Shown here: positions 1 through 64,000 of the stretch, in pieces
Layout: each line of letters begins with the position of its first letter
Numbering within the stretch: the first letter of the stretch is position 1
DNA from: a virus
Lineage: Duplodnaviria > Caudoviricetes
Length of the DNA: 64,000 bases
Reading direction: 5' to 3' (one strand)
IMG/VR virus record: IMGVR_UViG_3300034061_004620
Notes under the pieces: model-generated
Seen by the model: the letters and a program-made list of their open reading frames with translations, nothing else
What the model was told of the DNA's origin: nothing
Database searches by the model: none
Position numbers and translations under genes: made by a program

Positions 1-240
1 AGTTTTAATTTTATAGAATTAGATAATGGACAATATGCAGCACAACCAAATAATCGTTGTCTATTCTTTGATGCAGCAAGTAACCCTACAGATATGAAAT
101 TTCCAGACTTTAAAGTCTGTACTCGAAAGTATGTAGTTGAACAAAATCCTAAATGGCGATTGGGTGACACTGATACAGTCATGTATGAAAAATCTCAACC
201 CAACGACGAATATTACGGAAAAAGCCAAAAATTCAAATAA
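1..240 (+). CDS. 5'-truncated hypothetical phage protein
   Basis: Frame 1 is open from base 1 (SFNFIELDNGQYAAQPNNRCLFFD...) to TAA at 238-240. Translated by hand. Confidence 0.6.
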   Translation, partial: SFNFIELDNGQYAAQPNNRCLFFDAASNPTDMKFPDFKVCTRKYVVEQNPKWRLGDTDTVMYEKSQPNDEYYGKSQKFK

Positions 241-258
241 TTATTCAAGGAGAAACAA

Positions 259-405
259 ATGGCAAAACCATCAACATCATCAAATAGAAAAACAATTAAA
301 CACGTAGTCAAACTCACCAGTCAAGGTGGTCGCAAAGCCAAAACCAGCGCACTAAACAAAAGTGAGAAGCGATCACACAAGGCCTATCGCGGACAGGGCA
401 GATAA
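259..405 (+). CDS. 48-aa basic protein ending YRGQGR
   Basis: AGGAG before ATG 259; MAKPSTSSNRKTIKHVVKLTSQGGRKAKTSALNKSEKRSHKAYRGQGR. Below the ORF-track size cut-off. Confidence 0.6.
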   Translation: MAKPSTSSNRKTIKHVVKLTSQGGRKAKTSALNKSEKRSHKAYRGQGR

Positions 406-422
406 ATACTCTTATTAGGGTA

Positions 423-863
423 ATGATTATGGATGAATTACAACGAGCACTTAAGATAGCATTCGCAAGTGAATATGCTTTTTACTTGAAAGCACACTAC
501 TTTCATTGGAATGTAGAAGGACCAAGTTTTCCACAATTACATGAACTTTTTGGTAAAATTTATGAAGAAGTTTATGGAAGCATAGACACTTTTGCTGAAG
601 AAATTAGAGCAACTCGTACTTATACACCAGGATCATTTACCAAGTTCAGTATTTTAAGTTTAATAGACGACGATGTTGAAGTTCTTCCTGCTGAATCCAT
701 GCTTTTTGAATTATTACAAGACAGTGAAAAAATGGAAGAAATGTTCAAAATTGTATTCAGAGCCGCAGAAGAACTGGGCATGCACGGATTAAGTGACTTC
801 TTGGCCAGCCGACAAGATGCTCATGCAAAACATTCTTGGATGTTACGCAGTACACTTAAATAG
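423..863 (+). CDS. dps: Dps/ferritin-like DNA protection protein
   Basis: HYFHWNVEG, LHELF, DTFAEEIR and HAKHSWML are Dps ferroxidase motifs; ATAAATA at 402-408 upstream. Confidence 0.9.
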   Translation: MIMDELQRALKIAFASEYAFYLKAHYFHWNVEGPSFPQLHELFGKIYEEVYGSIDTFAEEIRATRTYTPGSFTKFSILSLIDDDVEVLPAESMLFELLQDSEKMEEMFKIVFRAAEELGMHGLSDFLASRQDAHAKHSWMLRSTLK

Positions 864-866
864 TGT

Positions 867-2021
867 ATGTCTTATAAACTTCACTCAGAAATTGGAAAAA
901 ATTTCTGCTATGCTCCATGGACAAATATCCATATTAACACAACAGGAACATATAAAACCTGTTGTGCAGGTACAGAAGAAATTGGTGATTTAAGAATAAT
1001 ACCAATTAACGATCTGCTACAAAACCGCAAACTATCAAATATTAAAGATTCTGTTCACAATAACTTGGAACACAGCAATTGTAACATATGCCTACGACAA
1101 GAAAAACATAGCTCAGTAAGTGAACGTACATGGTACAACAACATTGCAGAGCATGAAATCATTGAAGTTAAAGATATCAATGCCACTAATCTACAAAATT
1201 TAGACATCCGTTGGTCAAATACTTGTAATTTAAGCTGTGTATATTGTGATCACGAAGCAAGCAGTCAATGGGCTATGTTGAAACAACAGCCAGTGCCAAG
1301 ACTTGATTATTCAAATACACTCCCAAGTATTTTAAATCTAATAGAAAATAACAAGTCAACAATAAAAAACTTAGCTTTATTAGGCGGCGAGCCATTATTA
1401 CAAAAAGAAAATGACAGTCTATTAGATGTCATTGGAGATCATGTTAATATCAATGTGATTACAAATTTAAGTGTACCATTGGAAAATAACAAAATCTTTA
1501 ATAAACTATTAGAAAAACATAATGTCATGTGGGATATTAGTTTCGAGACTGTAGAAGATCGTTTTGAATATGTGCGTAGAGGCAGTAGTTGGGATTTAAT
1601 TAGAAAAAATATCAAATATCTTATTGAGCTAACAAAAAACACCAAACATAATATTGGTATTACCAGTCAATATAGTGTTTATAATGCATTAAATTTATCC
1701 GAGTTACATCAATATTTTGCAGACAATAACTTACCATCTATTAGATGGAGTGAACTACATTATCCAGAAATTCTTAGCGTTTCAAGTTTGCCCCAATCGT
1801 ATATCAATAAGGCTATCGAAGAATTAAAACTTTCAGAATCGTATCATAATTCAATGCCTGTACAAAAACAATTTTTACAAGATATGGCAAATAGTTTAAA
1901 AAATTTAAAACCAACAAAGCTTAATTGTGATGATCTCAACAAATGGCACTTGGATCAAGAAACAAAGTATTGGCCAAACAGTCCACTCAAATTTTCCAAA
2001 CTTTGGCCGGAGTATTCGTAA
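867..2021 (+). CDS. Radical SAM protein with N-terminal SPASM/twitch-like domain
   Basis: CYAPW..TCC..CNIC, then CNLSCVYC (CxxxCxxC) and GGEP. Confidence 0.9.
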   Translation: MSYKLHSEIGKNFCYAPWTNIHINTTGTYKTCCAGTEEIGDLRIIPINDLLQNRKLSNIKDSVHNNLEHSNCNICLRQEKHSSVSERTWYNNIAEHEIIEVKDINATNLQNLDIRWSNTCNLSCVYCDHEASSQWAMLKQQPVPRLDYSNTLPSILNLIENNKSTIKNLALLGGEPLLQKENDSLLDVIGDHVNINVITNLSVPLENNKIFNKLLEKHNVMWDISFETVEDRFEYVRRGSSWDLIRKNIKYLIELTKNTKHNIGITSQYSVYNALNLSELHQYFADNNLPSIRWSELHYPEILSVSSLPQSYINKAIEELKLSESYHNSMPVQKQFLQDMANSLKNLKPTKLNCDDLNKWHLDQETKYWPNSPLKFSKLWPEYS

Positions 2022-2596
2022 TGACACAGTTAGTTTATATACATGGAGCTAATGCCACAAGTGAAAGCTTTAATTATCTTAGAGAACATATTGACGGAAA
2101 TGATTTAGTTATAAATTATGACAGCAGAAATGGATTCCAACACAACTTAGACGATATGTACAATCAATTAAAAGATATTCAAAATATATTTTTTATTTGT
2201 CATAGTCTTGGTGGTATATATGCTTTACATTTAGCCAATCGTATACCAAAAAATGTATTAGGCGCCGTTACAATTAGTACTCCGTATGGCGGTGCAGAAG
2301 TTGCAGATGTGGCAAAATATTTTTTACCATACAGTAGATTACTTAAAGATATAGGACCAAACAGTTGGGCAATGAGAGAGGCAAACAAAATCAAAGTAAA
2401 ACACCCGTGGTGTAATATTGTAACTATTAACGGAGACACGCCCTGGGTGATGGGAAAAAATGACGGGGTGGTTACAATTGCAAGTCAAAAACATCATGGC
2501 GAGGATATGGATTTAATTGAAGTTGCATATAATCATTATGAAGTGGTTCTGAGTGATCAAGTAATTAAAATTATTCAAGGAAGATTACCAAAATGA
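2021..2596 (+). CDS. Alpha/beta hydrolase
   Basis: YIHGA oxyanion motif, CHSLGG nucleophile elbow, NDGVV, NHYEVV; TAATG coupling to the upstream gene. Confidence 0.8.
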   Translation: MTQLVYIHGANATSESFNYLREHIDGNDLVINYDSRNGFQHNLDDMYNQLKDIQNIFFICHSLGGIYALHLANRIPKNVLGAVTISTPYGGAEVADVAKYFLPYSRLLKDIGPNSWAMREANKIKVKHPWCNIVTINGDTPWVMGKNDGVVTIASQKHHGEDMDLIEVAYNHYEVVLSDQVIKIIQGRLPK

Positions 2597-2772
2597 TAGG
2601 AGAAATATTGGTCTGGGGCTTTTTTAGTGCAATGGGTTGGATGGCAGCTAACTGGACTGTAGATCAAGTGTTGCCAGAAAAAACAGAAACACAGGTATGT
2701 ACGGAGTGGCGAGAAGAGCGTCAACCAGATGGCACTATGCAAAGAACCAGGACCTGTGAGCCCAAAAAATAA
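2593..2772 (+). CDS. 59-aa protein with hydrophobic N-terminus
   Basis: ATGA overlap; MIGEILVWGFFSAMGWMAANW...CTEW...TCEPKK. Translated by hand. Confidence 0.5.
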   Translation: MIGEILVWGFFSAMGWMAANWTVDQVLPEKTETQVCTEWREERQPDGTMQRTRTCEPKK

Positions 2773-2848
2773 GTCTTCACCTTAGGACCGTGAAGGCGCG
2801 GCTGCTGCGCTATCCAAAGGAGTCGTGCCCAGAGGATTAAAGTGAGCA
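2773..2848 (+). ncRNA. Candidate structured RNA (unassigned)
   Basis: GC-rich intergenic stretch with stems CTTCAC/GTGAAG, GCGC/GCGC and ATCC/GGAT. Confidence 0.35.
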
Positions 2849-2856
2849 AAGTTTTC

Positions 2857-2885
2857 TTGCAATTCTAAATATATTCATATACAAT
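2857..2885 (+). promoter_or_regulatory. sigma70-like promoter
   Basis: TTGCAA-N17-TACAAT; TAAATA lies in the spacer. Confidence 0.5.
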
Positions 2886-2910
2886 AGTATTTTTACACAT
2901 AGGAGATTTT

Positions 2911-3171
2911 ATGAGCTCACGTATGTTCTCTTCCGAACAAAAAGCTAAACTTACACAAATTATCAACGAAGGTATGACTATTATGCAAGAAGTCGAAGAC
3001 CTCAACGCTGGATTGAGTGACACAATTAAGGCTGTAGCAGAGGAAATGGAGATTAAACCTTCTATTCTTAAAAAAGCTATTCGTACTGCATTCAAATCAA
3101 AACTTGGTGAAGAGAACGCTGATAATGAAGAACTAAATACCATTCTTCAAACAGTAGGCAAAACTCTTTGA
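2911..3171 (+). CDS. Small dsDNA-binding protein (T4 DsbA/GapR-like)
   Basis: 86-aa helical protein, EVEDLNAGLSDTIKAVAEEMEIKPSILKKAI pattern; AGGAG RBS. Confidence 0.55.
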   Translation: MSSRMFSSEQKAKLTQIINEGMTIMQEVEDLNAGLSDTIKAVAEEMEIKPSILKKAIRTAFKSKLGEENADNEELNTILQTVGKTL

Positions 3172-3461
3172 TAGATTCTGTATCTGGAATAGCTACTTGG
3201 ATACGAGATGATTGGCGTAGTCATCCTTTGCGCTTTGTTGCCGAGCTGGTTGCTTGGGCTATTAGTCTTGGGTGTAGCGTTATCATGGCTGTCACCGTAC
3301 CAGACCCTCCCTTCATGGTTCTTTACCCTATGTGGATTACTGGCTGCGCTATCTATAGTTGGGCAGCTTATAGTCGTGGTAGTTTTGGCATGCTGGCTAA
3401 CTACCTCTTGCTTACTACCATTGACGCTTTAGGTTATATAAGAATACTTGCCAATGCTTAA
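3168..3461 (+). CDS. Hypothetical membrane protein
   Basis: Hydrophobic segments; ATGA coupling. Confidence 0.6.
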   Translation: MIDSVSGIATWIRDDWRSHPLRFVAELVAWAISLGCSVIMAVTVPDPPFMVLYPMWITGCAIYSWAAYSRGSFGMLANYLLLTTIDALGYIRILANA

Positions 3462-3562
3462 TATCTTTTTATCTATACTTGGCTATTGGATAGGTATGGG
3501 GGTGTTTATTGCTGGTTTAATGTGGTTGGCGCTACGATTTGCAATTGTTTGCGAGCAAATAA

Positions 3563-3591
3563 TTGACTTACTTTTTTATAAAAAATAAAAT
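3563..3591 (+). promoter_or_regulatory. sigma70-like promoter for the DNA polymerase gene
   Basis: TTGACT-N17-TAAAAT, 6 nt before ATG 3598. Confidence 0.5.
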
Positions 3592-3597
3592 ACACAC

Positions 3598-6258
3598 ATG
3601 AGTTATGTTGATGCATTATATGACCGGGGTCAGGATCGTATTCACATTGTTGAACGTGTCGGTAGTGAACGTGTATACAAGGAATATCCCGCGACCTATA
3701 TCTTTTACTACGATGACCCGCGTGGTAAATTTCGTACTGTGTATGGTACTCCTGTTAGCAGGTTTTCGAGTCGTTCGCAGAAAGAATTTCAAAAAGAACT
3801 ACGTATCAATTCTAACAAACGACTTTGGGAGTCGGATATTAATCCGGTATTTCGCTGTCTCGAAGAAAACTATCTGGGGGCAACATCTCCCCAGTTACAT
3901 ACTGCGTTTTTCGACATTGAGGTTGACTTTGATCCAGTAAGGGGCTTTAGTCGACCTGAAGATCCATTTAATCCAATTACTGCTATTAGTGTCTATCTTG
4001 ACTGGATGGACAAAATGGTCACGCTTGTTGTCCCTCCAAAAAGTTATAGTTGGGAGACTGCACAAGAAATTTGCAATCAATATGATAACTGTTTCTTGTT
4101 TGAACGCGAAGAAGATCTACTTAACACTTTCCTTGACATAATCGACGACGCAGACATACTAAGCGGTTGGAACTCAGAGGGTTTTGATATTCCTTACATG
4201 GTCATGCGTATTACTAAAGTATTAAGCAAAGACGATACACGTAGATTTTGTCTTTGGGGGCAACTGCCCAAGCAAAGAACATTTGAACGCTTTGGTGCAG
4301 AAAACTTGACTTTCGACTTGATTGGCCGAGTGCATATGGACTATATGCAACTGTATCGCAAATACACTTATGAAGAACGACACAGCTATAGTCTGGATGC
4401 CATTGGCGAATACGAACTCGATGAGCGTAAAACACAATATGAAGGTACGCTGGATCAACTATACAACAAAGACTTTCCTAAGTTCATTGATTACAACAGG
4501 CAGGATACCATGCTTGTTGCCAAATTGGATAAGAAATTAAGATTTTTAGATTTGGCCAATGAACTGGCACATGATAATACTGTATTGCTTCCTACTACAA
4601 TGGGAGCGGTAGCTGTAACCGAGCAGGCGATTATTAATGAAGCACATCAACGAGGTATGGTTGTACCTAATAGGAAAGGAAGAGATGACCAAGGAGACAC
4701 ACAAGCAGCAGGTGCCTATGTTGCTTTCCCCAAGAAAGGCATGCACGACTGGATCGGCGCAATTGACATCAACTCGCTCTACCCGTCAGCAATCCGCGCT
4801 CTTAACATGGCACAAGAGTCGATTATTGGACAACTCAGACCGATAATGACCGACAGATATATTCAAGACAAAATGGCCTCGGGCAGTAGCTTTGCAGATG
4901 CCTGGGAAAACATGTTTGGTAGTCTTGAATATACTGCTGTGATGAACGGCGAACCCGGAACAGAAATTACCATCGACTGGGAAGCCGGCGGCAGTGATGT
5001 CATGAGTGCAGCTGACATTTGGCGTATGGTATTTGACAGCAATCAACCTTGGATGATAAGTGCCAATGGTACAATTTTTAGTTATGAACAAAAGGCTGTA
5101 GTACCTGGATTGTTAGAGAGGTGGTATGCAGAACGCAAGGAATTGCAAGCCAAGAAAAAAGAAGCTACTACTAAAGAGGATCAAGCTTTCTGGGATAAAA
5201 GACAGCTGGTCAAAAAGATTAATCTTAACAGTCTCTACGGAGCAATTCTCAATCCAGGTTGTAGATTTTTTGACAAAAGAATTGGTCAAAGTACTACTCT
5301 CACCGGGCGTATTATTGCCCGACACATGGATGCGTATATCAATGAGTGCATATTCGGAGAATACGATCATGTCGGCAAATCCATCATCTATGGTGACACT
5401 GACTCATGCTATTTCACAGCTTGGCCTGCAGTTAGAAGCGAGGTTGAAGCGGGTAGAATGGAATGGAACAAAGACATCTGTGCCCAACTATATGATAGCA
5501 TCGCGGATCAAGTCAATGATTCCTTTCCTGCCTTTATGGAGCGAGCTTGTCATGTACCAAGATCAATGGGTACGCTCATCAAAGGAGGACGGGAACTTGT
5601 TGCTTCTAAGGGATTATTCATAAAGAAAAAACGCTATGCTGTGTTGATTTACGATCTCGAAGGCAATAGACTGGATACACATGGTAAGCCAGGCAAAGTC
5701 AAGGCCATGGGTCTCGATCTCAAGCGTTCTGATACTCCTAAAGTTGTGCAAGATTTTTTGAGCGAATTGTTACATGATGTACTGACCGGATCAGGACAAG
5801 AACATATATATGACAAAGTACGTGAATTTAAATTGTCTTTTCAGGATAGACCGGCATGGGAAAAAGGAACACCCAAGCGGGTCAACAATTTAACAAAGTA
5901 CACCAAGGAAGAAGAACGACTGGGTCGTGCAAATATGCCCGGTCATGTACGAGCTGCAATGAATTGGAATAACTTGCGTCGTATGCATGGCGACAACTAC
6001 AGTATGGCTATTGTGGACGGCATGAAAACTATTGTGTGCAAGCTTAAAGATAATCCACTGGGGTACACAAGCGTAGGATATCCCACAGACGAAAGTCATA
6101 TTCCTGCATGGTTCAAAGAATTGCCATTTGATGATTCAGAAATGGAGGCCACTATTGTTGACCAAAAAGTAGAAAACTTGTTAGGGGTATTGGAGTGGGA
6201 CATTCCAAATCATACAGATATTAAAACAACTTTTGATACGCTATTCACCTTTGAATAA
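3598..6258 (+). CDS. polB: Family B DNA polymerase with 3'-5' exonuclease
   Basis: DIEVD, GWNSEGFDIPY and YNRQD (Exo I-III); DINSLYPS, KINLNSLYG and YGDTDS (Pol A-C). No intein-sized insertion. Confidence 0.98.
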   Translation: MSYVDALYDRGQDRIHIVERVGSERVYKEYPATYIFYYDDPRGKFRTVYGTPVSRFSSRSQKEFQKELRINSNKRLWESDINPVFRCLEENYLGATSPQLHTAFFDIEVDFDPVRGFSRPEDPFNPITAISVYLDWMDKMVTLVVPPKSYSWETAQEICNQYDNCFLFEREEDLLNTFLDIIDDADILSGWNSEGFDIPYMVMRITKVLSKDDTRRFCLWGQLPKQRTFERFGAENLTFDLIGRVHMDYMQLYRKYTYEERHSYSLDAIGEYELDERKTQYEGTLDQLYNKDFPKFIDYNRQDTMLVAKLDKKLRFLDLANELAHDNTVLLPTTMGAVAVTEQAIINEAHQRGMVVPNRKGRDDQGDTQAAGAYVAFPKKGMHDWIGAIDINSLYPSAIRALNMAQESIIGQLRPIMTDRYIQDKMASGSSFADAWENMFGSLEYTAVMNGEPGTEITIDWEAGGSDVMSAADIWRMVFDSNQPWMISANGTIFSYEQKAVVPGLLERWYAERKELQAKKKEATTKEDQAFWDKRQLVKKINLNSLYGAILNPGCRFFDKRIGQSTTLTGRIIARHMDAYINECIFGEYDHVGKSIIYGDTDSCYFTAWPAVRSEVEAGRMEWNKDICAQLYDSIADQVNDSFPAFMERACHVPRSMGTLIKGGRELVASKGLFIKKKRYAVLIYDLEGNRLDTHGKPGKVKAMGLDLKRSDTPKVVQDFLSELLHDVLTGSGQEHIYDKVREFKLSFQDRPAWEKGTPKRVNNLTKYTKEEERLGRANMPGHVRAAMNWNNLRRMHGDNYSMAIVDGMKTIVCKLKDNPLGYTSVGYPTDESHIPAWFKELPFDDSEMEATIVDQKVENLLGVLEWDIPNHTDIKTTFDTLFTFE

Positions 6259-6280
6259 ATATCCAAAATGGTGATAATCA

Positions 6281-7237
6281 ATGAAGTTACATGAACTTAT
6301 CAATTTCAGAAACAGCTTACAAACAGCGATTGATTTAGAGTCTATGGCTTATGTTATCGAAAAAAACAAACAAAATCTTAAAACAGTTTCATATGGTGTA
6401 AATGAAGAATATCAAAAATCCATAGACAACATTATTAGTAAATATGATCAGATTCAAAAAGATTTATCTACCCCGTTAATTGATGCCAAAATATTGTTAG
6501 ACGAAATACAAAAAAAGATAACAGAATTAAGTTCTAAATTTTTTGAAAAAAACTATGATCTTGAAATGAGTTTTCCTGATAACGACATGTTACCACAAAA
6601 CATCAGAAACTATAGACACTGGCGTCGTATTAGAATGGACATCGACGACAGCCCTGATAAACACTTACTAAGTAGAATATATTTACACAGTAACTTTAAA
6701 TACCCTGCTCTTGAAATTGGTTGCAGAGATGGTGAATACACTCAATATTTAATTGCCAGTGATCCACTCTACATTGCTGACGTACATCAAGAATTTTTGG
6801 CATCAGCTGTAGAACATTATCACGATCAATACAAATCGCGTGTGAGGAAATATTTGATTAAAGATAATAAAATTGACAATTTGCCTTTTAATCAATTTAA
6901 CTTTATTTTTAGCTACAATTTTTTTAACTATTTAAGTTTTGATAGTATCAAGCAGTGGATGCTATCTGCGTATCAATGGTTACGACCAGGCGGAGTAATT
7001 CTTTTTACTTACAATAACTCCGACATCGGTGTTGGAGCGGCCTATGCCGAAAGTTGCTTCATGAGTTACGTGCCTCGAAGCATGTTGGTACCCATGTGTG
7101 AAAGTATTGGATTTGAGTTGATTGATCATCGCGATTACGATCCAAACATATCCTGGGTAGAATTTAGAAAACCCGGCGAACTGAAAACTATCAAAGCTTC
7201 ACAGGCACTTGGCGAAATAAAAAATATCAACCATTGA
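6281..7237 (+). CDS. Class I SAM-dependent methyltransferase-like protein with N-terminal helical extension
   Basis: LEIGCRDG, FIFSYNFF and WLRPGG motifs. Confidence 0.7.
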   Translation: MKLHELINFRNSLQTAIDLESMAYVIEKNKQNLKTVSYGVNEEYQKSIDNIISKYDQIQKDLSTPLIDAKILLDEIQKKITELSSKFFEKNYDLEMSFPDNDMLPQNIRNYRHWRRIRMDIDDSPDKHLLSRIYLHSNFKYPALEIGCRDGEYTQYLIASDPLYIADVHQEFLASAVEHYHDQYKSRVRKYLIKDNKIDNLPFNQFNFIFSYNFFNYLSFDSIKQWMLSAYQWLRPGGVILFTYNNSDIGVGAAYAESCFMSYVPRSMLVPMCESIGFELIDHRDYDPNISWVEFRKPGELKTIKASQALGEIKNINH

Positions 7238-7262
7238 CAAATCTAAATAGATTTGTTATATT
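7234..7262 (+). promoter_or_regulatory. sigma70-like promoter containing a 9-bp inverted repeat
   Basis: TTGACA-N17-TATATT; ACAAATCTA-AA-TAGATTTGT at 7237-7256. Confidence 0.6.
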
Positions 7263-7285
7263 AACAACTATTATTGGAGAAACAC

Positions 7286-8008
7286 ATGAAAGATTATTTA
7301 CACGATATCGTACAACACACTCACGGTCTTGGTTTTATTGATTTGATTAAAATTACCGGCACAGACTCTACAACAACTATTGATGCAGTTAGCGAAGATA
7401 GAATTGCCATTATTCAGGCTCAATTTCACAATCCTGTTCCAGAATTCATTGGCACATTTGGCATGCCAAACTTGGGTAAACTGAATACCATTCTCAACAT
7501 TCCTGAATACAAAGAAGATGCCTCTATTGTAATGACTCAAAAGAATGATGGCGAACCTGACGGAATTTCATTTAAAAATAAAAATGGTGATTTTAAAAAT
7601 GATTATCGACTGATGACTGCCAATGTAGTTAACGATAAATTAAAGACCGTAAAATTCAAAGGTGTCAAGTGGGGAGTAGAAATTGAACCAAGTGTAGCTG
7701 CCATTCAAAGATTAAAATTTCAAGCACAAGCAAACAGCGAAGAAACAACTTTTATTGCCAAAATTGAAAACAACAACTTGATATTTTATTTTGGTGATCA
7801 TAGTAGTCATGCTGGTAATTTTGTGTTTGCACACGATGTAGCAGGATCGCTAACCAAAGCATGGAATTGGCCGGTAGCTGCGGTAATTAGTATTTTAAGT
7901 CTACCAGGAGATAAAATGATTCGTTTCAGTGACGAAGGTGCTGCACAAATCACTGTTGATTCAGGTCTTGCGATCTACAATTATATTTTGCCAGCACAGA
8001 CTAAGTGA
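7286..8008 (+). CDS. Putative sliding clamp (gp45-like)
   Basis: GGAGA RBS before ATG 7286; about 240 aa, beta-rich two-part pattern, near polB. Family inferred from size, pattern and context. Confidence 0.55.
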   Translation: MKDYLHDIVQHTHGLGFIDLIKITGTDSTTTIDAVSEDRIAIIQAQFHNPVPEFIGTFGMPNLGKLNTILNIPEYKEDASIVMTQKNDGEPDGISFKNKNGDFKNDYRLMTANVVNDKLKTVKFKGVKWGVEIEPSVAAIQRLKFQAQANSEETTFIAKIENNNLIFYFGDHSSHAGNFVFAHDVAGSLTKAWNWPVAAVISILSLPGDKMIRFSDEGAAQITVDSGLAIYNYILPAQTK

Positions 8009-8670
8009 TAGTACATCCGTTACGTAATAATTATTGGACCCGAAGAGGTTACGTAACTGGTACGTGTATGTATCACAGTGAACTTAAACAGTGCTATATT
8101 AACATTCCAAAAAATGCAAGTAGTTTTTTAAGGGAAGTGTTTAAAGATACCGGTTGGAAACACATGCATCTTGGAATGACTATGGATATAGAAAACTACA
8201 TAGTAATATTACGTGATCCGGTTGAAAGATGGATTACGGGAATAGCGCAACATATCACAACCAACATCTTAGGTGAAAATTTTGGTAGTACACATTATCT
8301 TGAACAAAGTAATGAATTAGTCGATCGTTTGATTTTTGATCAAATAGTATTTGATGATCATACTGAACAGCAATCATGGTTTTTAGAACCATTTGATCTT
8401 AAAGATGGTGTATTTTTTTATTGTGATGCAAATCTCAATCAAAATCTTGATAGTTATTTTGATTATAAATTTAAATTCGCCAATAGGCCTTATGTGAATA
8501 CAAGTGCATCGCAGTTTGATAATCAGAACTTAGTTGCTTATTTCAAGAAGCTTGTATACAATAACAAAACATATTATAATAGAATTAAATCCTACTTTCT
8601 CAGAGATTACGACTTAATAAACTCTGTAAACTTCTATGACTCAAGACAATCTTACAGCCAAACAAAATGA
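8005..8670 (+). CDS. Sulfotransferase family protein
   Basis: YINIPKNASS (5'-PSB loop) and ILRDPVERWITG (3'-PB). Confidence 0.75.
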   Translation: MIVHPLRNNYWTRRGYVTGTCMYHSELKQCYINIPKNASSFLREVFKDTGWKHMHLGMTMDIENYIVILRDPVERWITGIAQHITTNILGENFGSTHYLEQSNELVDRLIFDQIVFDDHTEQQSWFLEPFDLKDGVFFYCDANLNQNLDSYFDYKFKFANRPYVNTSASQFDNQNLVAYFKKLVYNNKTYYNRIKSYFLRDYDLINSVNFYDSRQSYSQTK

Positions 8671-10201
8671 CTATGCAGTGTTTTTGCCTGCTATATCTGG
8701 ATTCTATGCAACTTTTATAGGAAAACAACGTGTTAACAATGACTATGTTGATCCTGCTCGTATGCCGCAGGCATTACAAGACATGGAGCAATTCAACTGG
8801 CTTAACAGCCATCACGCTCTCTTTCCGTACCGATGGAGTCTTTACTCCGGAGGACACGCCAACCTTGATCTAACCAAAGAAGACCCTTCGGAAGATATGG
8901 TTCGTAAGCGAGAACCAGGTACTTTTATGTTAGGTGACTCTGGCGGGTTCCAAATTGCCAAAGGCTTGTGGGAGGGCGACTGGAAAGCCAACTCAGGATG
9001 TCCTCGGGCACAAAAGAAAAGAGAATTAGTACTTAAATGGTTGGATGGTATTGCAGACTATGGAATGATTTTAGATATTCCAACTTGGGTAATTCACGAC
9101 AAAAAGGCAAGTATCGCATGTGGAATAACTACATTACACGAAGCCGTTGCTGCAACCAAATACAATAATCAATATTTTATGCAGCATCGCAAAGGTAAGA
9201 ACAATGGCGGAGCAAGATTTTTAAACGTGCTGCAAGGCGATAATCATACATCAGCCGACGAGTGGTATCAAGAAATGAAAGAGTTTTGTGATCCTAATAA
9301 ATACCCAGACACACACTTTGATGGGTGGGCCATGGGCGGACAGAACATGTGTGATGTTCATCTTGTTCTAAAACGATTGGTAGAACTTAGATATGACAAC
9401 CTGTTACAAGAAGGAGTGCATGATTGGATGCACTTTTTAGGCACAAGTAAACTTGAATGGGCAGTGTTGCTTACTGTAATACAGCGGTCAGTACGTAAAT
9501 ATGTCAATCCAAAATTTACCATTTCATTTGATTGTGCAAGTCCTTTTCTGGCTACTGCCAACGGTCAAGTTTACCACCACATCGATTTACCTCACAATGG
9601 TAAATGGTGCTACCGTATGAGCCCTATAGTAGATGATAAAAAATATGCTACTGATACCAGACTATATGGCCAAGCTGTGCTGGCAGATGGACTTATTGAT
9701 ATTTTTGATGAAAGTCCTATTAGTAAAAATATGATGATGAAGGATGTGTGTGTTTACAAACCTGGAGATCTGAACAAGAATGGCAAAGAAGGTCGAACCA
9801 GCTGGGATAGTTTTAGTTACATGCTGCTCATGGGGCATAATGTTTGGACCCACATAGAAGCAGTTCAACGAGCCAACAGAGAATTTGATGCTGGATTTCA
9901 TCCTGCCATGATGCGACATGATCATATCGAAGCAGAATATTTTGAAGATATCGTAGAACGTATATTTGCAGCGCCAACAAAGCAAACTGCATTAGATATA
10001 GTCAATGCCGACAAATATGCCAGACCAAAAGGTTATTGGGAACAGATTGTCGGCACAAGAGGTTTCAAAGGAGAAAAAACTACTAATTCTTTCACAATGG
10101 CAAATCATCATTTAGAGATAGAAGGATCAGTTAAAGTGGATAAAGTTAAAAAAGAACAACCAAAACCAATTTTATTGCCTAATTTATTTGAGGAGACCTA
10201 A
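8636..10201 (+). CDS. dpdA: TGT-like 7-deazaguanine DNA transglycosylase (DpdA type)
   Basis: GDSGGFQ, ILDIP, LQG, GWAMGG, HFLG and SFDCASP match the TGT fold; no CxCxxC zinc site; folE/queD/queE nearby. Confidence 0.8.
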   Translation: MTQDNLTAKQNDYAVFLPAISGFYATFIGKQRVNNDYVDPARMPQALQDMEQFNWLNSHHALFPYRWSLYSGGHANLDLTKEDPSEDMVRKREPGTFMLGDSGGFQIAKGLWEGDWKANSGCPRAQKKRELVLKWLDGIADYGMILDIPTWVIHDKKASIACGITTLHEAVAATKYNNQYFMQHRKGKNNGGARFLNVLQGDNHTSADEWYQEMKEFCDPNKYPDTHFDGWAMGGQNMCDVHLVLKRLVELRYDNLLQEGVHDWMHFLGTSKLEWAVLLTVIQRSVRKYVNPKFTISFDCASPFLATANGQVYHHIDLPHNGKWCYRMSPIVDDKKYATDTRLYGQAVLADGLIDIFDESPISKNMMMKDVCVYKPGDLNKNGKEGRTSWDSFSYMLLMGHNVWTHIEAVQRANREFDAGFHPAMMRHDHIEAEYFEDIVERIFAAPTKQTALDIVNADKYARPKGYWEQIVGTRGFKGEKTTNSFTMANHHLEIEGSVKVDKVKKEQPKPILLPNLFEET

Positions 10202-10414
10202 ATGTCATATAAGGGAAAAATCAAACATCTTGAAGAAATGCATCGTTTACTTGATAAACAGATTAACGAAATGCAAACCAATCATCCAGGAGTAGAAGTT
10301 GAACATCTTGCTGAATTAAAAAAGAAAAAATTGCTTTATAAAGATGAAATCAGTAGACTTAATAAATTACAATGGGAAGAAGAAAATGAACGAGTGGGCT
10401 ACGGCGACCAATAA
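10202..10414 (+). CDS. Small coiled-coil protein (DUF465/YdcH-like)
   Basis: HLEEMHRLLDKQI...LKKKKLLYKDEI; GAGGAG RBS. Confidence 0.55.
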   Translation: MSYKGKIKHLEEMHRLLDKQINEMQTNHPGVEVEHLAELKKKKLLYKDEISRLNKLQWEEENERVGYGDQ

Positions 10415-10420
10415 TCTTAA

Positions 10421-11968
10421 ATGACCAAAGTTGTAATATTAAGCGTCCCATGGTGTGAAGCTTTTCCTTTGGTAGCGCCTGCATTATTAAGTAAATGTCT
10501 ACAACAGGCAGGCATTGACTCAGCTGGATTAGATTTAAATATAAAATTTATTCAAGAATTTTATAATAAACCCTATTGGAGTAATTTAAAGATTTTTTTG
10601 TCAAATGGATATGTAGATAAACAACTAAATTATCGTAGAATGATAATTGATTTATTTAAATTTATAAAAAGAGAACTTTTGGCAATTAATTTAGAACATA
10701 ACCCAACTCATTTAGGTTTGTCTATCTTTACAAACGAAAGTATTAACTTTAGCTATCTTTTAATTCATTATATCCGAAAATATCTCCCCCATGTAAAAAT
10801 TATTGTAGGCGGACGAGGTATAGAATCTGATTGCTCTTTAGAAAAAAAACCGCATTACCAGAAATATTTTGATCACGGTCTGGCAGATTTGATAGTAGTT
10901 GGTGATGCCGAAACAGCCATAATTGAATCTATTAAATCCAATCATGATGGCATATATTTTTCTAAAAAACAAAATCAACAAGACCTTGATAATATTCCGG
11001 CTCCGGACTGGAGTCACTATAATTTTTCTTTATATAGTACGCTTACAGACGAATTTGCACCTGCTGATAGATTAGCCGCCACATTTAATCCACAGGCTAT
11101 ATCTATTACTGCAAGTAAAGGATGTGTAAGAAAATGTACATTTTGTGATGTTGCCAATTATTGGCCAAACTACATTTATCGAGACGGTGCAAATGTAGCA
11201 AGAGATATAATAACCACTTACAGAACAACTGGAATTAAAAATTTTGAATTTACAGATAATTTGATAAATGGTAGTATCTCTCACTACAGAAAAATGAACA
11301 CTATCTTGGCAGAAACTATTCCAAGAGAAATTGCCTATAGTGGGTATGCGATTTTTAGACAAAAAGAATCAATGCCGGCCGAGGATTTTAGGTTAGCCTC
11401 ATTAGCAGGATGCGAAGCATGGGGAGTTGGTGTTGAATCAGGAAGCGAAACTGTTAGATACCACATGCGGAAAAAATTCAATAACGACGACTTAGATTTT
11501 GGAGTCAAACAATTACACAAAAACAATATAAGACAAACTTGGTGTTTAATGGTTGGATATCCAACTGAAACTGAGGATGATTTTAAAGAAACACTAAATT
11601 TATTACGTAGATACAAGAATTATAATAACAACGGTATGATTTCATTAAATATTACACAACCGTTTCAATTAAATCAAAATACTCCTTTGATGCAAGAAGA
11701 AGAATTTACATCAACACTTAATTGGGCACACGAAGGAGATAGTAATCACCATGAAAGATTTTTTTGGGTCACTCCTGGAAATCCTGGTAACAATTTCTTA
11801 TCACGATATAAAAGATGGCACCAGCTTATTGATTTATCCGAAGAATTAGGTTATTCTTACCATATGCGAATGGCTCTGTTATTTTCAAAATGGCGAGACG
11901 AACTTGAAAGTTTAAAACAAATTTATGAACAATCAAATAAAAAAATTTTCTTTTTCAGTCGAGCTTAA
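10421..11968 (+). CDS. B12-binding-domain (class B-like) radical SAM protein
   Basis: N-terminal Rossmann-like region (IIVGGRG, VVGDAE), ASKGCVRKCTFCD, GVESGS, MVGYPTET. Confidence 0.85.
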   Translation: MTKVVILSVPWCEAFPLVAPALLSKCLQQAGIDSAGLDLNIKFIQEFYNKPYWSNLKIFLSNGYVDKQLNYRRMIIDLFKFIKRELLAINLEHNPTHLGLSIFTNESINFSYLLIHYIRKYLPHVKIIVGGRGIESDCSLEKKPHYQKYFDHGLADLIVVGDAETAIIESIKSNHDGIYFSKKQNQQDLDNIPAPDWSHYNFSLYSTLTDEFAPADRLAATFNPQAISITASKGCVRKCTFCDVANYWPNYIYRDGANVARDIITTYRTTGIKNFEFTDNLINGSISHYRKMNTILAETIPREIAYSGYAIFRQKESMPAEDFRLASLAGCEAWGVGVESGSETVRYHMRKKFNNDDLDFGVKQLHKNNIRQTWCLMVGYPTETEDDFKETLNLLRRYKNYNNNGMISLNITQPFQLNQNTPLMQEEEFTSTLNWAHEGDSNHHERFFWVTPGNPGNNFLSRYKRWHQLIDLSEELGYSYHMRMALLFSKWRDELESLKQIYEQSNKKIFFFSRA

Positions 11969-12308
11969 TAATCTTTGCGACAGGTATGTTATAACTGTAA
12001 ACGAACAATTAATTCCAGTCACAAATGAAGCCATAAATTATTATGAATTAGATTTAGATATAACAAAACGCAATATAATCAAAGTAACCTACCTTGAAAA
12101 GAATAAAGATTCATTTTTACACATCAAACAACTTGAATTTAATAAAATACCATTGTATAATTTAGACATATTTTCAACTTATCGCGTAAAAAACACAGTT
12201 AAAAAAACTTACGGATGGATGGATGAACTTGGTACATATACAATAAATCTTCACAGCAATGCAGTTACTCAAAATTTACTAACTTTTTTATTATCAAAGA
12301 AAGAATAA
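11925..12308 (+). CDS. Hypothetical beta-rich protein coupled to the B12 radical SAM
   Basis: 127-aa ORF overlapping the upstream gene. Confidence 0.55.
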   Translation: MNNQIKKFSFSVELNNLCDRYVITVNEQLIPVTNEAINYYELDLDITKRNIIKVTYLEKNKDSFLHIKQLEFNKIPLYNLDIFSTYRVKNTVKKTYGWMDELGTYTINLHSNAVTQNLLTFLLSKKE

Positions 12309-12309
12309 A

Positions 12310-12822
12310 ATGAACAGAAATGGTCATACTAACACAAAATTATTTGTAGGACAAGAAGTGGAACATACCCCTGCACATGGTCAAAAAACTTTGTTTGTTG
12401 TAGGAATTCAGGATAAAGACTTGATCGAAGCTGCCGCGGTTGCTCATAAATGTACACATGTGTATTTTGGTGCCAATCAAAGCTTTCCTAAAATTAATAC
12501 TAATAGTGCAGAGTGGACTCGTTGGGAGAATATGATATTTCCTTTTCTTGGCCAAGGCTATTGGTGTACATTGGATATTGATGTAAATCAAGTTGAAGGT
12601 TTATTGGAAAGTGGACTCACCGAACATTATAAATTTATTCCCATGATATCGGTAAAATTACCCTATTTACAACAATTAGGATATAATGCTACAATTAAAC
12701 TTGATGACAAAGATTTTGCTGCAACTAATCCTGGTGTATGGTGTCATCAAGTTCATGACTTAGCAAGTAGAAGAAAGTTTACCGATTGGTCAAAATATAC
12801 AAGTGACGAGATTATAAGATGA
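12310..12822 (+). CDS. Hypothetical protein directly upstream of dpdL
   Basis: 170-aa ORF; EVEHTP, HVYFGANQSF, WCTLD. Confidence 0.7.
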   Translation: MNRNGHTNTKLFVGQEVEHTPAHGQKTLFVVGIQDKDLIEAAAVAHKCTHVYFGANQSFPKINTNSAEWTRWENMIFPFLGQGYWCTLDIDVNQVEGLLESGLTEHYKFIPMISVKLPYLQQLGYNATIKLDDKDFAATNPGVWCHQVHDLASRRKFTDWSKYTSDEIIR

Positions 12823-13253
12823 ATCAAACACAAAGAGAATCAGCGGATAGAATTATGCAATTTGCCGCAAGACAAATATGGGTAACCTTCCAAAAAGAAG
12901 GTATTCATAAATACCCGGCAGCATTGGAGGATCCCGGTCTTGCGGATGTTAATTTTCTTGGTTACCCTCACCGTCACATCTTTCACTTCAGGGTGTCAAT
13001 TGATGTGTTCCACAATGATCGGGACATCGAGTTCATCCAATTCAAACGATGGCTGGAAAGCCTGTATAATAGTGGGAACCCGGTTTTAGAACTGGATTAT
13101 AAAAGCTGTGAAATGATAGCTGACGATTTATACGTCCAAATAGCTAACAGATATCCCAACAGAAATGTTACAATAAGCGTAAGTGAAGACAATGAAAATG
13201 GTTGTACGATTACTTACGCCACTCATCAACCCTCTCTATCAATAAAAATTTAA
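12819..13253 (+). CDS. dpdL: QueD-like T-fold protein, DpdL-like (predicted CDG decarboxylase)
   Basis: LGYPHRHIF fits LxxxHRHxF rather than the QueD CxxxHGH; DIEF, SCEMIA and VSEDNENG are T-fold features. Confidence 0.7.
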   Translation: MNQTQRESADRIMQFAARQIWVTFQKEGIHKYPAALEDPGLADVNFLGYPHRHIFHFRVSIDVFHNDRDIEFIQFKRWLESLYNSGNPVLELDYKSCEMIADDLYVQIANRYPNRNVTISVSEDNENGCTITYATHQPSLSIKI

Positions 13254-13263
13254 GGAGAACAAA

Positions 13264-13482
13264 ATGGCCGCAAAATGGCTAAAAAAATATCTGGTAATGA
13301 AGCCGGAAGTGTCAACTATCTTTGACGATCTTGATCGTTATCGAGAATTTTGTGTCAAATACGGACATCCATTTGATGAGCGTCATTTATACAATGAGCG
13401 TAGTCCGTGGGGCGAATTTCAGAGGAGTTTACGAGGTCGCGAACCACGTAATATGTGGTATGTTAAAAAAGAACGTACATGA
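13264..13482 (+). CDS. Hypothetical protein
   Basis: 72 aa; AAGGAG RBS. Confidence 0.65.
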   Translation: MAAKWLKKYLVMKPEVSTIFDDLDRYREFCVKYGHPFDERHLYNERSPWGEFQRSLRGREPRNMWYVKKERT

Positions 13483-13742
13483 CATTAGTTCTTAACTTTA
13501 TTAAAAATCACATTCCGGCATTTGAAATGCTGGGTGTGATTATGCGTATCATAAGTTTTACATTAGTATCATGGTTAGGGTCTGCAAGTCCGTTTATGTT
13601 TGTTTGGATATTTAATACAGTTGATGCCGTACTATTAACTTATTGTGCTATGCTTAAACAAGATCGTGCATACACCTTACTAAACGCTTTTTGGATTGTG
13701 GTTGGTATCATTGGCATTGCAAGAGCAGGAGGATGGTTATGA
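13479..13742 (+). CDS. Hypothetical membrane protein
   Basis: Three hydrophobic segments; ATGA coupling. Confidence 0.6.
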   Translation: MTLVLNFIKNHIPAFEMLGVIMRIISFTLVSWLGSASPFMFVWIFNTVDAVLLTYCAMLKQDRAYTLLNAFWIVVGIIGIARAGGWL

Positions 13743-14203
13743 GTGGTGCACTGAGAGAAAAAGACGCGGCCGATTTTGATTTAGAACAATTTACAGAAAT
13801 GTTTGATCGGGCTATAACCAGTGATGATCCCAGGGTAAAGAACGCCTTACGTCAACTGATGATGATGGTTATTCTTACCGATACCGATGATCACGAAGGC
13901 AAGCAAAGAGCCAGTCATGGTCCTCTGCGTAGAATGCAACAAGACATGCGTGACCAGTTCAGATGGATTCAGCGACTTGAAAATGACTTAGAGAGTTTAA
14001 AAAAACAAATGGCGTACAACGAAACACAAATTAAAGTACAAAGTGAACCTGGATTTAAAGCCCAAGGCGTCTCTCCCAGTGAATATTGGCAAAAGGCTAT
14101 AGCACAAACAAACATGCTAAAGCCACAAGGATTAGAAAATATTTCTAACAACGCATTACAAGGTCTAAATATCAAGGTCGCCGCAGATACAGGAGAAAAA
14201 TAA
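13739..14203 (+). CDS. Hypothetical coiled-coil protein
   Basis: Start moved to ATG 13739 (ATGA overlap). Confidence 0.6.
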   Translation: MSGALREKDAADFDLEQFTEMFDRAITSDDPRVKNALRQLMMMVILTDTDDHEGKQRASHGPLRRMQQDMRDQFRWIQRLENDLESLKKQMAYNETQIKVQSEPGFKAQGVSPSEYWQKAIAQTNMLKPQGLENISNNALQGLNIKVAADTGEK

Positions 14204-15399
14204 TGCGTAAGTTATGGTACATGGGCTTAGAGCCTTACAAAGCAAGATACACCCTGCAACTACAAGAATGGAATCGTGCTGTATTTGAACGTAGAGGTAT
14301 TGACTATGAGATTGTGCCTGGCGAAACGCTTAGTAATGATCAGGCTATTGTAACCGGCCAAGTGTTAGATGCACATGGTCGTACATATTTTGGCATGAGT
14401 CAGTTAATGAATCTCATTCGTCTAATGAAAGCAGGAGAAGTTACCAATGAAGATGTTATCTACTTTGAAGACATGTTTCAACCCGGCATCGAGAGCTTAC
14501 CTTACATTCTTGATCAAGTGTCTGCTAACATGCGTCCTCGCATTGCCGTTCGTTGTCTTGCACAAACTATTGACCCAGATGACTTTGTTCATGTCTGGGG
14601 CATGCAGGAATGGATGGGGCATTATGAAAAGATGGTAGATAGCTTTGCCGACATTGTGTTAGCTACCAATGAAGAAATGGTCATGCACATGAAAGTGGCA
14701 GGATGGAAGGCTCCCGTCTATAACATCTCAGGACTGGCATTTGGTAAGGATGAAGTTCGCAGTCGAGTGCCAGGAATGCTAAAACCTTTTGTAGAAAGAG
14801 CATTTCGTGTAGGCTTTGCTGCTCGTTGGGATCAAGAGAAACAGCCCGACTTCTACATGGATCTAATTGAAGAATATTATAAACTGCAAGCACTACCGTA
14901 TAACGATTGGCCTCAAGTAGAATTCTGTGTGTTTAGTGGCAGCAAGTTGCGTTCCAATAATAGTTCGTATATGGAACGTACACGTAGACTACAAGCAGAA
15001 GGTAAACTGACTGTATATGAAGATCTTGAAAAGAATGACTACTACGCTTTACTCAACGATACGCGAGTGCTTTTTAATTGTGCTCTTCAGGATTGGGTGT
15101 CAAATACTGCCAGCGAGGCGGACGCTCTTGGGGCTAATATCTTATACCCCGCATACCGTAGCTTTCCCGAAGCTTTTGCAAATGATCCTGAACGACTTTA
15201 TGTCCCGTGGTCGTTACGAGATGCTGTACAAAAACTTGTCCCCCTCCTCCAGCGTCCGCATGCAAACATGGGTAAATTTAGTGCGTGGAATGATGGTACC
15301 ATTGATCGTGTCTGTGACATAATCGAAGGCAAAGGCGAACAGTGGTTGCGTATGACCACCGATTATAGAAAACATACGCATGAATCAAAATACTACTAA
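14203..15399 (+). CDS. GT-B fold glycosyltransferase
   Basis: RWDQEKQPDF, VLFNCALQDWVSNTASEADALG and YPAYRSFPE resemble the GT4/phage glucosyltransferase donor-binding region. Confidence 0.75.
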   Translation: MRKLWYMGLEPYKARYTLQLQEWNRAVFERRGIDYEIVPGETLSNDQAIVTGQVLDAHGRTYFGMSQLMNLIRLMKAGEVTNEDVIYFEDMFQPGIESLPYILDQVSANMRPRIAVRCLAQTIDPDDFVHVWGMQEWMGHYEKMVDSFADIVLATNEEMVMHMKVAGWKAPVYNISGLAFGKDEVRSRVPGMLKPFVERAFRVGFAARWDQEKQPDFYMDLIEEYYKLQALPYNDWPQVEFCVFSGSKLRSNNSSYMERTRRLQAEGKLTVYEDLEKNDYYALLNDTRVLFNCALQDWVSNTASEADALGANILYPAYRSFPEAFANDPERLYVPWSLRDAVQKLVPLLQRPHANMGKFSAWNDGTIDRVCDIIEGKGEQWLRMTTDYRKHTHESKYY

Positions 15400-15409
15400 G
15401 GAGATAGAA

Positions 15410-15601
15410 ATGTTAAAAATTAAAGACAAACTTGAAAAAATTAATGATAATTTTAATGTATACATGTACGATAATGGATACATGATGGAAATTAGTGGTC
15501 GCGACGATAACGGAGATTGGGCTACCGCAAAAATTATCTGTAACACGTTAGATGATTTAGTTACTTTAATTAAAGAAACATCAACATTAGAGCGCGATTA
15601 A
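15410..15601 (+). CDS. Hypothetical protein
   Basis: AAGGAG RBS before ATG 15410. Confidence 0.6.
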   Translation: MLKIKDKLEKINDNFNVYMYDNGYMMEISGRDDNGDWATAKIICNTLDDLVTLIKETSTLERD

Positions 15602-15604
15602 TAA

Positions 15605-16570
15605 ATGAAAGTGGTAGTTACTGGAGGATGTGGCTACATTGGTAGTCATATCGCTCGTTATCTCAAACAACACAATGAAAATTGTAGTGTGTACGTTATT
15701 GATCGTGAGCGTAGAGACCATACCTTAAAGAATGTTGATGGTTTCTTACATACCGATTATGTTTCTCGACAGACTTTATTGTGGTTAGATGAACTACAAC
15801 CAGACGTCATTGTTCATTGTGCCGGCGACATATCTGTTAGAGAAAGTGTAGAAGATCCTGCGAAATATTATGACAACAATGTTGCAAGGACAATTACCTT
15901 TTTAAATCATGTTAAAAATTATAAAAAGAAACCGCAAATTCTTTTTAGTAGCAGTGCCAGTGTGTACGGCAATCCTGATCGCGTTCCATTGGTTGAAACA
16001 GATCGGATAAAACCAATTAGTCCATATGGACACACTAAAGATATAATAGAACAAGTTTTATTAAATTATAATCAAGCATACGGATTACCAGCAGTTTGTT
16101 TCAGATATTTTAATGCAGCAGGTGCGGAACCCAATAACTATGATTTAGGTCAAGCTGCAGGAGCGGGACATATCATTGCAAGACTGTTAGAATCAAAAAT
16201 ACGTGACGAGTATTTCACATTAAATGGTGTAGATTTCAATACTGCTGACAGAACTTGCGTACGAGATTATATTCATGTGTGGGATCTTGCTGACGCACAT
16301 AATCGAGCTATACATTGGAACAAGAACCAACAATTTGCAGTATTCAATTTAGGTACTAATAGTGGCATCAGCAATCAGCAAATTATAGATTACATCTCTA
16401 TAAATTATGGTCCGTTAAAAATACACGTAGGCCCTCGCAGACCAGGGGATCCTGATCAATTGATAGCTGATGCTGCGCTGGCAAATAACGTTCTTGGATG
16501 GCAACCAAATCATTCAACCTTGAATCAAATCGTTGATTCAGCCTACAAATGGTACACTCGTGGCATTTGA
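15605..16570 (+). CDS. galE: UDP-glucose 4-epimerase-like extended SDR
   Basis: GGCGYIGSH, FSSSASVYG, YGHTK, RYFNAAGA, RDYIHVWDLA, RRPGDP. Confidence 0.88.
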   Translation: MKVVVTGGCGYIGSHIARYLKQHNENCSVYVIDRERRDHTLKNVDGFLHTDYVSRQTLLWLDELQPDVIVHCAGDISVRESVEDPAKYYDNNVARTITFLNHVKNYKKKPQILFSSSASVYGNPDRVPLVETDRIKPISPYGHTKDIIEQVLLNYNQAYGLPAVCFRYFNAAGAEPNNYDLGQAAGAGHIIARLLESKIRDEYFTLNGVDFNTADRTCVRDYIHVWDLADAHNRAIHWNKNQQFAVFNLGTNSGISNQQIIDYISINYGPLKIHVGPRRPGDPDQLIADAALANNVLGWQPNHSTLNQIVDSAYKWYTRGI

Positions 16571-17147
16571 AGAAATTGCACAATTTGAACAACTATTAGC
16601 AAAGAAAACTGGGGCACCTTATGCCATCATGACCGATTGTTGCACTCATGCAATAGAGCTTTGCTTGAGATATCAACGTGTGAATCAAGTGGCCTTTACA
16701 GCCTATACCTATTTGAGTATTCCCATGCTCATGCACAAATTAGGTATCATGTACATGCACACCGATGAAGCATGGATTGGCGAATATCAATTCCACGGAA
16801 CCAACATATGGGATAGTGCCAGAAGATTAGAAAACAACATGTATAGACCTGGTATGATGCAATGTTTGAGTTTTGGTCATAACAAGCCTTTACAAATAGG
16901 CCATGGTGGTGCTATACTATTAGATGACAAAGAGGCATATGATGTTTTATTACAACAGAGATATGATGGACGGAACCTTAGTATCCAACCATGGCAAGCC
17001 CAGCAGGTTTTCAAGGTGGGTTACCATTATAGGCCAACTATTGAAGATGCAAGGATCGGTTTAGAAAAATTGTATTTTGTTAACGAACCGCCTAAATATC
17101 ACGACTATCCAGATCTTAGAAACATACAAATTATTGGAGACACTTAA
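16560..17147 (+). CDS. Short DegT/DnrJ-like PLP enzyme
   Basis: DCCTHAI, DSA, SFGHNKPLQIGHGGAIL (PLP Lys loop), GYHYR; only about 195 aa. Start uncertain (16533 or GTG 16560). Confidence 0.7.
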   Translation: MAFEEIAQFEQLLAKKTGAPYAIMTDCCTHAIELCLRYQRVNQVAFTAYTYLSIPMLMHKLGIMYMHTDEAWIGEYQFHGTNIWDSARRLENNMYRPGMMQCLSFGHNKPLQIGHGGAILLDDKEAYDVLLQQRYDGRNLSIQPWQAQQVFKVGYHYRPTIEDARIGLEKLYFVNEPPKYHDYPDLRNIQIIGDT

Positions 17148-17911
17148 TGGTTTATAACAAAGTATACGAAAGCAATGACGAAACAGGATTAGATGCAATG
17201 GCCGGTGACGGTGGTTACAAAGAATCAACATTGTCAGCTGCTATTCGTGCCAGAATGAAACGTGACGGTAAAAGGTATTGGGCCGGAGACAACATTAGTG
17301 ATTACTTACACGAAAGCGATCGAGAACATTTGATCAATGAGGCTACCGAAGCATTTGAGAAGGTGTTAGACACGCTACTAATTGATAGAGAAACAGATCC
17401 TAACAGCCAAGGTACTGCACGCCGACTTGCAAAAATGTACTTCAATGAATTGATGGCAGGAAGATATGACCCAACACCTAACGCAACTGCGTTTCCAAAT
17501 GACACCGAAGGAGCATACGACGGCATGCTCGTCGTCCGTTCTGAGCTTAAGAGTGTTTGCAGCCATCATCACCAACCTGTTACAGGCGTTGCATATATTG
17601 GCATTATTGCTGGTCCCAAACTCATTGGGCTTTCTAAATACACCCGAATTGCCCAATGGTGCGCTCGTCGTGGAACGCTACAAGAAGAACTTTGCATGGA
17701 CATTGCACGAGAAATTGAATTTGCAACTGGAAGTAAGGATGTGGCTGTATATATCCAGGCGACGCACGGATGCTGCGAGAATAGAGGAATTATGGCACAC
17801 AGTAGTCTTACCCAGACCACAGTGTTAAGAGGTGCGTTTAAGGATGATCAAAGCACCAAGAAAGAGTTCTTTGACAACATTAAACTACAACAGGAGTTTG
17901 CTCCGCGATGA
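17147..17911 (+). CDS. folE: GTP cyclohydrolase I
   Basis: CSHHHQP, IGLSKYTR, LQEEL, HGCCENRG. Confidence 0.95.
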   Translation: MVYNKVYESNDETGLDAMAGDGGYKESTLSAAIRARMKRDGKRYWAGDNISDYLHESDREHLINEATEAFEKVLDTLLIDRETDPNSQGTARRLAKMYFNELMAGRYDPTPNATAFPNDTEGAYDGMLVVRSELKSVCSHHHQPVTGVAYIGIIAGPKLIGLSKYTRIAQWCARRGTLQEELCMDIAREIEFATGSKDVAVYIQATHGCCENRGIMAHSSLTQTTVLRGAFKDDQSTKKEFFDNIKLQQEFAPR

Positions 17912-18156
17912 AATGTATCACTTGCGATCGAGAATACTCAACGACCTGCGACTGGAATCAAGGTCGTTGCCCCCATCATCCGCCATTGCTAAACGTACAA
18001 CCAAAAGATACCAGTAGAGGACATTTTTATGTTAGTCTTGCAAAAAGTGCTATTAGAATATTTGCAGGCGGCGTACTAATGGCCGGTAACATTTGGTTAG
18101 CTGGTTTATGTATTGTGTTAGCCGAATTATTAGGTGTTATTGAAGAGATTGTTTAA
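17908..18156 (+). CDS. Hypothetical protein with Cys-rich N-terminus and hydrophobic C-terminus
   Basis: CITC..C..CPHH; ATGA coupling. Confidence 0.5.
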   Translation: MKCITCDREYSTTCDWNQGRCPHHPPLLNVQPKDTSRGHFYVSLAKSAIRIFAGGVLMAGNIWLAGLCIVLAELLGVIEEIV

Positions 18157-18181
18157 GATAATTATTAATAGGAGACAACAA

Positions 18182-18859
18182 ATGGAATACGCATTGCCTT
18201 ATAGAACAGCCACCGAAATCAACAGTGCCATGGGTCGTGTATACGGTAATATGGCTTTAGCAGTTATTACCAGTATGATTGTTAGTATGTTTGTGGCATC
18301 TAACGCAGACTTAATGGCTTTCTTTTTTACCGGAATTGTAAAATGGATCGTGATCTTTGCTCCACTGGCGGCAATTTTTGCAGTAGGTTATGTGTTAGGA
18401 AATAATCCAAGCAAAGTTACCGCTCAACTATGTTTGCACGGCTTTGCGGCACTTATGGGCCTTAGTTTTGCAACTATTTTTGTAATCTATACAACAGCAA
18501 GTATTGTGAACGCATTTCTTGGTGCAGCAGTATTGTTTAGTACAATGAGTTTCTATGGCTATTTTACTAAAAAAAGTTTAGATAGTTTTGGAAAATATTT
18601 GATAGTAGGACTTATTGCAATTATTATAGTTAGCATTATTAATATTTTTATCGGATCGTCTGCATTGCAGATGTTCATCAGTGCCGCAGCAGTCTTAATC
18701 TTTTTAGGGTTAACTGCCTACGACACACAAAAAATTCGAGAGCAAATTATGGAAAGTTCAAGCCCGGCCATTGAAGCGATGGGCGCATTAACATTGTATT
18801 TAGACTTTATTAATTTGTTCTTGAGTCTATTACAATTATTCGGAGGTAGGAGAGAATAA
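18182..18859 (+). CDS. Bax inhibitor-1/YccA family membrane protein
   Basis: About 7 TM segments; AYDTQKI and ALTLYLDFINLF signature. Confidence 0.88.
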   Translation: MEYALPYRTATEINSAMGRVYGNMALAVITSMIVSMFVASNADLMAFFFTGIVKWIVIFAPLAAIFAVGYVLGNNPSKVTAQLCLHGFAALMGLSFATIFVIYTTASIVNAFLGAAVLFSTMSFYGYFTKKSLDSFGKYLIVGLIAIIIVSIINIFIGSSALQMFISAAAVLIFLGLTAYDTQKIREQIMESSSPAIEAMGALTLYLDFINLFLSLLQLFGGRRE

Positions 18860-18865
18860 TAATAA

Positions 18866-19114
18866 ATGTCAGATAATAATAATAACAATAATAATGACGA
18901 CAACGATGTCAAAGCAAATTTAAAAAAGTTTAAACCTAAAAAACCAAAAATTACGGTTCCGGAAGAGTTTTTAAAAGGAGCCAACAGTTACGATGATAAA
19001 CTTATGTTAGTAAAATACCTAACTGAAAAGGAAAAAGGTCGAGTATTACTAATTTTTAAAAAAATGATAGCTCAAGGTATGGCAGAATCGAAGAAAAAGA
19101 AGGGTTTGAAATAA
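18866..19114 (+). CDS. Hypothetical protein with poly-Asn N-terminus
   Basis: An AAT-rich tract encodes NNNNNNNDDND. Confidence 0.55.
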   Translation: MSDNNNNNNNDDNDVKANLKKFKPKKPKITVPEEFLKGANSYDDKLMLVKYLTEKEKGRVLLIFKKMIAQGMAESKKKKGLK

Positions 19115-20200
19115 TTAATCAAAGGGCATCAAAAGTTCATTAAGAATTTCTTGATGCCAATTTGTTTCCAGAAAATGATGCAAGTTATAATCCAAAATAT
19201 TTTGCAATTGAGCATAAACAAGTGTAGGATCTTTACTGCATAATTGTTCAACTTGATTCCATGCCATTTGCCATCTTACCCTGTCGTTGGGCTCATCATC
19301 ATATGATTCGTCAATAACAGTCTTTCCATCAATATCTATAACATCACCAAAAGTCTTAAATCCTAAGGATCTTAAATTACGTAGATAATATTGTCCACAA
19401 AAAGCTACAAAAGGACGACGGGCCAATATTGGTTTTATCACTTTTTCAGTGTATTGATTATAACTATTAAACGCTGTTGTTTCTGCCACAATTGAATAGT
19501 ATGAATCGTTATAGATATAATACGGAATTATTGCATATAGAGACATACCAACGACGCCACCATAGTTTATGTCTGGTACAAATCTATATAGATTGTTAAA
19601 TGTGTTTTTTTTATCATAATAATCTCCCCATGATCCCTGTGCGGGATCATCTTTGTAGTATGTAAAATAAACTTTGTTTTTGTAAATACTCTTGAGATAT
19701 AAATTGTGTACGATGTCCCTGTGATTTTTACGAGATCCAAGAAGACAATCAAACATGTAAGATCTTGGTTGCCAAGATCTTGGTAACTCTATTTTGGTAG
19801 TTAAGTCTTTGGCCCATTGATATTGGGCATAATAATTGCGAGAATCAACAAACCAAGAAATTTTAGTTTTAAAGTTATCACTGTTTTCGTCGTTGGTTAC
19901 TATATCAGTAAAAATTTTAATTTTTTTATTAGATATAATATTAATAAATTTTAGGATATAAGGATCAGTAGGTTCGGAGATGTTTAACAGCAATTTTTTT
20001 GTTTTTGGTAACAACTTATCTATTATAGGCAAGTACGAAGCATAAAAATTGGTGTAAAAACTGATACCAATAGCATCACAATCATCTGGTAAAGTTTCTA
20101 TCCAATTGGTTAGATTGTATTGACAATAATTTGAAATCTTGTTGTGATCATGATCAACAAAAATTTCACTAAAAAAGTGTTCGAGAAAAATCTTTGACAT
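19115..20200 (-). CDS. Glycosyltransferase-like protein, paralog family A
   Basis: SIVAETT..TEKVIKPILARRPF..LRNLRSLGFKTF; shared with 42702 and 51219. Confidence 0.6.
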   Translation of the reverse strand: MSKIFLEHFFSEIFVDHDHNKISNYCQYNLTNWIETLPDDCDAIGISFYTNFYASYLPIIDKLLPKTKKLLLNISEPTDPYILKFINIISNKKIKIFTDIVTNDENSDNFKTKISWFVDSRNYYAQYQWAKDLTTKIELPRSWQPRSYMFDCLLGSRKNHRDIVHNLYLKSIYKNKVYFTYYKDDPAQGSWGDYYDKKNTFNNLYRFVPDINYGGVVGMSLYAIIPYYIYNDSYYSIVAETTAFNSYNQYTEKVIKPILARRPFVAFCGQYYLRNLRSLGFKTFGDVIDIDGKTVIDESYDDEPNDRVRWQMAWNQVEQLCSKDPTLVYAQLQNILDYNLHHFLETNWHQEILNELLMPFD

Positions 20201-20222
20201 TTAAATAATAATGCTTTAATAT
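20194..20222 (+). promoter_or_regulatory. sigma70-like promoter, divergent arrangement
   Basis: TTGACA-N17-TAATAT; TATTTAT at 20228-20234 gives ATAAATA on the - strand. Confidence 0.5.
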
Positions 20223-20245
20223 ATAGGTATTTATTTAGGAAAATT

Positions 20246-21037
20246 ATGAACATAGGTATAGTCGGAATGGGCTATGTTGGGCGGGCAGTTCAGGCATCGT
20301 GGTTGGGCTCTCAACACAAAGTGAAATATTATGATCCTGCTGTGGACGGATCGGTGAGTGATTTACAAGAATTAGTTAGTGGTAATCCGTCGGCGATTTT
20401 TATATGCGTACCTACACCTTCTATAGATACTGGCGAATGTGATCTTAGTATTATAATAACAACATTAGATCAAATAAAAACAACGTATTCAGGTATGATT
20501 GTTATCAAAAGCACAGTACCACCAGATTTTTGGCAGGCTTATATCGCACATGATAACATCTTTCATGTGCCTGAATTTTTAGTAGCAAGTCGGGCCATTC
20601 AAGATTATCTTAATCCTGAATTTATTTTTATTGGTGGAAATAAAAGTCAGACTCATAAAGTTTCACAATTACTTGCTTCAAGTGCCGTTAACACAGCCGT
20701 TCCTATATATTATACAGATCTAATCACTGCAAGTCTTGTGAAATATTTTATGAATACCTTTTTAGCTACCAAAGTAACAGTACTAAACCAGTTCAGTCAA
20801 CTGAGCAACGCAATTGGTGCCAATTGGGATGATTTTACTCAAATGATTGAAATAGATAATAGAATGGGATCGAGTCATACTCAAGTTCCCGGTCCAGACG
20901 GCAAATACGGATACGGAGGTGCTTGCTTTCCCAAGGATGTTCGTGCTATAATACATTCCATGCAAAAGCACAATGTAAGTGCAGGCATAATCGAAGCAGT
21001 TGACGCTGCTAACACACAATTCAGAGGTAAAGAATGA
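20246..21037 (+). CDS. ugd: UDP-glucose/GDP-mannose dehydrogenase family, lacking the C-terminal domain
   Basis: GMGYVG, ICVPTP, IKSTVPP, PEFL, KYFMNTFLATKV, GYGGACFPKD. Confidence 0.8.
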   Translation: MNIGIVGMGYVGRAVQASWLGSQHKVKYYDPAVDGSVSDLQELVSGNPSAIFICVPTPSIDTGECDLSIIITTLDQIKTTYSGMIVIKSTVPPDFWQAYIAHDNIFHVPEFLVASRAIQDYLNPEFIFIGGNKSQTHKVSQLLASSAVNTAVPIYYTDLITASLVKYFMNTFLATKVTVLNQFSQLSNAIGANWDDFTQMIEIDNRMGSSHTQVPGPDGKYGYGGACFPKDVRAIIHSMQKHNVSAGIIEAVDAANTQFRGKE

Positions 21038-21585
21038 GCAAAGTATACTACACCAATAAACACGTTAGATCGTGGATACACTCTATCGTAAGAGAAATGA
21101 CGAATCAAAATTGGCGTCCAGATTATGTTGTAGGCTTGACCCGTGGTGGCCTTATACCTGCCGTCCTTATTAGTCAATATTTAGGCGTTCCTATGCATAC
21201 CCTGAATGTTAGTTTAAGAGATAGTAATTTAGGCCCAGAAAGCAATTTATGGATGGCCGAAGAAGCGTTTGGATATGTACCCGACGACGAAAGAAATGGT
21301 AGTGATACCAAAGTTGATCCAGCATATAGAAAAAAAATCTTAATCGTAGATGATATCAATGATACTGGTGCCACTCTCGAATGGATAAAAAATGATTGGA
21401 CCAGTGGATGTTTGCCCAACCACAGTGCGTGGGATAGCGTTTGGAATAAAACAACGCGATTTGCTGTGTTAGTGAACAACGAAGTAAGTAATTTTAAAGA
21501 CGTTGATTATGTTGGAACATCTATAAACAAACATGAAAATCCTATGTGGGCAGTATTTCCTTGGGAAGCGTGGTGGGAGAGATGA
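21034..21585 (+). CDS. Type I phosphoribosyltransferase (Gpt/Hpt-like)
   Basis: VGLTRGGLIPA, ILIVDDINDTGATL, WAVFPWE. Confidence 0.88.
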   Translation: MSKVYYTNKHVRSWIHSIVREMTNQNWRPDYVVGLTRGGLIPAVLISQYLGVPMHTLNVSLRDSNLGPESNLWMAEEAFGYVPDDERNGSDTKVDPAYRKKILIVDDINDTGATLEWIKNDWTSGCLPNHSAWDSVWNKTTRFAVLVNNEVSNFKDVDYVGTSINKHENPMWAVFPWEAWWER

Positions 21586-21920
21586 TCGCCCTGCCGCCTG
21601 GTTGTACAGTAACTTATGCTGTCTGGGTTGATGTAGATAAACTTACAGACGAAATGGTAGAGTGGTATCGTCTAATAGATGGCGAAGTATATCAAGACCG
21701 ATGGTACGATACTCGAGGTCGAGAACAATCAGTGTATTATGTAAGTTACGGTAAAGGTAAAAGATGTCACCACCATCAAAACGGCGCAGGTGGTACTAAA
21801 TTACATTTTCATGGCGACGATGCCAGTGCTGCCAGTATGTTTATTATGAAATTTTTTGAACATGTAACAAATAGCAATTTGAGAGAACAAATGGAACGGT
21901 ATAGTCGTGAAATAGCATAA
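21582..21920 (+). CDS. Hypothetical protein
   Basis: ATGA coupling at 21582. Confidence 0.6.
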   Translation: MIALPPGCTVTYAVWVDVDKLTDEMVEWYRLIDGEVYQDRWYDTRGREQSVYYVSYGKGKRCHHHQNGAGGTKLHFHGDDASAASMFIMKFFEHVTNSNLREQMERYSREIA

Positions 21921-21927
21921 ATAGTTT

Positions 21928-22104
21928 ATGTGGTCCTTAATTATAATGTTACATGCTGTTTCTCCAAACGTTCCGCCATCAAAGGGTTCAATTAGTTTTG
22001 CTACACAAAATTTTGAAGAATGTCAAAAAGTGAGAGATCAGGTAATAAAATCATGGGCATCTGACCGGTATCGTGTTACAGCAAATTGTATCCCTAACAA
22101 ATAA
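21928..22104 (+). CDS. 58-aa hypothetical protein
   Basis: MWSLIIMLHAV...EECQK...ANCIPNK; ATAAATA at 21917-21923. Confidence 0.5.
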   Translation: MWSLIIMLHAVSPNVPPSKGSISFATQNFEECQKVRDQVIKSWASDRYRVTANCIPNK

Positions 22105-22128
22105 AATAAAATAAATATTTTTCCACAC

Positions 22129-22195
22129 AGCGGCCTTTCTGGCATTCATCCCGCTTTACAAATTCTGCAAGCCTATGTTAATATTAATATAGGAG
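22129..22195 (+). promoter_or_regulatory. Candidate cis-regulatory RNA in the queD leader
   Basis: AGCGG/CCGCT stem, A-rich tail, then a CCTATGTTAATATTAATATAGG hairpin overlapping the SD. Confidence 0.45.
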
Positions 22196-22202
22196 AATCA
22201 AA

Positions 22203-22718
22203 TTGGCAAAGTTTTACTCAACAAAAACATATGGTAATGACCGAGGACTGTCATGTTGTTTTAGACAATGGCGTGCCACACACAGTCATTGTTCAACATT
22301 ACATGGCTACTCAATTGGCATTAAATTGATCTTTGAATGCGATACACTGGATGACAAAAACTGGTGTATGGACTTTGGTGGACTCAAAGAATTCAAAGCA
22401 TGGGCTGATCACATGTTTGATCACACCTTGATAGTCGCCGAAGATGATCCGATGTTGGATTTTTTTAAACACATGAACGAAATAGTAGATATTGATAGCA
22501 AAGATCATTTAAGTAAATTTCCATATGCACGTGGCGCATTATGTGATTTACGTATTGTGCCGGGTGTAGGATGCGAAATGTTTGCCAAACTATGCTATGA
22601 CAAAATGGCTGAACTATTAGCATCGGGAGAAATGCGTTATCCAATCAATCCAACAGTGCGTGTTAAATCAGTAGAAGTATTTGAACACGGTGCTAACTCA
22701 GCCACATACGAAGGTTAA
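22203..22718 (+). CDS. queD: 6-carboxytetrahydropterin synthase
   Basis: CSTLHGY, MDFGGLK, FDHT, VEVFEHGANSA; TTG start after AGGAG. Confidence 0.9.
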   Translation: MAKFYSTKTYGNDRGLSCCFRQWRATHSHCSTLHGYSIGIKLIFECDTLDDKNWCMDFGGLKEFKAWADHMFDHTLIVAEDDPMLDFFKHMNEIVDIDSKDHLSKFPYARGALCDLRIVPGVGCEMFAKLCYDKMAELLASGEMRYPINPTVRVKSVEVFEHGANSATYEG

Positions 22719-22720
22719 CA

Positions 22721-23584
22721 ATGAGCAAAATTAAAGTAGCAGAACTGTTTTACAGCATACAAGGTGAAGGACGCTACATGGGTGTTCCCAGTGTGTTCTT
22801 GCGTACATTTGGATGTAATTTTAAATGTGCAGGCTTTGGTATGCCACGTGGCGAAATCAGTATTGAAGCAGATGATGTTGCATACACACATGCAAATATT
22901 GAATACTTTCACAAATATGAAGAACTTCCGTTAGTTAAAACTGGTTGTGATAGTTATGCCAGTTGGCACCCGGCATTCAAGGATCTTAGTCCGGTAATAG
23001 ATTCTGACGGTATTGTAGAGCGCATCATGCAAATTCTTCCGCACGGAAAATGGAAGGATGAACATCTGGTAATCACTGGTGGTGAACCTCTGTTAGGATG
23101 GCAGCGTAGTTATCCAGACTTGCTCAACCACCCACGTATGCGTAAGTTAAAAGAAATTACTTTTGAAACTAACGGTACTCAAGAGTTAACTGCTGATTTT
23201 GCAGATTATCTTGTACAATGGCAAATGCCTGGTCCTAATTTTTCTCGCGAGGTAACTTTTAGTGTAAGTGCAAAGTTACCAGCCAGTGGAGAATCGTGGA
23301 TCGAGGCTATTCGTCCAGAGATTGTACGTCAATATCAGACTATTGGACATACATATCTTAAGTTTGTTGTAGCCACAGATGAAGATGTAAAGGATGCGCT
23401 AAAGGCAGTTGAACAATATCGCAATGCCGGCTTTCATGGATCTGTTTATCTAATGCCCGTAGGTGGAGTAGAAAGTGTTTATTCATTAAATAATAGGCGA
23501 GTGGCAGAATTAGCTATGCGACATGGATTACGTTATAGTGATAGATTGCAAGTACCATTATTCAAGAACGAATGGGGAACGTAA
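22721..23584 (+). CDS. queE: 7-carboxy-7-deazaguanine synthase (radical SAM)
   Basis: ELFYSIQGEG, FLRTFGCNFKC...GCDS, ITGGEP, ETNG. Confidence 0.92.
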   Translation: MSKIKVAELFYSIQGEGRYMGVPSVFLRTFGCNFKCAGFGMPRGEISIEADDVAYTHANIEYFHKYEELPLVKTGCDSYASWHPAFKDLSPVIDSDGIVERIMQILPHGKWKDEHLVITGGEPLLGWQRSYPDLLNHPRMRKLKEITFETNGTQELTADFADYLVQWQMPGPNFSREVTFSVSAKLPASGESWIEAIRPEIVRQYQTIGHTYLKFVVATDEDVKDALKAVEQYRNAGFHGSVYLMPVGGVESVYSLNNRRVAELAMRHGLRYSDRLQVPLFKNEWGT

Positions 23585-23748
23585 CTTCGCCTTGCAATAA
23601 TATTTGCAAATTAAATACAAATGATATTTGTACAGGATGCTTTAGAACAATTGCCGAAATAAGCAACTGGGCCAAATATACTGATGAAGAAAAAAGTGCA
23701 ATAATTAGACAATTACAAAACAGAATTCAAGGAGATTCTTATGTTTGA
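23572..23748 (+). CDS. DUF1289-like Cys-rich small protein
   Basis: MGNVTSPCNNICKLNTNDICTGCFRTIAEISNW; 58 aa, missed by the ORF track. Confidence 0.7.
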   Translation: MGNVTSPCNNICKLNTNDICTGCFRTIAEISNWAKYTDEEKSAIIRQLQNRIQGDSYV

Positions 23749-24127
23749 TTGGTTAAAGAAAAAGCCAGAAATAAAACAAGAAAAACCAAAAGTTAAAGTT
23801 AAAGCTAAAACGGCTAAAGAGATGGCTACAGAAGCCGGCGAACCGTATATCAGTGTAGTAAGTGTTGAGCTTGATCCTGATGATGTAGGCAACGGTGCAT
23901 TTGAGTTAGACTGGAATGAGGTATTTGTTGCAAGACTGGTCAAAGCAGGTTATATGCAAAAAAAAGATGATTCTGATGCTGAAATAGTGGACCGTTGGTT
24001 TCAGAGCATTTGCCGTAACATACTAAACGAAAATTTTGAGCAATGGGAAGCTAATCAGCCCATTGATTCAAGACCAAGAAGAGTAGATAGGAACGATCTT
24101 GGCAATGGAAGAGCCGAAATATCGTGA
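23741..24127 (+). CDS. Hypothetical protein
   Basis: AAGGAG RBS; FELDWN..DRWF. Confidence 0.7.
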   Translation: MFDWLKKKPEIKQEKPKVKVKAKTAKEMATEAGEPYISVVSVELDPDDVGNGAFELDWNEVFVARLVKAGYMQKKDDSDAEIVDRWFQSICRNILNENFEQWEANQPIDSRPRRVDRNDLGNGRAEIS

Positions 24128-24807
24128 TTCTATATGTAAATGGCGATAGTCATAGTGCAGGAGCAGAAGCTGTAAATAATTATTGTTTTGCTCAAGATGA
24201 TCCGTTATACAAAAATTTAGGCCGAATTCCGCACCCAGAAAATGAACGTGCCAGTTACGGTTGTTTGCTTGCTAATGAATTAAATGCTATATTTCACTGT
24301 GATGCCGAAGCCGCCAGCAGTAATGATAGAATAATTAGGACAACCAGACAATATATAAAAGAAACCGGCTCCCCCGATTTTATAGTAATAGGATGGAGCA
24401 CATGGGAAAGAGAAGAATGGTTTTTGGATGGTGTCTGGTGGCAAGTAAATGCCGGCGGTGTAGGTCATGACTGGCCCGAAGCAATTATAACTCGATACAA
24501 AAATTACGTGTTGAATATTAATAGAGAGGCATGTGAACGAAAAGCACACGAGTTGATTTATAATTTTCACAATGAACTTGAAAACCTTAAAATACCTCAC
24601 CTATTTTTTAACACTTACAGCGATTTTGTAAATCAACCGATGGTTGATTGGAAAAACAGTTATATTGAACCATACGACCCAGATATGACATATTGGCAAT
24701 GGTTAACCAATAATGGCTTTATCAGTTTACCAAGCTATCATTTTCGAGCAGATGCCCACAGAAAATGGGCAGAATTTCTTTTACCGCACTTGACACGGTT
24801 GTTATAA
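24124..24807 (+). CDS. SGNH/GDSL-like protein
   Basis: NGDSHSAG, ASSND, IGWS, C-terminal HFRADAH. Confidence 0.6.
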   Translation: MILYVNGDSHSAGAEAVNNYCFAQDDPLYKNLGRIPHPENERASYGCLLANELNAIFHCDAEAASSNDRIIRTTRQYIKETGSPDFIVIGWSTWEREEWFLDGVWWQVNAGGVGHDWPEAIITRYKNYVLNINREACERKAHELIYNFHNELENLKIPHLFFNTYSDFVNQPMVDWKNSYIEPYDPDMTYWQWLTNNGFISLPSYHFRADAHRKWAEFLLPHLTRLL

Positions 24808-24818
24808 TATGCTAATAT
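24790..24818 (+). promoter_or_regulatory. sigma70-like promoter
   Basis: TTGACA-N17-TAATAT before ATG 24825. Confidence 0.5.
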
Positions 24819-24824
24819 TACTGC

Positions 24825-25814
24825 ATGAGATATCTAATTGTAGACACCGCAAACACATTCTTTCGTGCTCGTCATTCAGCTCACCGTCAATCGGACACCT
24901 GGGATAAATTAGGATTCGCTATCCATGTTACCCTTGGTTCGGTTAATAAGGCTTGGCGGGATCAGAAAGCCGATCACGTGGTATTTTGTTTGGAAGGACG
25001 GTCATGGCGAAAAGATTATTACGAGCCGTACAAAAAGAATCGTGCAGTCGCTCGTGCGGCCCTCACTGAATCAGAGCAGGAAGAGGACAAACTATTTTGG
25101 GAAGCGTTTGATAACCTTAAAACGTTCCTCGCAGAAAAGACTAATTGCACAGTTCTTCAACACCCGGAACTTGAAGCAGATGATCTTATTGCCGGCTTTA
25201 TACAAGCCCACCCCAATGACGACCATGTTATCATATCCTCAGACACTGACTTCTATCAACTTCTTGCGCCGAACGTCCAGCAATATAACGGTGTTGCCGA
25301 CGAACTCCACACGTTAGAGGGCATTCTTGACAAGAAAGGTAAGCCAGTAATTGATAAAAAGACTAAGGAACCCAAGCGTATCCCTGATCCGCAGTGGATC
25401 CTGTTTGAGAAGTGTATGCGCGGCGATCCAACAGATAATATCTTTTCCGCTTATCCGGGTGTTAGGACCAAGGGTAGCAAGAACAAAATTGGTCTCACTG
25501 AAGCTTTTGCTGACCAACATAAAAAAGGATATGCTTGGAATAACCTTATGCTTCAGCGATGGACAGACCATAACGGTGTGGAACATCGAGTGTTAGATGA
25601 CTACGAACGTAATAGAGTGCTTGTTGATCTCTCTGCACAACCTGCAGAGATTAAAGCAAAAATCGCAGAGACTATAGCAGTAGGTGCAGTCAAGCAAAGT
25701 AGACCAATGGTAGGTGCTCAATTCTTGAAGTTCTGCGGCAAATATGAACTAAACAGACTTAGTGAACATAGTTCAAACTACGCTGAACTATTGGGCGCGG
25801 AATATCCCGGATGA
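24825..25814 (+). CDS. rnh: 5'-3' exonuclease/flap nuclease (T4 RNase H-like)
   Basis: IVDTAN, CLEGRSWRK, EADDLIA, SSDTDFYQL, GDPTDNI. Confidence 0.9.
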   Translation: MRYLIVDTANTFFRARHSAHRQSDTWDKLGFAIHVTLGSVNKAWRDQKADHVVFCLEGRSWRKDYYEPYKKNRAVARAALTESEQEEDKLFWEAFDNLKTFLAEKTNCTVLQHPELEADDLIAGFIQAHPNDDHVIISSDTDFYQLLAPNVQQYNGVADELHTLEGILDKKGKPVIDKKTKEPKRIPDPQWILFEKCMRGDPTDNIFSAYPGVRTKGSKNKIGLTEAFADQHKKGYAWNNLMLQRWTDHNGVEHRVLDDYERNRVLVDLSAQPAEIKAKIAETIAVGAVKQSRPMVGAQFLKFCGKYELNRLSEHSSNYAELLGAEYPG

Positions 25815-26185
25815 CAACATGGCTCATATTGGCCTTGTTGTTTGTAAAACATTTCTTGGCAGACTTTTGCTGGCAAAGCGATAGAATGCTCAAGGACAAA
25901 GGACACTTTGGTAGACTGGGCGGATTGCAACATGCTGGTCTACATGGTGCTTTAACTTATGTGATCCTTATGCATTTTTTGGGGTTGCAAGCCTGCGTTA
26001 TGTTAGCAGTATTTGATGCTGTAATTCACTATACAGTAGATTTAGCACATCGTAGAGTAACAGTTAGATTATCCACTGATGCAGATGCTTTTTGGTTCTG
26101 GATTGGTGTGGATCAATTGATTCACGCTATCACTTATCTACTTATTGGATTTGTGGTTGCAATTTTGTTAGCAGAATACATATGA
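25811..26185 (+). CDS. DUF3307-like membrane protein
   Basis: KHFLADF, HAGLHG, HYTVD, GVDQLIH. Confidence 0.75.
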   Translation: MTTWLILALLFVKHFLADFCWQSDRMLKDKGHFGRLGGLQHAGLHGALTYVILMHFLGLQACVMLAVFDAVIHYTVDLAHRRVTVRLSTDADAFWFWIGVDQLIHAITYLLIGFVVAILLAEYI

Positions 26186-26526
26186 TAAAAAATATTCATA
26201 GTAGTAGTAATCATATACAAATTGGCGCTGGCTACAGTAATGTACCTCCAATGAGTCCAGGTGCACAAAGTGCCGGGATGTTGCGGTACAATACCAGCTC
26301 GAATACCATGGAAGTGTATAATGGAGTGGCATGGTTCTCTGTTGAAACTACCGCCGATATCTTGTTGAGTCCAATGGCACAACAAGCCATGGATTGGTCT
26401 ATTAAAAAAATGGAAGAAGAATCACGATTACAATCACTAATGGCCAGACACCCTGGACTAAAAGAATTAAATGACAAGTTTGAAATGATGAAGGTATTGT
26501 GTCAACAACAGGAAAATAAACAATGA
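26182..26526 (+). CDS. Hypothetical protein
   Basis: ATGA coupling; GMLRYNTSSNTMEVYNGVAW. Confidence 0.6.
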   Translation: MIKNIHSSSNHIQIGAGYSNVPPMSPGAQSAGMLRYNTSSNTMEVYNGVAWFSVETTADILLSPMAQQAMDWSIKKMEEESRLQSLMARHPGLKELNDKFEMMKVLCQQQENKQ

Positions 26527-26792
26527 ATTGGTTACGACGAATCATACGCAATTGGTTGCAACAAGAAGAACCTATAATGCTTAAAGAAACAGTAGTATCA
26601 TCAAGAGATCATTTAAGAAATGAGGGATTAAACTTTACATTGCATCGAGCAGTAGGCGGTCACATTTTTGAATCAAGAAAATACAACGAAAAAACAGATA
26701 GACACGAAAATACCTTGTACATGATTCACGAAGACCAAGACTTTGCAAAACAAGTAGCACAGGCAATCATGTTGGAACAAATGAAGATATGA
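26523..26792 (+). CDS. Hypothetical protein
   Basis: ATGA-coupled; similar to the next ORF (HRAVGGHI versus HTAHGGYV). Confidence 0.65.
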   Translation: MNWLRRIIRNWLQQEEPIMLKETVVSSRDHLRNEGLNFTLHRAVGGHIFESRKYNEKTDRHENTLYMIHEDQDFAKQVAQAIMLEQMKI

Positions 26793-27070
26793 GCACATAC
26801 ACCATGGCAGGATCATCGGCAGCAACTTTAGGTCCTTTAAGTATAGGACAAATATCACAAATTGATTTAGGTGCGGGTGCATACGGAATAGATAAAAAAT
26901 TACCAAACAAAAAAATATCCTTTGATGTACATACCGCCCATGGCGGATATGTGATTAGGGTATCGCAAGGTTACGGCAACGAGGATGATATGTATGTTAT
27001 AGGAGACAGTCAGGATCTCGGTCAAGAATTAGGAAAAATTGTAACACATCATACATTAGCAAAAAAATGA
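26789..27070 (+). CDS. Hypothetical protein
   Basis: ATGA-coupled. Confidence 0.65.
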   Translation: MSTYTMAGSSAATLGPLSIGQISQIDLGAGAYGIDKKLPNKKISFDVHTAHGGYVIRVSQGYGNEDDMYVIGDSQDLGQELGKIVTHHTLAKK

Positions 27071-27543
27071 CCACCCCAATCGCCAAACCAGTAGTTAAAA
27101 ATAAATTTTGGGTAGTTGAAAACCAAGGTGAAAAAATAGCAACCATACAGGCAGTTAATCATGGTGGTGTTGTTTACGTTCACAATGAACAAAGAGAATT
27201 TTTCCCGAGTGTTAAAGTTCTAAAACAAAAATATAATATAAAATTTTCATCAACAGCCAAATCACAAAAAAATAGTACCAGTAAAGTTTACGGATTTCCT
27301 ATCTCAGGTAAAAGTTATAACGTGGTTTATGATGTTAAAAATCGTATACCCATTTATACAAAAACAGAAAAAAGTAAGAGTCAATATTGTGCCGGTTATT
27401 ACTTGATACTTTCTAATAACGTATGGAGCAAACATTTTTGTCCAAAACGTATCACTATCACCAGATATCAATTTTGTGGACCTTATCAAAACGAAGAAGA
27501 CATAACGATCAAACTCAAGGAACTGACCAATGCAGAAACTTAG
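27067..27543 (+). CDS. Hypothetical protein
   Basis: ATGA-coupled; KSQYCAGYY..FCPK. Confidence 0.7.
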   Translation: MTTPIAKPVVKNKFWVVENQGEKIATIQAVNHGGVVYVHNEQREFFPSVKVLKQKYNIKFSSTAKSQKNSTSKVYGFPISGKSYNVVYDVKNRIPIYTKTEKSKSQYCAGYYLILSNNVWSKHFCPKRITITRYQFCGPYQNEEDITIKLKELTNAET

Positions 27544-27742
27544 TCTGGCATTTCGAAATTTCAACAACAAAGTGCAACAAATGAATCAAACCGGCGCCAA
27601 GCAATTGGTGCTTAATGCAGATGAGGCAAGAAATCTACATGCCGACATTTATATACTTTTGGCAAACTTGGCTGAAACGCAAGCCGAATCAGAACCCGTA
27701 GCAAATGCCCAAACGTTTATGGACGGTGGCGGCTTTAAATAA
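27530..27742 (+). CDS. Hypothetical protein
   Basis: AAGGA RBS; 70 aa. Confidence 0.6.
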   Translation: MQKLSLAFRNFNNKVQQMNQTGAKQLVLNADEARNLHADIYILLANLAETQAESEPVANAQTFMDGGGFK

Positions 27743-27786
27743 AATACGCCGTTTACTATGATAAATACATAATCAAGGATCAAGCA

Positions 27787-28074
27787 ATGGCAAGACCCAA
27801 ACCAACTGTGTTGTTAGAGCATGTAAATAAAACTAACTACAAGAGTGACCAAGTGCTGAGCTCAGAAGGTATTTGGGCAGTTTTTTACGACAATGCGCCT
27901 ATCAATTTAAAAACACATCACACCTTATTACACTATCCAGGACCAAAATACAAGAAGGTTTCGTTTAGCAATAGTGGACATGCTATTAATCTTTGCAAAA
28001 AACTTAACACCCTTTTTAAAACGGACAAATTCACTGTGGTCCTAATGAAACAAGGTGATCAAATCTACCCGTAA
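27787..28074 (+). CDS. Hypothetical basic protein
   Basis: ATAAATA at 27761-27767; YPGPKYKKVSFSNSGHA. Confidence 0.7.
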   Translation: MARPKPTVLLEHVNKTNYKSDQVLSSEGIWAVFYDNAPINLKTHHTLLHYPGPKYKKVSFSNSGHAINLCKKLNTLFKTDKFTVVLMKQGDQIYP

Positions 28075-28420
28075 TCAACAAAGTTACACCGAAGGTATAC
28101 TACAAGCAGGTGATCATAGTGCCACCGAATATCCACAGTATATCAAAGTTTGGTGGTGGAACCCCACCGATCCAAACAGTTTACGACTAAGCAAATCTGG
28201 TTGGCAATTTATTAAGAAGTTTACAAAAATTCCTTTATACGAATGCAGTTTAAGCGAACCTTTGCGTAATCGTACCCTTATACAACTAAGCCGGCTATTT
28301 ACTTGTCCCTATTATATTGAAAAACCAGATAAATTAATTCTATTGGGCGAGCAAGAAACTGTACTGCTTAAATTGCACGCCGACAATCTTCAACAATACC
28401 TGGACAACTTACAACTTTAA
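28055..28420 (+). CDS. Hypothetical protein
   Basis: 121-aa ORF in tandem. Confidence 0.55.
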   Translation: MIKSTRNQQSYTEGILQAGDHSATEYPQYIKVWWWNPTDPNSLRLSKSGWQFIKKFTKIPLYECSLSEPLRNRTLIQLSRLFTCPYYIEKPDKLILLGEQETVLLKLHADNLQQYLDNLQL

Positions 28421-28426
28421 CAACCG

Positions 28427-28455
28427 TTGCACATAATTCGCGTTTTGCATATAAT
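28427..28455 (+). promoter_or_regulatory. sigma70-like (early) promoter
   Basis: TTGCAC-N17-TATAAT, followed by AAGGAGG RBS. Confidence 0.65.
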
Positions 28456-28481
28456 GTACAGTCTCGTTAAAAGGAGGCTAT

Positions 28482-28829
28482 ATGCAAGCTCGTACATATA
28501 TTACAAAATATGCAACTCGCAATAGCAATAAAGCAATAGTTCAATATTACAAAATACCCGCTACAACAAAATGGGTAGAGTACATGTTAGACAAGCATGA
28601 TGTTAACAAAATACTAATGGATAGCGATTTTGCAACAAAAATGGACTTGTTAGAAGTTTTGCAAGTTTTAGAGCGCAAAATTGACTATATGTATAAGCAT
28701 CCAAATTTTAATTTTAAAAAAGCAACAGATTTGTTCCATATTATGAAAAATGCAACAAAAGTTGCACCTTTAGCAACACCCACAAATGTTGCTAAAAAGC
28801 AACAAAAAAAGAAGCTCAAAAAACGGTAG
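28482..28829 (+). CDS. Hypothetical protein
   Basis: AAGGAGG RBS. Confidence 0.65.
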   Translation: MQARTYITKYATRNSNKAIVQYYKIPATTKWVEYMLDKHDVNKILMDSDFATKMDLLEVLQVLERKIDYMYKHPNFNFKKATDLFHIMKNATKVAPLATPTNVAKKQQKKKLKKR

Positions 28830-28855
28830 ACTAAAAAGACCCATTTTGCTATACT
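28827..28855 (+). promoter_or_regulatory. sigma70-like (early) promoter
   Basis: TAGACT-N17-TATACT with TGn extension. Confidence 0.55.
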
Positions 28856-28901
28856 GTATGTGTTGTGTAGTTAATTTAACCCGTAATTTATAGGAGAGTA
28901 C

Positions 28902-29297
28902 ATGTCTAAGACTTTTACTTTTGCAGGCACTTGCGTTGAGAATGGTGCTGTTGTTTACAAATTTGCTAACGACGCTAATCGTGCTAAGGCACTTGAGCGT
29001 TTTGGTTGCACTGAGATTAACATTGTTGCACTACCCAATGCAATGGACAAGGATGCTGCCGTTGCATACTTGGCTACGGTGGGTATGACTGCTACTAAAC
29101 CGGCTCGTGCTGCTAAGGCTGCAAAGCCTGCTGTTGTCAAGGTTAAGGCTGCTAAGACTACTAAAGTAGTCGCAACCAAAGCCAAGCGAGTGCCAGCTGA
29201 ATTGAAGCCTGGCATGGATGCTGCCAAGTTCTTTGATGCATGGATGGCTGACAAGGCTGTTAAAGCAGATGAATGGCGCGAGAAGAACGGTCTGTAA
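28902..29297 (+). CDS. Lys/Ala-rich protein with H1-like C-terminal half
   Basis: KPARAAKAAKPAVVKVKAAKTTKVVATKAKR; AGGAG RBS. Confidence 0.7.
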   Translation: MSKTFTFAGTCVENGAVVYKFANDANRAKALERFGCTEINIVALPNAMDKDAAVAYLATVGMTATKPARAAKAAKPAVVKVKAAKTTKVVATKAKRVPAELKPGMDAAKFFDAWMADKAVKADEWREKNGL

Positions 29298-29304
29298 TAA
29301 AATG

Positions 29305-29334
29305 AGCGTCTGTTGTGTAAAAGCGACAGACGCT
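29305..29334 (+). terminator. Inverted repeat, possible terminator or processing hairpin
   Basis: AGCGTCTGT-N12-ACAGACGCT; weak U tract; TATAAT follows at 29350-29355. Confidence 0.4.
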
Positions 29335-29386
29335 TATTCGCGATTGTACTATAATATTGTTTCACACGTTGACAAGGAGAATATAA

Positions 29387-30490
29387 ATGGCAGTTACAGA
29401 AACCCGTACGGTTACGCCCGAAGAGGCTCGTAGTCGTATCCTAAGGTCGTTTAAACACAAACGACCTATGTTCCTTTGGGGACCACCAGGTGTTGGTAAA
29501 AGCGAGGTAATCGCTGACATTTGTCGCGAGCTCGGCGGGTACATGATTGACCTGCGTCTTTCGCAGATGGAACCTACAGACATGCGCGGCATTCCATTCT
29601 ATAACAAAGACAAGGGTCTTATGGATTGGGCACCGCCAATTGACTTGCCTGATGAAGAACTTGCGGCACAGTATCCGATTGTAGTATTACTCCTGGATGA
29701 GATGAATTCGGCTGCACCCGCAGTGCAAGCCGCAGCATATCAACTAATTTTGAATCGTCGTATTGGCAAGTATCGATTGCCAGACAATGTCGTAATGGTT
29801 GCAGCGGGTAATAGAGATTCGGACAAAGGCGTTACATATCGTATGCCAAGTCCACTTGCCAATCGCTTTGTACACTTGGAGGTCCGTCCAGACTTTGAAT
29901 CCTGGCAGACATGGGCTGTTAAGAACAAAATCCATGCGGATGTTGTTGGTTATCTGTCGTTCGCTAAGAGTGACATGTTTGACTTTGATCCGCGTAGTAA
30001 CAGTCGTTCGTTTGCTACACCGCGTTCGTGGACCTTTGCAAGTGACTTTTGCAAAGACACAGACATGCCCGCGTCAGAACTAACGGATCTTGTTGCAGGC
30101 TGCGTAGGCGAGGGTATTGCACACAAGTTTATGGCTCATCGCAAAGTGGCTGGTTCGCTGCCAAAGCCCGAAGACATTCTTGCAGGCAAGGTTAAAGAAC
30201 TCAAGACCAAAGAAGTGTCGGCTATGTATTCGCTGACCACCAGTATGTGCTACGAGTTACAAGACTTTCACACCAAGAATAAAGACAAGATCGCCGAGTT
30301 CCATAAGATGGCCGACAACTTCCTGCGGTTCATGATGGATAACTTTACTACCGAAGTCACTGTCATGGGTGCGCGAGTTGCGTTGACTACATACAATCTG
30401 CCAATGGTTCCAGGCAAGATGCCAAGCTTCGATGAGTTCCATCAGCGTTACGGCAAGTATGTTCTTGCAGCAGCCGGTTCGTCTAAATAA
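29387..30490 (+). CDS. MoxR-like AAA+ ATPase
   Basis: GPPGVGKS, LLDEMN, AAGN, PLANRF, TPRSW. Confidence 0.9.
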   Translation: MAVTETRTVTPEEARSRILRSFKHKRPMFLWGPPGVGKSEVIADICRELGGYMIDLRLSQMEPTDMRGIPFYNKDKGLMDWAPPIDLPDEELAAQYPIVVLLLDEMNSAAPAVQAAAYQLILNRRIGKYRLPDNVVMVAAGNRDSDKGVTYRMPSPLANRFVHLEVRPDFESWQTWAVKNKIHADVVGYLSFAKSDMFDFDPRSNSRSFATPRSWTFASDFCKDTDMPASELTDLVAGCVGEGIAHKFMAHRKVAGSLPKPEDILAGKVKELKTKEVSAMYSLTTSMCYELQDFHTKNKDKIAEFHKMADNFLRFMMDNFTTEVTVMGARVALTTYNLPMVPGKMPSFDEFHQRYGKYVLAAAGSSK

Positions 30491-30508
30491 TTGAGTCGCG
30501 TGTGAGGC

Positions 30509-30543
30509 AGGGGCAGGACTTGGTCCGTAAGACCCCTTTTTTT
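30509..30543 (+). terminator. Rho-independent terminator candidate
   Basis: AGGGG..GGAC-TTG-GTCC..CCCCT followed by a T run. Confidence 0.5.
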
Positions 30544-30546
30544 ATT

Positions 30547-30867
30547 ATGAAATATTTTGTTGAACAATTAGACAAGAGACATACAGGGCATTATCTGTGG
30601 CGTTATCGTTTGCGTATACAAGTCAATTTTGATCTTAACAGATCTCATTATAGAAATTTTCATGTGCTAAGATCTTGGATGATTGAGCAGTACGGTGTAA
30701 GTTGCGAACGAGATTTATATGGTAGCACCGCAATCAGTTGTAAAGGATATGAACCATTCAATCCGCCATGGTGTTGGCATGTGGATAAAGGTTATCCAAA
30801 CCATCAATACATATATGTTAAAGATGACACGGTCCTTAGTAACGTCACTCTTAAATGGATCGTTTGA
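30547..30867 (+). CDS. Hypothetical protein
   Basis: ATG 30547; ends TLKWIV. Confidence 0.55.
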   Translation: MKYFVEQLDKRHTGHYLWRYRLRIQVNFDLNRSHYRNFHVLRSWMIEQYGVSCERDLYGSTAISCKGYEPFNPPWCWHVDKGYPNHQYIYVKDDTVLSNVTLKWIV

Positions 30868-30892
30868 CTATAAATCCAGAACACGCTATAAT
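30864..30892 (+). promoter_or_regulatory. sigma70-like promoter
   Basis: TTGACT-N17-TATAAT; AAGGAG RBS follows. Confidence 0.65.
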
Positions 30893-30919
30893 AATACATA
30901 TAGTTAAGGAGCATAACAC

Positions 30920-32167
30920 ATGACAGCATCTACTGTAATTGACAAAGAAAAAGTTGTAACTGTAACCGATCCGCGCACTGATGCTGCGGCTCGTGAGAAA
31001 CTGACTACTGCTCGTATTGGCTTGCTACTAAAGGCGCCGTTTTTTGGACAGTTAGCTACCCGTATGACGCTAACTAATGCAGATGAATGGTGCGGAACCG
31101 CTGCAACTGACGGGCGTAAGTTCTATTATAATAGTGAGTTTGTAAACAAGATGCCGCTAAAACAGCTCGAATTTCTTGTGGGGCACGAGATCTTGCATGC
31201 GGTTTATGATCACATGGGACGGCGTGGCGACCGTATGCCACGACTGAGTAATATTGCTGCCGACTACTGCGTTAATCAAGACTTGGTCGAACAACGTATT
31301 GGTGAAAAAATCAGTGTGGTACCAATCTTGTTTGATAATAAATTTAAAGGTTGGAGCTACGAAGAAGTTTATAATTACCTATATGAGAATTCAGACAAGA
31401 TAGACATTAGTCAATTGGAGAAAATGATCCTCGACGACCATCTTGAAGAAGATGGTGACGGTGATAACGAAGATGGTTCGGGTAAGCCTAAACTAAGCAA
31501 GGAAGAAGCACAGGCTATCCGCGATGAAATCAAAGGAGCAGTGATTAGTGCTGCACAGGCGGCGGGTGCGGGCAATTTGCCTTCGGGTGTTAAGCGTCTG
31601 CTCAAAGACATCACTGAACCAGTTATTGGTTGGAAGGAACTGCTGCAACAACAGATTACAGCCGTAATTAAAAATGACTACACTTGGGCTCGACCAAGTC
31701 GTAGAGGTTGGCATATGGATGCTATCATGCCTGGACTCAAGCCCGGAGACATGATTGACATCTGTATTGCCATGGATCAATCCGGATCCATTAGTGAAGA
31801 AGATAGCAAGGCATTCTTGGGCGAGATTAAAGGCATCATGGAGGCGTTCGACGAGTACAAGATTACACTGTGGTGCTTTGATACCGAAGTGTACAATGTA
31901 AAGACTTATACTTCAGACAATATAGATGACATTATGACTTACGAACCCCAAGGTGGCGGAGGTACAGACTTTGAAGTCAATTGGGAATTCATGAAACAAG
32001 AAAACATTGAACCTAAAAAATTCATCATGTTTACTGACGGCATGCCGTATGATTCATGGGGCGATGAACAATACTGCGAAACAGTTTGGATCATCAAAGG
32101 CAACCCTGGATGTGAACCACCGTGGGGTATTTGGGCACACTACGAAGAAGCTGCGAAAGGACGATAA
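30920..32167 (+). CDS. Metallopeptidase-like plus VWA domain protein (DUF2201-like), partner of MoxR
   Basis: TAATDG, HEILH (HExxH), acidic linker, MIDAS DQSGS, GGGTDF, FTDG. Confidence 0.88.
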   Translation: MTASTVIDKEKVVTVTDPRTDAAAREKLTTARIGLLLKAPFFGQLATRMTLTNADEWCGTAATDGRKFYYNSEFVNKMPLKQLEFLVGHEILHAVYDHMGRRGDRMPRLSNIAADYCVNQDLVEQRIGEKISVVPILFDNKFKGWSYEEVYNYLYENSDKIDISQLEKMILDDHLEEDGDGDNEDGSGKPKLSKEEAQAIRDEIKGAVISAAQAAGAGNLPSGVKRLLKDITEPVIGWKELLQQQITAVIKNDYTWARPSRRGWHMDAIMPGLKPGDMIDICIAMDQSGSISEEDSKAFLGEIKGIMEAFDEYKITLWCFDTEVYNVKTYTSDNIDDIMTYEPQGGGGTDFEVNWEFMKQENIEPKKFIMFTDGMPYDSWGDEQYCETVWIIKGNPGCEPPWGIWAHYEEAAKGR

Positions 32168-32433
32168 TGAAACGAACATGGCGTTTTTTAAAATGGTTTG
32201 CGAGCAAGTGCGGTTGGCCTGAGTTAGTTCTTTTTACAACATCATTTTGTTTTTTTGCAGGACTTACAGCCGGCGAAGGTCCTACCCGCGATACATTTTG
32301 GACCATAGCTATAGGAGCAGTTGTAGGTGCCATGTTGATGTTCTTATGGTGGGGTGCAAAAAATACCTGGGCCGATTTTAAGAAGCACGACGAACAAGTG
32401 TTTGACATTCTAAAGAAGGATGATATTAAGTGA
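32167..32433 (+). CDS. Hypothetical two-TM protein
   Basis: TAATG coupling; hydrophobic segments. Confidence 0.55.
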   Translation: MKRTWRFLKWFASKCGWPELVLFTTSFCFFAGLTAGEGPTRDTFWTIAIGAVVGAMLMFLWWGAKNTWADFKKHDEQVFDILKKDDIK

Positions 32434-32603
32434 TAACCAAAGAATTTATTTTAGTTGCTATTGCTATTGCGATTGGTGTAGTTGTAGCTTTTGCAACTTA
32501 TCCTGTTAAAGAGCGCACTATTGATTGTAGTATAGCAGAAATCAGTCCTGACTATACCAATGCAATGAAGGAAGCCTGTAGAAAGGAAAGGATGGCCCGA
32601 TGA
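32430..32603 (+). CDS. 57-aa protein with N-terminal TM
   Basis: GTGA overlap; IDCSIAEISPD..KEACR. Confidence 0.5.
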   Translation: MITKEFILVAIAIAIGVVVAFATYPVKERTIDCSIAEISPDYTNAMKEACRKERMAR

Positions 32604-32818
32604 TAGTAGAATTAAATGACGAAGCGGTAGACGGATTAATCAAAAGTCTGCTTATCCAAGACTACAAAGGTCTTTGTTCAGACATTGAGAATTTAGAATC
32701 CGCAAAGGAACTGCGTGATTATCAACGGCAAGACCTTGAGCACAACTATCGATATCGTAATGCAATGGAAATATTAATGGAATATTATGTTGGTTTTGAT
32801 TGGAAGAAAGAACTGTGA
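32600..32818 (+). CDS. Hypothetical protein
   Basis: ATGA coupling. Confidence 0.6.
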   Translation: MIVELNDEAVDGLIKSLLIQDYKGLCSDIENLESAKELRDYQRQDLEHNYRYRNAMEILMEYYVGFDWKKEL

Positions 32819-33207
32819 AACACGTAGGTGTAGCTGTTGGCATGGATATGATTGAACGTATAGATCGTGTGCGCGAACTGGCCAACTTCTTTGGTTTTAG
32901 ATTGGGCCGACGACCTCACTCAGGTTTTGGTGACAGTACCATAGATCCAATTGCTTTATATCCCAAAGACAATCAACTACCCGTATACAGTCGCGATGCT
33001 TGTTTGTTTACAGGTTCATTGAGTGATGTTGAAAACTTTTTAGATGGCATTCAATGGGCAAGAAAATACGATAATCTAATAGGTGCCATGAGTGACAAAC
33101 GTCGCGAACAGTTTGAAGCCAAAGAGGTTGCTCGTTTAGAACGAATTGTACATAATAAAGCCAAAGCTGAAACTTTTAAAACTCTCAAGAAAGATTTCGC
33201 CAACTAA
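32800..33207 (+). CDS. Hypothetical protein
   Basis: In-tandem ORF; start uncertain. Confidence 0.6.
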   Translation: MEERTVKHVGVAVGMDMIERIDRVRELANFFGFRLGRRPHSGFGDSTIDPIALYPKDNQLPVYSRDACLFTGSLSDVENFLDGIQWARKYDNLIGAMSDKRREQFEAKEVARLERIVHNKAKAETFKTLKKDFAN

Positions 33208-33797
33208 TGGGAGTCCGAAGTCAATATTATATTCTGAATCATATAGATTCTCTACAAGGTGCTATTGTAGAAATTGGATGTGGTCGAGGCGAAGGATCTA
33301 CAGATTTCTTTGCTGGACTTGTAGTGGGCTGTAAACAATTTAATCATTATGCTGTGGACTTTGATCCAGAAGCGTATGGAGTGGCTAAAAGATACGCCGA
33401 CGTTATATCAAACAGTCATGCTTATATGCTTACTGGCGAAGAATTTTTAAGTTCTGTATTTTCAACATTGAACGAAAAAATTTGTTATGCTTATCTTGAT
33501 AACTTCGATTACAATTACGATCCAAATAATCCTCCTTGGTGGGTTCAAGGACAGATACAGAGATATAAAGAATTCGACATTGATATGACCAATGAGAACA
33601 GCGAAAAAGCACATTTAACTCAGGCGCAGCTTATTGTACCTTATGCCGCAGACTGTTGTATAGTTCATCTTGATGACACATTTTTACAAAATGATAGGTG
33701 GCATGGTAAAGGCGCAACTGCGGTTCCTTGGTTAATTGACAATAATTGGAAAATAGTTTATAGTTATAGTAATACAGTAGCATTATCAAACTTTTAA
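33207..33797 (+). CDS. Class I methyltransferase-like protein
   Basis: VEIGCGRGEGS, AVDFD, YLDNFD, LDDT..GKG. Confidence 0.6.
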   Translation: MGVRSQYYILNHIDSLQGAIVEIGCGRGEGSTDFFAGLVVGCKQFNHYAVDFDPEAYGVAKRYADVISNSHAYMLTGEEFLSSVFSTLNEKICYAYLDNFDYNYDPNNPPWWVQGQIQRYKEFDIDMTNENSEKAHLTQAQLIVPYAADCCIVHLDDTFLQNDRWHGKGATAVPWLIDNNWKIVYSYSNTVALSNF

Positions 33798-33805
33798 GGC
33801 CCATA

Positions 33806-34093
33806 ATGGAACCAGTCAATCTTGAAGAAATCAAAGCCAGTAAAAAAGTAAAACAACTTATTGCTGAATTACAAGAACGATTGTTACTTACAGAAGATGT
33901 TCTTGAAGACATTACTCGTGCTGCCGAGATAGTAGAGGTAACCGGGCAACGAGAAATTCTAAGCACATGGATCGAACAATCCAACAAGTTCTTGCAAGAT
34001 CGTATTGTGCGCCCTGATAGTAGTATTAGTGCTGATCAACAAAAGATTCTTGTTGTAACCGACGAAACCGAGTCAAATAAAAATGTTACGTGA
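33806..34093 (+). CDS. Hypothetical protein
   Basis: 95-aa helical ORF. Confidence 0.6.
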   Translation: MEPVNLEEIKASKKVKQLIAELQERLLLTEDVLEDITRAAEIVEVTGQREILSTWIEQSNKFLQDRIVRPDSSISADQQKILVVTDETESNKNVT

Positions 34094-34373
34094 CGGCGAA
34101 GCCAATCCGTTAACTGTGCATGGACTTAGAGAGATGGATCGTTGCCCACCTCATTTTGTACAGGTCAAATTTGATCTAATGAGTTCATATAAACAAATAG
34201 CAGATTGGATTTGGGAGAATTTTGAAGGCCGTTTTTGGTTAGGTGATTTGTATTATCCAACCGAAAGCGGTTCTATTGTATTAAACGCTTGTGCTGCATT
34301 TGAACTACCCGGCGAAGCCAGTATGTTTAGCTTGTGCCTTGATCAAATCAATTCTCATAACTATTCAAAATAA
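34083..34373 (+). CDS. Hypothetical protein
   Basis: 96 aa. Confidence 0.6.
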   Translation: MLRDGEANPLTVHGLREMDRCPPHFVQVKFDLMSSYKQIADWIWENFEGRFWLGDLYYPTESGSIVLNACAAFELPGEASMFSLCLDQINSHNYSK

Positions 34374-34397
34374 AAAATTCTATTGCTATCAATCAGA

Positions 34398-34419
34398 GTA
34401 AATAACTATAGTTATTTAC
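34398..34419. repeat. Perfect 22-bp palindrome containing TAAATA on both strands
   Basis: GTAAATAACTATAGTTATTTAC, immediately before the GGAG RBS. Confidence 0.85.
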
Positions 34420-34428
34420 GGAGAAGCA

Positions 34429-34650
34429 ATGGAAACAGAACAACCTCAACCCCCAAGTTTAGCCTTATCTGATTTAGTTCTATTACTGAATCTAATTCGT
34501 GCGTCCGCCGAACGCGGTGCGATTAGACCAGAAGAAATGTCAGAAGTTGGCGCAGTTTATCAAAAACTAATCCAATTCTTAGAGGCAAGCGGAGCACTAA
34601 AATCAGCGCAGACAGTGTCTGACTCGCAGGATATTGCTGATTCAAATTAA
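34429..34650 (+). CDS. Hypothetical protein
   Basis: GGAG RBS; 73 aa. Confidence 0.65.
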   Translation: METEQPQPPSLALSDLVLLLNLIRASAERGAIRPEEMSEVGAVYQKLIQFLEASGALKSAQTVSDSQDIADSN

Positions 34651-34666
34651 ATAAAGGAGATTCAAA

Positions 34667-35365
34667 ATGTTAAAACACGTTGGCAAACACAACGACAAAC
34701 GATGTGTGATTGTTTTTAGAAAAATACCAGATTTAGAGCACATGGCATTGGTAGTTTACAGTGATCTACTGCCACGCATGGTTCACGATGAAATTATGCG
34801 GGCGGTGGAAAGTCCACAAGGACAAGCCGCAGTCGAAATTGCTGATGTGCTTTTTAGAACAGTAATGTCCGACGGAACCAACTGTTTGGAAAGTTTACAC
34901 AGAAACGGCCTAATGAAAAAAGTTCCTACCAATCAAGTATTGGTTACGCCAACAACAACAAGTAGTGTTCGTTTAGATGAACTAAATGATATCCTTGATG
35001 AAATGGCAAAAGGTCAAGAAGCATTAGAGAAGTTGCAAAATCTTGATGCCAATCGAGGAATGACCGGCAAGAAAAACAATACAGCAATGAACCAACCTCG
35101 ACGAGCAGAAATTCAAGAAATTGGTGAACGCCGTACTCGTGAAGCTCAAGGTAATACCAGCGCAGCCGACATGCTAACTGGTATGTTAAGCGACAGTGAT
35201 CTCGCTGCTCAAAGAGTTGAACAAGCTCAAAAAATGGAATCAACTGCACAACAATTATTAGCCGAGGCTGCACGTCTCAAAGCCGAAGCAGAAAGTTTAA
35301 ATCCAAGAGCCGAAGATGCCGGAACAAAAACCAAAAAAACCTCGAACAAAAAGCAAGCGGCTTAA
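34667..35365 (+). CDS. Hypothetical protein with coiled-coil C-terminus
   Basis: AAGGAG RBS. Confidence 0.75.
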   Translation: MLKHVGKHNDKRCVIVFRKIPDLEHMALVVYSDLLPRMVHDEIMRAVESPQGQAAVEIADVLFRTVMSDGTNCLESLHRNGLMKKVPTNQVLVTPTTTSSVRLDELNDILDEMAKGQEALEKLQNLDANRGMTGKKNNTAMNQPRRAEIQEIGERRTREAQGNTSAADMLTGMLSDSDLAAQRVEQAQKMESTAQQLLAEAARLKAEAESLNPRAEDAGTKTKKTSNKKQAA

Positions 35366-35657
35366 CTTAGACAGCAAAGCAAAATGGGAATCTATTTTAA
35401 AATCAGTAGAGAAAAAAGAAATTCCTATTGCTATGCTGGAAAGTATGAGCGTTAATTTAACTGACGGCACTGAAGTTAGTATCAATATTAAAGAATTACT
35501 GGATGAAGGTAATGATCCCAATGAACTTGAAAAATTGATTAAGAAAAAATTGAGCGCCTTAGATCATATAATAAGTGATATTGATTTTTATATAAGTGTC
35601 AAGGCAGTAGCTAAAGTAGTACAGCCGGCTACAGATAACATTCTAAAAAATTTATGA
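35316..35657 (+). CDS. Hypothetical protein
   Basis: In-tandem ORF. Confidence 0.65.
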   Translation: MPEQKPKKPRTKSKRLNLDSKAKWESILKSVEKKEIPIAMLESMSVNLTDGTEVSINIKELLDEGNDPNELEKLIKKKLSALDHIISDIDFYISVKAVAKVVQPATDNILKNL

Positions 35658-36163
35658 TTTGTACAATATTTGCAACGGACCAAGTGGGCACATTTGGTAA
35701 CCGTGGCACGTTGCCATGGTCTGTTGATCCCGAAGACATGGCGTGGTTTCGAGAACACACTCAAAATCAAGTCGTGGTAATGGGCAGGCGTACTTGGGAT
35801 GATCCTAAAATGCGTAAACCATTGCCCGACCGTATAAACTGTGTAATTAGTAACAAGCCCATCGATGGATATCCGTCTGTTCGAAGATTATCCGGAGACT
35901 ATAAAAATCAAATACGCGATTTACAATCGTTGTTTCCTAAAAAGAACATTTTTATATTAGGTGGACCAGAAATAATAATGGATTGTAAAAATCTAATAGA
36001 CTATGCATATGTAACTCATAGAAAGGGTGCTGCTTTTTCTGATACCAGAATTGATATGCGAGCATTTATGATTGGTATGCGTATCACAAGTAGTAGACCA
36101 AGCGCAGATAAAATGTTAAACTTTAGTGTATACAAAAATGTAGACATTTTTAGACCTTTTTAA
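35654..36163 (+). CDS. folA: Dihydrofolate reductase
   Basis: GNRGTLPW, EDMAWFR, VVMGRRTW, PLPDRIN, ILGG. Confidence 0.9.
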   Translation: MICTIFATDQVGTFGNRGTLPWSVDPEDMAWFREHTQNQVVVMGRRTWDDPKMRKPLPDRINCVISNKPIDGYPSVRRLSGDYKNQIRDLQSLFPKKNIFILGGPEIIMDCKNLIDYAYVTHRKGAAFSDTRIDMRAFMIGMRITSSRPSADKMLNFSVYKNVDIFRPF

Positions 36164-37081
36164 ATGGAAAAACAATACTTAGATGCATTGCGTGATGTTT
36201 TAGAAACAGGAACACGCAGAGACGATCGTACGAGCGTAGGCACCGTATCAAAATTTGGTATGCAGCAACGTTATGACTTATCAAAAGGATTCCCGGCAGT
36301 AACTACAAAGAAACTGGCCTGGAAAGCTGTTATTGGTGAGTTACTTTGGATGATAGAAGGCAGCGGTGACGAACGCAGACTTGCTGAGATAACACACGGT
36401 ACGAAAGATGGTGTTGTAACTATTTGGACGCCTAATGCACTGGCGCCTTATTGGAAGCCCAAAGCCAAATATGAAGGTGATTTGGGTCGTGTGTATGGTG
36501 TACAATGGCGTCGTTGGCGCAGTATTAAAGAACGAGAAGCAAATGGATCATTTACTGACAGCTTTGGCTCTACTTATCGAAGAGTAGGTAATGCAGTTGA
36601 AGTAAAAGAAATTGACCAACTCAAGAATTTGATTGAAGGTATACGGGCGGACCCACACGGACGCAGGCATATATTATCTGCATGGAATCCAGGCGAATTA
36701 GATGCCATGGCTCTGCCCCCGTGTCATTGCTTTGCACAGTTTTATGTAGCAGACGGACGGTTGTCATGTCAGATGTATCAGAGATCCTGCGATATGTTTT
36801 TAGGCGTTCCCTTTAACATCGCGAGCTATAGTCTACTCACACACATGATAGCACAGGTGTGTGATCTGCAAGTAGGTGAGTTCGTTCACGTACTCGGCGA
36901 TGCTCATGTATATCTGAATCATGTAGAGCAGGTAAAAGAACAATTGCAACGTGAACCATTACCTGCTCCAACTCTTTGGTTAAACCCTGCTATTAAAGAT
37001 ATAACTAAGTTTAGTATCGATGATATTCAATTACATGATTATCGTCACCATGATCCTATAAAGGCTACAATGGCAGTATGA
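36164..37081 (+). CDS. thyA: Thymidylate synthase
   Basis: RDDRT, TTKKLAW, LPPCH, YQRSCDMFLGVPFNIASY, GDAHVY. Confidence 0.97.
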   Translation: MEKQYLDALRDVLETGTRRDDRTSVGTVSKFGMQQRYDLSKGFPAVTTKKLAWKAVIGELLWMIEGSGDERRLAEITHGTKDGVVTIWTPNALAPYWKPKAKYEGDLGRVYGVQWRRWRSIKEREANGSFTDSFGSTYRRVGNAVEVKEIDQLKNLIEGIRADPHGRRHILSAWNPGELDAMALPPCHCFAQFYVADGRLSCQMYQRSCDMFLGVPFNIASYSLLTHMIAQVCDLQVGEFVHVLGDAHVYLNHVEQVKEQLQREPLPAPTLWLNPAIKDITKFSIDDIQLHDYRHHDPIKATMAV

Positions 37082-38592
37082 AAATATTACTTATCGGAAA
37101 CGAAACCAGAGATACAGACTTACGTGCAAGTATTTTAGCAAAAAACTTAAAGTATGAAAAAAATGGCCTATTAGCAATGCCATTACCTGACACAATTGAT
37201 GACGGCATTTATCACACGAGTGTAGTAGACATCCACCCTGGTGATCTAATTAAGGTTTCTAATAATTTTGATCGTATAATTTTGGCCGATCAAAACATTA
37301 AAAGTTACCCACATTATAAAACTTTTGTTACTACAGTGCGATTTTTTATAGACTTAGAAAATAATAAAACCAATGTTACATTTAAAGAAAATAAAAATGT
37401 ACAAAGTTATTTACAATGGAAAAAATTTTTAACGCATAACAAAAGTTTTTGTTTTTATCCTTTTCTTGCTTTAATTGACAACTGGCAGGATACTACAATT
37501 TGCCCAAAAAACTTTGTTCCTATTGATAAAATTGGCCACACGTCTGAATGGCAAACAAATAAAAAATATATAGAAATAAGAAACAACATGGCACAGGGAA
37601 TACAAATGCCAGAAAGATGTCATGACTGCTACGATAGAGAAAATGAAGGACAGGAAAGTACGCGACAATTTGAAACACTGGAATGGACTCAACGCTTAGG
37701 CCTAAATTCAGTAGATGATTTTTTTAAAATTACTAATCCAGTTTATTATGAAATTAGACCAAGTTCAACTTGTAATATAATGTGCAGAACATGCGACGAT
37801 TTTCATAGCACACTTATAGAAAAAGAATGGAAAAAGATTAACATACCTTTAGTTACAGAAAAGTTAGGAAATTACAGAAATACTTCTTTTGATATTATAA
37901 ATTTTGATACGTTGGAGAGAATTTATGTAGGCGGCGGAGAGCCAACAATAATGCCAGAATTTTATTCTTTTTTACAAAAGTGTATAGCACAAGGTAAGAC
38001 ATCATTCGAATTAAACATTGGCACAAATGGTATGTTTTTTTCAAAAAAATTAATTAGCCTATTGGATAATTTTACTGATGTTTGTTTTTCATTTAGTTAC
38101 GATGGTTATGGTAAAGTAAATGACTACATTAGATGGAAATCAGATTTTGATACAATTGTCCAAAATGGACGTATGCTTAGAGATAGAGGACACAAAATAG
38201 CATTACAAACTGTATTTTCTATGTACAGTATTACAAGAATACACGAGGTTTTTGAATTTTTTGATCAAGAATATTTAGGGAGCGGTCTATTAGTACAGGT
38301 AGCCGGTGGATTTGATAATATATTCATGCCGTATAATCACCCACGCCCTGATCTTGTAGTGCAGTCAATGATACAATGTCAAAAAACCAAAATATATTAC
38401 ATGAATGGTAGGTCAATAAAATCAATGGTTGATCTTTTACTTGATTACTACTCTAATCCCAATTACAAATGTGATCCGGTGATGTTAGAAAAATTTTACA
38501 GTATCAATGATAAACTTGATATTTCAAGAAAATCAAATCTAATAGATTATATACCCGAATTAGCCGAAGCAAGACACTTGTATAACTTATGA
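37078..38592 (+). CDS. Radical SAM protein with extra N-terminal domain and SPASM/twitch-like domain
   Basis: CFYPF..ICP..CHDC, CNIMCRTC, GGGEP. Confidence 0.88.
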   Translation: MKILLIGNETRDTDLRASILAKNLKYEKNGLLAMPLPDTIDDGIYHTSVVDIHPGDLIKVSNNFDRIILADQNIKSYPHYKTFVTTVRFFIDLENNKTNVTFKENKNVQSYLQWKKFLTHNKSFCFYPFLALIDNWQDTTICPKNFVPIDKIGHTSEWQTNKKYIEIRNNMAQGIQMPERCHDCYDRENEGQESTRQFETLEWTQRLGLNSVDDFFKITNPVYYEIRPSSTCNIMCRTCDDFHSTLIEKEWKKINIPLVTEKLGNYRNTSFDIINFDTLERIYVGGGEPTIMPEFYSFLQKCIAQGKTSFELNIGTNGMFFSKKLISLLDNFTDVCFSFSYDGYGKVNDYIRWKSDFDTIVQNGRMLRDRGHKIALQTVFSMYSITRIHEVFEFFDQEYLGSGLLVQVAGGFDNIFMPYNHPRPDLVVQSMIQCQKTKIYYMNGRSIKSMVDLLLDYYSNPNYKCDPVMLEKFYSINDKLDISRKSNLIDYIPELAEARHLYNL

Positions 38593-38816
38593 TTTTCCAT
38601 GAGTTCAACTTAGGTGATGTTGAAGATCCTGAAATATACGCTGCCACACCACTTTGTGATTGGCAAAACTCTGAACAGGGTAGGTGGATCATGCAACATT
38701 GCAGAGATCCAAAATACAAGGTATCTGTGGATCCATACAACTATGGTTATAAGGTCATTGTGTATGGAGATCTTACACCCGAAGCCGCAACCTATTTTAC
38801 CTTAAAGTATAAATGA
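38589..38816 (+). CDS. Hypothetical protein
   Basis: ATGA coupling; ends YFTLKYK. Confidence 0.6.
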   Translation: MIFHEFNLGDVEDPEIYAATPLCDWQNSEQGRWIMQHCRDPKYKVSVDPYNYGYKVIVYGDLTPEAATYFTLKYK

Positions 38817-39781
38817 AAACATTTATCACCGGCGGAGCTGGTTTTATTGGACACAATGTTATTAAACTCTTACGAGATAAGGGTGTAGATTGTTACAGCG
38901 TAGATTCAAGAACAGACTACGGCTTCATACCCAACGATGAACTTGATTACTTGATTAAAGGTAGAATCAATAGATCAGGCTTTGCACCTTTGTTTGTGGA
39001 CATCAGAAATACAGAAACAATTAAAAGTCATATTGGTATTTTTGATATTAAATGTATCGTACATCTTGCCAGTTTTCCAAGACAAAAGGTAGTACAACAA
39101 GATCCTGTAACTGCAAGCCAGGTCATGGTAACTGGATTGATAAACTTATTGGAAGCTGCTGTCACATATAAAGTTCGCAGATTTGTGTATATCAGTTCAA
39201 GCATGGTGTATGGCGACTTTGAATCTGGTATTACTGAAGATGCTGTTTGTCAACCACAAGGTCAGTACGGTATAATGAAGTACATGGGAGAAAAATTAGT
39301 CGAGGATTATTGTAAACGACACAACATAGAATATGTTATCATTCGTCCAAGTGCAGTATACGGCGAATGGGATGTTGATGATCGTGTTGTGAGTAAATTC
39401 GCATTAGCTGCACTCAGAAATCAAGAATTAGTTGTACGTGGTGCCAATGAAAGACTTGATTTTACTCATGTACATGATACTGCACAAGGCATTGTGGATG
39501 CTATTTTAAGCCCCAATGCTACTAATAAAATTTACAATATTACTCGTAGTAATCCTGACACAATAACATTAGCAGATGCTGCAAAACTAATAACCAATAT
39601 TGTTGGTAAAGGATCAATTAGAATTGCTGATAGAGATTTAAGTTTTCCCAGTCGTGGTAGATTAAGTATTCAACGAGCACAACAAGATTTTAATTTTACC
39701 CCGACAATTGATGTCAAAAAAGGATTTGAAAAATACATTGATTGGTTACAATCTTCTTCATATTGGCAACATAAGTTATGA
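38813..39781 (+). CDS. NAD-dependent nucleotide-sugar epimerase/dehydratase
   Basis: TGGAGFIG, HLAS, ISSSMVYG, YGIMK, RPSAVYG, DFTHVHD. Confidence 0.9.
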   Translation: MKTFITGGAGFIGHNVIKLLRDKGVDCYSVDSRTDYGFIPNDELDYLIKGRINRSGFAPLFVDIRNTETIKSHIGIFDIKCIVHLASFPRQKVVQQDPVTASQVMVTGLINLLEAAVTYKVRRFVYISSSMVYGDFESGITEDAVCQPQGQYGIMKYMGEKLVEDYCKRHNIEYVIIRPSAVYGEWDVDDRVVSKFALAALRNQELVVRGANERLDFTHVHDTAQGIVDAILSPNATNKIYNITRSNPDTITLADAAKLITNIVGKGSIRIADRDLSFPSRGRLSIQRAQQDFNFTPTIDVKKGFEKYIDWLQSSSYWQHKL

Positions 39782-40878
39782 ATACCATTCCGTTCTTTGG
39801 TATCAATAGACAGTACAAAAATCTACGAGAAGAAATTTTAGATATTACTGATAGAATATATTCCACAGGACGAGTTCTTGACGGCGAATACACAAAACAT
39901 TTTGAAGAAAAAATAGCACGCCGGTGCAATAGAGCTTATGCTGTAGCTGTCAATTCAGGTACACAGGCTTTGATATTTGCTCAATTGGCAGCAATGCATC
40001 AACCTCCTTATTCTGTTCTTATTCCTACCATAAGTTTTGCTGCAACGATCAATAGTGTATTAATGAACGGTTACACACCGGTATTTTGTGATATAGATTA
40101 CAAAGGATTAATGGATCTAAGTTCTTATCAATACAAACTTGACCGAAGTGTAGGTGCAGTAATGTATGTAAATTTGTTCGGAAATTGCATTGATTGGGAT
40201 CAATTTAGAATCCAAACTGAATTTTTTAATGATGGTTTACTTATTATCGAAGATGCTGCTCAAAGCTTTGGTGCTTGTTACAAAGACATACCCAGCGGCA
40301 AGATGGGTGACATTAGTGTATTAAGTTTTGATCCAACAAAGAATTTAAATAACTACGGATCGGGAGGCATGATACTCACTGACGATTTTAAAATTTACGA
40401 AAGAGTTATGTCTCTAAGAGACAACGGAAAACCTCTACACGATCAACCAGGTACTAATAGTAAAATGAACGAAGCTGATTGTGCCCAAATGTTAATTAAA
40501 CTTCAACATTTTGATGCATGGCAACGACGTAGAACAGAGATAGCTAACTATTACATAGACAATCTATATCAATACGTAGATGTACTTGTTCCTAACGAAC
40601 ATGTTACACATGCCTGGCACAAGTTTGTAATTAGGACACACGAAAGAACTGCATTGCAATCAAGACTGGCTCAAAACGGAATTGAAACTAAAATTCATTA
40701 TCAAGATGCCTTATACGATTTAGAAGTAGGCTTTCATTATGTAGATCACGTAGAAGATAGATTTACAGAAACAGCCTCGTTTACCAGAGAATGTCTTAGT
40801 TTGCCTATCTATCCAGAATTGTCAGACTGCGAAGTAGAAACCATTGTAGATTGCATCAAACATTATATAGATTCTTAA
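39778..40878 (+). CDS. DegT/DnrJ/EryC1/StrS sugar aminotransferase
   Basis: NSGTQAL, EDAAQS, SFDPTKNLNNYGSGG, NSKM, LSLPIYP. Confidence 0.93.
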   Translation: MNTIPFFGINRQYKNLREEILDITDRIYSTGRVLDGEYTKHFEEKIARRCNRAYAVAVNSGTQALIFAQLAAMHQPPYSVLIPTISFAATINSVLMNGYTPVFCDIDYKGLMDLSSYQYKLDRSVGAVMYVNLFGNCIDWDQFRIQTEFFNDGLLIIEDAAQSFGACYKDIPSGKMGDISVLSFDPTKNLNNYGSGGMILTDDFKIYERVMSLRDNGKPLHDQPGTNSKMNEADCAQMLIKLQHFDAWQRRRTEIANYYIDNLYQYVDVLVPNEHVTHAWHKFVIRTHERTALQSRLAQNGIETKIHYQDALYDLEVGFHYVDHVEDRFTETASFTRECLSLPIYPELSDCEVETIVDCIKHYIDS

Positions 40879-42703
40879 ATCTTTGAGACAACCAAGGCCA
40901 ATCAAAACTTAACATTAGTTTATTATTGTTACCATTTACTTCATTGTAATAATTAATAGCGTCTTTCGCTCCACGTAAACACCACTCTGCGTTATCTCCA
41001 TTGGCTACGGTTAACCAAGTGTCTAATCTATGTTCTGTTTCAATGGTAGGACTTGTTTCCATGAACAATTTTAATTTTAAAACTTCTCTGAATGCTGTGC
41101 GCCAGGTCATCCAGGGATCGGCATTAAAATAGGCAATAGCACTGAGCTCAGGTATTACTGTGTGTTTTTGACTAAGTGTAAAATCTAATCCGGATTCTAA
41201 AGTTTCCAACACCAGTCTTTTATTATAAGCAATAACACCCATATGCCCGTATTCGAGTCCGTTTAAGCAATTACGACTATGGAATATATAATGTTTAGGT
41301 TCTTGCCAATAATCAGGTTGCCAACCAAAGTCAAAACTGCCCAACACTTCTAATTTTGCAAATACAGCGAAAAACCAGTCCGTGGTACTTGCCGAGGCGG
41401 CTGCATGATATGCAGCCGTTCGTCCGTTTACATTCTGTACTCTTTTTAAACGTTGTGTAGAATGTTTATGGTTCATGGTTACCAAAAGATGATCATACCA
41501 ACGTTCAGCATCAGGTTCACCGTTACTTATATAAACAATATCTAATTCTTTATCTGTATATGCATTTTCTTTACGTCGTAAAACGTATGGATAATCATAC
41601 AATTGTGTTTTAATATGCGCTTGAGCTTCTCTTGGTATTACACTTGTACTACCTGATATATTTAACGCTTCGGCAATACGATCCTTAGGGTGCCACATGC
41701 ACGGAGGAGTAAATACTGGATCAGTTGGAAGCGTATCTAATTTAAAAATAGCGTATGGAAAATTAAATTTGTACTCTTGTACAGTCGGAACTAAACTATC
41801 TTGCCGGTATTCTATTATTGGTACATCAATTGAAACAATTTGATCTGTGCAGTAATGAATCACATTAAACCAATCTAATAATTCTAATTCATACAATTGT
41901 GTTCGCAATGACGGCACATGAACATAAAAAGTATCGCCTCTTTTTTGAGGATACCATTTGTTACAAGATGTAGGAAACACATGTATCATTTCTCGTTGCT
42001 CGGGAGCAGGGTGCCAAGTAAAATCAAATTTTGAGTAATCGCAAAAGCTACTCGTAATCCAAACAAATTCTGTCGTGGCTAAATTTGCAATACGCTTGAA
42101 CACGTTTAAATGGCTATCAACATACCTGGTACTTTTTGCGTCAGGGTGTTGTTGTTGTATTCTGGCAAATTGTTCTGCACTTCCGTCGTTTAAGAAATCC
42201 ATATAAAAGATTCGTGTAGCACCATTACGTATGTGTTGTGCATTTACATATTTGATGCCAGCAGTACCTGGATATACAGGGCCTCCGTCCCGTTGCCACA
42301 ATGTGGGAAAATGGTATTCATAATCTTCTTCTAATTCGTCTGGATGCCAACTGTAATCAAATTTACTGTCGTCTATATTTGCAGGAACTATCCATTTTGC
42401 TTTCTCAACACAGCGTGTGACTTTTTGTTCTGTTCTAAAATGCCATTCTTTATTTTGCACGGTATCTTTATTAGCAAAGTAAGCACCTCCGGAACGTTGC
42501 CATTGTGTACCAAAACAATGCGTTTGATGGGCTTCCCAAGGAGCAGGACGCCAACTAAAATCAAAATTAGTGTAATCGTTACCGCCATAAATATACCAGT
42601 AATATCGAGTTCTACTTTTTTCCGCAGCATCCTCTAAACTACTTGCATATTTCTCAAATTCAAATTTATCGGGCTTAGAGCCGTAATAAAAAACATCAAA
42701 CAT
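40856..42703 (-). CDS. Multi-repeat GT-A-like protein, paralog family B
   Basis: Repeated FD(F/Y)xWxP; C-terminal unit similar to 59904-60851 (TAFREVLKL versus AGFREGVKM). Confidence 0.6.
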   Translation of the reverse strand: MFDVFYYGSKPDKFEFEKYASSLEDAAEKSRTRYYWYIYGGNDYTNFDFSWRPAPWEAHQTHCFGTQWQRSGGAYFANKDTVQNKEWHFRTEQKVTRCVEKAKWIVPANIDDSKFDYSWHPDELEEDYEYHFPTLWQRDGGPVYPGTAGIKYVNAQHIRNGATRIFYMDFLNDGSAEQFARIQQQHPDAKSTRYVDSHLNVFKRIANLATTEFVWITSSFCDYSKFDFTWHPAPEQREMIHVFPTSCNKWYPQKRGDTFYVHVPSLRTQLYELELLDWFNVIHYCTDQIVSIDVPIIEYRQDSLVPTVQEYKFNFPYAIFKLDTLPTDPVFTPPCMWHPKDRIAEALNISGSTSVIPREAQAHIKTQLYDYPYVLRRKENAYTDKELDIVYISNGEPDAERWYDHLLVTMNHKHSTQRLKRVQNVNGRTAAYHAAASASTTDWFFAVFAKLEVLGSFDFGWQPDYWQEPKHYIFHSRNCLNGLEYGHMGVIAYNKRLVLETLESGLDFTLSQKHTVIPELSAIAYFNADPWMTWRTAFREVLKLKLFMETSPTIETEHRLDTWLTVANGDNAEWCLRGAKDAINYYNEVNGNNNKLMLSFDWPWLSQRFKNLYNV

Positions 42704-43826
42704 GTATAATATTCACAGTCATTACGAAAATATATTTTCTTATCTAAAAACATTGGTACCACAACCCAGACTCGTTCATCTGCATCCATTTGGATCAACT
42801 AAAATTGATAATGCCGAGTCAATTAATATTGGGGGATACGGCCCGCTATTTTTTTGTTACGATCAAGAACCAATTATACCAAATTTTAACAGAGAACTAT
42901 TTCAACATGTACGTAATTATAAAGATGATTCAGGTCAACCAAGATCAACTATAGTACTTAACACAGAAAAAAATAGTCAAACTAAAAATACATTCTTAGA
43001 AGAATTTAATTTTGCCGATTGTTATTATTTTTTCCATGCATTTGCCGCGGCAGATTGGTATAGAGGCTATCAATATTGTACAGATTTAATACCAATAGAA
43101 CAACGAAAAATAAAGAAAAAATACATTTCTTTTAATCGTATTACCGGCGGTGCAAGAATGTATCGAACTATTTTAGTATCTGAACTACAAAGGCATGACA
43201 TTTTAAAATTTGGTAATGTAAGCTTTAGTCATAATTGCCCTGAATATGGATCCTATAAAGATTTTTTAACAGACGAAAATTACGTATATCAATTTAATCC
43301 TGGTTATTTAGATGAGGTTAAAGGAATATTAGACAATATAAATTTTCCGTTACGTATTGATAACTTTGGCTTAGAAACAATTCCAAATAACAGTCAGACA
43401 CTAAGTTGTATTCCGGCCTGTATGGAAAGTTTTGTTTATTTGGTTACCGAGACTTGTTTTTTTGATAAAAAATTGCATCTAACTGAAAAAGTTTTTAAAC
43501 CAATAGTGAGTAAGCAACCGTTTTTGTTGTTAGGTTGTGCTAATAATCTACAGTATTTAAAAAGTTACGGATTTAAGACTTTTAACAGATGGTGGGATGA
43601 AAATTATGATGCTATCGAAGATCCATTGACTCGTTTAAAGGTAGTTGTAAATATTCTTAAGGGTATTTGTGAAAAATCAAACGATGAACTCGAACAGATG
43701 CTGTTAGATATGCAGGAAGTTCTTGAATATAATTACAACTGGTTTTACAGCAAAGAATTTTTAGATTTAGTATGGAATGAACTTACAACTAATCTTCAAG
43801 CGGCAATTGCACAATTAAAACGTTAG
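42702..43826 (-). CDS. Glycosyltransferase-like protein, paralog family A
   Basis: LVTETC..TEKVFKPIVSKQPF..LQYLKSYGFKTF. Confidence 0.6.
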
Positions 43827-44232
43827 ACTTTTTCAAAAAATCAATCCCGGCAGTGTCTCGATAACTTTGACTGTAATAGACATCGGTTATCCCGCTTTGA
43901 TAAATTAATTTAGCACATTCCAAACAGGGACTGTGAGTAACAAACAAACTGGCGCCTTCTCCGCTTTCATTTGATCGTGCCAGTTTTGCGATTGCATTGG
44001 TTTCGGCATGCAAGACTTCAGGCTTTGTCGTAAGTCCTACTATTTCTCCATTGGGCCACTTACATTCGTCTTCACAGTCGTTGTCCCATCCCGCTGGCAT
44101 ACCGTTATAGCCAATACTAATTATTCTATCGTGTTTGGCAATGATACAACCTACCTTCAATCTGCGAGCATGACTAAGAGCTGCAAAAGTCTGAGCAGTT
44201 TGCATAAACGCACGTTTAAATTTCTCTTTCAT
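43789..44232 (-). CDS. dCMP deaminase
   Basis: GYNG, HAETNAI, SPCLEC. Confidence 0.92.
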   Translation of the reverse strand: MKEKFKRAFMQTAQTFAALSHARRLKVGCIIAKHDRIISIGYNGMPAGWDNDCEDECKWPNGEIVGLTTKPEVLHAETNAIAKLARSNESGEGASLFVTHSPCLECAKLIYQSGITDVYYSQSYRDTAGIDFLKKSNVLIVQLPLED

Positions 44233-44804
44233 TCCGCACCCATTTGCTTTCTAATAGCAGTGGCCGATATTGCCTGCGTGGCATCATCAAAGGTTTCTTG
44301 TTCAATCAAATAGCCAACATCGCGACCATATGTTATATTCACAATGTTAGGTACTACAATAATTTCGTACATACCTTTATATTCTGGATCTAAATCTGCA
44401 CGAATATAATTTTTAACTTGTTCAAGATCGAATGGATTACTATGATTCCAGCCTTGGCAATCTCTAATCATAATACATACTTGTCCAGTTTTCTTTATTG
44501 CACGGTCAAATAACGCACGATGCCCGGCGTGCCAAGGTTGCCAACGGCCTAACATTTGCACTGTGGGTTTACGCCAATCAAATATTGGCGTATTTGTTAT
44601 TTTAGCTGTATTGTTCATAATTGAGAGATATCCTTCACAATATACATTCCATTTTTCTATATTATTTTCTATAGTCACTTTATCTTTAACAGGCACCTGG
44701 ATATCTAAATGTTCAACCAAGTATTCAGTTTCATTTTCGAATACACGCCATACTTGGCCACTGTTGTTATGCTGATGATTAAATCTTATGTGATATTTGT
44801 TCAT
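44229..44804 (-). CDS. HxGH nucleotidyltransferase fused to an unknown N-terminal domain
   Basis: LGRWQPWHAGH, NPF, YGRDVG, ISATAIR. Confidence 0.75.
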   Translation of the reverse strand: MNKYHIRFNHQHNNSGQVWRVFENETEYLVEHLDIQVPVKDKVTIENNIEKWNVYCEGYLSIMNNTAKITNTPIFDWRKPTVQMLGRWQPWHAGHRALFDRAIKKTGQVCIMIRDCQGWNHSNPFDLEQVKNYIRADLDPEYKGMYEIIVVPNIVNITYGRDVGYLIEQETFDDATQAISATAIRKQMGAE

Positions 44805-45198
44805 AGATAGTTTTTGCCCATTTACCTGCGTCTTGTTCAGTTACTCTGATATCATATTTGTCGGGAGCCACAAATATTTGATTTGTATCTTTGTATCTAC
44901 CTTCTGTAATTGTATCTACCCAAATTAAAAAATGTGGGTCGTATATATCTCGCATTTCTTTAAGCGGACATACAAAGTCAGCTATTATAAAATCACGATT
45001 AGATGTGTCTGCAATTTCTCGCATTCTTTTACTTTGTCGTAGTCTACCCGCTTCACTGAAATCCCAATCATTGAATTTCCTACGTATTTCATCAGCATTT
45101 AACCATAATGCATCAGGAGAAAAATAATTTAATAAATTTATAGCAAGGGTGGTTTTACCTGCGCCTGGCAGACCCATTATAAGTATACGTTTTGTCAT
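44779..45198 (-). CDS. Adenylyl-sulfate kinase-like P-loop kinase (short)
   Basis: MGLPGAGKT, LNADEIR, DFS..GR, FVCP. Confidence 0.75.
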   Translation of the reverse strand: MTKRILIMGLPGAGKTTLAINLLNYFSPDALWLNADEIRRKFNDWDFSEAGRLRQSKRMREIADTSNRDFIIADFVCPLKEMRDIYDPHFLIWVDTITEGRYKDTNQIFVAPDKYDIRVTEQDAGKWAKTIYEQISHKI

Positions 45199-46676
45199 GA
45201 AAATACCTTCACGTTGTATTTACTTTCAAATCTATCCGCATCTACTCGATCGTTTACTATAGGCTCACCCTTAATATTTAAACTTGTATTAAGCAACATA
45301 GGGCAATCCGTTAAAACAAACCATTTTTCTAACAGTTCTCGGATTCCTGAACCATCTCGCGGTACCGTCTGTACTCGACTGGTCCCATCAACATGGCAGA
45401 TAGCAGGAAAACGGTTAGGAAACTTACAACGAGCGACTGACTGCATATAGCGACTATTAGTCCACCCAGGGCTGAAATCAAAGTACTGATCAGCCATCTC
45501 TTCCAATATGACCGGGGCGAAAGGTCTAAATTTTTGTCTTCTTTTGATTTCATTTACTCTATCCTTTATGTTGGGTCCTCTTGGATCTGCTAATAAACTT
45601 CTATTCCCCAAAGCACGTGGACCAAACTCAGCACGACCATTAGCAACACCACAAATACCGTCAGATAGTAAACTATCAAGTATGGATGTAACGGGATATG
45701 CGCCCGGAATATTGTGACCAAGATAAGCATTGACCCAATTAACACGCCGCCCATATTTAAGTGCGGCAGCACCAAGGCTGCTACCAGCATCACCAGGATT
45801 AGGCATAATCCAAATGTTTTCAAAATACTCTCCAAGATTTCTATTAGCCAAACAGTTTAATGCAACGCCGCCCATGTACACGAGATTAGTACTCCAGTTA
45901 AAATCTCTTGCGCGACGCATTACATTATAAATTAAATTTTCTACAGTCTTTTGTGCAGCAGCAGCTATATCAGCATCGTGTATATCTTGCATAAATGTGC
46001 GGTCTGCCCCGGCATGTAAATTGTGCTTAAACGTCACATTCCATTCGTTATTGATTAATGCATCTTGCATAGATGCAGCATGTCCTGTTCTTCCGTACGC
46101 TGACATTCCCATTAGAATATATTCGTCTTCGTTGGGCTTAAGACCAACTCTTTGTGTCATGGCAGAATAAAACAAGCCAATACTGTGAGGATATTGTTGC
46201 GACCATAATTTTTTATATTGTGCATAACCACGTCTATCATATTCTGCACCATATATACTGATAGTATCCCATTCTCCTATAGCATCAATAACAACCACTG
46301 TGGCACGATCATACGTACTGGTTTGAAATCCGGCTGCTGCATGACTGAGATGATGATTATGAGAACTATAACTGGGAATGTGTGCCCATCCTCCAAACTG
46401 TTCTGTTAAGATTTTCTTGGTAGATAGTTGATTCCACTCTATCCCTTCGCCGCTATATAACCTACGTAATTGCTTCTTCCATGGAGATTCATAATATGCA
46501 ACATGATGAATAGGAAAGTAGTCCATCACATCATCCATTAATGTGCGACAGATGTTTGAGTCGTTCTTCGACTTGCTATAGCGTTCGCTATGAGCAGCAA
46601 ATAGTATATCGCCTTGTGTATTAATTACACTAACTGCGGCGTCATGAAAGCCAGCTGATATTCCTAATATATTCAT
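45195..46676 (-). CDS. Carbamoyltransferase (CmcH/NodU/TobZ family)
   Basis: HDAA, HHLSHAA, GGVALNC, EFGPRALGNRS, FRPFAP, LNTSLNIKGEP; start at 46676. Confidence 0.93.
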   Translation of the reverse strand: MNILGISAGFHDAAVSVINTQGDILFAAHSERYSKSKNDSNICRTLMDDVMDYFPIHHVAYYESPWKKQLRRLYSGEGIEWNQLSTKKILTEQFGGWAHIPSYSSHNHHLSHAAAGFQTSTYDRATVVVIDAIGEWDTISIYGAEYDRRGYAQYKKLWSQQYPHSIGLFYSAMTQRVGLKPNEDEYILMGMSAYGRTGHAASMQDALINNEWNVTFKHNLHAGADRTFMQDIHDADIAAAAQKTVENLIYNVMRRARDFNWSTNLVYMGGVALNCLANRNLGEYFENIWIMPNPGDAGSSLGAAALKYGRRVNWVNAYLGHNIPGAYPVTSILDSLLSDGICGVANGRAEFGPRALGNRSLLADPRGPNIKDRVNEIKRRQKFRPFAPVILEEMADQYFDFSPGWTNSRYMQSVARCKFPNRFPAICHVDGTSRVQTVPRDGSGIRELLEKWFVLTDCPMLLNTSLNIKGEPIVNDRVDADRFESKYNVKVFS

Positions 46677-47295
46677 TGATATGTTCTGCTGTTTGTTGAT
46701 GACCAAGTTCTAATGGATGCCCTCTTGGACCCTTAAGACAATCGCCCATCCAATCCACCATTGCTTCATCGGGCCATCCTATAAAATACTGTGTATCAAT
46801 TTGTTTAATTAAATCATTGTTGCGTTCGTCGGTTCGTCTTAGGTCTTGATGATTTCCAAATACATCAAACATCAAATAAGGTTTGTTATTAAGTTTTAAA
46901 TATGATTGTACAAGTACAATGTTTAACAAGTATTGTCTATATAGATAATCATCATTATGGTGTCTACTATAATAATCAGTTACATTTGCTCGCCATGGAT
47001 ATTGATGTTTAAATGGTACATTAATTCTCCCGGGCCATGTATCAAATATATCATATTCGTCGGCTATTTCAATTCTATCAAAATGACTCCATGCTACAAT
47101 AACTGCATCAAAGTTATTTGATTCTTCTACGACTGTTCTAACCATGTGCGTATTGCCACGTCCTGGTTTACCTAAGTTAGTAAGTGTAGAATCAAGTGCA
47201 GCAGCTACTAATGCCGGCCATGCTGTATCCGCTGGGTTATCTAATTCGTCACCGTAGGTGAAACTATCGCCTACAGTTAATAATCTTTTTTTCAT
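46642..47295 (-). CDS. SGNH/GDSL-like protein
   Basis: VGDSFTYG, NLGKPGRGN, GHPLELGH. Confidence 0.65.
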   Translation of the reverse strand: MKKRLLTVGDSFTYGDELDNPADTAWPALVAAALDSTLTNLGKPGRGNTHMVRTVVEESNNFDAVIVAWSHFDRIEIADEYDIFDTWPGRINVPFKHQYPWRANVTDYYSRHHNDDYLYRQYLLNIVLVQSYLKLNNKPYLMFDVFGNHQDLRRTDERNNDLIKQIDTQYFIGWPDEAMVDWMGDCLKGPRGHPLELGHQQTAEHINEYIRNISWLS

Positions 47296-47393
47296 TTATA
47301 GATAAATGGATCTCGTTTACGTAATTCACGTAATTTTCTTCGATAACGTATTTCTAATACAATTCTATTCCAAATGTTTTTTAACCATGTCAT
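47292..47393 (-). CDS. 33-aa basic peptide
   Basis: MTWLKNIWNRIVLEIRYRRKLRELRKRDPFIYK; ATGA coupling to the next gene. Translated by hand. Confidence 0.55.
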   Translation of the reverse strand: MTWLKNIWNRIVLEIRYRRKLRELRKRDPFIYK

Positions 47394-48162
47394 TGAATTT
47401 CTCCTTGAGTAAATCTGCTGCGTCTATATGTGCTTGTTCAAGAGGGTGAGTTGTTCCTATTGGGTATTTGTTTTCAAGTGCCCATTGATAAAATCCTCTT
47501 GGAGTCTGTGTTTCATTGGGGTTAATTCCAGCCGGAAACCAAAACCAAGATTCTTGATCTTGAATTATTTGTCTATAAAGGCTTTGAATTGTTTCGCTAC
47601 TGTTTTTAACTGTTACACTATGTAAGAAATTATTATCTGCACACGTAAACAGATATCTCACACCATTCGTTTTTAGATAATTTTGAAGGTAAACAATTTC
47701 CTTTAAAGTCGAGTATACTTCCCAGTATTCCCCTGCTCCTACATGCTTGAAAAATAACGACGCAAACGTATAAATGCCGGAAAGTTTAGCACGATTAAGA
47801 GTGTCATGATGATCTTTTAGTATCTGAGCATCTTGGTTCACAAATTTTTTTTCAACCGACTGTTTATCCTCTATAGTCCACGGAGTTATAGAATACCAAT
47901 CTCTTGTAATCTGTCCGGTATCGTATGTGAATTTAAATTCATACCTGCCAGGAAATGTCCAACAAACAAAAACAAATAGTTCCTTGCCTAAATGTTTTTC
48001 AACAGCGTCAATAGTTCTTCTGGCGATGCCATCATTCCCAATTCCTGGCCACGCTATGCATTCATAATGATACTGGTCACTTAATAAAGCTGCAAAAGTG
48101 TTTTTTTGAGACTGTAATTCACTTCCGTAAATAAAGCTATCACCGGCTGCTACTATAATCAT
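47365..48162 (-). CDS. SGNH/GDSL-like protein
   Basis: AGDSFIYG, PGIGND, THPLEQAH. Confidence 0.65.
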   Translation of the reverse strand: MIIVAAGDSFIYGSELQSQKNTFAALLSDQYHYECIAWPGIGNDGIARRTIDAVEKHLGKELFVFVCWTFPGRYEFKFTYDTGQITRDWYSITPWTIEDKQSVEKKFVNQDAQILKDHHDTLNRAKLSGIYTFASLFFKHVGAGEYWEVYSTLKEIVYLQNYLKTNGVRYLFTCADNNFLHSVTVKNSSETIQSLYRQIIQDQESWFWFPAGINPNETQTPRGFYQWALENKYPIGTTHPLEQAHIDAADLLKEKFNDMVKKHLE

Positions 48163-49294
48163 ATCCTGGCTTCATCATATCAATTTGCATTTGTTTGTAA
48201 TTGTAATCACTCCAACAATAATCATAGGTATTTGAAATACCATTAACTTCAATTTTGTAAATGTCTAAATGATTACTTAATATTTGTTGCACGGTAGCTT
48301 CATGTAATGTTCCAAAACCTGTGCTAAGATTAACCTGTCCTACAGGTAGGTATCCTAAACTTAAATTTGGATCATTAATTTCTTTGTTATTTGTTTGTAA
48401 CCAAGCATAAAAATCATTCATTTGTTTGTTGTGCCATTCATGGGCGCCGTTATACACAACACTTTTCCCCCATTCAACATCAAATTCTCCACTAAAATAT
48501 TTTAGTTCTGTTATAGCTTCACACACAGTATCAGTCAACTGCGGTGCACATTCATCTCTAAATACTTCAAATAATGTTTTACCAATTTGTGTCCAATGCA
48601 TATATACTCCGCCAAATACACGGTCGTACCCATTGGTAATAAAACCTTGCTTATGTTCATTGGTTAGTGTATAACGTTCGGCGTGTAAAAAAGTGGTGAT
48701 TTGACTTGGACGTATCCACTCCGCAGCAGTTGCTTGTTTACGTTGACTAAGACAGAGATTCTCAATTTCATGGCATAAATTGTTTAGTTGTCGTATAGCA
48801 TATTTTGTGGTATAATCAGCATACTTGTAATAAGAACTTAAATTTTCAACTGTTCCTTGCAATATTTCAAAATAATTATGAAGTCTATTCATGACCTCGT
48901 GTTTTATGCTCAAACCTAAATTAGATTCATCCCATCCAATTGGATATTCGTCGCCGAATCTAATTGAATCAGGAACATAAAAATCGTCAATGACAAAAGG
49001 TTGTAATCCCATGGTTTCCCAAACTTTTGTTCTGTTAAACACGTTGATCCGATATACCGCATCATTTAACTCTTTACACAAATAATTTAAATTTCTGGGA
49101 GTATGGGGGAATCCCATAAAACAAAAATTTTTTTCAATTAAACGCTTTTGCACAAGTTCTTTTTGCAAAGCTTGTGCCCAATCTTGTGCTAACTGGGTAT
49201 CGTTTAGTTCTATATCGTAATCAATTTGATCGCTTTTTATTAAAGGATTACGTAAAACTACTTTAACCGATTGAATTCCACCACTCATAAACAT
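48140..49294 (-). CDS. Hypothetical protein
   Basis: 384-aa ORF; no motif recognised. Confidence 0.7.
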   Translation of the reverse strand: MFMSGGIQSVKVVLRNPLIKSDQIDYDIELNDTQLAQDWAQALQKELVQKRLIEKNFCFMGFPHTPRNLNYLCKELNDAVYRINVFNRTKVWETMGLQPFVIDDFYVPDSIRFGDEYPIGWDESNLGLSIKHEVMNRLHNYFEILQGTVENLSSYYKYADYTTKYAIRQLNNLCHEIENLCLSQRKQATAAEWIRPSQITTFLHAERYTLTNEHKQGFITNGYDRVFGGVYMHWTQIGKTLFEVFRDECAPQLTDTVCEAITELKYFSGEFDVEWGKSVVYNGAHEWHNKQMNDFYAWLQTNNKEINDPNLSLGYLPVGQVNLSTGFGTLHEATVQQILSNHLDIYKIEVNGISNTYDYCWSDYNYKQMQIDMMKPGYDYSSSR

Positions 49295-50558
49295 CCGCTC
49301 TCTTTGAAAGTATTTCGTCCATAGTTGTAGACTGTGTACGAATAGACTCTAATTGTAACACACGAGCTTTACCTTTTGCAACTCCTTTGAGATAAGCATC
49401 TAATCCATATTGTTCCAAAAAGGTAGGGCGTGTTTTTAACTGAACTAAGATATCCTTTAATGGTCCGGCTACTCCGGCGTTTAATATTTCATCTACCCAG
49501 GCATCTAAAATTGATCTTGGTAGGGATAAAGGCGACATAACTATGTCTGGTGTAAAACTAAAGACAACCTTAGCAAGGATGTCAACGCCCAAATCTTTAG
49601 CTAACTGCTGTATATTTAATACCTCAAACATACCAGGTAAGGTAAGTGTGAAGTCTAATCTCATTTGTCTCCGGTGTTTAGCGATTGCAACTCCTGCCTT
49701 AAAGTTTTCAAGCCATGCTTGATAATCGAGGCCTGTTCTGATATATTCTCCAATCGCTCCTGTGCCGTCGATGCTGGCACAAATTTGCCAATCACGTAAA
49801 TAAGCGAGTACATCTTTATAAAGATTACAACCTCTATAACTAACGCGGCTAAGATTAGTATTGTATCGAGCATAAACACGTGGTCCGTCTCCCAGTTCTA
49901 TAATACGCTGCATGTACCGCCAATGTTGTTCGTACATTAACGGTTCTCCCCCCACCCAATAAACTTCTTCTACACGGTGGTCCTCAACTGCTGCTGCAAA
50001 CTCGGCTTCAACTTGATTAGTCTGGAAATGTTCAATTTGTTTTTTGATTTCAGGGTTCATCCAATTGTTTTTTGGATTGGACCAATCGATCATATCATGT
50101 TGTCTTTGTTCGCTTTCCCACGAACTTGACAACATGTCGCCACACATACGGCATTTAAAGTTACAAAGATTACTAAATCTGTAATCCCAACTAACAGGTT
50201 GCATGGTTGTATAACCTGTTTCGTCGGTACTTTCAAGCACTTGCAAATACTTATGTTGGAATAAATTGTTGAAATAACTACGGTAAACGTCAGTGTTAAG
50301 CAATTTATTATTACACACTTCGCACTCAGGTAATGTTTCTCCGGCCATCATACGGCGACGTACACTACGCATATGATCACTGTTCCAATGCTGTTCAAGT
50401 GTTATAGGAATATAACTACCTGTCCCGGCATTGCTGTCAATATACTGCTGAAAATTGGTTGCGGATTCGCGGCTTGCACAACAAAGTCTTCTTTCAGTTT
50501 GTGGACTTAGATATGTGTGAGTCCACGGTGCCATACATAGTGTGCTTGGTTTATTCAT
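49263..50558 (-). CDS. Radical SAM with N-terminal SPASM/twitch-like domain
   Basis: CMAPW..LCC..CEVC; CNFKCRMC; GGEP. Confidence 0.9.
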   Translation of the reverse strand: MNKPSTLCMAPWTHTYLSPQTERRLCCASRESATNFQQYIDSNAGTGSYIPITLEQHWNSDHMRSVRRRMMAGETLPECEVCNNKLLNTDVYRSYFNNLFQHKYLQVLESTDETGYTTMQPVSWDYRFSNLCNFKCRMCGDMLSSSWESEQRQHDMIDWSNPKNNWMNPEIKKQIEHFQTNQVEAEFAAAVEDHRVEEVYWVGGEPLMYEQHWRYMQRIIELGDGPRVYARYNTNLSRVSYRGCNLYKDVLAYLRDWQICASIDGTGAIGEYIRTGLDYQAWLENFKAGVAIAKHRRQMRLDFTLTLPGMFEVLNIQQLAKDLGVDILAKVVFSFTPDIVMSPLSLPRSILDAWVDEILNAGVAGPLKDILVQLKTRPTFLEQYGLDAYLKGVAKGKARVLQLESIRTQSTTMDEILSKRADVYEWWNSIG

Positions 50559-51222
50559 TCAAATATTTTTCCATTGCTGTAAAAATTTCTTCTTTAGAGT
50601 AACACCATGGCTCAATTGATTGGTTAATTGTTTCTTTTTCGTTAAGAGTTAAATGTGGAAAAAAGTTGTTAACTATTTCCCTATTTGAAATTGGTTCAGA
50701 AATCAAATTTCTCTCAGTAACATCTGATGTAATAGAAAAATTAATATCTTCAGCAAGGTTCTCAAGATTGTACCATTGTATTCTTGCGTTTAAATTAATT
50801 TGATCCAAATACTGACTATATTTTAAGTCATATAAAACATTTTTTGTGATAGTAGAATGAATTAAAGAACTTAATCGTAAAATATTTGTTTTGAAGATGC
50901 CACTTAACTTTTGCTCTAACCACAATCTATTACTACCGTATGGTAAATGTGGTCTTAGTACACTATCTATTGTTCCTATTATTACTAATCTTTTAATTTT
51001 TGTTTGACTGATATTACTATATAACCAACGCACATTATCATAATCATTTTTAGCATCTGTGTTTGCTTTAATTCTATTTCCGCTTGGTGCAGCCAAATAT
51101 ACTATATCAAATTCATAATTATTGATACTTGTAATATTTGAAGAATTGAATTCATGTGTGGGGTTAACAATCTTATTAAGATAGTTTCCTATTAGACCAT
51201 TTGAGCCAACAACCGCTATCAT
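50551..51222 (-). CDS. Short NAD-dependent epimerase/reductase-like protein
   Basis: VVGSNGLIG, YLAAP, YGSNR, LRLSSL. Confidence 0.7.
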   Translation of the reverse strand: MIAVVGSNGLIGNYLNKIVNPTHEFNSSNITSINNYEFDIVYLAAPSGNRIKANTDAKNDYDNVRWLYSNISQTKIKRLVIIGTIDSVLRPHLPYGSNRLWLEQKLSGIFKTNILRLSSLIHSTITKNVLYDLKYSQYLDQINLNARIQWYNLENLAEDINFSITSDVTERNLISEPISNREIVNNFFPHLTLNEKETINQSIEPWCYSKEEIFTAMEKYLNE

Positions 51223-52172
51223 TCTAAATAATTTAAAATCTCGTCAATAATTTCTGATTTAATTTTTTGCTTAACCAGATCCTTATCAAAAAAACGAGCA
51301 TGATTATAAGCAAGTTTTTGTTTGGTTAAAGTATCTTCAAATATGTAATTTTTGTTTTCAAATTCATTGGTAAGTCTGGTAATTTCCGAAACTATCTTGT
51401 CCAATCTTAAATTTTCATTTTCTATTAGATCGTATGATTCATCTATTAGGTGGTCAAAGGTTTCGAAGCCCTGCTCATGCAAGTACTTTAGAGTATCTTT
51501 AGATCCCCAAACTATAAAAGGATGTTGATATGCAATTGGTTTGAATATTTTTTCAGATATAAATGGAGGCGATGTGACAAAGGTTTCGACTACTACACTG
51601 AATTCAGTGGCATCGTACCAATTTGGATTAAAATATCTTTGCCAATCTCCGTTAGCATAATCTACATCATCTTTTATTTTGATGCCGTTTTGAACATAAC
51701 TGTACATTGCATTTTTTAAGGAATTCTGCAACCTAAGGTATATTTGATCTCTATGACTACGTTTTAAATGCATTAACATCAGGAATGCCTTGGCATGGTT
51801 TCTATTGGGTACGTATTTGTGATATTTCAAATGCCTATACCAAAGACTTTCATTGTACCATATCCAGTTTTTATTTCTAACCGATAGTCTGTCTGTGACC
51901 TCGCTTGTTTTTGAAATGTCATTATCCCAAAAACAATCTACTACTAATTTATATCCTTTATTGACATAAGGCACATACCATGTAGCGTTAGTATTAAAAA
52001 AATCTGTTACACAAACAGTGTCACTTGGAGAATGGTTTACAGTTTCGTGCTCGTAAATTATGTTACAATAATCACTAATTATGTCTACAAACCAGTCAGA
52101 GCAAAAACTGTTAAGATCATTATTTGAAACTAACAAATTAATTTTGTTTGTCATATCCCATTGCCTTTGCAA
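51219..52172 (-). CDS. Glycosyltransferase-like protein, paralog family A
   Basis: SVVVET..SEKIFKPIAYQHPF..LKYLHEQGFETF. Confidence 0.6.
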   Translation of the reverse strand: MQRQWDMTNKINLLVSNNDLNSFCSDWFVDIISDYCNIIYEHETVNHSPSDTVCVTDFFNTNATWYVPYVNKGYKLVVDCFWDNDISKTSEVTDRLSVRNKNWIWYNESLWYRHLKYHKYVPNRNHAKAFLMLMHLKRSHRDQIYLRLQNSLKNAMYSYVQNGIKIKDDVDYANGDWQRYFNPNWYDATEFSVVVETFVTSPPFISEKIFKPIAYQHPFIVWGSKDTLKYLHEQGFETFDHLIDESYDLIENENLRLDKIVSEITRLTNEFENKNYIFEDTLTKQKLAYNHARFFDKDLVKQKIKSEIIDEILNYLE

Positions 52173-53358
52173 TCTCTTGATGAGTGTTGTAAAATGATTG
52201 TTGCCTATATGTATCAGTCTGCTTCATCTTGAATAAAAATTCTTCGCCATCTGATCCGTTACCCTGTTCGATAAATCGTATAATACGTAAAATTTCTGCA
52301 CGATGCTTGGGATTGATAAATGTGCCGGTACGCAATTTTTCTATAACAACTTCTTTGGCGATTGGGGTAAGACTATCAATACACATATGTTTTGGATCAT
52401 GTAACATGTTAAAATAATGATCGTTGAACTTTTGAGTATTCACCCAATTACACAAGTCTTCTAAATAGAAAACATTCTGTATATTGATTGTCATACATAC
52501 TTGTGTGGTAATCTTGTTCGGAAATTGATCGCGTAACTCATGAAATTTCTGAATATTTGTTACAACTTCATTCCAATAAGCACCATACCGTTCATATTCG
52601 AATCTTTCTCCGATATTGTCGATGCTAAATGCAATGTCTACACGTTTGAAGTGGCTCCACAGTTCGTGTGCATTGGGCCACTGTGTTCCATTTGTATTAT
52701 AATGGATATCAATATTTTTGGCATAACCTTGATCCACTGCGTATTGCAACAGATCAAAATGCTCTTGAATCATAAATGGTTCACCACCAGTGAATTCAAA
52801 ATATTTAATATTAGGAAGTAATTGACGCAAATTATCCCAAAAAGTTTGAGTCTTTCTTGGCCATGCTCCTTTTTGTAAAAATTTATATGCTAAATGTTCT
52901 TTTTTATTTGTTAATTCCGGAATATAATTAATCTCTTCTTGTGCCCATTTACTACTGGACCAAGACCCACATATTCTGCATTTAAGATTACATATATTAC
53001 CTAACTTTAAATCTACAAACCAAAGTTGATCAGGTGTATCATTTTCATAATCTACTTTGTCTGCTAATTCTTTTAATCGTATTTTGCTATATATACGTTT
53101 GCTTGCACGACCGGCATCTTCCTCCTGCCAGCAACGATTGCACGTTTCTGGTTTTTCTCCTGCGCGAAATCGTTGCCGCAAATTCTGCATGTAAGAACTA
53201 TTATAAATAGTTTCTAAATTTGTTTGATTTAAATCGTATTTGACTCCATTGTTGTCGCAGATTTCTTCTATCGCCAAACAACAGGGTCTGGCAGTCCCAA
53301 TTGGACTTGTCTCTATACTAATCCACGGCAACATACAAATTGTTTTAGGTAAAGTCAT
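52138..53358 (-). CDS. Radical SAM with N-terminal SPASM/twitch-like domain
   Basis: CMLPW..PCC..CNRC; CNLKCRIC; GGEP. Confidence 0.9.
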   Translation of the reverse strand: MTLPKTICMLPWISIETSPIGTARPCCLAIEEICDNNGVKYDLNQTNLETIYNSSYMQNLRQRFRAGEKPETCNRCWQEEDAGRASKRIYSKIRLKELADKVDYENDTPDQLWFVDLKLGNICNLKCRICGSWSSSKWAQEEINYIPELTNKKEHLAYKFLQKGAWPRKTQTFWDNLRQLLPNIKYFEFTGGEPFMIQEHFDLLQYAVDQGYAKNIDIHYNTNGTQWPNAHELWSHFKRVDIAFSIDNIGERFEYERYGAYWNEVVTNIQKFHELRDQFPNKITTQVCMTINIQNVFYLEDLCNWVNTQKFNDHYFNMLHDPKHMCIDSLTPIAKEVVIEKLRTGTFINPKHRAEILRIIRFIEQGNGSDGEEFLFKMKQTDTYRQQSFYNTHQEIAKAMGYDKQN

Positions 53359-54674
53359 TTAATTGTAATCAATTCAGGAAATGTGTTCCAAAAATTTTCA
53401 TTTCTTACGTCATCCAGTTTTTTCACTTCTTCTCTGAATCTATCAAGTAATTTGCTTTGGTTGTTTGCACGTAAAAAATTAAGTGCGCTCTTAAATCCAT
53501 TTGTGGCTCTTTGTAATTTATCTTGTGGCTCGAGCCATGCTATATGTTCTTCATAGGCCGGAATAACAACATTTTTTTTAAAATCTTCAGGCAATATATC
53601 AATACGATACCAGTCTGGACTTTGGCAAATATTTACATTAAAATCTTTTGCATCGATAAGACCCATTTGTACCCATTCTTTATGAAACGCCAATACATGC
53701 AATACATTCATAGCACTAATTGTTGCACTGATATAAAAATCTACATGAGGAACTTCTTGCATCATTCTATAGCGATTTTGTTCAACTTGTGTCCAATTGG
53801 TACCTTTCCGCATTAGTTCGGCACGAGCACCACTTGCATCAAGACTCGCTCCTACACTGACATTTGTAAAATTCTTCCAATAGTCAAATACATGTTTATC
53901 TTTAAATCTTAGTTCGCTAAAATTAGTATTGTATTGAATCCTAATATCTGTTTTTTTATGTTCGATCAATTTCTCTAACATGAAGTAATGTTCCTTCATT
54001 ATTAGAGGTTCGCCGCCGGCGAAATAAACTTGCTCAAGGTATGGAATATGTGGGAGCATTTGTTCAAGCATGGCATCTTCATCGCCGGCGGTATATTCAA
54101 CTCGCGCCATGTCTCTGCCAAGCACGTCGGGTTTACGATTATAAAGTTTGACATGATCATTGTACCAGTTGCTACTAAATATTGGACCGCAACTGCGGCA
54201 ACTAAAATTACATAGATTGCTAAATCTAACATCCCAATATCTTAGATTAAATTTAGGATTAGTTCCGTCTTCTAATGTAGCATCAACTTCTGCCACGTGA
54301 TGACCATAATTTCTATTTGCATCATGTCTCATACTGAAAAAACCGTTATCCTCTTGTTCGTAACATTTTGTGCATTCTTTACATGGCCGATCTTCGAGCA
54401 TGTTTTTACGCATTGTACGATAAGCGTCTTGATTCCAAACCTGCTCCATTGTATGTTTACGAAGGTCTCCCACAGGATGCCAATAATCAGCTAAACAGCA
54501 AGGATAAGCACGACCATCAGGAAAAGCATGCATGTGAACCCATGGCATCATACAAAACGTTTTACTCTCGGTTAATTTACTCCATTGATCCGGAGACAGT
54601 TTGTCTTTTTCAATGAAATAAGGAGCTCTTTCGTTATATACATACCCTTTATTGTAAAATGCTTTTACAGTCAT
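53355..54674 (-). CDS. Radical SAM with N-terminal SPASM/twitch-like domain
   Basis: CMMPW..PCC..CTKC; CNFSCRSC; GGEP. Confidence 0.9.
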   Translation of the reverse strand: MTVKAFYNKGYVYNERAPYFIEKDKLSPDQWSKLTESKTFCMMPWVHMHAFPDGRAYPCCLADYWHPVGDLRKHTMEQVWNQDAYRTMRKNMLEDRPCKECTKCYEQEDNGFFSMRHDANRNYGHHVAEVDATLEDGTNPKFNLRYWDVRFSNLCNFSCRSCGPIFSSNWYNDHVKLYNRKPDVLGRDMARVEYTAGDEDAMLEQMLPHIPYLEQVYFAGGEPLIMKEHYFMLEKLIEHKKTDIRIQYNTNFSELRFKDKHVFDYWKNFTNVSVGASLDASGARAELMRKGTNWTQVEQNRYRMMQEVPHVDFYISATISAMNVLHVLAFHKEWVQMGLIDAKDFNVNICQSPDWYRIDILPEDFKKNVVIPAYEEHIAWLEPQDKLQRATNGFKSALNFLRANNQSKLLDRFREEVKKLDDVRNENFWNTFPELITIK

Positions 54675-56026
54675 AAACTATTGTACCAATCTGATAAATC
54701 TTGAAAAGTTGACACAAAATCCTTGTCTCTACGGATATCATATTGGGAATAAAATTTTTTAAAATCTTTTTGTAAAATTTCTTGTTCGGCTGCACCCAAA
54801 TGCGGAGTTTTTACTACGTCTAAATAATCTATTAGTCTTTGTAACTGATTTAATTCCATTTCGTGAATTAATTCATTTTTTTGATTTTGCATCATCCAAT
54901 CTTGCAATTTATTTTTATATTTTGTTCTGAGTTCATCTGGTAAAACCAATGGACTCTGAAAACTGGGGAATCTTAATATATTTAATGTGAAAAATGGATA
55001 ATTTTTTCCATAACACATTTTCCACTGAACAATTTGATCTAAAAAATCAGTCAAACTTTCTAAACTTAGAGCATTTATTGTACACATAATGTGTAAGCCA
55101 CGTAACTTGTAGTTGGCAAAATTATCACATATCAGATCTATACTATTAATCCAATCGTTCCAAACCAATCCGTCTCTAATATACTCTGCATGAGCTCCGA
55201 CACTTTCATTACTTGTGTATAAGTCAATGGGTGCGTCCACACTTTGAAATAAACGATCGATATCAACTTGTGTTCCTAAATTAGAATTAATCGCAAGTCG
55301 TGTTTGCGATCGTCCTTTGTTGGCCTTAAACCAATCAAGTAATTGCCAGGTGTATCCTGACATTAGAGGCTCTCCACCGGTAATCCTTAATTCTGTTAGG
55401 GTTTTATGGAGGTCTGATTCCCACCATTGGAAGAAGGCATCGATGTAGGGGTTATTTTCACCAAATTTAAAAAGCTGCGAACTGTCATGGCTATGAGTAA
55501 AATGGTTCCTGCCGTCAGACACCAGATCCATGTAGGGTCCGTTATTATTGATGTCTTTAACCCAAGTACTGCTGAATGCAGGATTGCAATAAGAGCAAGC
55601 AAACTGACAAGTACGATCAAAACTGATTTCAAGAGTGCGAAGATTGACATCTTCTGTAAAATTTGATTTGAATGCATTATCTAAATCCTCATCTGTAAAC
55701 AACACAGTTTTGTACACACGATCGCTTATGTTATCACGACCGATGTCCTCAATTTTCCAACAATATTCACAACCGGCCGGCCTTTCGCCTTGTTGCATCT
55801 GACGGCGTTCTTCTTTTTTCTTTGCAGTATTGTGTAATGTCCGTGGATTAATTTTGGCTTCTTCTATATCAACTTTGTGTGGCAATGGGTGATGACAACT
55901 TGTAGTCATACCTGACCCTAACCAAATAGTGGCATTATACCATTTTGCGCCGCAGAATGATTCAGACTTGATATCAATTACTCTGCGTCTATATTCTAAA
56001 TCTGTTTCGTTATTAATTTTGGGCAT
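54671..56026 (-). CDS. Radical SAM with N-terminal SPASM/twitch-like domain
   Basis: CGAKW..SCHHP..CEYC; CQFACSYC; GGEP. Confidence 0.9.
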   Translation of the reverse strand: MPKINNETDLEYRRRVIDIKSESFCGAKWYNATIWLGSGMTTSCHHPLPHKVDIEEAKINPRTLHNTAKKKEERRQMQQGERPAGCEYCWKIEDIGRDNISDRVYKTVLFTDEDLDNAFKSNFTEDVNLRTLEISFDRTCQFACSYCNPAFSSTWVKDINNNGPYMDLVSDGRNHFTHSHDSSQLFKFGENNPYIDAFFQWWESDLHKTLTELRITGGEPLMSGYTWQLLDWFKANKGRSQTRLAINSNLGTQVDIDRLFQSVDAPIDLYTSNESVGAHAEYIRDGLVWNDWINSIDLICDNFANYKLRGLHIMCTINALSLESLTDFLDQIVQWKMCYGKNYPFFTLNILRFPSFQSPLVLPDELRTKYKNKLQDWMMQNQKNELIHEMELNQLQRLIDYLDVVKTPHLGAAEQEILQKDFKKFYSQYDIRRDKDFVSTFQDLSDWYNSL

Positions 56027-57395
56027 GATATCGGCATTCTTCCCAAAATTCTTTCATTTCCGGGAATGTATTTAAAAAGTTTGTATCTCTTCGTTTGTCG
56101 TGCTCGTTAAAGAATCTAAAAAAATCAGCACGTTGCATTATAACATATTCTTGATCTAATTTGCTACCTTCTTGCATCCAATCTACCACTCGTTGCATTC
56201 TTTGCACTTCGTAATCTTTAAATCCTTGAAATGGTTTATCTTCAGTTTCTAAATTGGCCTGCATCCAATTGACCACATCTTGTAATCGTTTTGCATATAC
56301 AGGTGGTAATATCTGTAAGCTTTGCCAGGTAGGTTGTCTGAGTATGGGTGTATCAAACCAAACTCGTTGATATGTTGTACTGTGTAACCTTCGTAAAGCA
56401 AGAACAGTTTCTAATTGTCTTTTTAAACCTAACACACTTAGATTATTCATAGTAATAATGAATGTTAGACTGTTACGATAAGGAATGTGTCTTAAGAAAT
56501 AATCAACTCTTGCTAAAACTCTTTTATATTCCATTCCATGTCTGATATATTCGGCATGTTCGGCTATTCCGGTATCCAAACTTACATACTGCATGAAATG
56601 TTCAATATTTGTGTTACATAATTGGCTTACATAGCCAAAGTATTGTTCCCATAACTTTTCATCTACACTAAAGTTACTGGTCACATCAATATGCAAATCA
56701 GGTTTAGGAAAGGCCAACACATAGTCAAACACTCGATATGTATTACGATCCATTAGGGGTTCGCCGCCGGTCATTCTAAAATGTTTTAGTCGTGGATATA
56801 AACTGGGCCACCACTCCCAGAATGCATCAACATAAGGGTTATCTTCTCGAACAGGAATAGGTCGTCGGCGACCGGTAAAATGGGAAACATCATTATGAGT
56901 AGTGCTGGTGGGATATCCTCCATAACGTCTAATTTCATCATCCCAGCTACTACTAAACTGAGGACTACAATAGGAACACTTGAGATTGCAAGCATGATTA
57001 AAATTGACTTCCACATAGGAAGGAATAGCATCTTCATCGCCTGATGAGTTCGTGATGGTTTCAAAATGCTCACTTGCCCACGGTTCACCTGATCGGTAAT
57101 GTCTATCACTTAAATTCCCCAAATCTTCTTGTGTCCAACAATAACTGCATTCCTGTGGACGTTCGTTGCGTAGCATAATTTTACGCTGTTCTTTTTTGTA
57201 TGGTGTGTTATGTAACGCACCGGGATTGTCTTTTAATAGTGTGGCGTCTATTTCATGTAATGGTGGATGATAGCAACTGTTTGTTAGACCTGTGGGTAAG
57301 TGTAGACTTACTTGTTGCCATTTAGCAAGGCAAAGACTATTACCAAGTCTGTCTTTCATATTTTCAGCAAGATTTAAAAAATCACTTTTAACCAT
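56013..57395 (-). CDS. Radical SAM with N-terminal SPASM/twitch-like domain
   Basis: CLAKW..SCYHP..CSYC; CNLKCSYC; GGEP. Confidence 0.9.
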   Translation of the reverse strand: MVKSDFLNLAENMKDRLGNSLCLAKWQQVSLHLPTGLTNSCYHPPLHEIDATLLKDNPGALHNTPYKKEQRKIMLRNERPQECSYCWTQEDLGNLSDRHYRSGEPWASEHFETITNSSGDEDAIPSYVEVNFNHACNLKCSYCSPQFSSSWDDEIRRYGGYPTSTTHNDVSHFTGRRRPIPVREDNPYVDAFWEWWPSLYPRLKHFRMTGGEPLMDRNTYRVFDYVLAFPKPDLHIDVTSNFSVDEKLWEQYFGYVSQLCNTNIEHFMQYVSLDTGIAEHAEYIRHGMEYKRVLARVDYFLRHIPYRNSLTFIITMNNLSVLGLKRQLETVLALRRLHSTTYQRVWFDTPILRQPTWQSLQILPPVYAKRLQDVVNWMQANLETEDKPFQGFKDYEVQRMQRVVDWMQEGSKLDQEYVIMQRADFFRFFNEHDKRRDTNFLNTFPEMKEFWEECRYHAQN

Positions 57396-57837
57396 GTTGC
57401 CATTCTAAACGATTAACATCAAATTGATTCCCTAACTCTAACATATATCCTAATGGCGAAGACCCAGTTAGATGCATAGTAATACAACCGTTAAATCCCC
57501 AATAATTTTCATGTGTAATGGTTTTATTTCCTTCCCGCTGACAATAAAATAATTTGTCAATCATATCAATATGAATTGCAAATCCATTAATTAAAATTCC
57601 CACGATTTCTACGGCTTTATCAGCAACAACCTTACCTTTATGAAAAACTGTATCACCATTGTTTTTATTAGAAGAATAAATGGTAATTACTGAAGGCCAA
57701 TTTACTGTAAAACTTATTTGCCTATGATCGTTATCAAAACTATCCTCTTCAAAGACCAATATATCTTTATCATAGATTTTAAGAGCCATTGATCCGTTAT
57801 TATTTTTTATCTTGGTTAAAAATGTTATATTAACCAT
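57388..57837 (-). CDS. Hypothetical beta-rich protein coupled to the B12 radical SAM
   Basis: 149 aa; ends NGFAIH..YWGFNG. Confidence 0.55.
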   Translation of the reverse strand: MVNITFLTKIKNNNGSMALKIYDKDILVFEEDSFDNDHRQISFTVNWPSVITIYSSNKNNGDTVFHKGKVVADKAVEIVGILINGFAIHIDMIDKLFYCQREGNKTITHENYWGFNGCITMHLTGSSPLGYMLELGNQFDVNRLEWQHG

Positions 57838-59245
57838 ATTGTGTTATTTCCTGCTGAGTAGATTTAAAAGTTAGACCGTCGCCTGCACCATGTGAAAAAT
57901 TTAATTGTGAAAGAATAGTTGTTAATGACTTGTGATAATTTAATCTATCTTGTGTAGATACGTTATTAACGTTTGAAATCCAGTAAGTTGGAATTTCACC
58001 TTGTGTTATATTATAATCTTTTTTCTTTCTATCTAATTCGGTGTTTGGCAAAATTGAAGCGAGACTGAATACTACATTCTTTACAGGAAATCGAGCATAC
58101 TGTTTTCTATCTATAAACCATTTTTTTGTGAATTCAAAATCTTCTTTTGTTTCTGTTGGATATCCAACAATTAACAATAGGTTTAAAGGTATTGAAAATT
58201 CTTTAGCCATTTCTAAATGATAATCAATGTCATCGTTAGTGAAGTTTTTTCCTAAATTTATTCTAACTTTTTCTATGACGCTTTCTATTCCTAACAATAG
58301 ACTCCCATTGCTTTCTTTAATTTTTTGCCATAATGTTCTTGGATGTTGATTTTGACCTCTAACTATAAAATAACCGTCCCATGAGATTACATTTGTAGCT
58401 TTGGAATTGTATTCACAAATATAATCTAACAGTTTATTAAACTCTTTCATATTTCCGTTAGTAAGACTATTATAAAAGAAAAAATTTGAAATTTTATATT
58501 TTTCAATTTGGTGCAACATTTCGGAAAAAATATTACTTGCAGATCGATATTGGTATTTTTTCCAATGTTCGATAATATCACAAAATTCGCATGCCCTCAC
58601 ACAGCCTCTACTATCACAAATTGGGATTCCACATTCTTTATATTGTTGAAAATTATAATTATCAAAATTAGGAAATGGAAGATTGTTTAAATCAGTTATT
58701 TGTTGCCAATTTGCAGAGTTAATTCCCGGAAACGACATATTATTCTTCAAATATTGAACTAAACTATATTCCCCATCACCATTTATATAATCATCAATTA
58801 AATTTCTTTCCTTTAGTAGCTCTGCATAACCAATACTTGATTCTGCAATGAAATTTTTAATACCACTGCCCCCAATAATAATTTTTACATTTGGCGCACG
58901 AAATCTAAGATGATAGCATAACCAGATTGTAAAAAATTGATTATCCTGACATAATAAAGATAATGCAATAATTTTTGGGTTAAATGAAATTATCCTATTT
59001 GTACAAAATTCAATAAAAGATTCAATTGCTGCATAATTTTCGCTTGGAATTTCTTGAAATAATAAAAAGTTTTCTAATATTTTCGTGTCTTTACTGTGTC
59101 TAATATACAAATTCGCTTCATTATTAAGATCTATTGCTACAGCAGAAAAACCAGCCGCAATAACCGATGATTTTAAAACTGCCGGTGCTAACACCGGCCT
59201 GGAACTAAAAGTTCCGGCGGTTGAACATATCAAGACGTCAATCAT
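57830..59245 (-). CDS. B12-binding-domain (class B-like) radical SAM protein
   Basis: IIIGGSG, NGDGE, DSRGCVRACEFCD, GIES, IVGYPTET. Confidence 0.85.
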   Translation of the reverse strand: MIDVLICSTAGTFSSRPVLAPAVLKSSVIAAGFSAVAIDLNNEANLYIRHSKDTKILENFLLFQEIPSENYAAIESFIEFCTNRIISFNPKIIALSLLCQDNQFFTIWLCYHLRFRAPNVKIIIGGSGIKNFIAESSIGYAELLKERNLIDDYINGDGEYSLVQYLKNNMSFPGINSANWQQITDLNNLPFPNFDNYNFQQYKECGIPICDSRGCVRACEFCDIIEHWKKYQYRSASNIFSEMLHQIEKYKISNFFFYNSLTNGNMKEFNKLLDYICEYNSKATNVISWDGYFIVRGQNQHPRTLWQKIKESNGSLLLGIESVIEKVRINLGKNFTNDDIDYHLEMAKEFSIPLNLLLIVGYPTETKEDFEFTKKWFIDRKQYARFPVKNVVFSLASILPNTELDRKKKDYNITQGEIPTYWISNVNNVSTQDRLNYHKSLTTILSQLNFSHGAGDGLTFKSTQQEITQYG

Positions 59246-59910
59246 ACTATAAAAAAAATTAGAAATTGCTTCACTAATCCAAATTTAGCAAAGTTATTAC
59301 TTATATGCCATTGATTGCGGTCCCATACTAAAATATCTCCTAATGTATGCCGATAGTCAATGTCAATTGGCAATTTTTTTATCAAGGAAAAATTTTTATC
59401 ATGATCAAAATCAGTAAGAACTAAATTATTTTCATCCGTAGAGTTCTGCACCATTTGCTCGTAACTTGGATTAAAATCAGACCATACCTTAAAGGTAATT
59501 GTACGAAAATTGTCCCCTTCAACTAACGGAATCAGAACTGCTTTGTTATGCCTTATAGTTTTTGATCCAAAGCTCATACAATCGGGATAAAGATCTTGTT
59601 GCTTACGACTGTCTACATGTAAAATATAAGGTTTTTTACTTGATTTATATGATCCGGTATCAAATTCGTGATCATTTCCAATTATTTCATTTAATATTGG
59701 ATTCATTGTTTTGTAAATAAAATTTTCTGGTATATGGTATTCAAGATTTTTATTTACAATTCCCACTTCTGCGTGTTGTTCAGGTTGGTTTTTGTAAAAT
59801 TCTTTTATTGACTCTATTGTCTTTAGCTCAAGTATATTTTTGTAAACTTTACTTTTATGATTGTTCATTATAATCCTATTTTGGTTATATTTTTTAGAAA
59901 ATATTACCAA
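59242..59910 (-). CDS. Putative 2OG-Fe(II) oxygenase-like protein
   Basis: LHVDS (HxD) and GDILVWDRNQWHIS (distal His). Confidence 0.55.
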   Translation of the reverse strand: MVIFSKKYNQNRIIMNNHKSKVYKNILELKTIESIKEFYKNQPEQHAEVGIVNKNLEYHIPENFIYKTMNPILNEIIGNDHEFDTGSYKSSKKPYILHVDSRKQQDLYPDCMSFGSKTIRHNKAVLIPLVEGDNFRTITFKVWSDFNPSYEQMVQNSTDENNLVLTDFDHDKNFSLIKKLPIDIDYRHTLGDILVWDRNQWHISNNFAKFGLVKQFLIFFIV

Positions 59911-60851
59911 CCTTCTATTCTACGTATGACATCAATTTCTGTCATCATTATTTCACTATTACGCTGCCCAATACTGTAGTGATGTTTAAAAAATTCACTT
60001 TGCTTGGGTGTGTAAGTTACTATAGGTAAACCCAATCTGTTTGTCAATGCACTTTCTATTCTTTCGCATCCTTCCTGGGGATCTTCAGTGCTAAAACTGG
60101 TCCATAGTTTTTCAAGCATATCAAAGTCCTGTACATGATGATGATCCCATCCTTCAAGCATAATCATGTATGTGCCTAATCTTGCTCCATACATTGCCCA
60201 GTAACCATTTTCAACGTCTGCACCCACTGAGTGCCAAATACATAAATGATCATAGTTTCTTTTATTCACCCCATCTTCAAATTCTTGTAAAGTGGGCTTG
60301 TGTCCTCTGTTAAGACACATCTTTACACCTTCACGGAATCCGGCTCGCCATGCTTGTTTGGCACTGCCATTGGGATATGTTGTCGAATAACAATTATGCA
60401 TAGCCACATACTTTGGGTCAAAACAAAATTCAACAGCAGTTTCTTCATCGCCCAGGCTGGCCTCATGAGTACGCATACGATTTACAAAGTCCTTGGTCCA
60501 ACAACTAACACCACCGTTGCCATACCTTAACCCATTTATAACATTACGTGCTTTCCATCTAAAAACGTGGTCATGATTCCGTTCATCCAGCGATAATTGT
60601 AAGTTAAAAAATTCTGGATCCGGAATATTGTCTCCATCAACGAGAACAAAACGGTCTGTGTCTGACGCAGCGGCGGCTGCTTTATGCGCTGCATCAGACC
60701 CTTTAACTCCATCAACTCTCTTTGCCCATGGCACCATGTTTTGAATTTGGATCCAAAATTCTTCTTTTTTAGGTTCATCATAGGTTAAGAAAATACAATC
60801 TAAATCTGCTATGTCAACAATTTTAGCCGCTGTAGAATTCTGTGCTGTCAT
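59904..60851 (-). CDS. GT-A-like protein, paralog family B
   Basis: FLTYDEP, RVDGVKGSDAAH, LVDGD (DxD), YGNGG, AWRAGFREG. Confidence 0.6.
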   Translation of the reverse strand: MTAQNSTAAKIVDIADLDCIFLTYDEPKKEEFWIQIQNMVPWAKRVDGVKGSDAAHKAAAAASDTDRFVLVDGDNIPDPEFFNLQLSLDERNHDHVFRWKARNVINGLRYGNGGVSCWTKDFVNRMRTHEASLGDEETAVEFCFDPKYVAMHNCYSTTYPNGSAKQAWRAGFREGVKMCLNRGHKPTLQEFEDGVNKRNYDHLCIWHSVGADVENGYWAMYGARLGTYMIMLEGWDHHHVQDFDMLEKLWTSFSTEDPQEGCERIESALTNRLGLPIVTYTPKQSEFFKHHYSIGQRNSEIMMTEIDVIRRIEGW

Positions 60852-61170
60852 ATGTTTCTTTTTCTTCTAAAAGTAATGCCGCATGATTTTTTACTACTTG
60901 ATAACCGCTTGTGCTTGGATGTAACTGAACTCTATATCCAGGATCGTGTACAATTTTTCTCAGTTTACCATTTATTACTCGATCATATCTAAAATAATTG
61001 TCGTAAGTTTCTTTATCAACTACAATATAATTAGAATTGACAGGATGATCAATCATTGTACAACTCACAATAGATCCTTTACTGTCGTAGTGTATTCTAT
61101 ATTCTATTTTTTGTTGTGGAATATCACGAATCAAGCCAATGGCTGCAATCAACTCAGGAGGTATGTTCAT
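60823..61170 (-). CDS. Hypothetical protein
   Basis: ATAAATA on the - strand just upstream (61174-61180). Confidence 0.6.
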   Translation of the reverse strand: MNIPPELIAAIGLIRDIPQQKIEYRIHYDSKGSIVSCTMIDHPVNSNYIVVDKETYDNYFRYDRVINGKLRKIVHDPGYRVQLHPSTSGYQVVKNHAALLLEEKETYDSTEFYSG

Positions 61171-61987
61171 ATCTATTTATTATGCTGTCAGTTGGCCAAT
61201 GTTTTACATGGTAGTGTACAGGATTATATTGATTGAGATTATTAATCCTTACAATTGGCGGATCTACTTCACATACAACCAATTCGTTCCAATCAACCTG
61301 TCCGGGCCAATTTTGTACATGAGTTTTCATATGTACAAAATTAAAAAAATCTAAACTGGGAACGGTGCAATTTTCTACCCCCGTTATTTTTGCTGCCAGT
61401 GCATAGATTACATCAGTGCTGGGACGATCTTCTCTGCAGTTTTTTAACACATTATCTTTTAAATAATCATAATGCTGATAAAGTTTTTTAGCTGTGTTAA
61501 AAAAAAGTGCGGCTTCTTGTGAGTATCTGTAGTACATCATACCATTATAGATATTTGGCAAATCATTATCAGACCAAAATTTTCTATATTCCGTGTCAAC
61601 AACAACTGTGTCCTCAATATTACGACAATTTGTACTTAAAACAATATTACGCAATCTGAGTGCATGCCACCAGTGTTCAATATTTCGAGTGATAATAAGA
61701 TCTGATTCAAGTTTGATTGTTTCCTTAAATGGAGTAAGCCAAAATAAATCTGGTTCTACTTCCATCGGCCATTCGCTATCTCTACCTTCCACTACATAAT
61801 CAAATACTTTTTCAATTTTAGAGGTTACATTTTTCTTGGTCTTAAAATCAACCACTACAGCCGTTTTGGCATTAGGCATAGTCGTCTTGATACTCATTGC
61901 CTGTAGATAAGCCAATTCTAAATAATCTACTTTATTTGAACTGTAGGCTAAAGTTAAAAATCCTTGTTGTTCTTTGTGATTAAACAT
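61154..61987 (-). CDS. GT8-like protein, paralog family C
   Basis: GFLTLA..DYLELA, TPFKETIKLESD, IYNGMMYY. Confidence 0.55.
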   Translation of the reverse strand: MFNHKEQQGFLTLAYSSNKVDYLELAYLQAMSIKTTMPNAKTAVVVDFKTKKNVTSKIEKVFDYVVEGRDSEWPMEVEPDLFWLTPFKETIKLESDLIITRNIEHWWHALRLRNIVLSTNCRNIEDTVVVDTEYRKFWSDNDLPNIYNGMMYYRYSQEAALFFNTAKKLYQHYDYLKDNVLKNCREDRPSTDVIYALAAKITGVENCTVPSLDFFNFVHMKTHVQNWPGQVDWNELVVCEVDPPIVRINNLNQYNPVHYHVKHWPTDSIINRYEHTS

Positions 61988-62813
61988 TATTAATCAGTTG
62001 TAAATAATTTTCAGTTAACAAATATTGCTTGTGCATTACGTGTATATTATGTTTCGGAATCATGTAAGCTTTGTCGGGAGTTCGTATTATTAACATGTTA
62101 TCCTTTATGTTTATTGCAGTGATTTCTTCGGATATAGTAAGCATGTGCCACGGAATGAGATTTCGTTTGTCAATACTATACCCATTAAGTATAATATTTG
62201 CCATTGCAAATGCAAAGTCGTTTCTGTATTGTGCGCCATCAACATTAAATAAACTTCTATAATAGCCCCAGTTTCTTTGTATACGCCCAACCAGATTAAA
62301 AAATAGTTTGCTTTTGGGTGTCTTTCTAAATAAAACTACTGTAGCCCAAACATACGGTAGTCCAATATTTCCCATTCGCGCAGGCATTGAATGTTTAAAA
62401 TCGTTACTCTTGCCCTGTATCAAATAATCATACGTCTGATCAAATAGTTTTAGCAATGAGGTATCTAATACCACATAATCTGTATCAATCATGAGAGTAT
62501 TATCATAAGGCGTATGTTGATAAACACTATGCCTATGAAAATTTTTCCATTGCACCTGTTTTTTTGTAACAACATCTGTGCGTTGATTCTGCCCGGTATA
62601 ATCCAATCGTATCACATGATCGTAATTAAACTTTGGAGAAGAAGTTTTATCTGTTATTAAAGTCACAGGTAACTTTAATAATTTAGAAACAAGTAACGCA
62701 CATCTATCTGCTATAGCAACGTAATCAACTGAATCCGTATTAAAAGCAAATAACACAACGCCTTTAGATTCTTCGCTGTTTCTTGAGATATTCATGTTGT
62801 TGATGCCACTCAT
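61980..62813 (-). CDS. GT8-like protein, paralog family C
   Basis: GVVLFA..DYVAIA, TPYDNTLMIDTDY (DxD), WATVVLF, YRNDFAF. Confidence 0.6.
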   Translation of the reverse strand: MSGINNMNISRNSEESKGVVLFAFNTDSVDYVAIADRCALLVSKLLKLPVTLITDKTSSPKFNYDHVIRLDYTGQNQRTDVVTKKQVQWKNFHRHSVYQHTPYDNTLMIDTDYVVLDTSLLKLFDQTYDYLIQGKSNDFKHSMPARMGNIGLPYVWATVVLFRKTPKSKLFFNLVGRIQRNWGYYRSLFNVDGAQYRNDFAFAMANIILNGYSIDKRNLIPWHMLTISEEITAINIKDNMLIIRTPDKAYMIPKHNIHVMHKQYLLTENYLQLINNV

Positions 62814-63078
62814 TCATGACCGTTTGATAATGTTGTTGTGCAGTTACTAAAAAAACTTGTCTGTCAATTTTGATAGGATTTTCATAAACATCTTCCAAGT
62901 ATAATTCATCAACAGGCCAAGTTTTAACAAAAGCTAATAATTCTGGTGTAATTTTAAATAATCCACCATTATGCGTCATGTGTAGGTCAGTTTGAATCTT
63001 TTCTCGAAGAGTTCTTTTATTGGCCTGATAGTCGGTTGCCTGCTTAATTTCGGCGACTAAGTCATCTAATTCGTTCAT
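62764..63078 (-). CDS. Hypothetical protein
   Basis: 104 aa; in tandem. Confidence 0.6.
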   Translation of the reverse strand: MNELDDLVAEIKQATDYQANKRTLREKIQTDLHMTHNGGLFKITPELLAFVKTWPVDELYLEDVYENPIKIDRQVFLVTAQQHYQTVMNEWHQQHEYLKKQRRI

Positions 63079-63149
63079 AGTAAAAAGAGAAATGGGTAGA
63101 TGTTTATTTTACATTCTACCCATAATAAAGTCAAATAATTAGTTGCTAA

Positions 63150-63998
63150 TTATCCGAGAGTTACTGTACCCCAGGAATTGGTCAAATTTGTTGTTTCTGG
63201 ATATATTATATCAATTCTATTAGGAATGGTAATATTAATAGTATCGTTATATCCACCGTCCAAAGTTGATTGAGCTGCTGATGTAAGCGTTATCACAAAG
63301 GTTATAATTGTTCCATTATCAGAATTGGCACCTTGGACGCCATTTGATCGAGCAACGATTGTGACGGTGTCACTTGGGTACGCAGTATACGGACTGGAAC
63401 TCGCTGTCAAACTCACAATAGTTTGATTAAGTGTGGTCAAATCATAATATCCAATAGACGTGTCATTGGTGTTTTGTGTCTGACCTGATCCTGTTCGCCC
63501 ACCATTGGTTAGAGATCTGAATGCAGTTACACCTCCAGCGGCAGTAGCCATGGTAATTAAGCCAGCGCCGCGCCCTGTTGCTCCAGTATTTGTACCAGCA
63601 CCAATAATTAAATTTAATTGACCGCCACTGTTAAAAAAATACCTTGCGGCATCTCCTGAAGAAAAAGTAGCTGTACGTGTAATTGTTAGTGTTTGTGCTG
63701 CTGCGCCTGTTACATTAAGAACTGAATTAGTAGTTGTTCCGGTAGTAGTTGTACCTTGTGTAGCAAAATTTAGTCTGTTTGTGTAACTGGTATTAATATT
63801 TGTAGCAAGTGTAGACAGATGATTTATTCTATCTCCGGAGACAACGGCAGAAATACCAGAACCTGATCCGCTTTGATGTGTTAATGCACTGTTCAAAGTA
63901 TTAATCAAGCTTGCCCATTGCGTAGCTGTTACAGTATTTCCAGCCGCTACAGCAGATATCGCAGTCTGGCCATAACCAGCATTACCTGAACCAGTAGA
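63150..63998 (-). CDS. 5'-truncated Thr/Gly/Ser-rich virion structural-like protein
   Basis: The frame stays open to the window edge (..GNAGYGQTAISAVAAGNTVTATQWASLIN..); fibre/baseplate-like composition. Confidence 0.65.
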   Translation of the reverse strand, partial: STGSGNAGYGQTAISAVAAGNTVTATQWASLINTLNSALTHQSGSGSGISAVVSGDRINHLSTLATNINTSYTNRLNFATQGTTTTGTTTNSVLNVTGAAAQTLTITRTATFSSGDAARYFFNSGGQLNLIIGAGTNTGATGRGAGLITMATAAGGVTAFRSLTNGGRTGSGQTQNTNDTSIGYYDLTTLNQTIVSLTASSSPYTAYPSDTVTIVARSNGVQGANSDNGTIITFVITLTSAAQSTLDGGYNDTINITIPNRIDIIYPETTNLTNSWGTVTLG

Positions 63999-64000
63999 CC

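Follow-up and report, generated by a model that had tools for sequence, protein, structure and literature searches.

FolE, QueD and QueE convert GTP into 7-carboxy-7-deazaguanine (CDG). Cellulophaga phage phiST, whose DNA contains plain dDG (PMC10516641), has this CDG pathway without QueC, together with a DpdL that bears the motif LxxxHRHxF, a QueD with the variant motif CxxxHGY and a DNA transglycosylase of the TGT superfamily. The DNA of the Pseudomonas jumbo phage PA5oct (Wroclawvirus) is resistant to enzymes whose cleavage sites contain G, and its G is regarded as modified (PMC12191111). In its gp168-gp162 locus, a DpdA-like gene (gp168), a glycosyltransferase-like gene (gp167) and dpdL (gp166) are adjacent; the product of gp167 is annotated as hypothetical, and in a sister phage as a 'glycosyltransferase family 4 protein'. 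Two further systems combine a modified base with a sugar: phage T4, in which the GT-B α- and β-glucosyltransferases add the hexose of a UDP-sugar to a non-canonical base, giving glucosyl-hydroxymethylcytosine, and the naturally occurring glycosylated 7-deazapurines huimycin and dapiramicin, which are N2-glycosides, the sugar of huimycin being assigned to HuiG (PMC7439116).

The DNA analysed here, referred to as the window, is a stretch of 64,000 nucleotides (IMG/VR record IMGVR_UViG_3300034061_004620). Its positions 8636-23584 are a DpdL-type 7-deazaguanine DNA-modification module without QueC, carried by an uncultured PA5oct-like jumbo phage, and the backbone of this phage from PolB to the 5'-3' exonuclease is syntenic with that of PA5oct. 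A TGT-fold DpdA, DpdL, FolE, QueD and QueE are all found in one run, which additionally encodes a GT-B glycosyltransferase (GT), GalE, a shortened DegT-like protein, a truncated UGDH-like protein, a phosphoribosyltransferase (PRTase) and a B12-type radical SAM protein. HMM, motif and structure-model searches located all of these genes where a first-pass annotation had put them, and the gene identities and the window searches agree with its reading of the locus as DpdL-type and QueC-less. Its description of the run as co-directional is right for most genes, which lie on the plus strand, and fails for a 361-aa ORF on the minus strand (19115-20200). Compared with PA5oct, the identities are 34% for the DpdA-like protein (gp168), 23% for the GT, 57% for DpdL and 33% for QueE (gp162); unlike the window, PA5oct has at this locus no full GalE, no DegT-like gene, no B12-type radical SAM gene and no 170-aa protein of the kind described below. 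Gene content was counted in 42 close relatives, each with at least 6 kb of downstream flank, and in 80 diverse loci on viral contigs (IMG/VR) retrieved via distant members of the GT family.

The CDG genes of the window comprise folE, for GTP cyclohydrolase I (17147-17911, +; PF01227 E 4e-39, NF006824 E 4e-40), a queD-type gene for CPH4 synthase (22203-22718, +; PF01242 E 3e-16, TIGR03367 E 6e-9) and a queE-type gene for CDG synthase (22721-23584, +), whose best NCBIfam matches are all QueE models, each under its cut-off. QueD carries CxxxHGY instead of CxxxHGH, the variant seen in phiST and also in ACP17 and BUCT-ZZ01, and the cysteine spacing of QueE is unusual (C32-x3-C36-x39-C76). The PP-loop motif SGGxDS of QueC is absent from every ORF of at least 80 aa of the window, and E. 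coli QueC and QueF used as tblastn queries against it gave nothing below E = 1, which bears out the earlier claim that neither gene is present there; neither was found in any of the 160 loci examined. A divergent QueC-like ORF lies about 45 kb from the locus in one of the two complete relatives, so that a preQ0 route would be possible in the window phage. The purine-type PRTase (21034-21585, +; PF00156 E 2e-12; best NCBIfam match xanthine PRTase) has homologues in BUCT-ZZ01 and PA5oct (gp163) and was assigned in 12 of the 80 diverse loci, in jumbo and cyanophage-like lineages.

The DpdA-like DNA-guanine transglycosylase (521 aa; 8636-10201, +) finds no match in Pfam, PHROG or NCBIfam searches and is assigned by its AlphaFold2 model (pLDDT 84), by Foldseek, where the top 50 PDB matches are all the tRNA-guanine transglycosylase (TGT) of Z. 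mobilis (E about 7e-9), and by the invariant residues D101, D147 and D299, which stand within GDSGGFQ, LDIP and SFDCASP, respectively. The profile of its family matches ACP17 gp123 (E 4e-7), whereas the 259-aa DpdA3 of phiST has no detectable sequence similarity to it.

DpdL (12819-13253, +; phrog_17812, E 4e-37), a QueD-like T-fold protein proposed to be a CDG decarboxylase, shows the LxxxHRHxF motif as FLGYPHRHIF; by tblastn it is 58.6% identical to the DpdL of ACP17 and 37% to that of phiST, and all members of the family share H30, H51, R52, H53 and F55. Decarboxylation by DpdL is itself a proposal, and E. coli co-expressing DpdL and DpdA made no dDG with either the ACP17 or the phiST proteins (Cui et al. 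2023, PMC10516641), a point against the explanation favoured below. The start of dpdL is overlapped by o170 (12310-12822, +), which encodes a 170-aa protein of unknown fold without a match in the Pfam search. It is kept in all 42 close relatives, is homologous to ACP17 gp122 (E 2e-13) and stands between DpdL and the GT in 35 of the 80 diverse loci; in six it is fused to the C-terminus of DpdL. These arrangements point to o170 as a newly recognised second partner of DpdL, beside the GT. Downstream of dpdL, a conserved basic protein of 72 aa (13264-13482, +; pI 9.6; function unknown) is encoded in 42/42 close relatives and in none of the 80 diverse loci.

The phage-specific glycosyltransferase (14203-15399, +), GT4-like and of retaining type, has no match in HMM searches, and in Pfam none at all, the T4 glucosyltransferase families included. 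Its AlphaFold2 model (pLDDT 95) finds BshA, MshA, glycogen synthase and PimA by Foldseek (E about 1e-12), with VIA-align Z scores up to 26.7 across 342 residues. The T4 α-glucosyltransferase AGT (1y6f) is also a structural neighbour, at Z 20.7, and the GT is nearer to the small-molecule and lipid enzymes of GT4 (Z 24-27); since small-molecule enzymes (BshA, MshA, pterin glucosyltransferase) and the DNA enzyme AGT all fall at Z 20-27, the fold search separates neither kind from the other. R208 and K213 are invariant in the family, D297 and E305 nearly so, and the resulting R-x4-K and D-x7-E motifs are retained across members about 30% identical; this layout presumably corresponds to the NDP-sugar site of GT4 enzymes, and the GT looks catalytically intact. 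The N-terminal domain, by which GT-B enzymes bind the acceptor, matches the donor domain in conservation, with 21 versus 19 positions conserved at 90% or more. With a family median pI of 5.8, and 5.3 for the window protein, the enzyme is acidic, which in our view is no pointer to DNA binding. The family is large, falling into about 798 clusters when grouped at 50% identity, and almost phage-only: 185,579 prokaryote genomes gave two matches, both on metagenome-derived contigs.

Conservation of the linkage between the GT and the deazaguanine genes was one of the points on which the first-pass annotation had staked its reading, and it holds. DpdL lies within 8 kb of the GT in 76 of the 80 diverse loci, and when the GTs are clustered at 70% identity, 49 of 52 clusters have it nearby. 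QueE is a neighbour of the GT in 63 loci, FolE in 60 and QueD in 50; a phrog_887 DpdA directly follows the GT in 50 loci, and a further 18 have a DpdA of another type, the commonest order being QueD-QueE-FolE-DpdL-GT-DpdA. The linkage extends to seven cultured phage lineages, and the GT adjoins DpdL in ACP17, PA5oct, Xanthomonas X1 and BUDD, BCSR5, Phosso and BUCT-ZZ01. On the other hand, six phages with DpdL, namely phiST, RHph_I1_18, Bakedbeans, Ahp1, D479 and MA9V-3, gave no match to the GT profile anywhere in their complete genomes. The association is thus one-sided, the GT coming with DpdL and DpdL occurring also without the GT, and because these six phages include phiST with its plain dDG, the GT is placed downstream of DpdL. 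Unlike the window, the phiST genome has no GT family member and no homologue of o170, and no GalE-like gene is annotated at its locus. No published connection between this GT and DpdL was found in the literature searched, and its presence beside DpdL in many unrelated phages suggests an undescribed sugar-bearing DNA base.

GalE (15605-16570, +; PF01370 E 8e-46), a homologue of UDP-glucose 4-epimerase with a full-length match to solved enzymes of this activity (E 1e-59), is conserved inside the clade of the window, in 42/42 close relatives, and directly follows the GT in 16 of the 80 diverse loci, in two lineages. Judged by gene neighbourhoods, the GT, the 170-aa protein and, in two lineages, GalE are the only partners that travel with DpdL.

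The explanation we favour, to which we give about an even chance, is a DpdL-branch module whose GT most likely adds a hexose to deazaguanine. FolE, QueD and QueE, assigned from family knowledge, would convert GTP into CDG, from which, without QueC, DpdL would generate the 7-deazaguanine base by the chemistry proposed for phiST; o170, fused or adjacent to DpdL, would probably take part in this step. The TGT-fold DpdA would swap guanine in the phage DNA for the deazaguanine base, and the PRTase would probably salvage the guanine thus freed. The GT would act after DpdL, most likely placing on the deazaguanine a hexose that in the window phage is probably galactose, or glucose interconverted by the adjacent GalE, and the transfer could take place either on the free base before its insertion or on the base already in DNA. 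As plain 7-deazaguanine has no hydroxyl, the acceptor would be N2, O6 or a pyrrole carbon, unless the DpdL product is something else. The folds, motifs, gene content and linkage are results of this analysis; the presence of a sugar in the DNA, its acceptor and the attachment atom are inferred. Transfer of a hexose to a non-canonical base, as in T4, is for the window only a proposal, and in contrast to T4 no hydroxymethyl-pyrimidine pathway is linked to the window GT.

The DNA might instead, like that of phiST, contain plain dDG (or dCDG), with the GT in the pathway and no sugar left in the DNA, the enzyme glycosylating a transient intermediate, detoxifying or sequestering the free base, or holding DpdL and DpdA together as a scaffold. 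Indeed, phiST, which has DpdL and DpdA3, produces dDG without a GT, 7-deazaguanine offers no obvious O-acceptor, and the GT is acidic. The failure of DpdL and DpdA from the GT-bearing ACP17 to give dDG in E. coli, where an extra factor may be needed, would also fit, but the test failed likewise for the GT-less phiST. As the donor-site motif has stayed intact across members about 30% identical, and the recruitment of GalE beside the GT in two lineages points to real sugar consumption, we consider this outcome unlikely.

A diffusible glycosylated deazapurine of the huimycin/dapiramicin kind, directed against the host or competitors rather than placed in DNA, has a precedent in the N2-glycosylated product of FolE, QueD, QueE and a glycosyltransferase (PMC7439116), and most of the enzymes structurally close to the GT act on small molecules. 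HuiG, to which the sugar at the base N2 of a deazapurine core is assigned, is comparable to the window GT in the role proposed for the latter. Unlike the window, the actinomycete clusters (FolE, QueD, QueE, QueC, a methyltransferase and HuiG) have QueC, a preQ0 core, no DpdA and a free metabolite as product, and the family of the window GT is nearly absent from bacterial genomes. Furthermore, a DpdA/TGT gene goes with the GT in the 50 and 18 diverse loci given above, the modules are embedded among replication genes and the DNA of PA5oct is itself modified at G, all of which makes a diffusible product improbable.

It is still more improbable that the GT, GalE, the DegT-like and the UGDH-like genes form an unrelated glycan pathway, for virion proteins or the host envelope, placed here by genome organisation. 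Rarity or confinement to one clade would be expected of accessory glycan genes and is seen for the DegT-like and UGDH-like genes, for which such a role is possible; for the GT it is contradicted by the linkage to DpdL across at least three phage backbones, and most diverse loci have no other sugar gene nearby. Least probable of all is a pre-replicative route, in which the PRTase would make a CDG or 7-deazaguanine nucleotide that is decarboxylated, reduced, phosphorylated and incorporated by PolB, with DpdA secondary, for although tubercidin clusters likewise lack QueC and build on CDG by means of a PRTase and a decarboxylase (bioRxiv 10.64898/2026.04.15.718813) and the PRTase recurs in jumbo and cyanophage-like lineages, most compact modules lack a PRTase and DpdA is present in every phage known to bear 7-deazaguanine bases (PMC10516641).

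Returning to the favoured DpdL-branch module, the suggestion that all the interleaved enzymes serve one large pathway did not survive the counts. The B12-binding radical SAM gene (10421-11968, +; PF04055, PF02310; best NCBIfam match a PhpK-family P-methyltransferase model), followed by a 127-aa partner ORF (11925-12308, +), is at the locus in 6/42 close relatives, elsewhere in others, and in 0/80 diverse loci. The UGDH-like gene (20246-21037, +), whose 263-aa product resembles a truncated UDP-glucose/GDP-mannose dehydrogenase with Pfam matches limited to the N-terminal and central domains (PF03721, PF00984), occurs in 3/42 and 0/80. The DegT/DnrJ-like protein (16533-17147, +; PF01041 E 2e-13, in two pieces) is shortened to 204 aa versus about 370, its alignment to the aminotransferase 9bgp covers the region with the SFxxxK motif, and it is restricted to the clade (25/42 and 0/80). 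Variable accessory genes encode a small DUF465 protein (10202-10414, +; PF04325 E 9e-11; 20/42 close relatives) and a Bax1-I/YccA-type membrane protein (18134-18859, +; PF01027 E 1e-50; 18/42). The genes for the B12-type radical SAM, UGDH-like and Bax1-I proteins and the minus-strand gene are insertions that vary between strains and do not belong to the pathway. The last of these, the 361-aa ORF of unknown function, has no match in Pfam, PHROG or NCBIfam, is present in none of the 80 diverse loci and in three of the 42 close relatives, and lies in AT-rich DNA, the GC fraction being 0.33 over 18001-20000.

The pathway we propose for this locus combines the synthesis of a deazaguanine base, its insertion into DNA and its decoration with a sugar. 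FolE, QueD and QueE would make 7-carboxy-7-deazaguanine (CDG), which DpdL, together with a 170-aa protein (o170), would convert to the 7-deazaguanine base; the DpdA-like transglycosylase would put this base into DNA, and a phage-specific glycosyltransferase (GT) would add a hexose, either to the free base or on the DNA. T4, which glucosylates bases already in DNA, is the precedent for the DNA-level reaction. The precedent for action on the free base is provided by huimycin and dapiramicin, N2-glycosylated deazapurine bases, the sugar of huimycin being assigned to the glycosyltransferase of its cluster (PMC7439116). The acidic character of the GT family (median pI 5.8) and the lack of a hydroxyl on 7-deazaguanine both count against the DNA-level reaction, or against any sugar at all. 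The weaker claim, that the GT functions in the pathway, we predict with good confidence; that the DNA of the GT-bearing phages contains a sugar-bearing deazaguanine is a proposition that we infer with evenly divided expectations.

The gene list of the first-pass annotation agrees with our ORF listing and HMM scans. A family-B DNA polymerase (3598-6258) and a methyltransferase (6281-7237) and a 244-aa homologue of a PA5oct structural protein (7274-8008) precede the gene of the 521-aa DpdA-like protein (8636-10201), which has no HMM match. Next come DUF465 (10202-10414), a B12-binding radical SAM enzyme (10421-11968), a 127-aa ORF (11925-12308), o170 (12310-12822) and a 72-aa ORF (13264-13482), the last two flanking the 144-aa T-fold protein DpdL (12819-13253). 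The 398-aa GT (14203-15399), again with no HMM match, is followed by genes for a GalE-type epimerase (15605-16570), a 204-aa DegT-like protein (16533-17147), FolE (17147-17911) and a Bax1-I / YccA-family membrane protein (18134-18859; PF01027, E 1e-50), by a 361-aa ORF (19115-20200), and by genes for a 263-aa UGDH-like protein (20246-21037), a PRTase (21034-21585), a QueD-like protein (22203-22718) and a QueE-like protein (22721-23584). A 5'-3' exonuclease (24825-25814) lies beyond them. The co-directional run described at first stands on the plus strand for every listed gene except the 361-aa ORF, which is on the minus strand.

No near-identical DNA turned up when the locus was compared with 50,697 phage records. 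At least 585 relatives of the DpdA-like protein are present in IMG/VR, some of them on contigs that are about 350 kb long and have terminal repeats, and its search matched at least 7,349 protein clusters. The block from the polymerase to the exonuclease is syntenic with the Pseudomonas jumbo phage PA5oct, in which gp168 (DpdA-like), gp167 (the GT) and gp166 (DpdL) adjoin each other. The DNA of PA5oct resisted several restriction enzymes, in a pattern pointing to modified G, and the phage is a target of END nucleases (PMC12191111).

The linkage of the GT to DpdL, whose conservation the first-pass annotation had proposed to measure, holds across very different phages. IMG/VR was queried with an alignment led by a distant GT member, 30-41% identical to its matches, giving 80 diverse loci on contigs very different in size and architecture, the ORFs of which were labelled by small HMMs made from window and cultured-phage genes. 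In 76 of the 80, DpdL, mostly with its HRHxF signature kept, is no more than 8 kb from the GT, and it is near the GT in 49 of the 52 GT clusters at 70% identity; QueE (63 of 80), FolE (60) and QueD (50) are also found near it, the commonest order being QueD-QueE-FolE-DpdL-GT. Among cultured phages, the GT stands beside or near DpdL in ACP17, the PA5oct group, Xanthomonas X1 and BUDD, Burkholderia BCSR5, Sinorhizobium Phosso and Synechococcus BUCT-ZZ01. Searched with the GT profile, ACP17, PA5oct, Phosso and BUCT-ZZ01 give matches, and the complete genomes of the DpdL phages phiST, RHph_I1_18, Bakedbeans, Ahp1, D479 and MA9V-3 give none; the GT is thus nearly always with DpdL, whereas DpdL is often without the GT. 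This one-sided association is what a decorating enzyme acting after DpdL would be expected to show. In the GT-less phiST, dG is fully replaced by dDG, the plain 7-deazaguanine nucleoside (PMC10516641), so that one further step is predicted for the GT-bearing phages.

The GT itself, folded from its alignment with a pLDDT of 95, gives a model with the two Rossmann-like domains of a predicted GT-B enzyme. Its nearest neighbours are the GT4 retaining enzymes BshA, MshA, PimA and the glycogen and sucrose-phosphate synthases (Foldseek E about 1e-12), with VIA-align Z scores of 26.7 for sucrose-phosphate synthase and 25.7 for BshA over 329-342 aligned residues. The T4 alpha-glucosyltransferase is also a structural neighbour (Z 20.7), but an acceptor of the T4 AGT/BGT type would require a hydroxymethyl-pyrimidine pathway, and none is present among the genes identified at the window locus. 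Across 113 sequences, R208 and K213 show no variation, D297 and E305 almost none; assigned by pattern, these residues fit the donor-site motifs R-x4-K, whose residues bind phosphate, and EX7E. The N-terminal domain is conserved as strongly as the donor domain, which is consistent with one fixed acceptor. At E 0.01 or better, the GT has no match in Pfam (including the glycosyltransferase group 1 models), NCBIfam or PHROG, and at the sequence level it forms a separate, phage-specific family, which at 50% identity comprises 798 clusters (E of 1e-3 or better). A scan of prokaryotes with a single peptide pattern, covering one genome per species for 185,579 species, gave two matches only, both on metagenome-derived contigs. 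Complex prediction of the GT with DpdL and o170 gave no call either way (score 0.00).

The second partner of DpdL is o170, whose gene overlaps the start of dpdL in the window and whose product is homologous to gp122 of ACP17. An iterated HMM search, extended with matched domain segments only, detects the o170 family at 35 of the 80 diverse loci, mostly between DpdL and the GT; in six loci it is joined to DpdL as a C-terminal domain. For one such fusion (locus L105), hhalign gives a probability of 99.9% for DpdL over residues 2-107 and of 91% for o170 over residues 129-223. Pfam scans of the family members returned no credible family. All scores of a feature search were below 0.9; its only named leads, an ADP-ribosyl-cyclase family (0.80) and the TET-associated glycosyltransferase family (0.82), were taken as noise. 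A Phosso 'glycosylase' considered as a homologue does not align (16% identity). DpdL has been proposed as the CDG decarboxylase by Cui et al., who obtained no dDG on co-expressing DpdL and DpdA of phiST or ACP17 and considered that extra enzymes may be needed (PMC10516641); for ACP17, gp122 and gp124, its o170 homologue and its GT, are the obvious candidates.

Membership of the module was counted among the 80 closest loci, 42 of which extend at least 6 kb downstream of DpdA. o170, DpdL, the 72-aa ORF, the GT and GalE each occur in all 42, FolE in 39, the DegT-like gene in 25, the Bax1-I / YccA gene, embedded in the locus, in 18, and the PRTase in 17, a count limited by flank length. The B12-radical SAM enzyme is at the locus in 6 of the 42 (and elsewhere in some genomes), the UGDH-like protein and the minus-strand ORF in 3 each; given such low counts, these three are regarded as strain-variable insertions, and a single pathway using all the interleaved enzymes is not supported. 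GalE, homologous over its full length to UDP-glucose 4-epimerases of solved structure (E 1e-59), also directly follows the GT in 16 of the 80 diverse loci. These fall into two lineages, one of jumbo phages carrying the window-type DpdA, the other of cyanophage-like contigs whose DpdA is of the ACP17/BUCT-ZZ01 type. This position points to a UDP-hexose donor for which the C4 epimer is important. The DegT-like gene is restricted to the clade of the window, and its product aligns to full-length enzymes in their N-terminal region and around the lysine motif, without the stretch between the two.

Concerning the supply of the base, the product of 12819-13253 carries FLGYPHRHIF, which fits the signature LxxxHRHxF of DpdL as opposed to the CxxxHGH of QueD, and is 58.6% identical to the DpdL of ACP17 and 37% to that of phiST. 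By motif and homology it is a DpdL as found in the DpdL branch (Hutinet 2019; Cui 2023). The assignment of FolE by the HMM scans is clear; for the QueD-like and QueE-like proteins, the best NCBIfam matches are the right models, but below their cut-offs, and on these matches the locus has the FolE, QueD and QueE set of that branch. The motif of the window QueD is CxxxHGY and not CxxxHGH, a variant common to the clade of the window, phiST, ACP17 and BUCT-ZZ01, HGH being kept by 41 of 50 QueDs of compact uncultured modules; it is no argument against QueD function, because phiST has the same variant and makes dDG. The usual QueE motif is CX3CX2C. The window QueE has only three cysteines, spaced as C32-x3-C36-x39-C76; the QueEs of PA5oct and BUCT-ZZ01 have the same long insert ahead of the third Cys, that of phiST has a 7-residue insert, and that of ACP17 has the standard motif.

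QueC and QueF had been reported as missing from the window, and both searches made for them came back empty: no SGGxDS PP-loop occurs among the window ORFs of at least 80 aa, and tblastn of the window with E. coli QueC and QueF gave nothing below E = 1. Neither gene has a homologue in 160 related loci. PF06508 was matched in one of five long relatives, the complete 355 kb genome L084, which has DpdL and the GT; the ORF concerned (L084:1057-1710, 218 aa, with VSGGIDS and a C-terminal Cys cluster) is divergent, lies about 45 kb from DpdA and is without a counterpart in the window and in the second complete relative (353 kb). The absence of QueC holds for the window and for all the neighbourhoods examined. 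Xanthomonas phage X1 encodes, between FolE and the GT-DpdA-DpdL genes (L176:2843-3376), a 177-aa protein with the annotation PAPS-reductase family; this is a PP-loop family, and the protein may stand in for QueC in that lineage.

The 521-aa protein was folded from its alignment with a pLDDT of 84, and the top 50 PDB neighbours of the model are all Zymomonas TGT (E about 7e-9). D101 (GDSGGFQ), D147 (LDIP) and D299 (SFDCASP) are invariant in relatives about 35% identical to it, and by residue numbering they would parallel D102, D156 and D280 of the Z. mobilis TGT. The family profile matches gp123 of ACP17 (E 4e-7) and, at E 0.003, UTS52034 of BUCT-ZZ01. The exclusively TGT fold neighbours, the invariant aspartates and the gp123 match together indicate a DpdA-type enzyme, and the product of 8636-10201 is, according to the model, a TGT-superfamily protein with putative catalytic aspartates. 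To phiST CGPG_00065, a reference protein for the DpdA3 subfamily (Cui 2023), the profile gives no match (E 0.71). Clustering of unlabelled neighbours revealed another family, with members about 300 aa long and encoded immediately behind the GT in 50 of the 80 diverse loci, which we call short DpdA because all 33 members tested match phrog_887, 'queuine tRNA-ribosyltransferase'. No sequence homology is claimed between the window-type and short families (hhalign probability 1.3%), though their motifs were aligned. PDB searches by single sequence and by profile with the DpdA-like protein, the GT and the short DpdA gave nothing useful.

We tentatively extend this proposal, at slightly less than even confidence, to a class of phages that would replace guanine with glycosylated 7-deazaguanine by a six-to-seven-gene module, QueD-QueE-FolE-DpdL-(o170)-GT-DpdA, of which the GT would be the marker and o170 a second pathway enzyme; PA5oct, ACP17, the Xanthomonas jumbo phages, BUCT-ZZ01 and thousands of uncultured relatives would belong to it. 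To our knowledge, eight 7-deazaguanine bases are known in DNA, none of them sugar-bearing, and DpdL, the proposed maker of dDG, has never been made to work outside the phage. In most lineages DpdL is accompanied by two unstudied proteins, the phage-only GT4-like GT and o170, sometimes fused to it, and these companions offer a concrete possible reason for the failed reconstitution. The association of the three predicts a new hypermodified base, of relevance to the escape of phages from restriction and CRISPR, to what modification-dependent nucleases of the END family recognise in PA5oct, and to the annotation of a very abundant group of uncultured jumbo phages. A full-text literature search, with most subscription journals outside its coverage, found neither a link between any glycosyltransferase and DpdL nor a glycosylated deazaguanine in DNA.

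Several minor observations accompany these results. A promoter and terminator scan of 7000-25000 gave the same outcome as shuffled sequence, and an Rfam scan of 8000-25000 no match at E up to 1; a preQ1-riboswitch-like leader considered ahead of queD (22100-22205) thus has no support from a curated model. Upstream of the DpdA-like gene of BUCT-ZZ01 lies UTS52035 (L083:7010-8353), which has a weak match to the GT profile in the C-terminal half of that profile (E about 1e-5); this phage may have two GT-B enzymes in its cluster. DpdL forms the C-terminal domain of longer proteins in the Vibrio phage Bakedbeans (gp176, L179:5212-6363, about 270 extra N-terminal residues) and the Chryseobacterium phage MA9V-3 (L182:5431-6312, about 190), and is followed in the GT-less Rhizobium phage RHph_I1_18 by a gene annotated as a macro-domain (Appr-1-p processing) enzyme (L175:7408-8232). 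Finally, the window contains unusually many ORFs of 385-512 aa with CxxxCxxC radical-SAM motifs, at about 1224 and 37771 on the plus strand and, six in succession on the minus strand, at about 50165, 52992, 54212, 55609, 56990 and 58603.

Follow-up and report, generated by a model that had tools for sequence, protein, structure and literature searches.

The window analysed here is the whole 64,000-nt stretch of the IMG/VR virus record IMGVR_UViG_3300034061_004620. It contains a queD-like gene of the 6-carboxytetrahydropterin synthase family and a queE-like radical SAM gene, which is probably co-transcribed with queD. The TTG at 22203 is the earliest possible start of QueD, with an in-frame TAA at 22185. 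A TTG start of queD is found in the window and its closest relatives (L020, L021, L080), and nearly all other leaders have an ATG. The features of the locus are collected in Table 1.

In front of queD, downstream of an ATAAATA which the sequence readout places at 22111-17, lies a leader with two stems, P1 and P2, and three loops. An earlier note on this DNA had listed the ATAAATA, P1 with its 17-nt loop and the tail behind it, and the following hairpin, the Shine-Dalgarno sequence and the TTG; all of these are correct base for base. Absent from it were P2 (22141-45 with 22169-73) and the promoter-like site inside the leader. P1 and P2 together form a 45-nt H-type pseudoknot, 22129-22173. P2 of the window is weak, with four pairs (G22141-C22173, G22142-C22172, C22143-G22171 and U22145-A22169) and an internal A.A mismatch (A22144.A22170). 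When the leader is folded alone its energy is ordinary (z = -0.86), and the structure therefore rests on comparison and not on the window sequence alone. An alternative register of P2, UGGCAU 22140-45 with AUGUUA 22175-80, pairs equally well in the window subtype; its 3' arm is constant within the subgroup, which leaves this register without two-sided covariation. The alternative register may thus occur, and the switch logic described below would be the same with it.

Table 1. The queD leader and the genes discussed in the text, with positions in the window.
Feature	Position	Strand	Remarks
521-aa ORF, DpdA/TGT-like (putative)	8636-10201	+	FMLGDSGGFQ; GDSGGFQ is a TGT/DpdA-type catalytic motif
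144-aa T-fold ORF, DpdL-like (putative)	12819-13253	+	LGYPHRHIF; PHROG 17812 (function unknown)
FolE	17147-17911		
Xanthine/hypoxanthine-guanine-type phosphoribosyltransferase	21034-21585	+	directly upstream of the queD leader
P1 5' arm AGCGG	22129-22133	+	partner 22151-55
L1 CCUUUCU	22134-22140	+	family consensus N-C-U, then variable; total length 4-12 nt
P2 5' arm GGCAU	22141-22145	+	partner AAGCC 22169-73
L2 UCAUC	22146-22150	+	invariant C22150 directly 5' of the P1 3' arm
P1 3' arm CCGCU (DNA CCGCT)	22151-22155	+	closes the 17-nt loop CCTTTCTGGCATTCATC
Embedded sigma-70-like promoter site	22155-22184	+	-35 TTTACA 22155-60, 18-nt spacer, TG 22176-77, -10 TAATAT 22179-84
L3 UUACAAAUU + CUGC	22156-22168	+	13 nt in every family member; as DNA the tail TTACAAATTCTGC
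P2 3' arm AAGCC	22169-22173	+	C22172-C22173 common to pseudoknot and sequestor hairpin
RBS-sequestor hairpin CCUAUGUUA / UAAUAUAGG	22172-22193	+	arms 22172-80/22185-93, 4-nt loop; near-palindromic DNA CCTATGTTA/TAATATAGG; present in MFE folds; 3' arm takes in the AGG of the Shine-Dalgarno AGGAG
Shine-Dalgarno AGGAG	22191-22195	+	7 nt 5' of the TTG start
queD-like gene	22203-22718	+	TTG start; Pfam PTPS 3.2e-16; PHROG 2389 QueD-like 8e-36
queE-like radical SAM gene	22721-23584	+	PHROG 2076 QueE-like 2e-50; NCBIfam QueE matches below cut-offs

A search by QueD protein similarity retrieved 355 relatives from IMG/VR, and 80 were kept for the leader analysis. Although these 80 loci were retrieved by the QueD protein alone, the leader is present in the 110 nt upstream of queD in 76 of them, with a fully paired P1 in 75 and a single mismatch in one (L068). 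The four other loci have no leader because queD abuts another ORF. A second set was collected with a pattern taken from unpaired parts only, TCATCC-N5-WANANAYTCTGC, which leaves the P1 5' arm and P2 untouched. The pattern is present in at least 120 further viral contigs in IMG/VR; among the matches listed, the leader is real in 108 of 120 (106 with a perfect P1, two with one mismatch), the other 12 being chance matches, and the downstream ORF belongs to the QueD family in 102 of 104. The motif with its covariation is found before queD in about 180 phage contigs and is tied to this gene across QueD proteins diverged to about 45% identity. There is exactly one copy in each of five phage records (228-355 kb), and in the 64-kb window the L2-P1-L3 pattern occurs once, against 0.00 expected. 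On this comparative basis the leader is more than a chance structure.

The window DNA is contained in many lake-water metagenomes, and two metatranscriptome runs contain 5-9% of its sampled words. The phages bearing the motif are large and have a T4-like family-B polymerase. By blastn, neither the locus nor the aptamer had a motif-bearing relative among GenBank phages, and a model built from all sequences (R1) had no match in 307 sampled bacterial genomes (5 + 302). A pattern scan of genome contigs is uninformative on bacteria, none of the 119 matches listed being real and all of them due to chance. Copies of the element were found in uncultured phages only, and in the literature we found no description of the motif.

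Alignment A1 consists of 132 unique aptamers, giving 125 distinct rows and 53 columns. Its members were chosen for a fully paired P1, so that 100% pairing of this stem follows from the selection, which does not account for the compensatory variety. Two-sided changes occur at four of the five P1 pairs, and seven different P1 sequences are found (AGCGG/CCGCT, AGAGG/CCUCU, UGCGG/CCGCA, AGUGG/CCACU, AGUCG/CGACU, ACCGG/CCGGU and AUCGG/CCGAU); L068, L090 and L105 are further copies with one P1 mismatch each. P2 has a length of 3-7 bp in the family. Its five core pairs (columns 17-21 with 45-49 of A1) are paired in 79-86% of the sequences with 11-65 two-sided changes each, and the variants include GGCAU/AUGCC, GACGC/GUGUC, GGCG/CGCC and GACUU/AAGUC. 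The covariation score of A1 is 0.468, compared to 0.153 +/- 0.010 for shuffled alignments and at most 0.114 when the partners are slid. Covariation persists inside the window subtype, where P1 is AGCGG/CCGCU or ACCGG/CCGGU and P2 is GGCA/UGCC, GGCG/CGCC, GGGC/GUCC or GGCU/AGCC, and therefore the RNA fold is under selection there too.

Thirteen unpaired nucleotides are nearly invariant in the family. In 124 of the 125 distinct sequences L1 has a C at its second position with a U after it, and L2 (columns 22-26 of A1) reads T in 121, C in 121, A in 120, T in 118 and C in all 125. L3 has the consensus N-U-A-N-A-N-A-Y-U-C-U-G-C and its length is fixed; the adenines corresponding to 22158, 22160 and 22162 are invariant and the U-C-U-G-C is invariant or nearly so. 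Two of the variable positions of L3 depend on the middle pair of P1. When this pair is C-G (89 sequences), position 4 of L3 is not A in 88 and position 6 is A in all 89; when it is A-U or U-A (36 sequences), position 4 is always A and position 6 is another base in 33. The mutual information between columns 5/29 of A1 and columns 35 and 37 (22131/22153 against 22159 and 22161 in the window) is 0.81 and 0.73 bits, uncorrected for phylogeny. This pattern suggests a base triple in which L3 would be docked on P1, as it is in preQ1-I. That a conserved RNA pseudoknot is present in these leaders we regard as close to certain.

Model R1 has a single match in the window, with 60.7 bits. Model R2 was built from 81 sequences of the other subgroups only (alignment A2), the window subgroup being excluded. 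Its score for the window leader (22129-22177) is 40.6 bits, with E about 8e-12, compared to 11.7 bits for the second match, and the leader match is the sole significant one in 64 kb. Scans with the Rfam 15 collection at E <= 10 covered 2.5 kb of the window, a slice of 101 nt and 12 loci of other subtypes; they gave nothing relevant, and PreQ1, preQ1-II and preQ1-III were matched in none of these sequences. Membership of preQ1-I/II/III, of THF-II or of any catalogued family is ruled out by these permissive scans. The queD-leader pseudoknot would thus be an uncatalogued RNA which resembles preQ1-I in architecture only. The earlier note had proposed a riboswitch-like leader before queD, to be checked by aligning the leaders of phage queD homologs and by scanning with the preQ1-I/II/III and THF-II models. 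The alignment brought out covariation in both stems and, with 76 of the 80 loci, a structured leader that is conserved and specific to phage queD; the scans gave no match, in keeping with its remark that the sequence does not agree with the preQ1-I consensus.

The strand on which the switch depends is the P2 3' arm. The expression platforms of 149 distinct leaders were folded from the CUGC to +15 only, and the MFE structures of 148 have two or more nucleotides of the P2 3' arm in pairs with the region from the Shine-Dalgarno sequence to the AUG. The sequestered element is the Shine-Dalgarno sequence plus the AUG in 62, the AUG in 46 and the Shine-Dalgarno sequence in 40. Three designs are found, all of which use the P2 3' arm: UGYCAUUG/CAAUGGCA or GUCAUC/GAUGGC, covering the start codon; CCUAUG/CAUAGG, which covers the Shine-Dalgarno sequence and is the type of the window; and UGUCUUC/GGAGACA, also covering the Shine-Dalgarno sequence. 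In the window subtype CCUAUG/CAUAGG is conserved, with the rare compensated variants CCUAUA/UAUAGG (L157) and CUCUAUU/AAUAGAG (L197). Untranslated positions of the sequestor covary as well, position -1 being C-G in 57 leaders and U-A in 30, and position -3 being C-G in 45 and U-A in 21. The P2 5' arm is a look-alike of the start region: GGCAU resembles auGGCA, GGCAA resembles auGGCAA and, in phages whose QueD starts with MTY, GACUU resembles auGACUU. Since the 5' arm copies the start region, the P2 3' strand chooses between two look-alike partners, and this mutually exclusive pairing is the signature of a switch.

The mechanism that we propose has 22129-22173 as the aptamer and 22172-22205 as the expression platform. 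With no effector bound, the hairpin 22172-80/22185-93 would form and hide the Shine-Dalgarno sequence. An effector would stabilise the pseudoknot of P1 and P2, and the P2 3' arm (22169-73) would then withdraw C22172-C22173 from the sequestor hairpin, which would be weakened; the ribosome site of queD would be exposed and translation turned ON, and queE would probably follow by coupling. As the pseudoknot and the RBS sequestor compete for one strand, a stabilised pseudoknot is predicted to free the ribosome site. The comparison with preQ1-I made by the earlier note is sound for the H-type pseudoknot, the 5-bp P1 and the A-rich L3, to which an invariant C at the end of L2 can be added, and fails for the regulatory wiring, which is reversed: the preQ1-like behaviour that it implied is at variance with a downstream hairpin which is the RBS sequestor and with which the pseudoknot competes, giving a predicted ON switch. 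We infer the binding of a small molecule, most likely a metabolite, as the effector. Taken as one joint claim, a metabolite-sensing translational ON switch of which the copy in the window works in spite of its embedded promoter seems to us rather probable.

The embedded promoter site of the window has a predicted transcription start at about 22191, downstream of the aptamer. A TTTACA or TATACA, a spacer of 17 or 18 nt and a TAWAAT, always with the TG, are embedded in 47 of 54 leaders of the window type compared to 2 of 95 of the other types, and a promoter just upstream of P1 is seen in one of the 54. Among the 95 non-window leaders, 35 have a near-consensus promoter (TTGACA-N16/17-TATAAT) with the -10 ending about 7 nt before P1, and in these 35 the aptamer would lie at the very 5' end of the mRNA. 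In most subtypes a TGCTA or TGCTT is conserved 3-9 nt after the P2 3' arm (cattGCTAa, aacTTGCTAc, ctaTGCTAt; e.g. L024, L033), and in the window subtype this element serves at once as the TG and as the beginning of the -10. A reading of it as a MotA box was dropped because the implied transcription start lay inside the ORF. A transcript begun at the embedded site, near 22191, would not include the aptamer. The genes upstream of the aptamer in the window have its orientation, and no terminator-like site separates them from it, which makes read-through transcripts plausible. From this arrangement one would expect long regulated transcripts and possibly short unregulated ones.

The surrounding genes point to DNA modification, the context that had been supposed for the leader from the start: FolE, QueD, QueE and DpdL-like and DpdA-like proteins are encoded. 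The DpdL-like ORF has the LxxxHRH which was proposed as the signature of the CDG decarboxylase DpdL (PMC10516641). It has homologues in all five motif-bearing jumbo genomes, with a TAA in the matched frame in two. The 521-aa ORF was missed by Pfam, PHROGs and the PDB sequence search. Its neighbours in the ESM Atlas include viral clusters with TGT and a DpdA cluster. Homologues with 49-79% identity are present in all five jumbo phages, and also in PA5oct-like Pseudomonas phages, whose annotation calls them hypothetical. The ORF is probably a divergent DpdA3-like DNA transglycosylase; it should be noted that the DpdA-like and DpdL-like assignments are putative ones, made by motifs and weak similarity only. 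A 'no DpdA' reading, suggested by the absence of Pfam TGT in the five genomes, was dropped in view of the GDSGGFQ in this ORF and its homologues in all five. A clear QueC was not found in the window or in the motif-bearing phages examined, and these phages would therefore not make preQ0 or preQ1. Cellulophaga phage phiST has a QueC-less dDG DNA-modification system with FolE, QueD, QueE, DpdL and DpdA3 (PMC10516641), and the word riboswitch is absent from the paper on it. FolE, QueD, QueE, the LxxxHRH T-fold gene and a distant TGT-like gene with GDSGGFQ are all present in the window, and judged by gene content the regulated pathway is most likely a QueC-less 7-deazaguanine (dDG) system of the phiST type.

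Further genes lie between those of the deazaguanine pathway: two B12-binding or radical-SAM methyltransferase-like genes (10421-11968 and 37078-38592, + strand), epimerases (15605-16570 and 38813-39781), a DegT (39778-40878), a UDP-glucose dehydrogenase (20246-21037) and a membrane protein of the Bax1-I family (18134-18859). In 32 related loci, homologues of the phosphoribosyltransferase lie at a median of -645 nt from queD. This enzyme could recycle guanine from DNA transglycosylation or ribosylate a deazapurine.

The invariant C beside P1 suggests a guanine-faced base or a pterin as the ligand. We rank highest such a base or pterin from the FolE-QueD-QueE-DpdL-DpdA pathway, which would be read by C22150; candidates might be guanine released by the transglycosylase, H2NTP/CPH4, CDG and 7-deazaguanine. 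The ON logic favours a substrate or a demand signal over an end product. For turning ON the first committed enzyme of a pathway in this way, we know of no obvious textbook rationale.

Four other explanations of the leader have to be weighed against a metabolite-sensing ON switch. It may be postulated that the leader of the window subtype works mainly as DNA, the embedded sigma-70 promoter with its -35 in L3 and its extended -10 in the hairpin loop driving queD, while the aptamer serves read-through transcripts only or is a relic. The distribution of promoters fits this, since nearly all window-type leaders have the embedded site and only one a promoter upstream of P1, the reverse of the other subtypes, and the hairpin loop (CUAUAAU or similar) is conserved for no obvious RNA reason. 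However, P1 and P2 still covary inside the window subtype, read-through is plausible with no terminator-like site upstream, and both roles can coexist; we consider a mainly DNA function unlikely. A ligand-independent structured leader, which would set a fixed level of translation, serve as an RNA thermometer or shield the mRNA at its 5' end, agrees with the ordinary fold energy. Such a leader would have no need for two exclusive pairings or for a decoy of the start region, both of which are kept by covariation, nor for the nearly invariant unpaired nucleotides, and this explanation is very improbable.

The pseudoknot could instead be a translational operator for a protein, either QueD itself or a translational regulator of the phage, which would shift the equilibrium between pseudoknot and sequestor. 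The structure and the competing pairings would fit any effector that stabilises the pseudoknot, and the hosts of the motif are large phages with a T4-like family-B polymerase; the T4-like large phages are a group known for RNA operators. Against an operator stand the size of the aptamer, its invariant loop nucleotides and its preQ1-I-like layout, which are typical of metabolite pockets, and its tie to one enzyme gene across QueD proteins that differ down to about 45% identity. There is also no conserved candidate for an adjoining RNA-binding partner, as the neighbouring genes vary, and we assign a low probability to a protein effector. The leader might finally be an ordinary, much diverged preQ1-I riboswitch, that is, an OFF switch sensing preQ1, with which it shares the H-type pseudoknot, the 5-bp P1, the C before the P1 3' arm and the A-rich L3. 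This is at variance with the missing PreQ1 match at E <= 10 (101 nt and 12 other loci), with an L3 of 13 nt that has an invariant UCUGC, with a P2 3' arm which is the anti-RBS strand and not the Shine-Dalgarno sequence, so that the logic is inverted, and with phages that have no clear QueC; an ordinary preQ1-I switch is hardly credible here.

Returning to the metabolite-sensing ON switch, we propose tentatively, as a possibility that falls short of probable, a new class confined to large environmental phages which would have a preQ1-I-like pocket with inverted logic, sense a metabolite of the guanine-to-7-deazaguanine cycle and turn on QueD. Candidate metabolites would be the guanine released by a DpdA-type transglycosylase or the pterin substrate. 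To our knowledge all preQ1 riboswitches described so far are OFF switches; we also know of few riboswitch classes that phages carry for pathways of their own and of none for DNA hypermodification. If true, this would provide the first known case of DNA hypermodification under riboswitch control. The identity of the ligand would show how timing or balance is achieved when these phages replace guanine completely in their DNA. With a 45-nt aptamer, clear covariation, hundreds of natural variants and several platforms, the system is tractable for ligand hunting and for structure work, and a compact ON switch may be of use in synthetic biology.

Among the known systems the closest in layout is preQ1-I (RF00522; types I-III, e.g. 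the leaders of B. subtilis queC, of T. tengcongensis and of E. coli yhhQ), an H-type pseudoknot with a P1 of 5-6 bp, a short P2, a highly conserved specificity cytidine in L2 and an A-rich L3 docked in the minor groove of P1 (PMC10622847). By analogy C22150 would be the equivalent of this specificity cytidine (PMC10622847). The two RNAs have in common a small H-type pseudoknot, a P1 of 5 bp, a short loop-tail P2, a conserved cytidine as the last nucleotide of L2 in front of the P1 3' strand and an A-rich L3, and both stand before a gene of the 7-deazaguanine pathway with translational control, which is a prediction for the queD leader. In contrast to preQ1-I, the queD leader is unmatched by the Rfam model and has a longer L1, a 13-nt L3 ending in UCUGC and a P2 of 3-7 bp. 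Its P2 3' strand hides the Shine-Dalgarno sequence or the AUG (predicted ON), whereas the P2 3' strand of preQ1-I holds the Shine-Dalgarno sequence (OFF). The guanidine-III riboswitch is a translational ON switch built on a pseudoknot, in which compaction stabilised by the ligand is coupled to release of the RBS. The queD leader is like it in the predicted release of the RBS, but there is no similarity in sequence or model and the gene context is another. The pseudoknot in the leader of gene 32 of phage T4 is a translational operator in equilibrium with an alternative hairpin fold. In the E. coli rpsO/S15 operator, too, a leader pseudoknot and an alternative hairpin exert translational control (PMC3985624). 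The gene 32 and rpsO/S15 elements bind their own protein product and repress, whereas the queD leader has invariant loops and an activating design.

Follow-up and report, generated by a model that had tools for sequence, protein, structure and literature searches.

A radical SAM-rich operon behind the fibre genes of a freshwater jumbo phage: a candidate system for glycan building and tailoring

An uncultured, T4-related freshwater (lake) jumbo phage of approximately 346 kb carries a long minus-strand run of genes, in which radical SAM (rSAM) enzymes and sugar-type transferases follow a fibre-like gene. This raises the question what these enzymes make, and where the product is placed. An earlier note on the 64,000-nt stretch of DNA analyzed here (the window) proposed that the phage builds and heavily tailors its own glycan, probably on virion proteins. 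The sugar-building and tailoring part of this proposal is well supported, whereas the virion acceptor stands as a tentative candidate. We consider it moderately probable that the operon encodes an entirely cytoplasmic system for building and tailoring a sugar or glycan.

Gene organization and the junction with the fibre-like gene

The earlier note placed a 23-kb island at 40856–63998. This holds for 63998 to 43789, a minus-strand run of 23 ORFs that includes the Thr/Gly/Ser-rich fibre-like gene, but not for 40856–43826, which lies outside the single run, with 42702–43826 on the plus strand and 40856–42703 as a separate minus-strand gene. As described, nearly all genes overlap (by 4–65 nt between neighbouring ORFs), with the exception of gaps at 63079–63149 and 47296–47364. 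The operon proper comprises 22 mostly overlapping genes and occupies approximately 19 kb of the minus strand, between 63078 and about 43789. Its head is organized as follows:

63150–63998, minus strand: Thr/Gly/Ser/Asn-rich fibre-like protein, 310 aa in full, with the 5' end beyond the window
63079–63149, minus strand: junction element ahead of the operon, with a predicted promoter and a terminator-like hairpin
62764–63078, minus strand: 104-aa conserved protein, first gene of the operon, in 48 of 79 related loci (median identity 65%)

The 310-aa protein contains conserved globular motifs (GYGQ, ARYFFNAGG and YPET.NL.NTWG) and gave no match in Pfam, PHROG or PDB; the 104-aa protein has no family match. 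The genes upstream of the 310-aa protein are large and fibre-like as well (Peptidase_G2 faint, Gly_rich_2 weak). The adjacency of the island to structural-like genes is thus real, but the junction sets the operon apart. It contains a predicted sigma-70-type promoter (TTGACT-N17-TAAAAT, 63134–63106), with the -10 box within the loop of the hairpin GGGTAGA...TCTACCC, after which a T-rich tract follows. Among 33 distinct homologous intergenic sequences the promoter is found in 28, the hairpin in 29 and both in 26, and the mean MFE is -16.3, compared to -6.0 in shuffles. As this conserved hairpin and promoter precede the operon, it is probably a transcription unit of its own. This goes against simple co-transcription with the structural gene, the absence of which had been named as a finding that would speak against the original proposal. 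We regard the 310-aa protein as a neighbour and candidate acceptor, outside the operon.

Radical SAM enzymes

56013–57395, minus strand: N-twitch rSAM rS1 (NF033640, 2.5e-91), own orthogroup clade
54671–56026, minus strand: N-twitch rSAM rS2 (NF033640, 4.3e-84), clade support 1.0
53355–54674, minus strand: N-twitch rSAM rS3 (NF033640, 5.1e-119)
52138–53358, minus strand: N-twitch rSAM rS4 (NF033640, 6.2e-104)
49263–50558, minus strand: N-twitch rSAM rS5 (NF033640, 5.4e-83), 80% column identity in 25 orthologs
57830–59245, minus strand: 471-aa B12-type rSAM, accessory (Radical_SAM 6e-11, B12-binding 0.008)

The five rSAMs with an auxiliary cluster that had been recognized from the sequence are borne out by the NF033640 (N_Twi_rSAM) profile, as rS1–rS5 all score above the family cut-off of 170 bits. 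Each paralog forms a separate orthogroup, and in rS3 a Pfam SPASM domain (residues 41–104) lies ahead of Radical_SAM (150–298). With two further members elsewhere, the window holds seven N-twitch rSAMs above the cut-off, all of which keep the CX3CX2C and GGEP motifs and the N-terminal Cys set. The B12 rSAM is likewise upheld by its Radical_SAM match and a weak B12-binding domain; its matches to class B methyltransferase families are weak and below cut-off, and the 79 related loci contain only distant relatives of it (7 loci).

The nearest solved cores to the N-twitch set are those of viperin (2e-9), MoaA and BlsE, enzymes that act on nucleotides or nucleotide-linked sugars. We know of no NF033640 member with a characterized reaction, and the "sugar" role of these rSAMs is therefore guilt by association. 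The comparison with BtrN, NeoN and TobZ drawn earlier holds as an analogy of enzyme classes, but the rSAMs belong to a different, uncharacterized family.

SPASM/twitch enzymes are more often peptide-modifying, which favors a proteusin- or RiPP-like modification of the side chains of the fibre-like protein, with amino-acid instead of sugar chemistry: the rSAMs would act by epimerization or cross-linking of residues, the B12-rSAM by C-methylation and the 2OG-like enzyme (see below) by hydroxylation. The best (weak) family match of the B12-rSAM is indeed a RiPP C-methyltransferase, a Thr/Gly/Asn/Val-rich protein is encoded directly upstream, and an N-twitch rSAM array of Bacteriovoracaceae has no glycosyltransferase nearby. 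However, peptide-maturase family matches all fall far under their cut-offs, neither a leader peptide nor a RiPP recognition element could be found, the core encodes a carbamoyltransferase of the sugar type besides three GT-A-type proteins, and distant arrays adjoin UDPG-DH, DegT and GT7 genes, leaving this explanation highly improbable.

Glycosyltransferase-like and tailoring genes

61980–62813, minus strand: 277-aa GT8-like protein a, paralog of b, in 52 loci
61154–61987, minus strand: 277-aa GT8-like protein b, glycogenin-1 profile match, in 52 loci
59904–60851, minus strand: 315-aa GT-A-fold transferase, D72-G-D74 invariant, 54 loci, 68% identity
40856–42703, minus strand: 615-aa protein, four FD(F/Y)xW.P repeats, C-terminal domain paralogous to the 315-aa protein
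51219–52172, minus strand: 317-aa "E...(T/S)EK-FKPI" protein, possibly GT10-like, variable accessory
42702–43826, plus strand: 374-aa second member of the TEK family, opposite in strand to the run
45195–46706, minus strand: NodU/CmcH/TobZ-family carbamoyltransferase (Carbam_trans_C 7e-47, Carbam_trans_N 6e-36), 57 loci, 68% identity
47365–48162, minus strand: SGNH-like protein a, N-terminal GDSF block, paralog of b (blastp 1e-5)
46642–47295, minus strand: SGNH-like protein b (DUF6071 5e-9, Lipase_GDSL_2 1.5e-4)
50551–51222, minus strand: 223-aa Rossmann, SDR-like protein, variable accessory, in 13 loci
59242–59910, minus strand: 208/222-aa 2OG-Fe(II)-oxygenase-like accessory protein, by motif only
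57388–57837, minus strand: 149-aa accessory protein, no family match
48140–49294, minus strand: 384-aa conserved protein, always after rS5, in 64 loci
60823–61170, minus strand: 115-aa conserved protein, in 47 loci, no family match

The two GT8-like genes encode paralogs (hhalign, 98.5%), with D110-x-D112 invariant in protein a. This pairing and the glycogenin-1 match of protein b (N-terminal 110 residues) agree with the first reading, but at a weak E-value of 0.004. Similarly, the model of the 315-aa protein (pLDDT 73) supports a GT-A-like gene by its predicted fold, with the PBCV-1 capsid glycosyltransferase A64R (PDB 2p6w) as the best Foldseek match and only GT-A or nucleotidyltransferase folds in the top VIA rows (Z 6–7.7), though the scores are weak (Foldseek E 3e-3). 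A degenerate paralog of this protein, w/o the DxD motif, forms the C-terminal domain of the 615-aa protein (blastp 1e-11 across 216 residues); atlas searches with either protein led to the same 1001-aa viral cluster, and the pair is kept in relatives. For the 317-aa TEK protein there is no Pfam or PDB match, and hhalign of its family alignment (A6) with a GT10 alignment superimposes the E..TEK motif at E 0.039 and 1% probability.

The carbamoyltransferase was confirmed by both of its domains, and the two SGNH-like genes by the DUF6071/GDSL profile of one and the GDSF-block paralogy of the other. The reading of an SDR gene is sustained by an invariant GxxGxxG (G6, G9, G12) and by that motif only, as matches to YlbE and RmlD are weak. 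The 2OG-like protein keeps H84-x-D86...H188 and K200 in all of 20 homologs, but lacks Pfam, PDB or hhalign support for the 2OG-Fe assignment. Neither its gene nor a homolog of the 149-aa protein occurs in the 79 related loci. The 2OG-like, B12-rSAM and 149-aa genes form a trio that is inserted in this lineage specifically. The 384-aa protein is modeled as a barrel of the cyclophilin-like type, into which a helical bundle is inserted (pLDDT 86, pTM 0.83), with VIA cyclophilin matches at Z of about 8–8.7, Cyclophil_like folds in the atlas and no PDB match by Foldseek.

Aminoglycoside and nucleoside antibiotic clusters combine twitch rSAM, B12-rSAM, TobZ-type carbamoyltransferase, DegT, kinase and nucleotidyltransferase genes, a set that is mirrored here. 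The product could accordingly be a free small molecule, an aminoglycoside- or nucleoside-like metabolite or altered nucleotide directed at the host or competitors, with no macromolecular acceptor. The nucleotide-acting enzymes nearest to the rSAM cores fit this explanation, and a cyanophage paper labels similar genes "antibiotic synthesis genes" (PMC12801897). Yet the island lacks a scaffold-forming enzyme (e.g., 2-deoxy-scyllo-inosose synthase) as well as genes for export or self-resistance, and relatives keep it immediately behind fibre genes; we consider a free product improbable.

Nucleotide genes at the end of the run

44779–45198, minus strand: 139-aa P-loop kinase (APS-kinase, AAA_33 or Zeta-like), pathway membership uncertain
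44229–44804, minus strand: 191-aa HxGH nucleotidyltransferase, closest to NMN adenylyltransferases, pathway membership uncertain
43789–44232, minus strand: dCMP deaminase (dCMP_cyt_deam_1 7e-23), last gene of the run

The genes described before as APS-kinase-like and as a nucleotidyltransferase retain these as best matches (APS_kinase 3.5e-7; NMNAT 1e-7), but below the NCBIfam cut-offs and the cut-off, respectively. A distant rSAM island also ends with a similar kinase. The dCMP deaminase probably serves nucleotide metabolism rather than glycan chemistry, and all three genes may belong there.

Together with the dCMP deaminase, ThyA and DHFR genes flank the island, and GTP cyclohydrolase I and another rSAM gene are present in the window. 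This would suit hypermodification of DNA, in which the transferases glycosylate modified phage bases and the other enzymes tailor the DNA-bound glycan; phage glycosyltransferases put diverse glycans on hydroxymethyl-pyrimidine DNA (Pyle et al., 2024, as cited in PMC12619734). However, the ThyA score of 365 bits (cut-off 327) marks a genuine thymidylate synthase, and the presence of the flanking nucleotide genes varies among related loci. Three near-complete relatives (97–100%) each have one ThyA-family gene, with no hydroxymethylase found, which argues against a self-contained hydroxymethyl-pyrimidine DNA-glycan pathway. The chance that DNA is the target is therefore very remote.

Conservation of the operon

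In the synteny comparison suggested by the earlier note, most of the 79 related viral contigs kept the core gene order: the 104-aa gene, the two GT8-like genes, the 115-aa gene, the 315-aa GT-A gene, rS1–rS4, rS5, the 384-aa cyclophilin-like gene and the carbamoyltransferase. These loci are mostly of one lineage (55–87% identity) and do not amount to many independent observations. Variable slots are occupied by TEK-type, SDR-like and SGNH genes in other phages, and by the 2OG-like/B12-rSAM/149-aa trio here. Additional N-twitch copies occur in the relatives, at scattered sites distant from fibre genes.

N-twitch rSAM arrays adjoin sugar enzymes in three distant phage lineages, with GT7 and Laminin_G_3 fusions, DegT and a kinase in the first, UDPG-DH and an Anp1-like protein in the second, and DUF6071 and a B12-rSAM in the third. 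In the more distant lineages no fibre genes could be identified next to the arrays.

Proposed pathway and acceptor

The sugar reading draws on the GT-A, GT8-like, carbamoyltransferase and SGNH genes of the operon, on the sugar enzymes beside the distant arrays, and on further genes of the window, outside the operon, that encode an NDP-sugar dehydratase/epimerase, DegT and a UDP-glucose dehydrogenase. These last enzymes would make or alter NDP-sugars, which the GT-A-type enzymes would pass to an acceptor. On a sugar or nucleotide-sugar substrate, the anciently diverged rS1–rS5 may each carry out a single H-abstraction step that needs no oxygen, with epimerization, oxidation, deoxygenation or C-C bond formation as candidate reactions, and the glycan would be finished by O-carbamoylation and the addition or removal of acyl groups.

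None of the island proteins contains a hydrophobic 19-mer typical of a membrane helix, and the three near-complete relatives have no gene of the Bac_transf, Glycos_transf_4 or Wzx families. The lack of membrane helices, priming enzymes and a flippase argues against a self-contained surface-polysaccharide pathway. It also weighs against remodeling of the host envelope, in which modified nucleotide-sugars or edited precursors would enter LPS or capsule via the lipid-carrier machinery of the host and block superinfection by competing phages or prevent re-adsorption of progeny. Such remodeling is the published reading for glycosyltransferase/radical-SAM cassettes of pelagimyophages, LPS synthesis frequently involves GT8 enzymes (PMC7029224), and the sigma-70-type, probably early, predicted promoter fits host takeover. 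The phage is, however, apparently lytic and T4-like, with presumably a short time for surface turnover, and we consider this explanation rather unlikely.

For the glycan system that we favor, the acceptor would be soluble, since no membrane step is encoded. If a glycan is made, the leading candidate is a virion protein from the fibre module next to the operon, at somewhat less than an even chance.

Comparison with known systems

The rSAMs in the window share with NF033640 the twitch/SPASM Cys domain ahead of the CX3CX2C core. That family is a catalogued name without a reaction; here it is represented by five old orthogroups, in fixed order, inside a sugar-enzyme operon. The island has the same enzyme classes (twitch-type auxiliary cluster, B12-rSAM, Carbam_trans_N/C) as aminoglycoside and nucleoside enzymes (BtrN, NeoN, HygY and BlsE; GenK-type class B methylases; TobZ), with BlsE among the nearest solved cores. 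However, its twitch domain is N-terminal, in contrast to the C-terminal one of BtrN, NeoN, HygY and BlsE, similarity is confined to the rSAM core, and antibiotic scaffold genes are lacking.

Virus-encoded virion glycosylation is represented by the glycans on the capsid and tail tube of mycobacteriophages (Freeman et al., 2023, as cited in PMC12801897 and PMC12619734) and by PBCV-1 A64R. As here, transferase genes lie beside structural genes and all enzymes are cytoplasmic. Those systems rely on a small number of glycosyltransferases, lack radical SAM enzymes and have measured virion glycans, whereas a virion protein is a candidate target here and the operon has its own predicted promoter. In the host-recognition cluster of pelagimyophages and cyanomyophages, glycosyltransferase and radical-SAM cassettes are mentioned in passing and attributed to modification of the host O-chain (Zaragoza-Solas et al., 2020, PMC7029224). 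In contrast, the cassette described here, with its order and parts defined, belongs to a jumbo phage from freshwater. Dozens of related phages keep this operon with its five central N-twitch rSAMs, a type of island to which the literature refers only in passing.

Organization of the gene run

On the minus strand, ORFs follow one another from 63998 to 43789, with neighbours overlapping by 4–65 nt and two gaps, at 63079–63149 and 47296–47364. The run opens with a fibre-like gene (63150–63998) for a Thr/Gly/Ser-rich protein (TGS; 310 aa in full) and includes a dCMP deaminase gene, confirmed by profile search. The earlier note had drawn a single minus-strand island over 40856–63998; this holds for the run itself, but the gene at 42702–43826 lies on the plus strand and that of a 615-aa protein (40856–42703, minus strand) stands separate. 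Sugar genes are also found outside the island (the epimerases and the DegT gene next to one of them by profile search):

15605–16570, a further epimerase
16533–17147, plus strand, a DegT-family ORF of only 204 aa
20246–21585, plus strand, UDP-glucose dehydrogenase, apparently as two overlapping ORFs (263 aa, then 183 aa)
38813–40878, NDP-sugar epimerase/dehydratase and DegT

Fragmentation, a frameshift or gene splitting may explain the short DegT ORF and the two-ORF UDP-glucose dehydrogenase. Among the sugar and GTP cyclohydrolase genes we also observed a full-length Bax1-I (BI-1/YccA-type) membrane protein (18134–18859, plus strand; E 1e-50).

Radical SAM enzymes

Membership of the N-twitch family NF033640 (N_Twi_rSAM) was assigned by comparing the whole-protein score with the curated cut-off of 170 bits. 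All five island radical SAM (rSAM) proteins that had been proposed to carry auxiliary clusters, here rS1–rS5, lie well above it (279–398 bits), as do two window genes outside the island (207 and 212 bits). The Pfam SPASM domain is located N-terminal to Radical_SAM in three of the five. In an alignment of all seven window paralogs the Cys columns and a GGEP motif are invariant, and a Cys-rich domain precedes the CX3CX2C core. Mutual identity among rS1–rS5 is just 20–26%, and in a tree of 15 sampled loci each paralog falls into a separate clade to which every locus contributes one ortholog, so that rS1–rS5 represent five old orthogroups rather than recent duplicates. The 64-kb window contains at least 10 radical SAM genes, including the following outside the island:

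867–2021, plus strand, N-twitch rSAM (NF033640)
37078–38592, plus strand, N-twitch rSAM (NF033640) with a 120-residue N-terminal extension, between ThyA and the NDP-sugar epimerase/dehydratase and DegT pair
10421–11968, plus strand, second B12-type rSAM
22721–23584, plus strand, another rSAM

Near-complete relatives carry 6–12 N-twitch genes per genome, five in the island and the others scattered. The B12-type rSAM of the island matches Radical_SAM (43 bits) and, weakly, the B12-binding domain (16.4 bits, against a cut-off of 32.1 bits); its scores for the NCBIfam class B methyltransferase families are all far below cut-off.

To our knowledge, NF033640 is a catalogued family with no characterised member and no known reaction. 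When a profile of the seven paralogs was compared with solved structures, viperin was nearest (2e-9), followed by SkfB, viperin-like enzymes, MoaA and BlsE. Most of these act on nucleotides or nucleotide-linked sugars, and they hint at nucleotide or nucleotide-sugar substrates for the island enzymes.

Transferases and other island enzymes

The two GT8-like proteins of 277 aa (277a and 277b) are paralogs (hhalign 98.5%). An acidic motif is invariant in their families, and a weak match to glycogenin (GT8) was obtained for 277b only (E 0.004); neither protein matched Pfam, and the 277a family gave nothing significant in a PDB profile search. The 315-aa protein has a GT-A fold according to its structural model (pLDDT 73): Foldseek ranks the capsid glycosyltransferase A64R of a chlorovirus first (E 3e-3), and the top rows of the VIA comparison are all GT-A or nucleotidyltransferase folds, at modest Z scores of 6–7.7. 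A D72-G-D74 motif is invariant in this family, and a PDB profile search with it returned no significant match; a nucleotidyltransferase function would fit the predicted fold as well. The C-terminal domain of the 615-aa protein is paralogous to the 315-aa protein (E 1e-11) and lacks the DxD. It is accompanied by four FD(F/Y)xW.P repeats which, by eye, resemble the second half of the C-terminal domain. The pair is kept in relatives, where the 615-aa counterparts reside within ORFs of 561–1075 aa, and one viral cluster of 1001 aa was retrieved by atlas searches with both proteins.

Two further proteins, of 317 aa (island) and 374 aa (the plus-strand gene at 42702–43826), share an E...(T/S)EK-FKPI motif similar to the catalytic one of GT10. 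In an hhalign comparison with GT10, exactly the E...TEK region of this TEK family aligns, at a level that is not significant (E 0.039, probability 1%). A Pfam scan of all 21 members and a PDB profile search of the family returned nothing.

The carbamoyltransferase proposed earlier is confirmed by both of its domains (Carbam_trans_N 125 bits and Carbam_trans_C 160 bits, cut-offs 24 and 27), and its score for the NodU equivalog (133 bits) is far below the 1000-bit cut-off. The two genes described as SGNH-like are paralogs which both contain GDSF; one of them reaches the DUF6071 cut-off, but Lipase_GDSL_2 stays below its own (22.8 against 32.9 bits). The gene taken for an APS kinase can be called a P-loop kinase only: its matches to APS-kinase, AAA_33 and Zeta are weak, and the adenylyl-sulfate kinase families score 26–28 bits against cut-offs of 127–139 bits. 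For the HxGH nucleotidyltransferase the best matches are NMN adenylyltransferases, below threshold. A PAPS pathway formed by the kinase and the nucleotidyltransferase was considered and dropped, as neither reaches the APS-kinase or sulfurylase cut-offs.

The SDR-like gene has an invariant GxxGxxG and weak matches to RmlD and YlbE only; PDB profile searches with its family and with the TGS family gave no significant match. In the 2OG-like gene, an HxD...H motif is invariant in 20 homologs, a resemblance to 2OG-Fe(II) oxygenases at the level of the motif; Pfam and PDB profile searches of the family gave no support, and hhalign against PF13640 aligned just 19 N-terminal columns. The 384-aa protein, always encoded directly after rS5, was modeled with confidence (pLDDT 86, pTM 0.83). 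Its predicted barrel is cyclophilin-like in both VIA-align (Z ~8–8.7) and the ESM atlas, with an inserted helical bundle; Foldseek against the PDB found no match, a PDB profile search nothing significant, and its relatives in the AlphaFold DB are uncharacterised.

Distribution and conservation of the island

The DNA polymerase (3598–6258) is a T4-family enzyme (PHROG 262, E 7e-188), and its closest relatives, at 51%, are those of jumbo phages such as Sinorhizobium phage Phosso and Agrobacterium phage Atu_ph07. The window sequence also occurs within a 346,174-bp contig assembled from a lake metagenome, and nearly intact in lake and freshwater metagenomes from 16 studies. Its source is an abundant uncultured freshwater jumbo phage. 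Against cultured phages, megablast with the window gave no match and tblastn with the rSAM protein four weak matches only; a single-protein rSAM scan of genome contigs yielded four loci. A copy of rS3, 75% identical, was seen on a 2.5-kb contig binned into an uncultured Polynucleobacter MAG, which may point weakly to the host or reflect an error of binning.

One scan of viral contigs retrieved 79 loci, onto which the window proteins were mapped for gene order. The comparison of synteny among relatives that had been suggested revealed a fixed core order in these loci: the fibre-like TGS gene, 104-aa, 277a, 277b, 115-aa, 315-aa, rS1, rS2, rS3, rS4, a variable slot, rS5, 384-aa, SGNH (variable), carbamoyltransferase, kinase and nucleotidyltransferase (variable), dCMP deaminase and 615-aa. 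Across the loci the enzymes are 57–74% identical and the fibre-like protein only 44%. The 2OG-like, B12-type rSAM and 149-aa genes, located between 315-aa and rS1 in the window, are missing from the 79 related loci; as TEK-type genes occupy the same spot in other phages, this position is an accessory slot. Since the loci are mostly from one lineage, the synteny does not amount to many independent observations.

N-twitch arrays are also present in three more distant lineages (~42% identity):

Distant lineage 1 (L097:1-3439), three tandem fusions of GT7 (beta-1,4-galactosyltransferase-like) and Laminin_G_3 before the N-twitch array; also a methyltransferase, a B12-rSAM, a DegT fusion and a Zeta/AAA_33-type kinase
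Distant lineage 2, UDP-glucose dehydrogenase and an Anp1-like GT-A protein in the array, which adjoins sigma-70 and SOD genes
Distant lineage 3, B12-rSAM and DUF6071 in the array, which adjoins DNA ligase

The first of these is very widespread, its sequence being indexed in 132 blocks of the collection. The occurrence of sugar enzymes with the arrays in all three lineages indicates that the association of rSAM and sugar enzymes recurs; that with fibre genes does not always do so. In a Bacteriovoracaceae MAG, several N-twitch rSAM genes form an array that has no glycosyltransferase in its vicinity, which counts as a caution for the sugar reading. Searches of three bacterial MAGs with N-twitch arrays did not recover the 384-aa and 315-aa families; these MAGs are incomplete, so that absence is not implied.

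A predicted promoter–hairpin junction upstream of the operon

The 71-nt gap between the fibre-like and 104-aa genes (63079–63149, minus strand) contains a predicted sigma-70-type promoter, TTGACT-N17-TAAAAT. Its -10 box falls within the loop of a terminator-like hairpin (GGGTAGA...TCTACCC), and a T-rich tract comes after the hairpin. Among 33 distinct homologous intergenic sequences, the -35/-10 pair is present in 28, a strong hairpin in 29 and both in 26. The stem sequences vary between loci, and the mean folding energy is -16.3 kcal/mol, compared with -6.0 kcal/mol for shuffles. In the window, TTGAC-N16-19-TAnnnT has 23 matches, 7 of them intergenic, and all 7 of these are 7–28 nt upstream of a gene on the same strand. 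Sites on the plus strand are:

3563–3591, plus strand, TTGAC-N16-19-TAnnnT
7234–7262, plus strand, TTGAC-N16-19-TAnnnT
20194–20222, plus strand, TTGAC-N16-19-TAnnnT
24790–24818, plus strand, TTGAC-N16-19-TAnnnT
30864–30892, plus strand, TTGAC-N16-19-TAnnnT

The genes behind intergenic sites include those for DNA polymerase, exonuclease and UDP-glucose dehydrogenase, and the island operon. As some -10 boxes end just 7 nt before the start codon, the mRNAs may be leaderless or have very short leaders. In phage T4, early genes are transcribed from sigma-70-like promoters and late structural genes use the octamer TATAAATA. By analogy, the operon is probably transcribed on its own and with replication-class genes. 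The octamer occurs once in the window, where 8.9 occurrences are expected from shuffles (i.e., it is depleted), and once in the fibre region, and gave no means of assigning genes to a class.

Transcripts of the fibre gene would stop at the hairpin, and those started at the promoter would be without its 5' arm; the junction would thereby keep transcription of the fibre gene from continuing into the operon and at the same time initiate the operon. The description of the island as running from a virion gene agrees with the fibre-like gene directly upstream, but is weakened by this predicted promoter and terminator-like hairpin. A virion target would still be compatible with the junction, since early enzymes can act on proteins that are produced late.

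Candidate acceptor and product

None of the island proteins contains a hydrophobic stretch typical of a membrane helix, and PF02397 (Bac_transf), PF00953 (Glycos_transf_4) and PF01943 (Wzx-type) were not found in three relatives that are 97–100% complete, which argues against a lipid-carrier route of the phage's own. The window ThyA scores as a true thymidylate synthase; a pyrimidine hydroxymethylase was not found, each of the three relatives having a single ThyA-family gene, and thus no such enzyme was seen that would supply the acceptor base for DNA glycosylation of the T4 type. Together, these results favour an acceptor that is soluble and cytoplasmic, as judged from gene content, and host export machinery could still be used. 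The only link to the virion seen here is the adjacency to fibre-like genes.

The reading of the operon as a sugar pathway is well supported. In the pathway proposed here, every rS orthogroup would catalyse a single H-abstraction, with a sugar or nucleotide-sugar as substrate; sugar transfer would fall to the GT-A-type proteins, O-carbamoylation to the carbamoyltransferase, and the addition or removal of acyl groups to the SGNH pair. We put forward, as a speculative and rather unlikely proposal, that rS1–rS5 act in a set order, independently of oxygen, to make a series of radical edits to a protein- or nucleotide-bound sugar, a carbohydrate chemistry not described before, and that abundant phages of lakes and oceans carry the product, a carbamoylated glycan, on their tail fibres, where it would tune host recognition or shield the fibres.

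Significance and comparison with known systems

The cassette is present in numerous large aquatic phages (79 related viral contigs). Once its product is identified, a large orphan rSAM family would gain a function, new anaerobic-type sugar chemistry could come to light, and it would become clear what abundant environmental phages decorate: fibres, hosts or something else. The core set defined here (62764–45195), together with the accessory slots and the predicted promoter, offers concrete constructs for heterologous expression.

Virus-encoded glycosylation is known in giant viruses and mycobacteriophages; we know of no case in which a whole set of radical SAM enzymes takes part. Among described systems, the nearest is the virus-encoded glycosylation of virions in mycobacteriophages and chloroviruses, which, unlike the island, is not known to involve radical SAM enzymes. 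In pelagimyophages, GT8 genes and "radical SAM cassettes" are found in a host-recognition cluster and were ascribed to modification of the host O-chain; the cassettes themselves were not analysed in that study (Zaragoza-Solas et al., 2020, PMC7029224).
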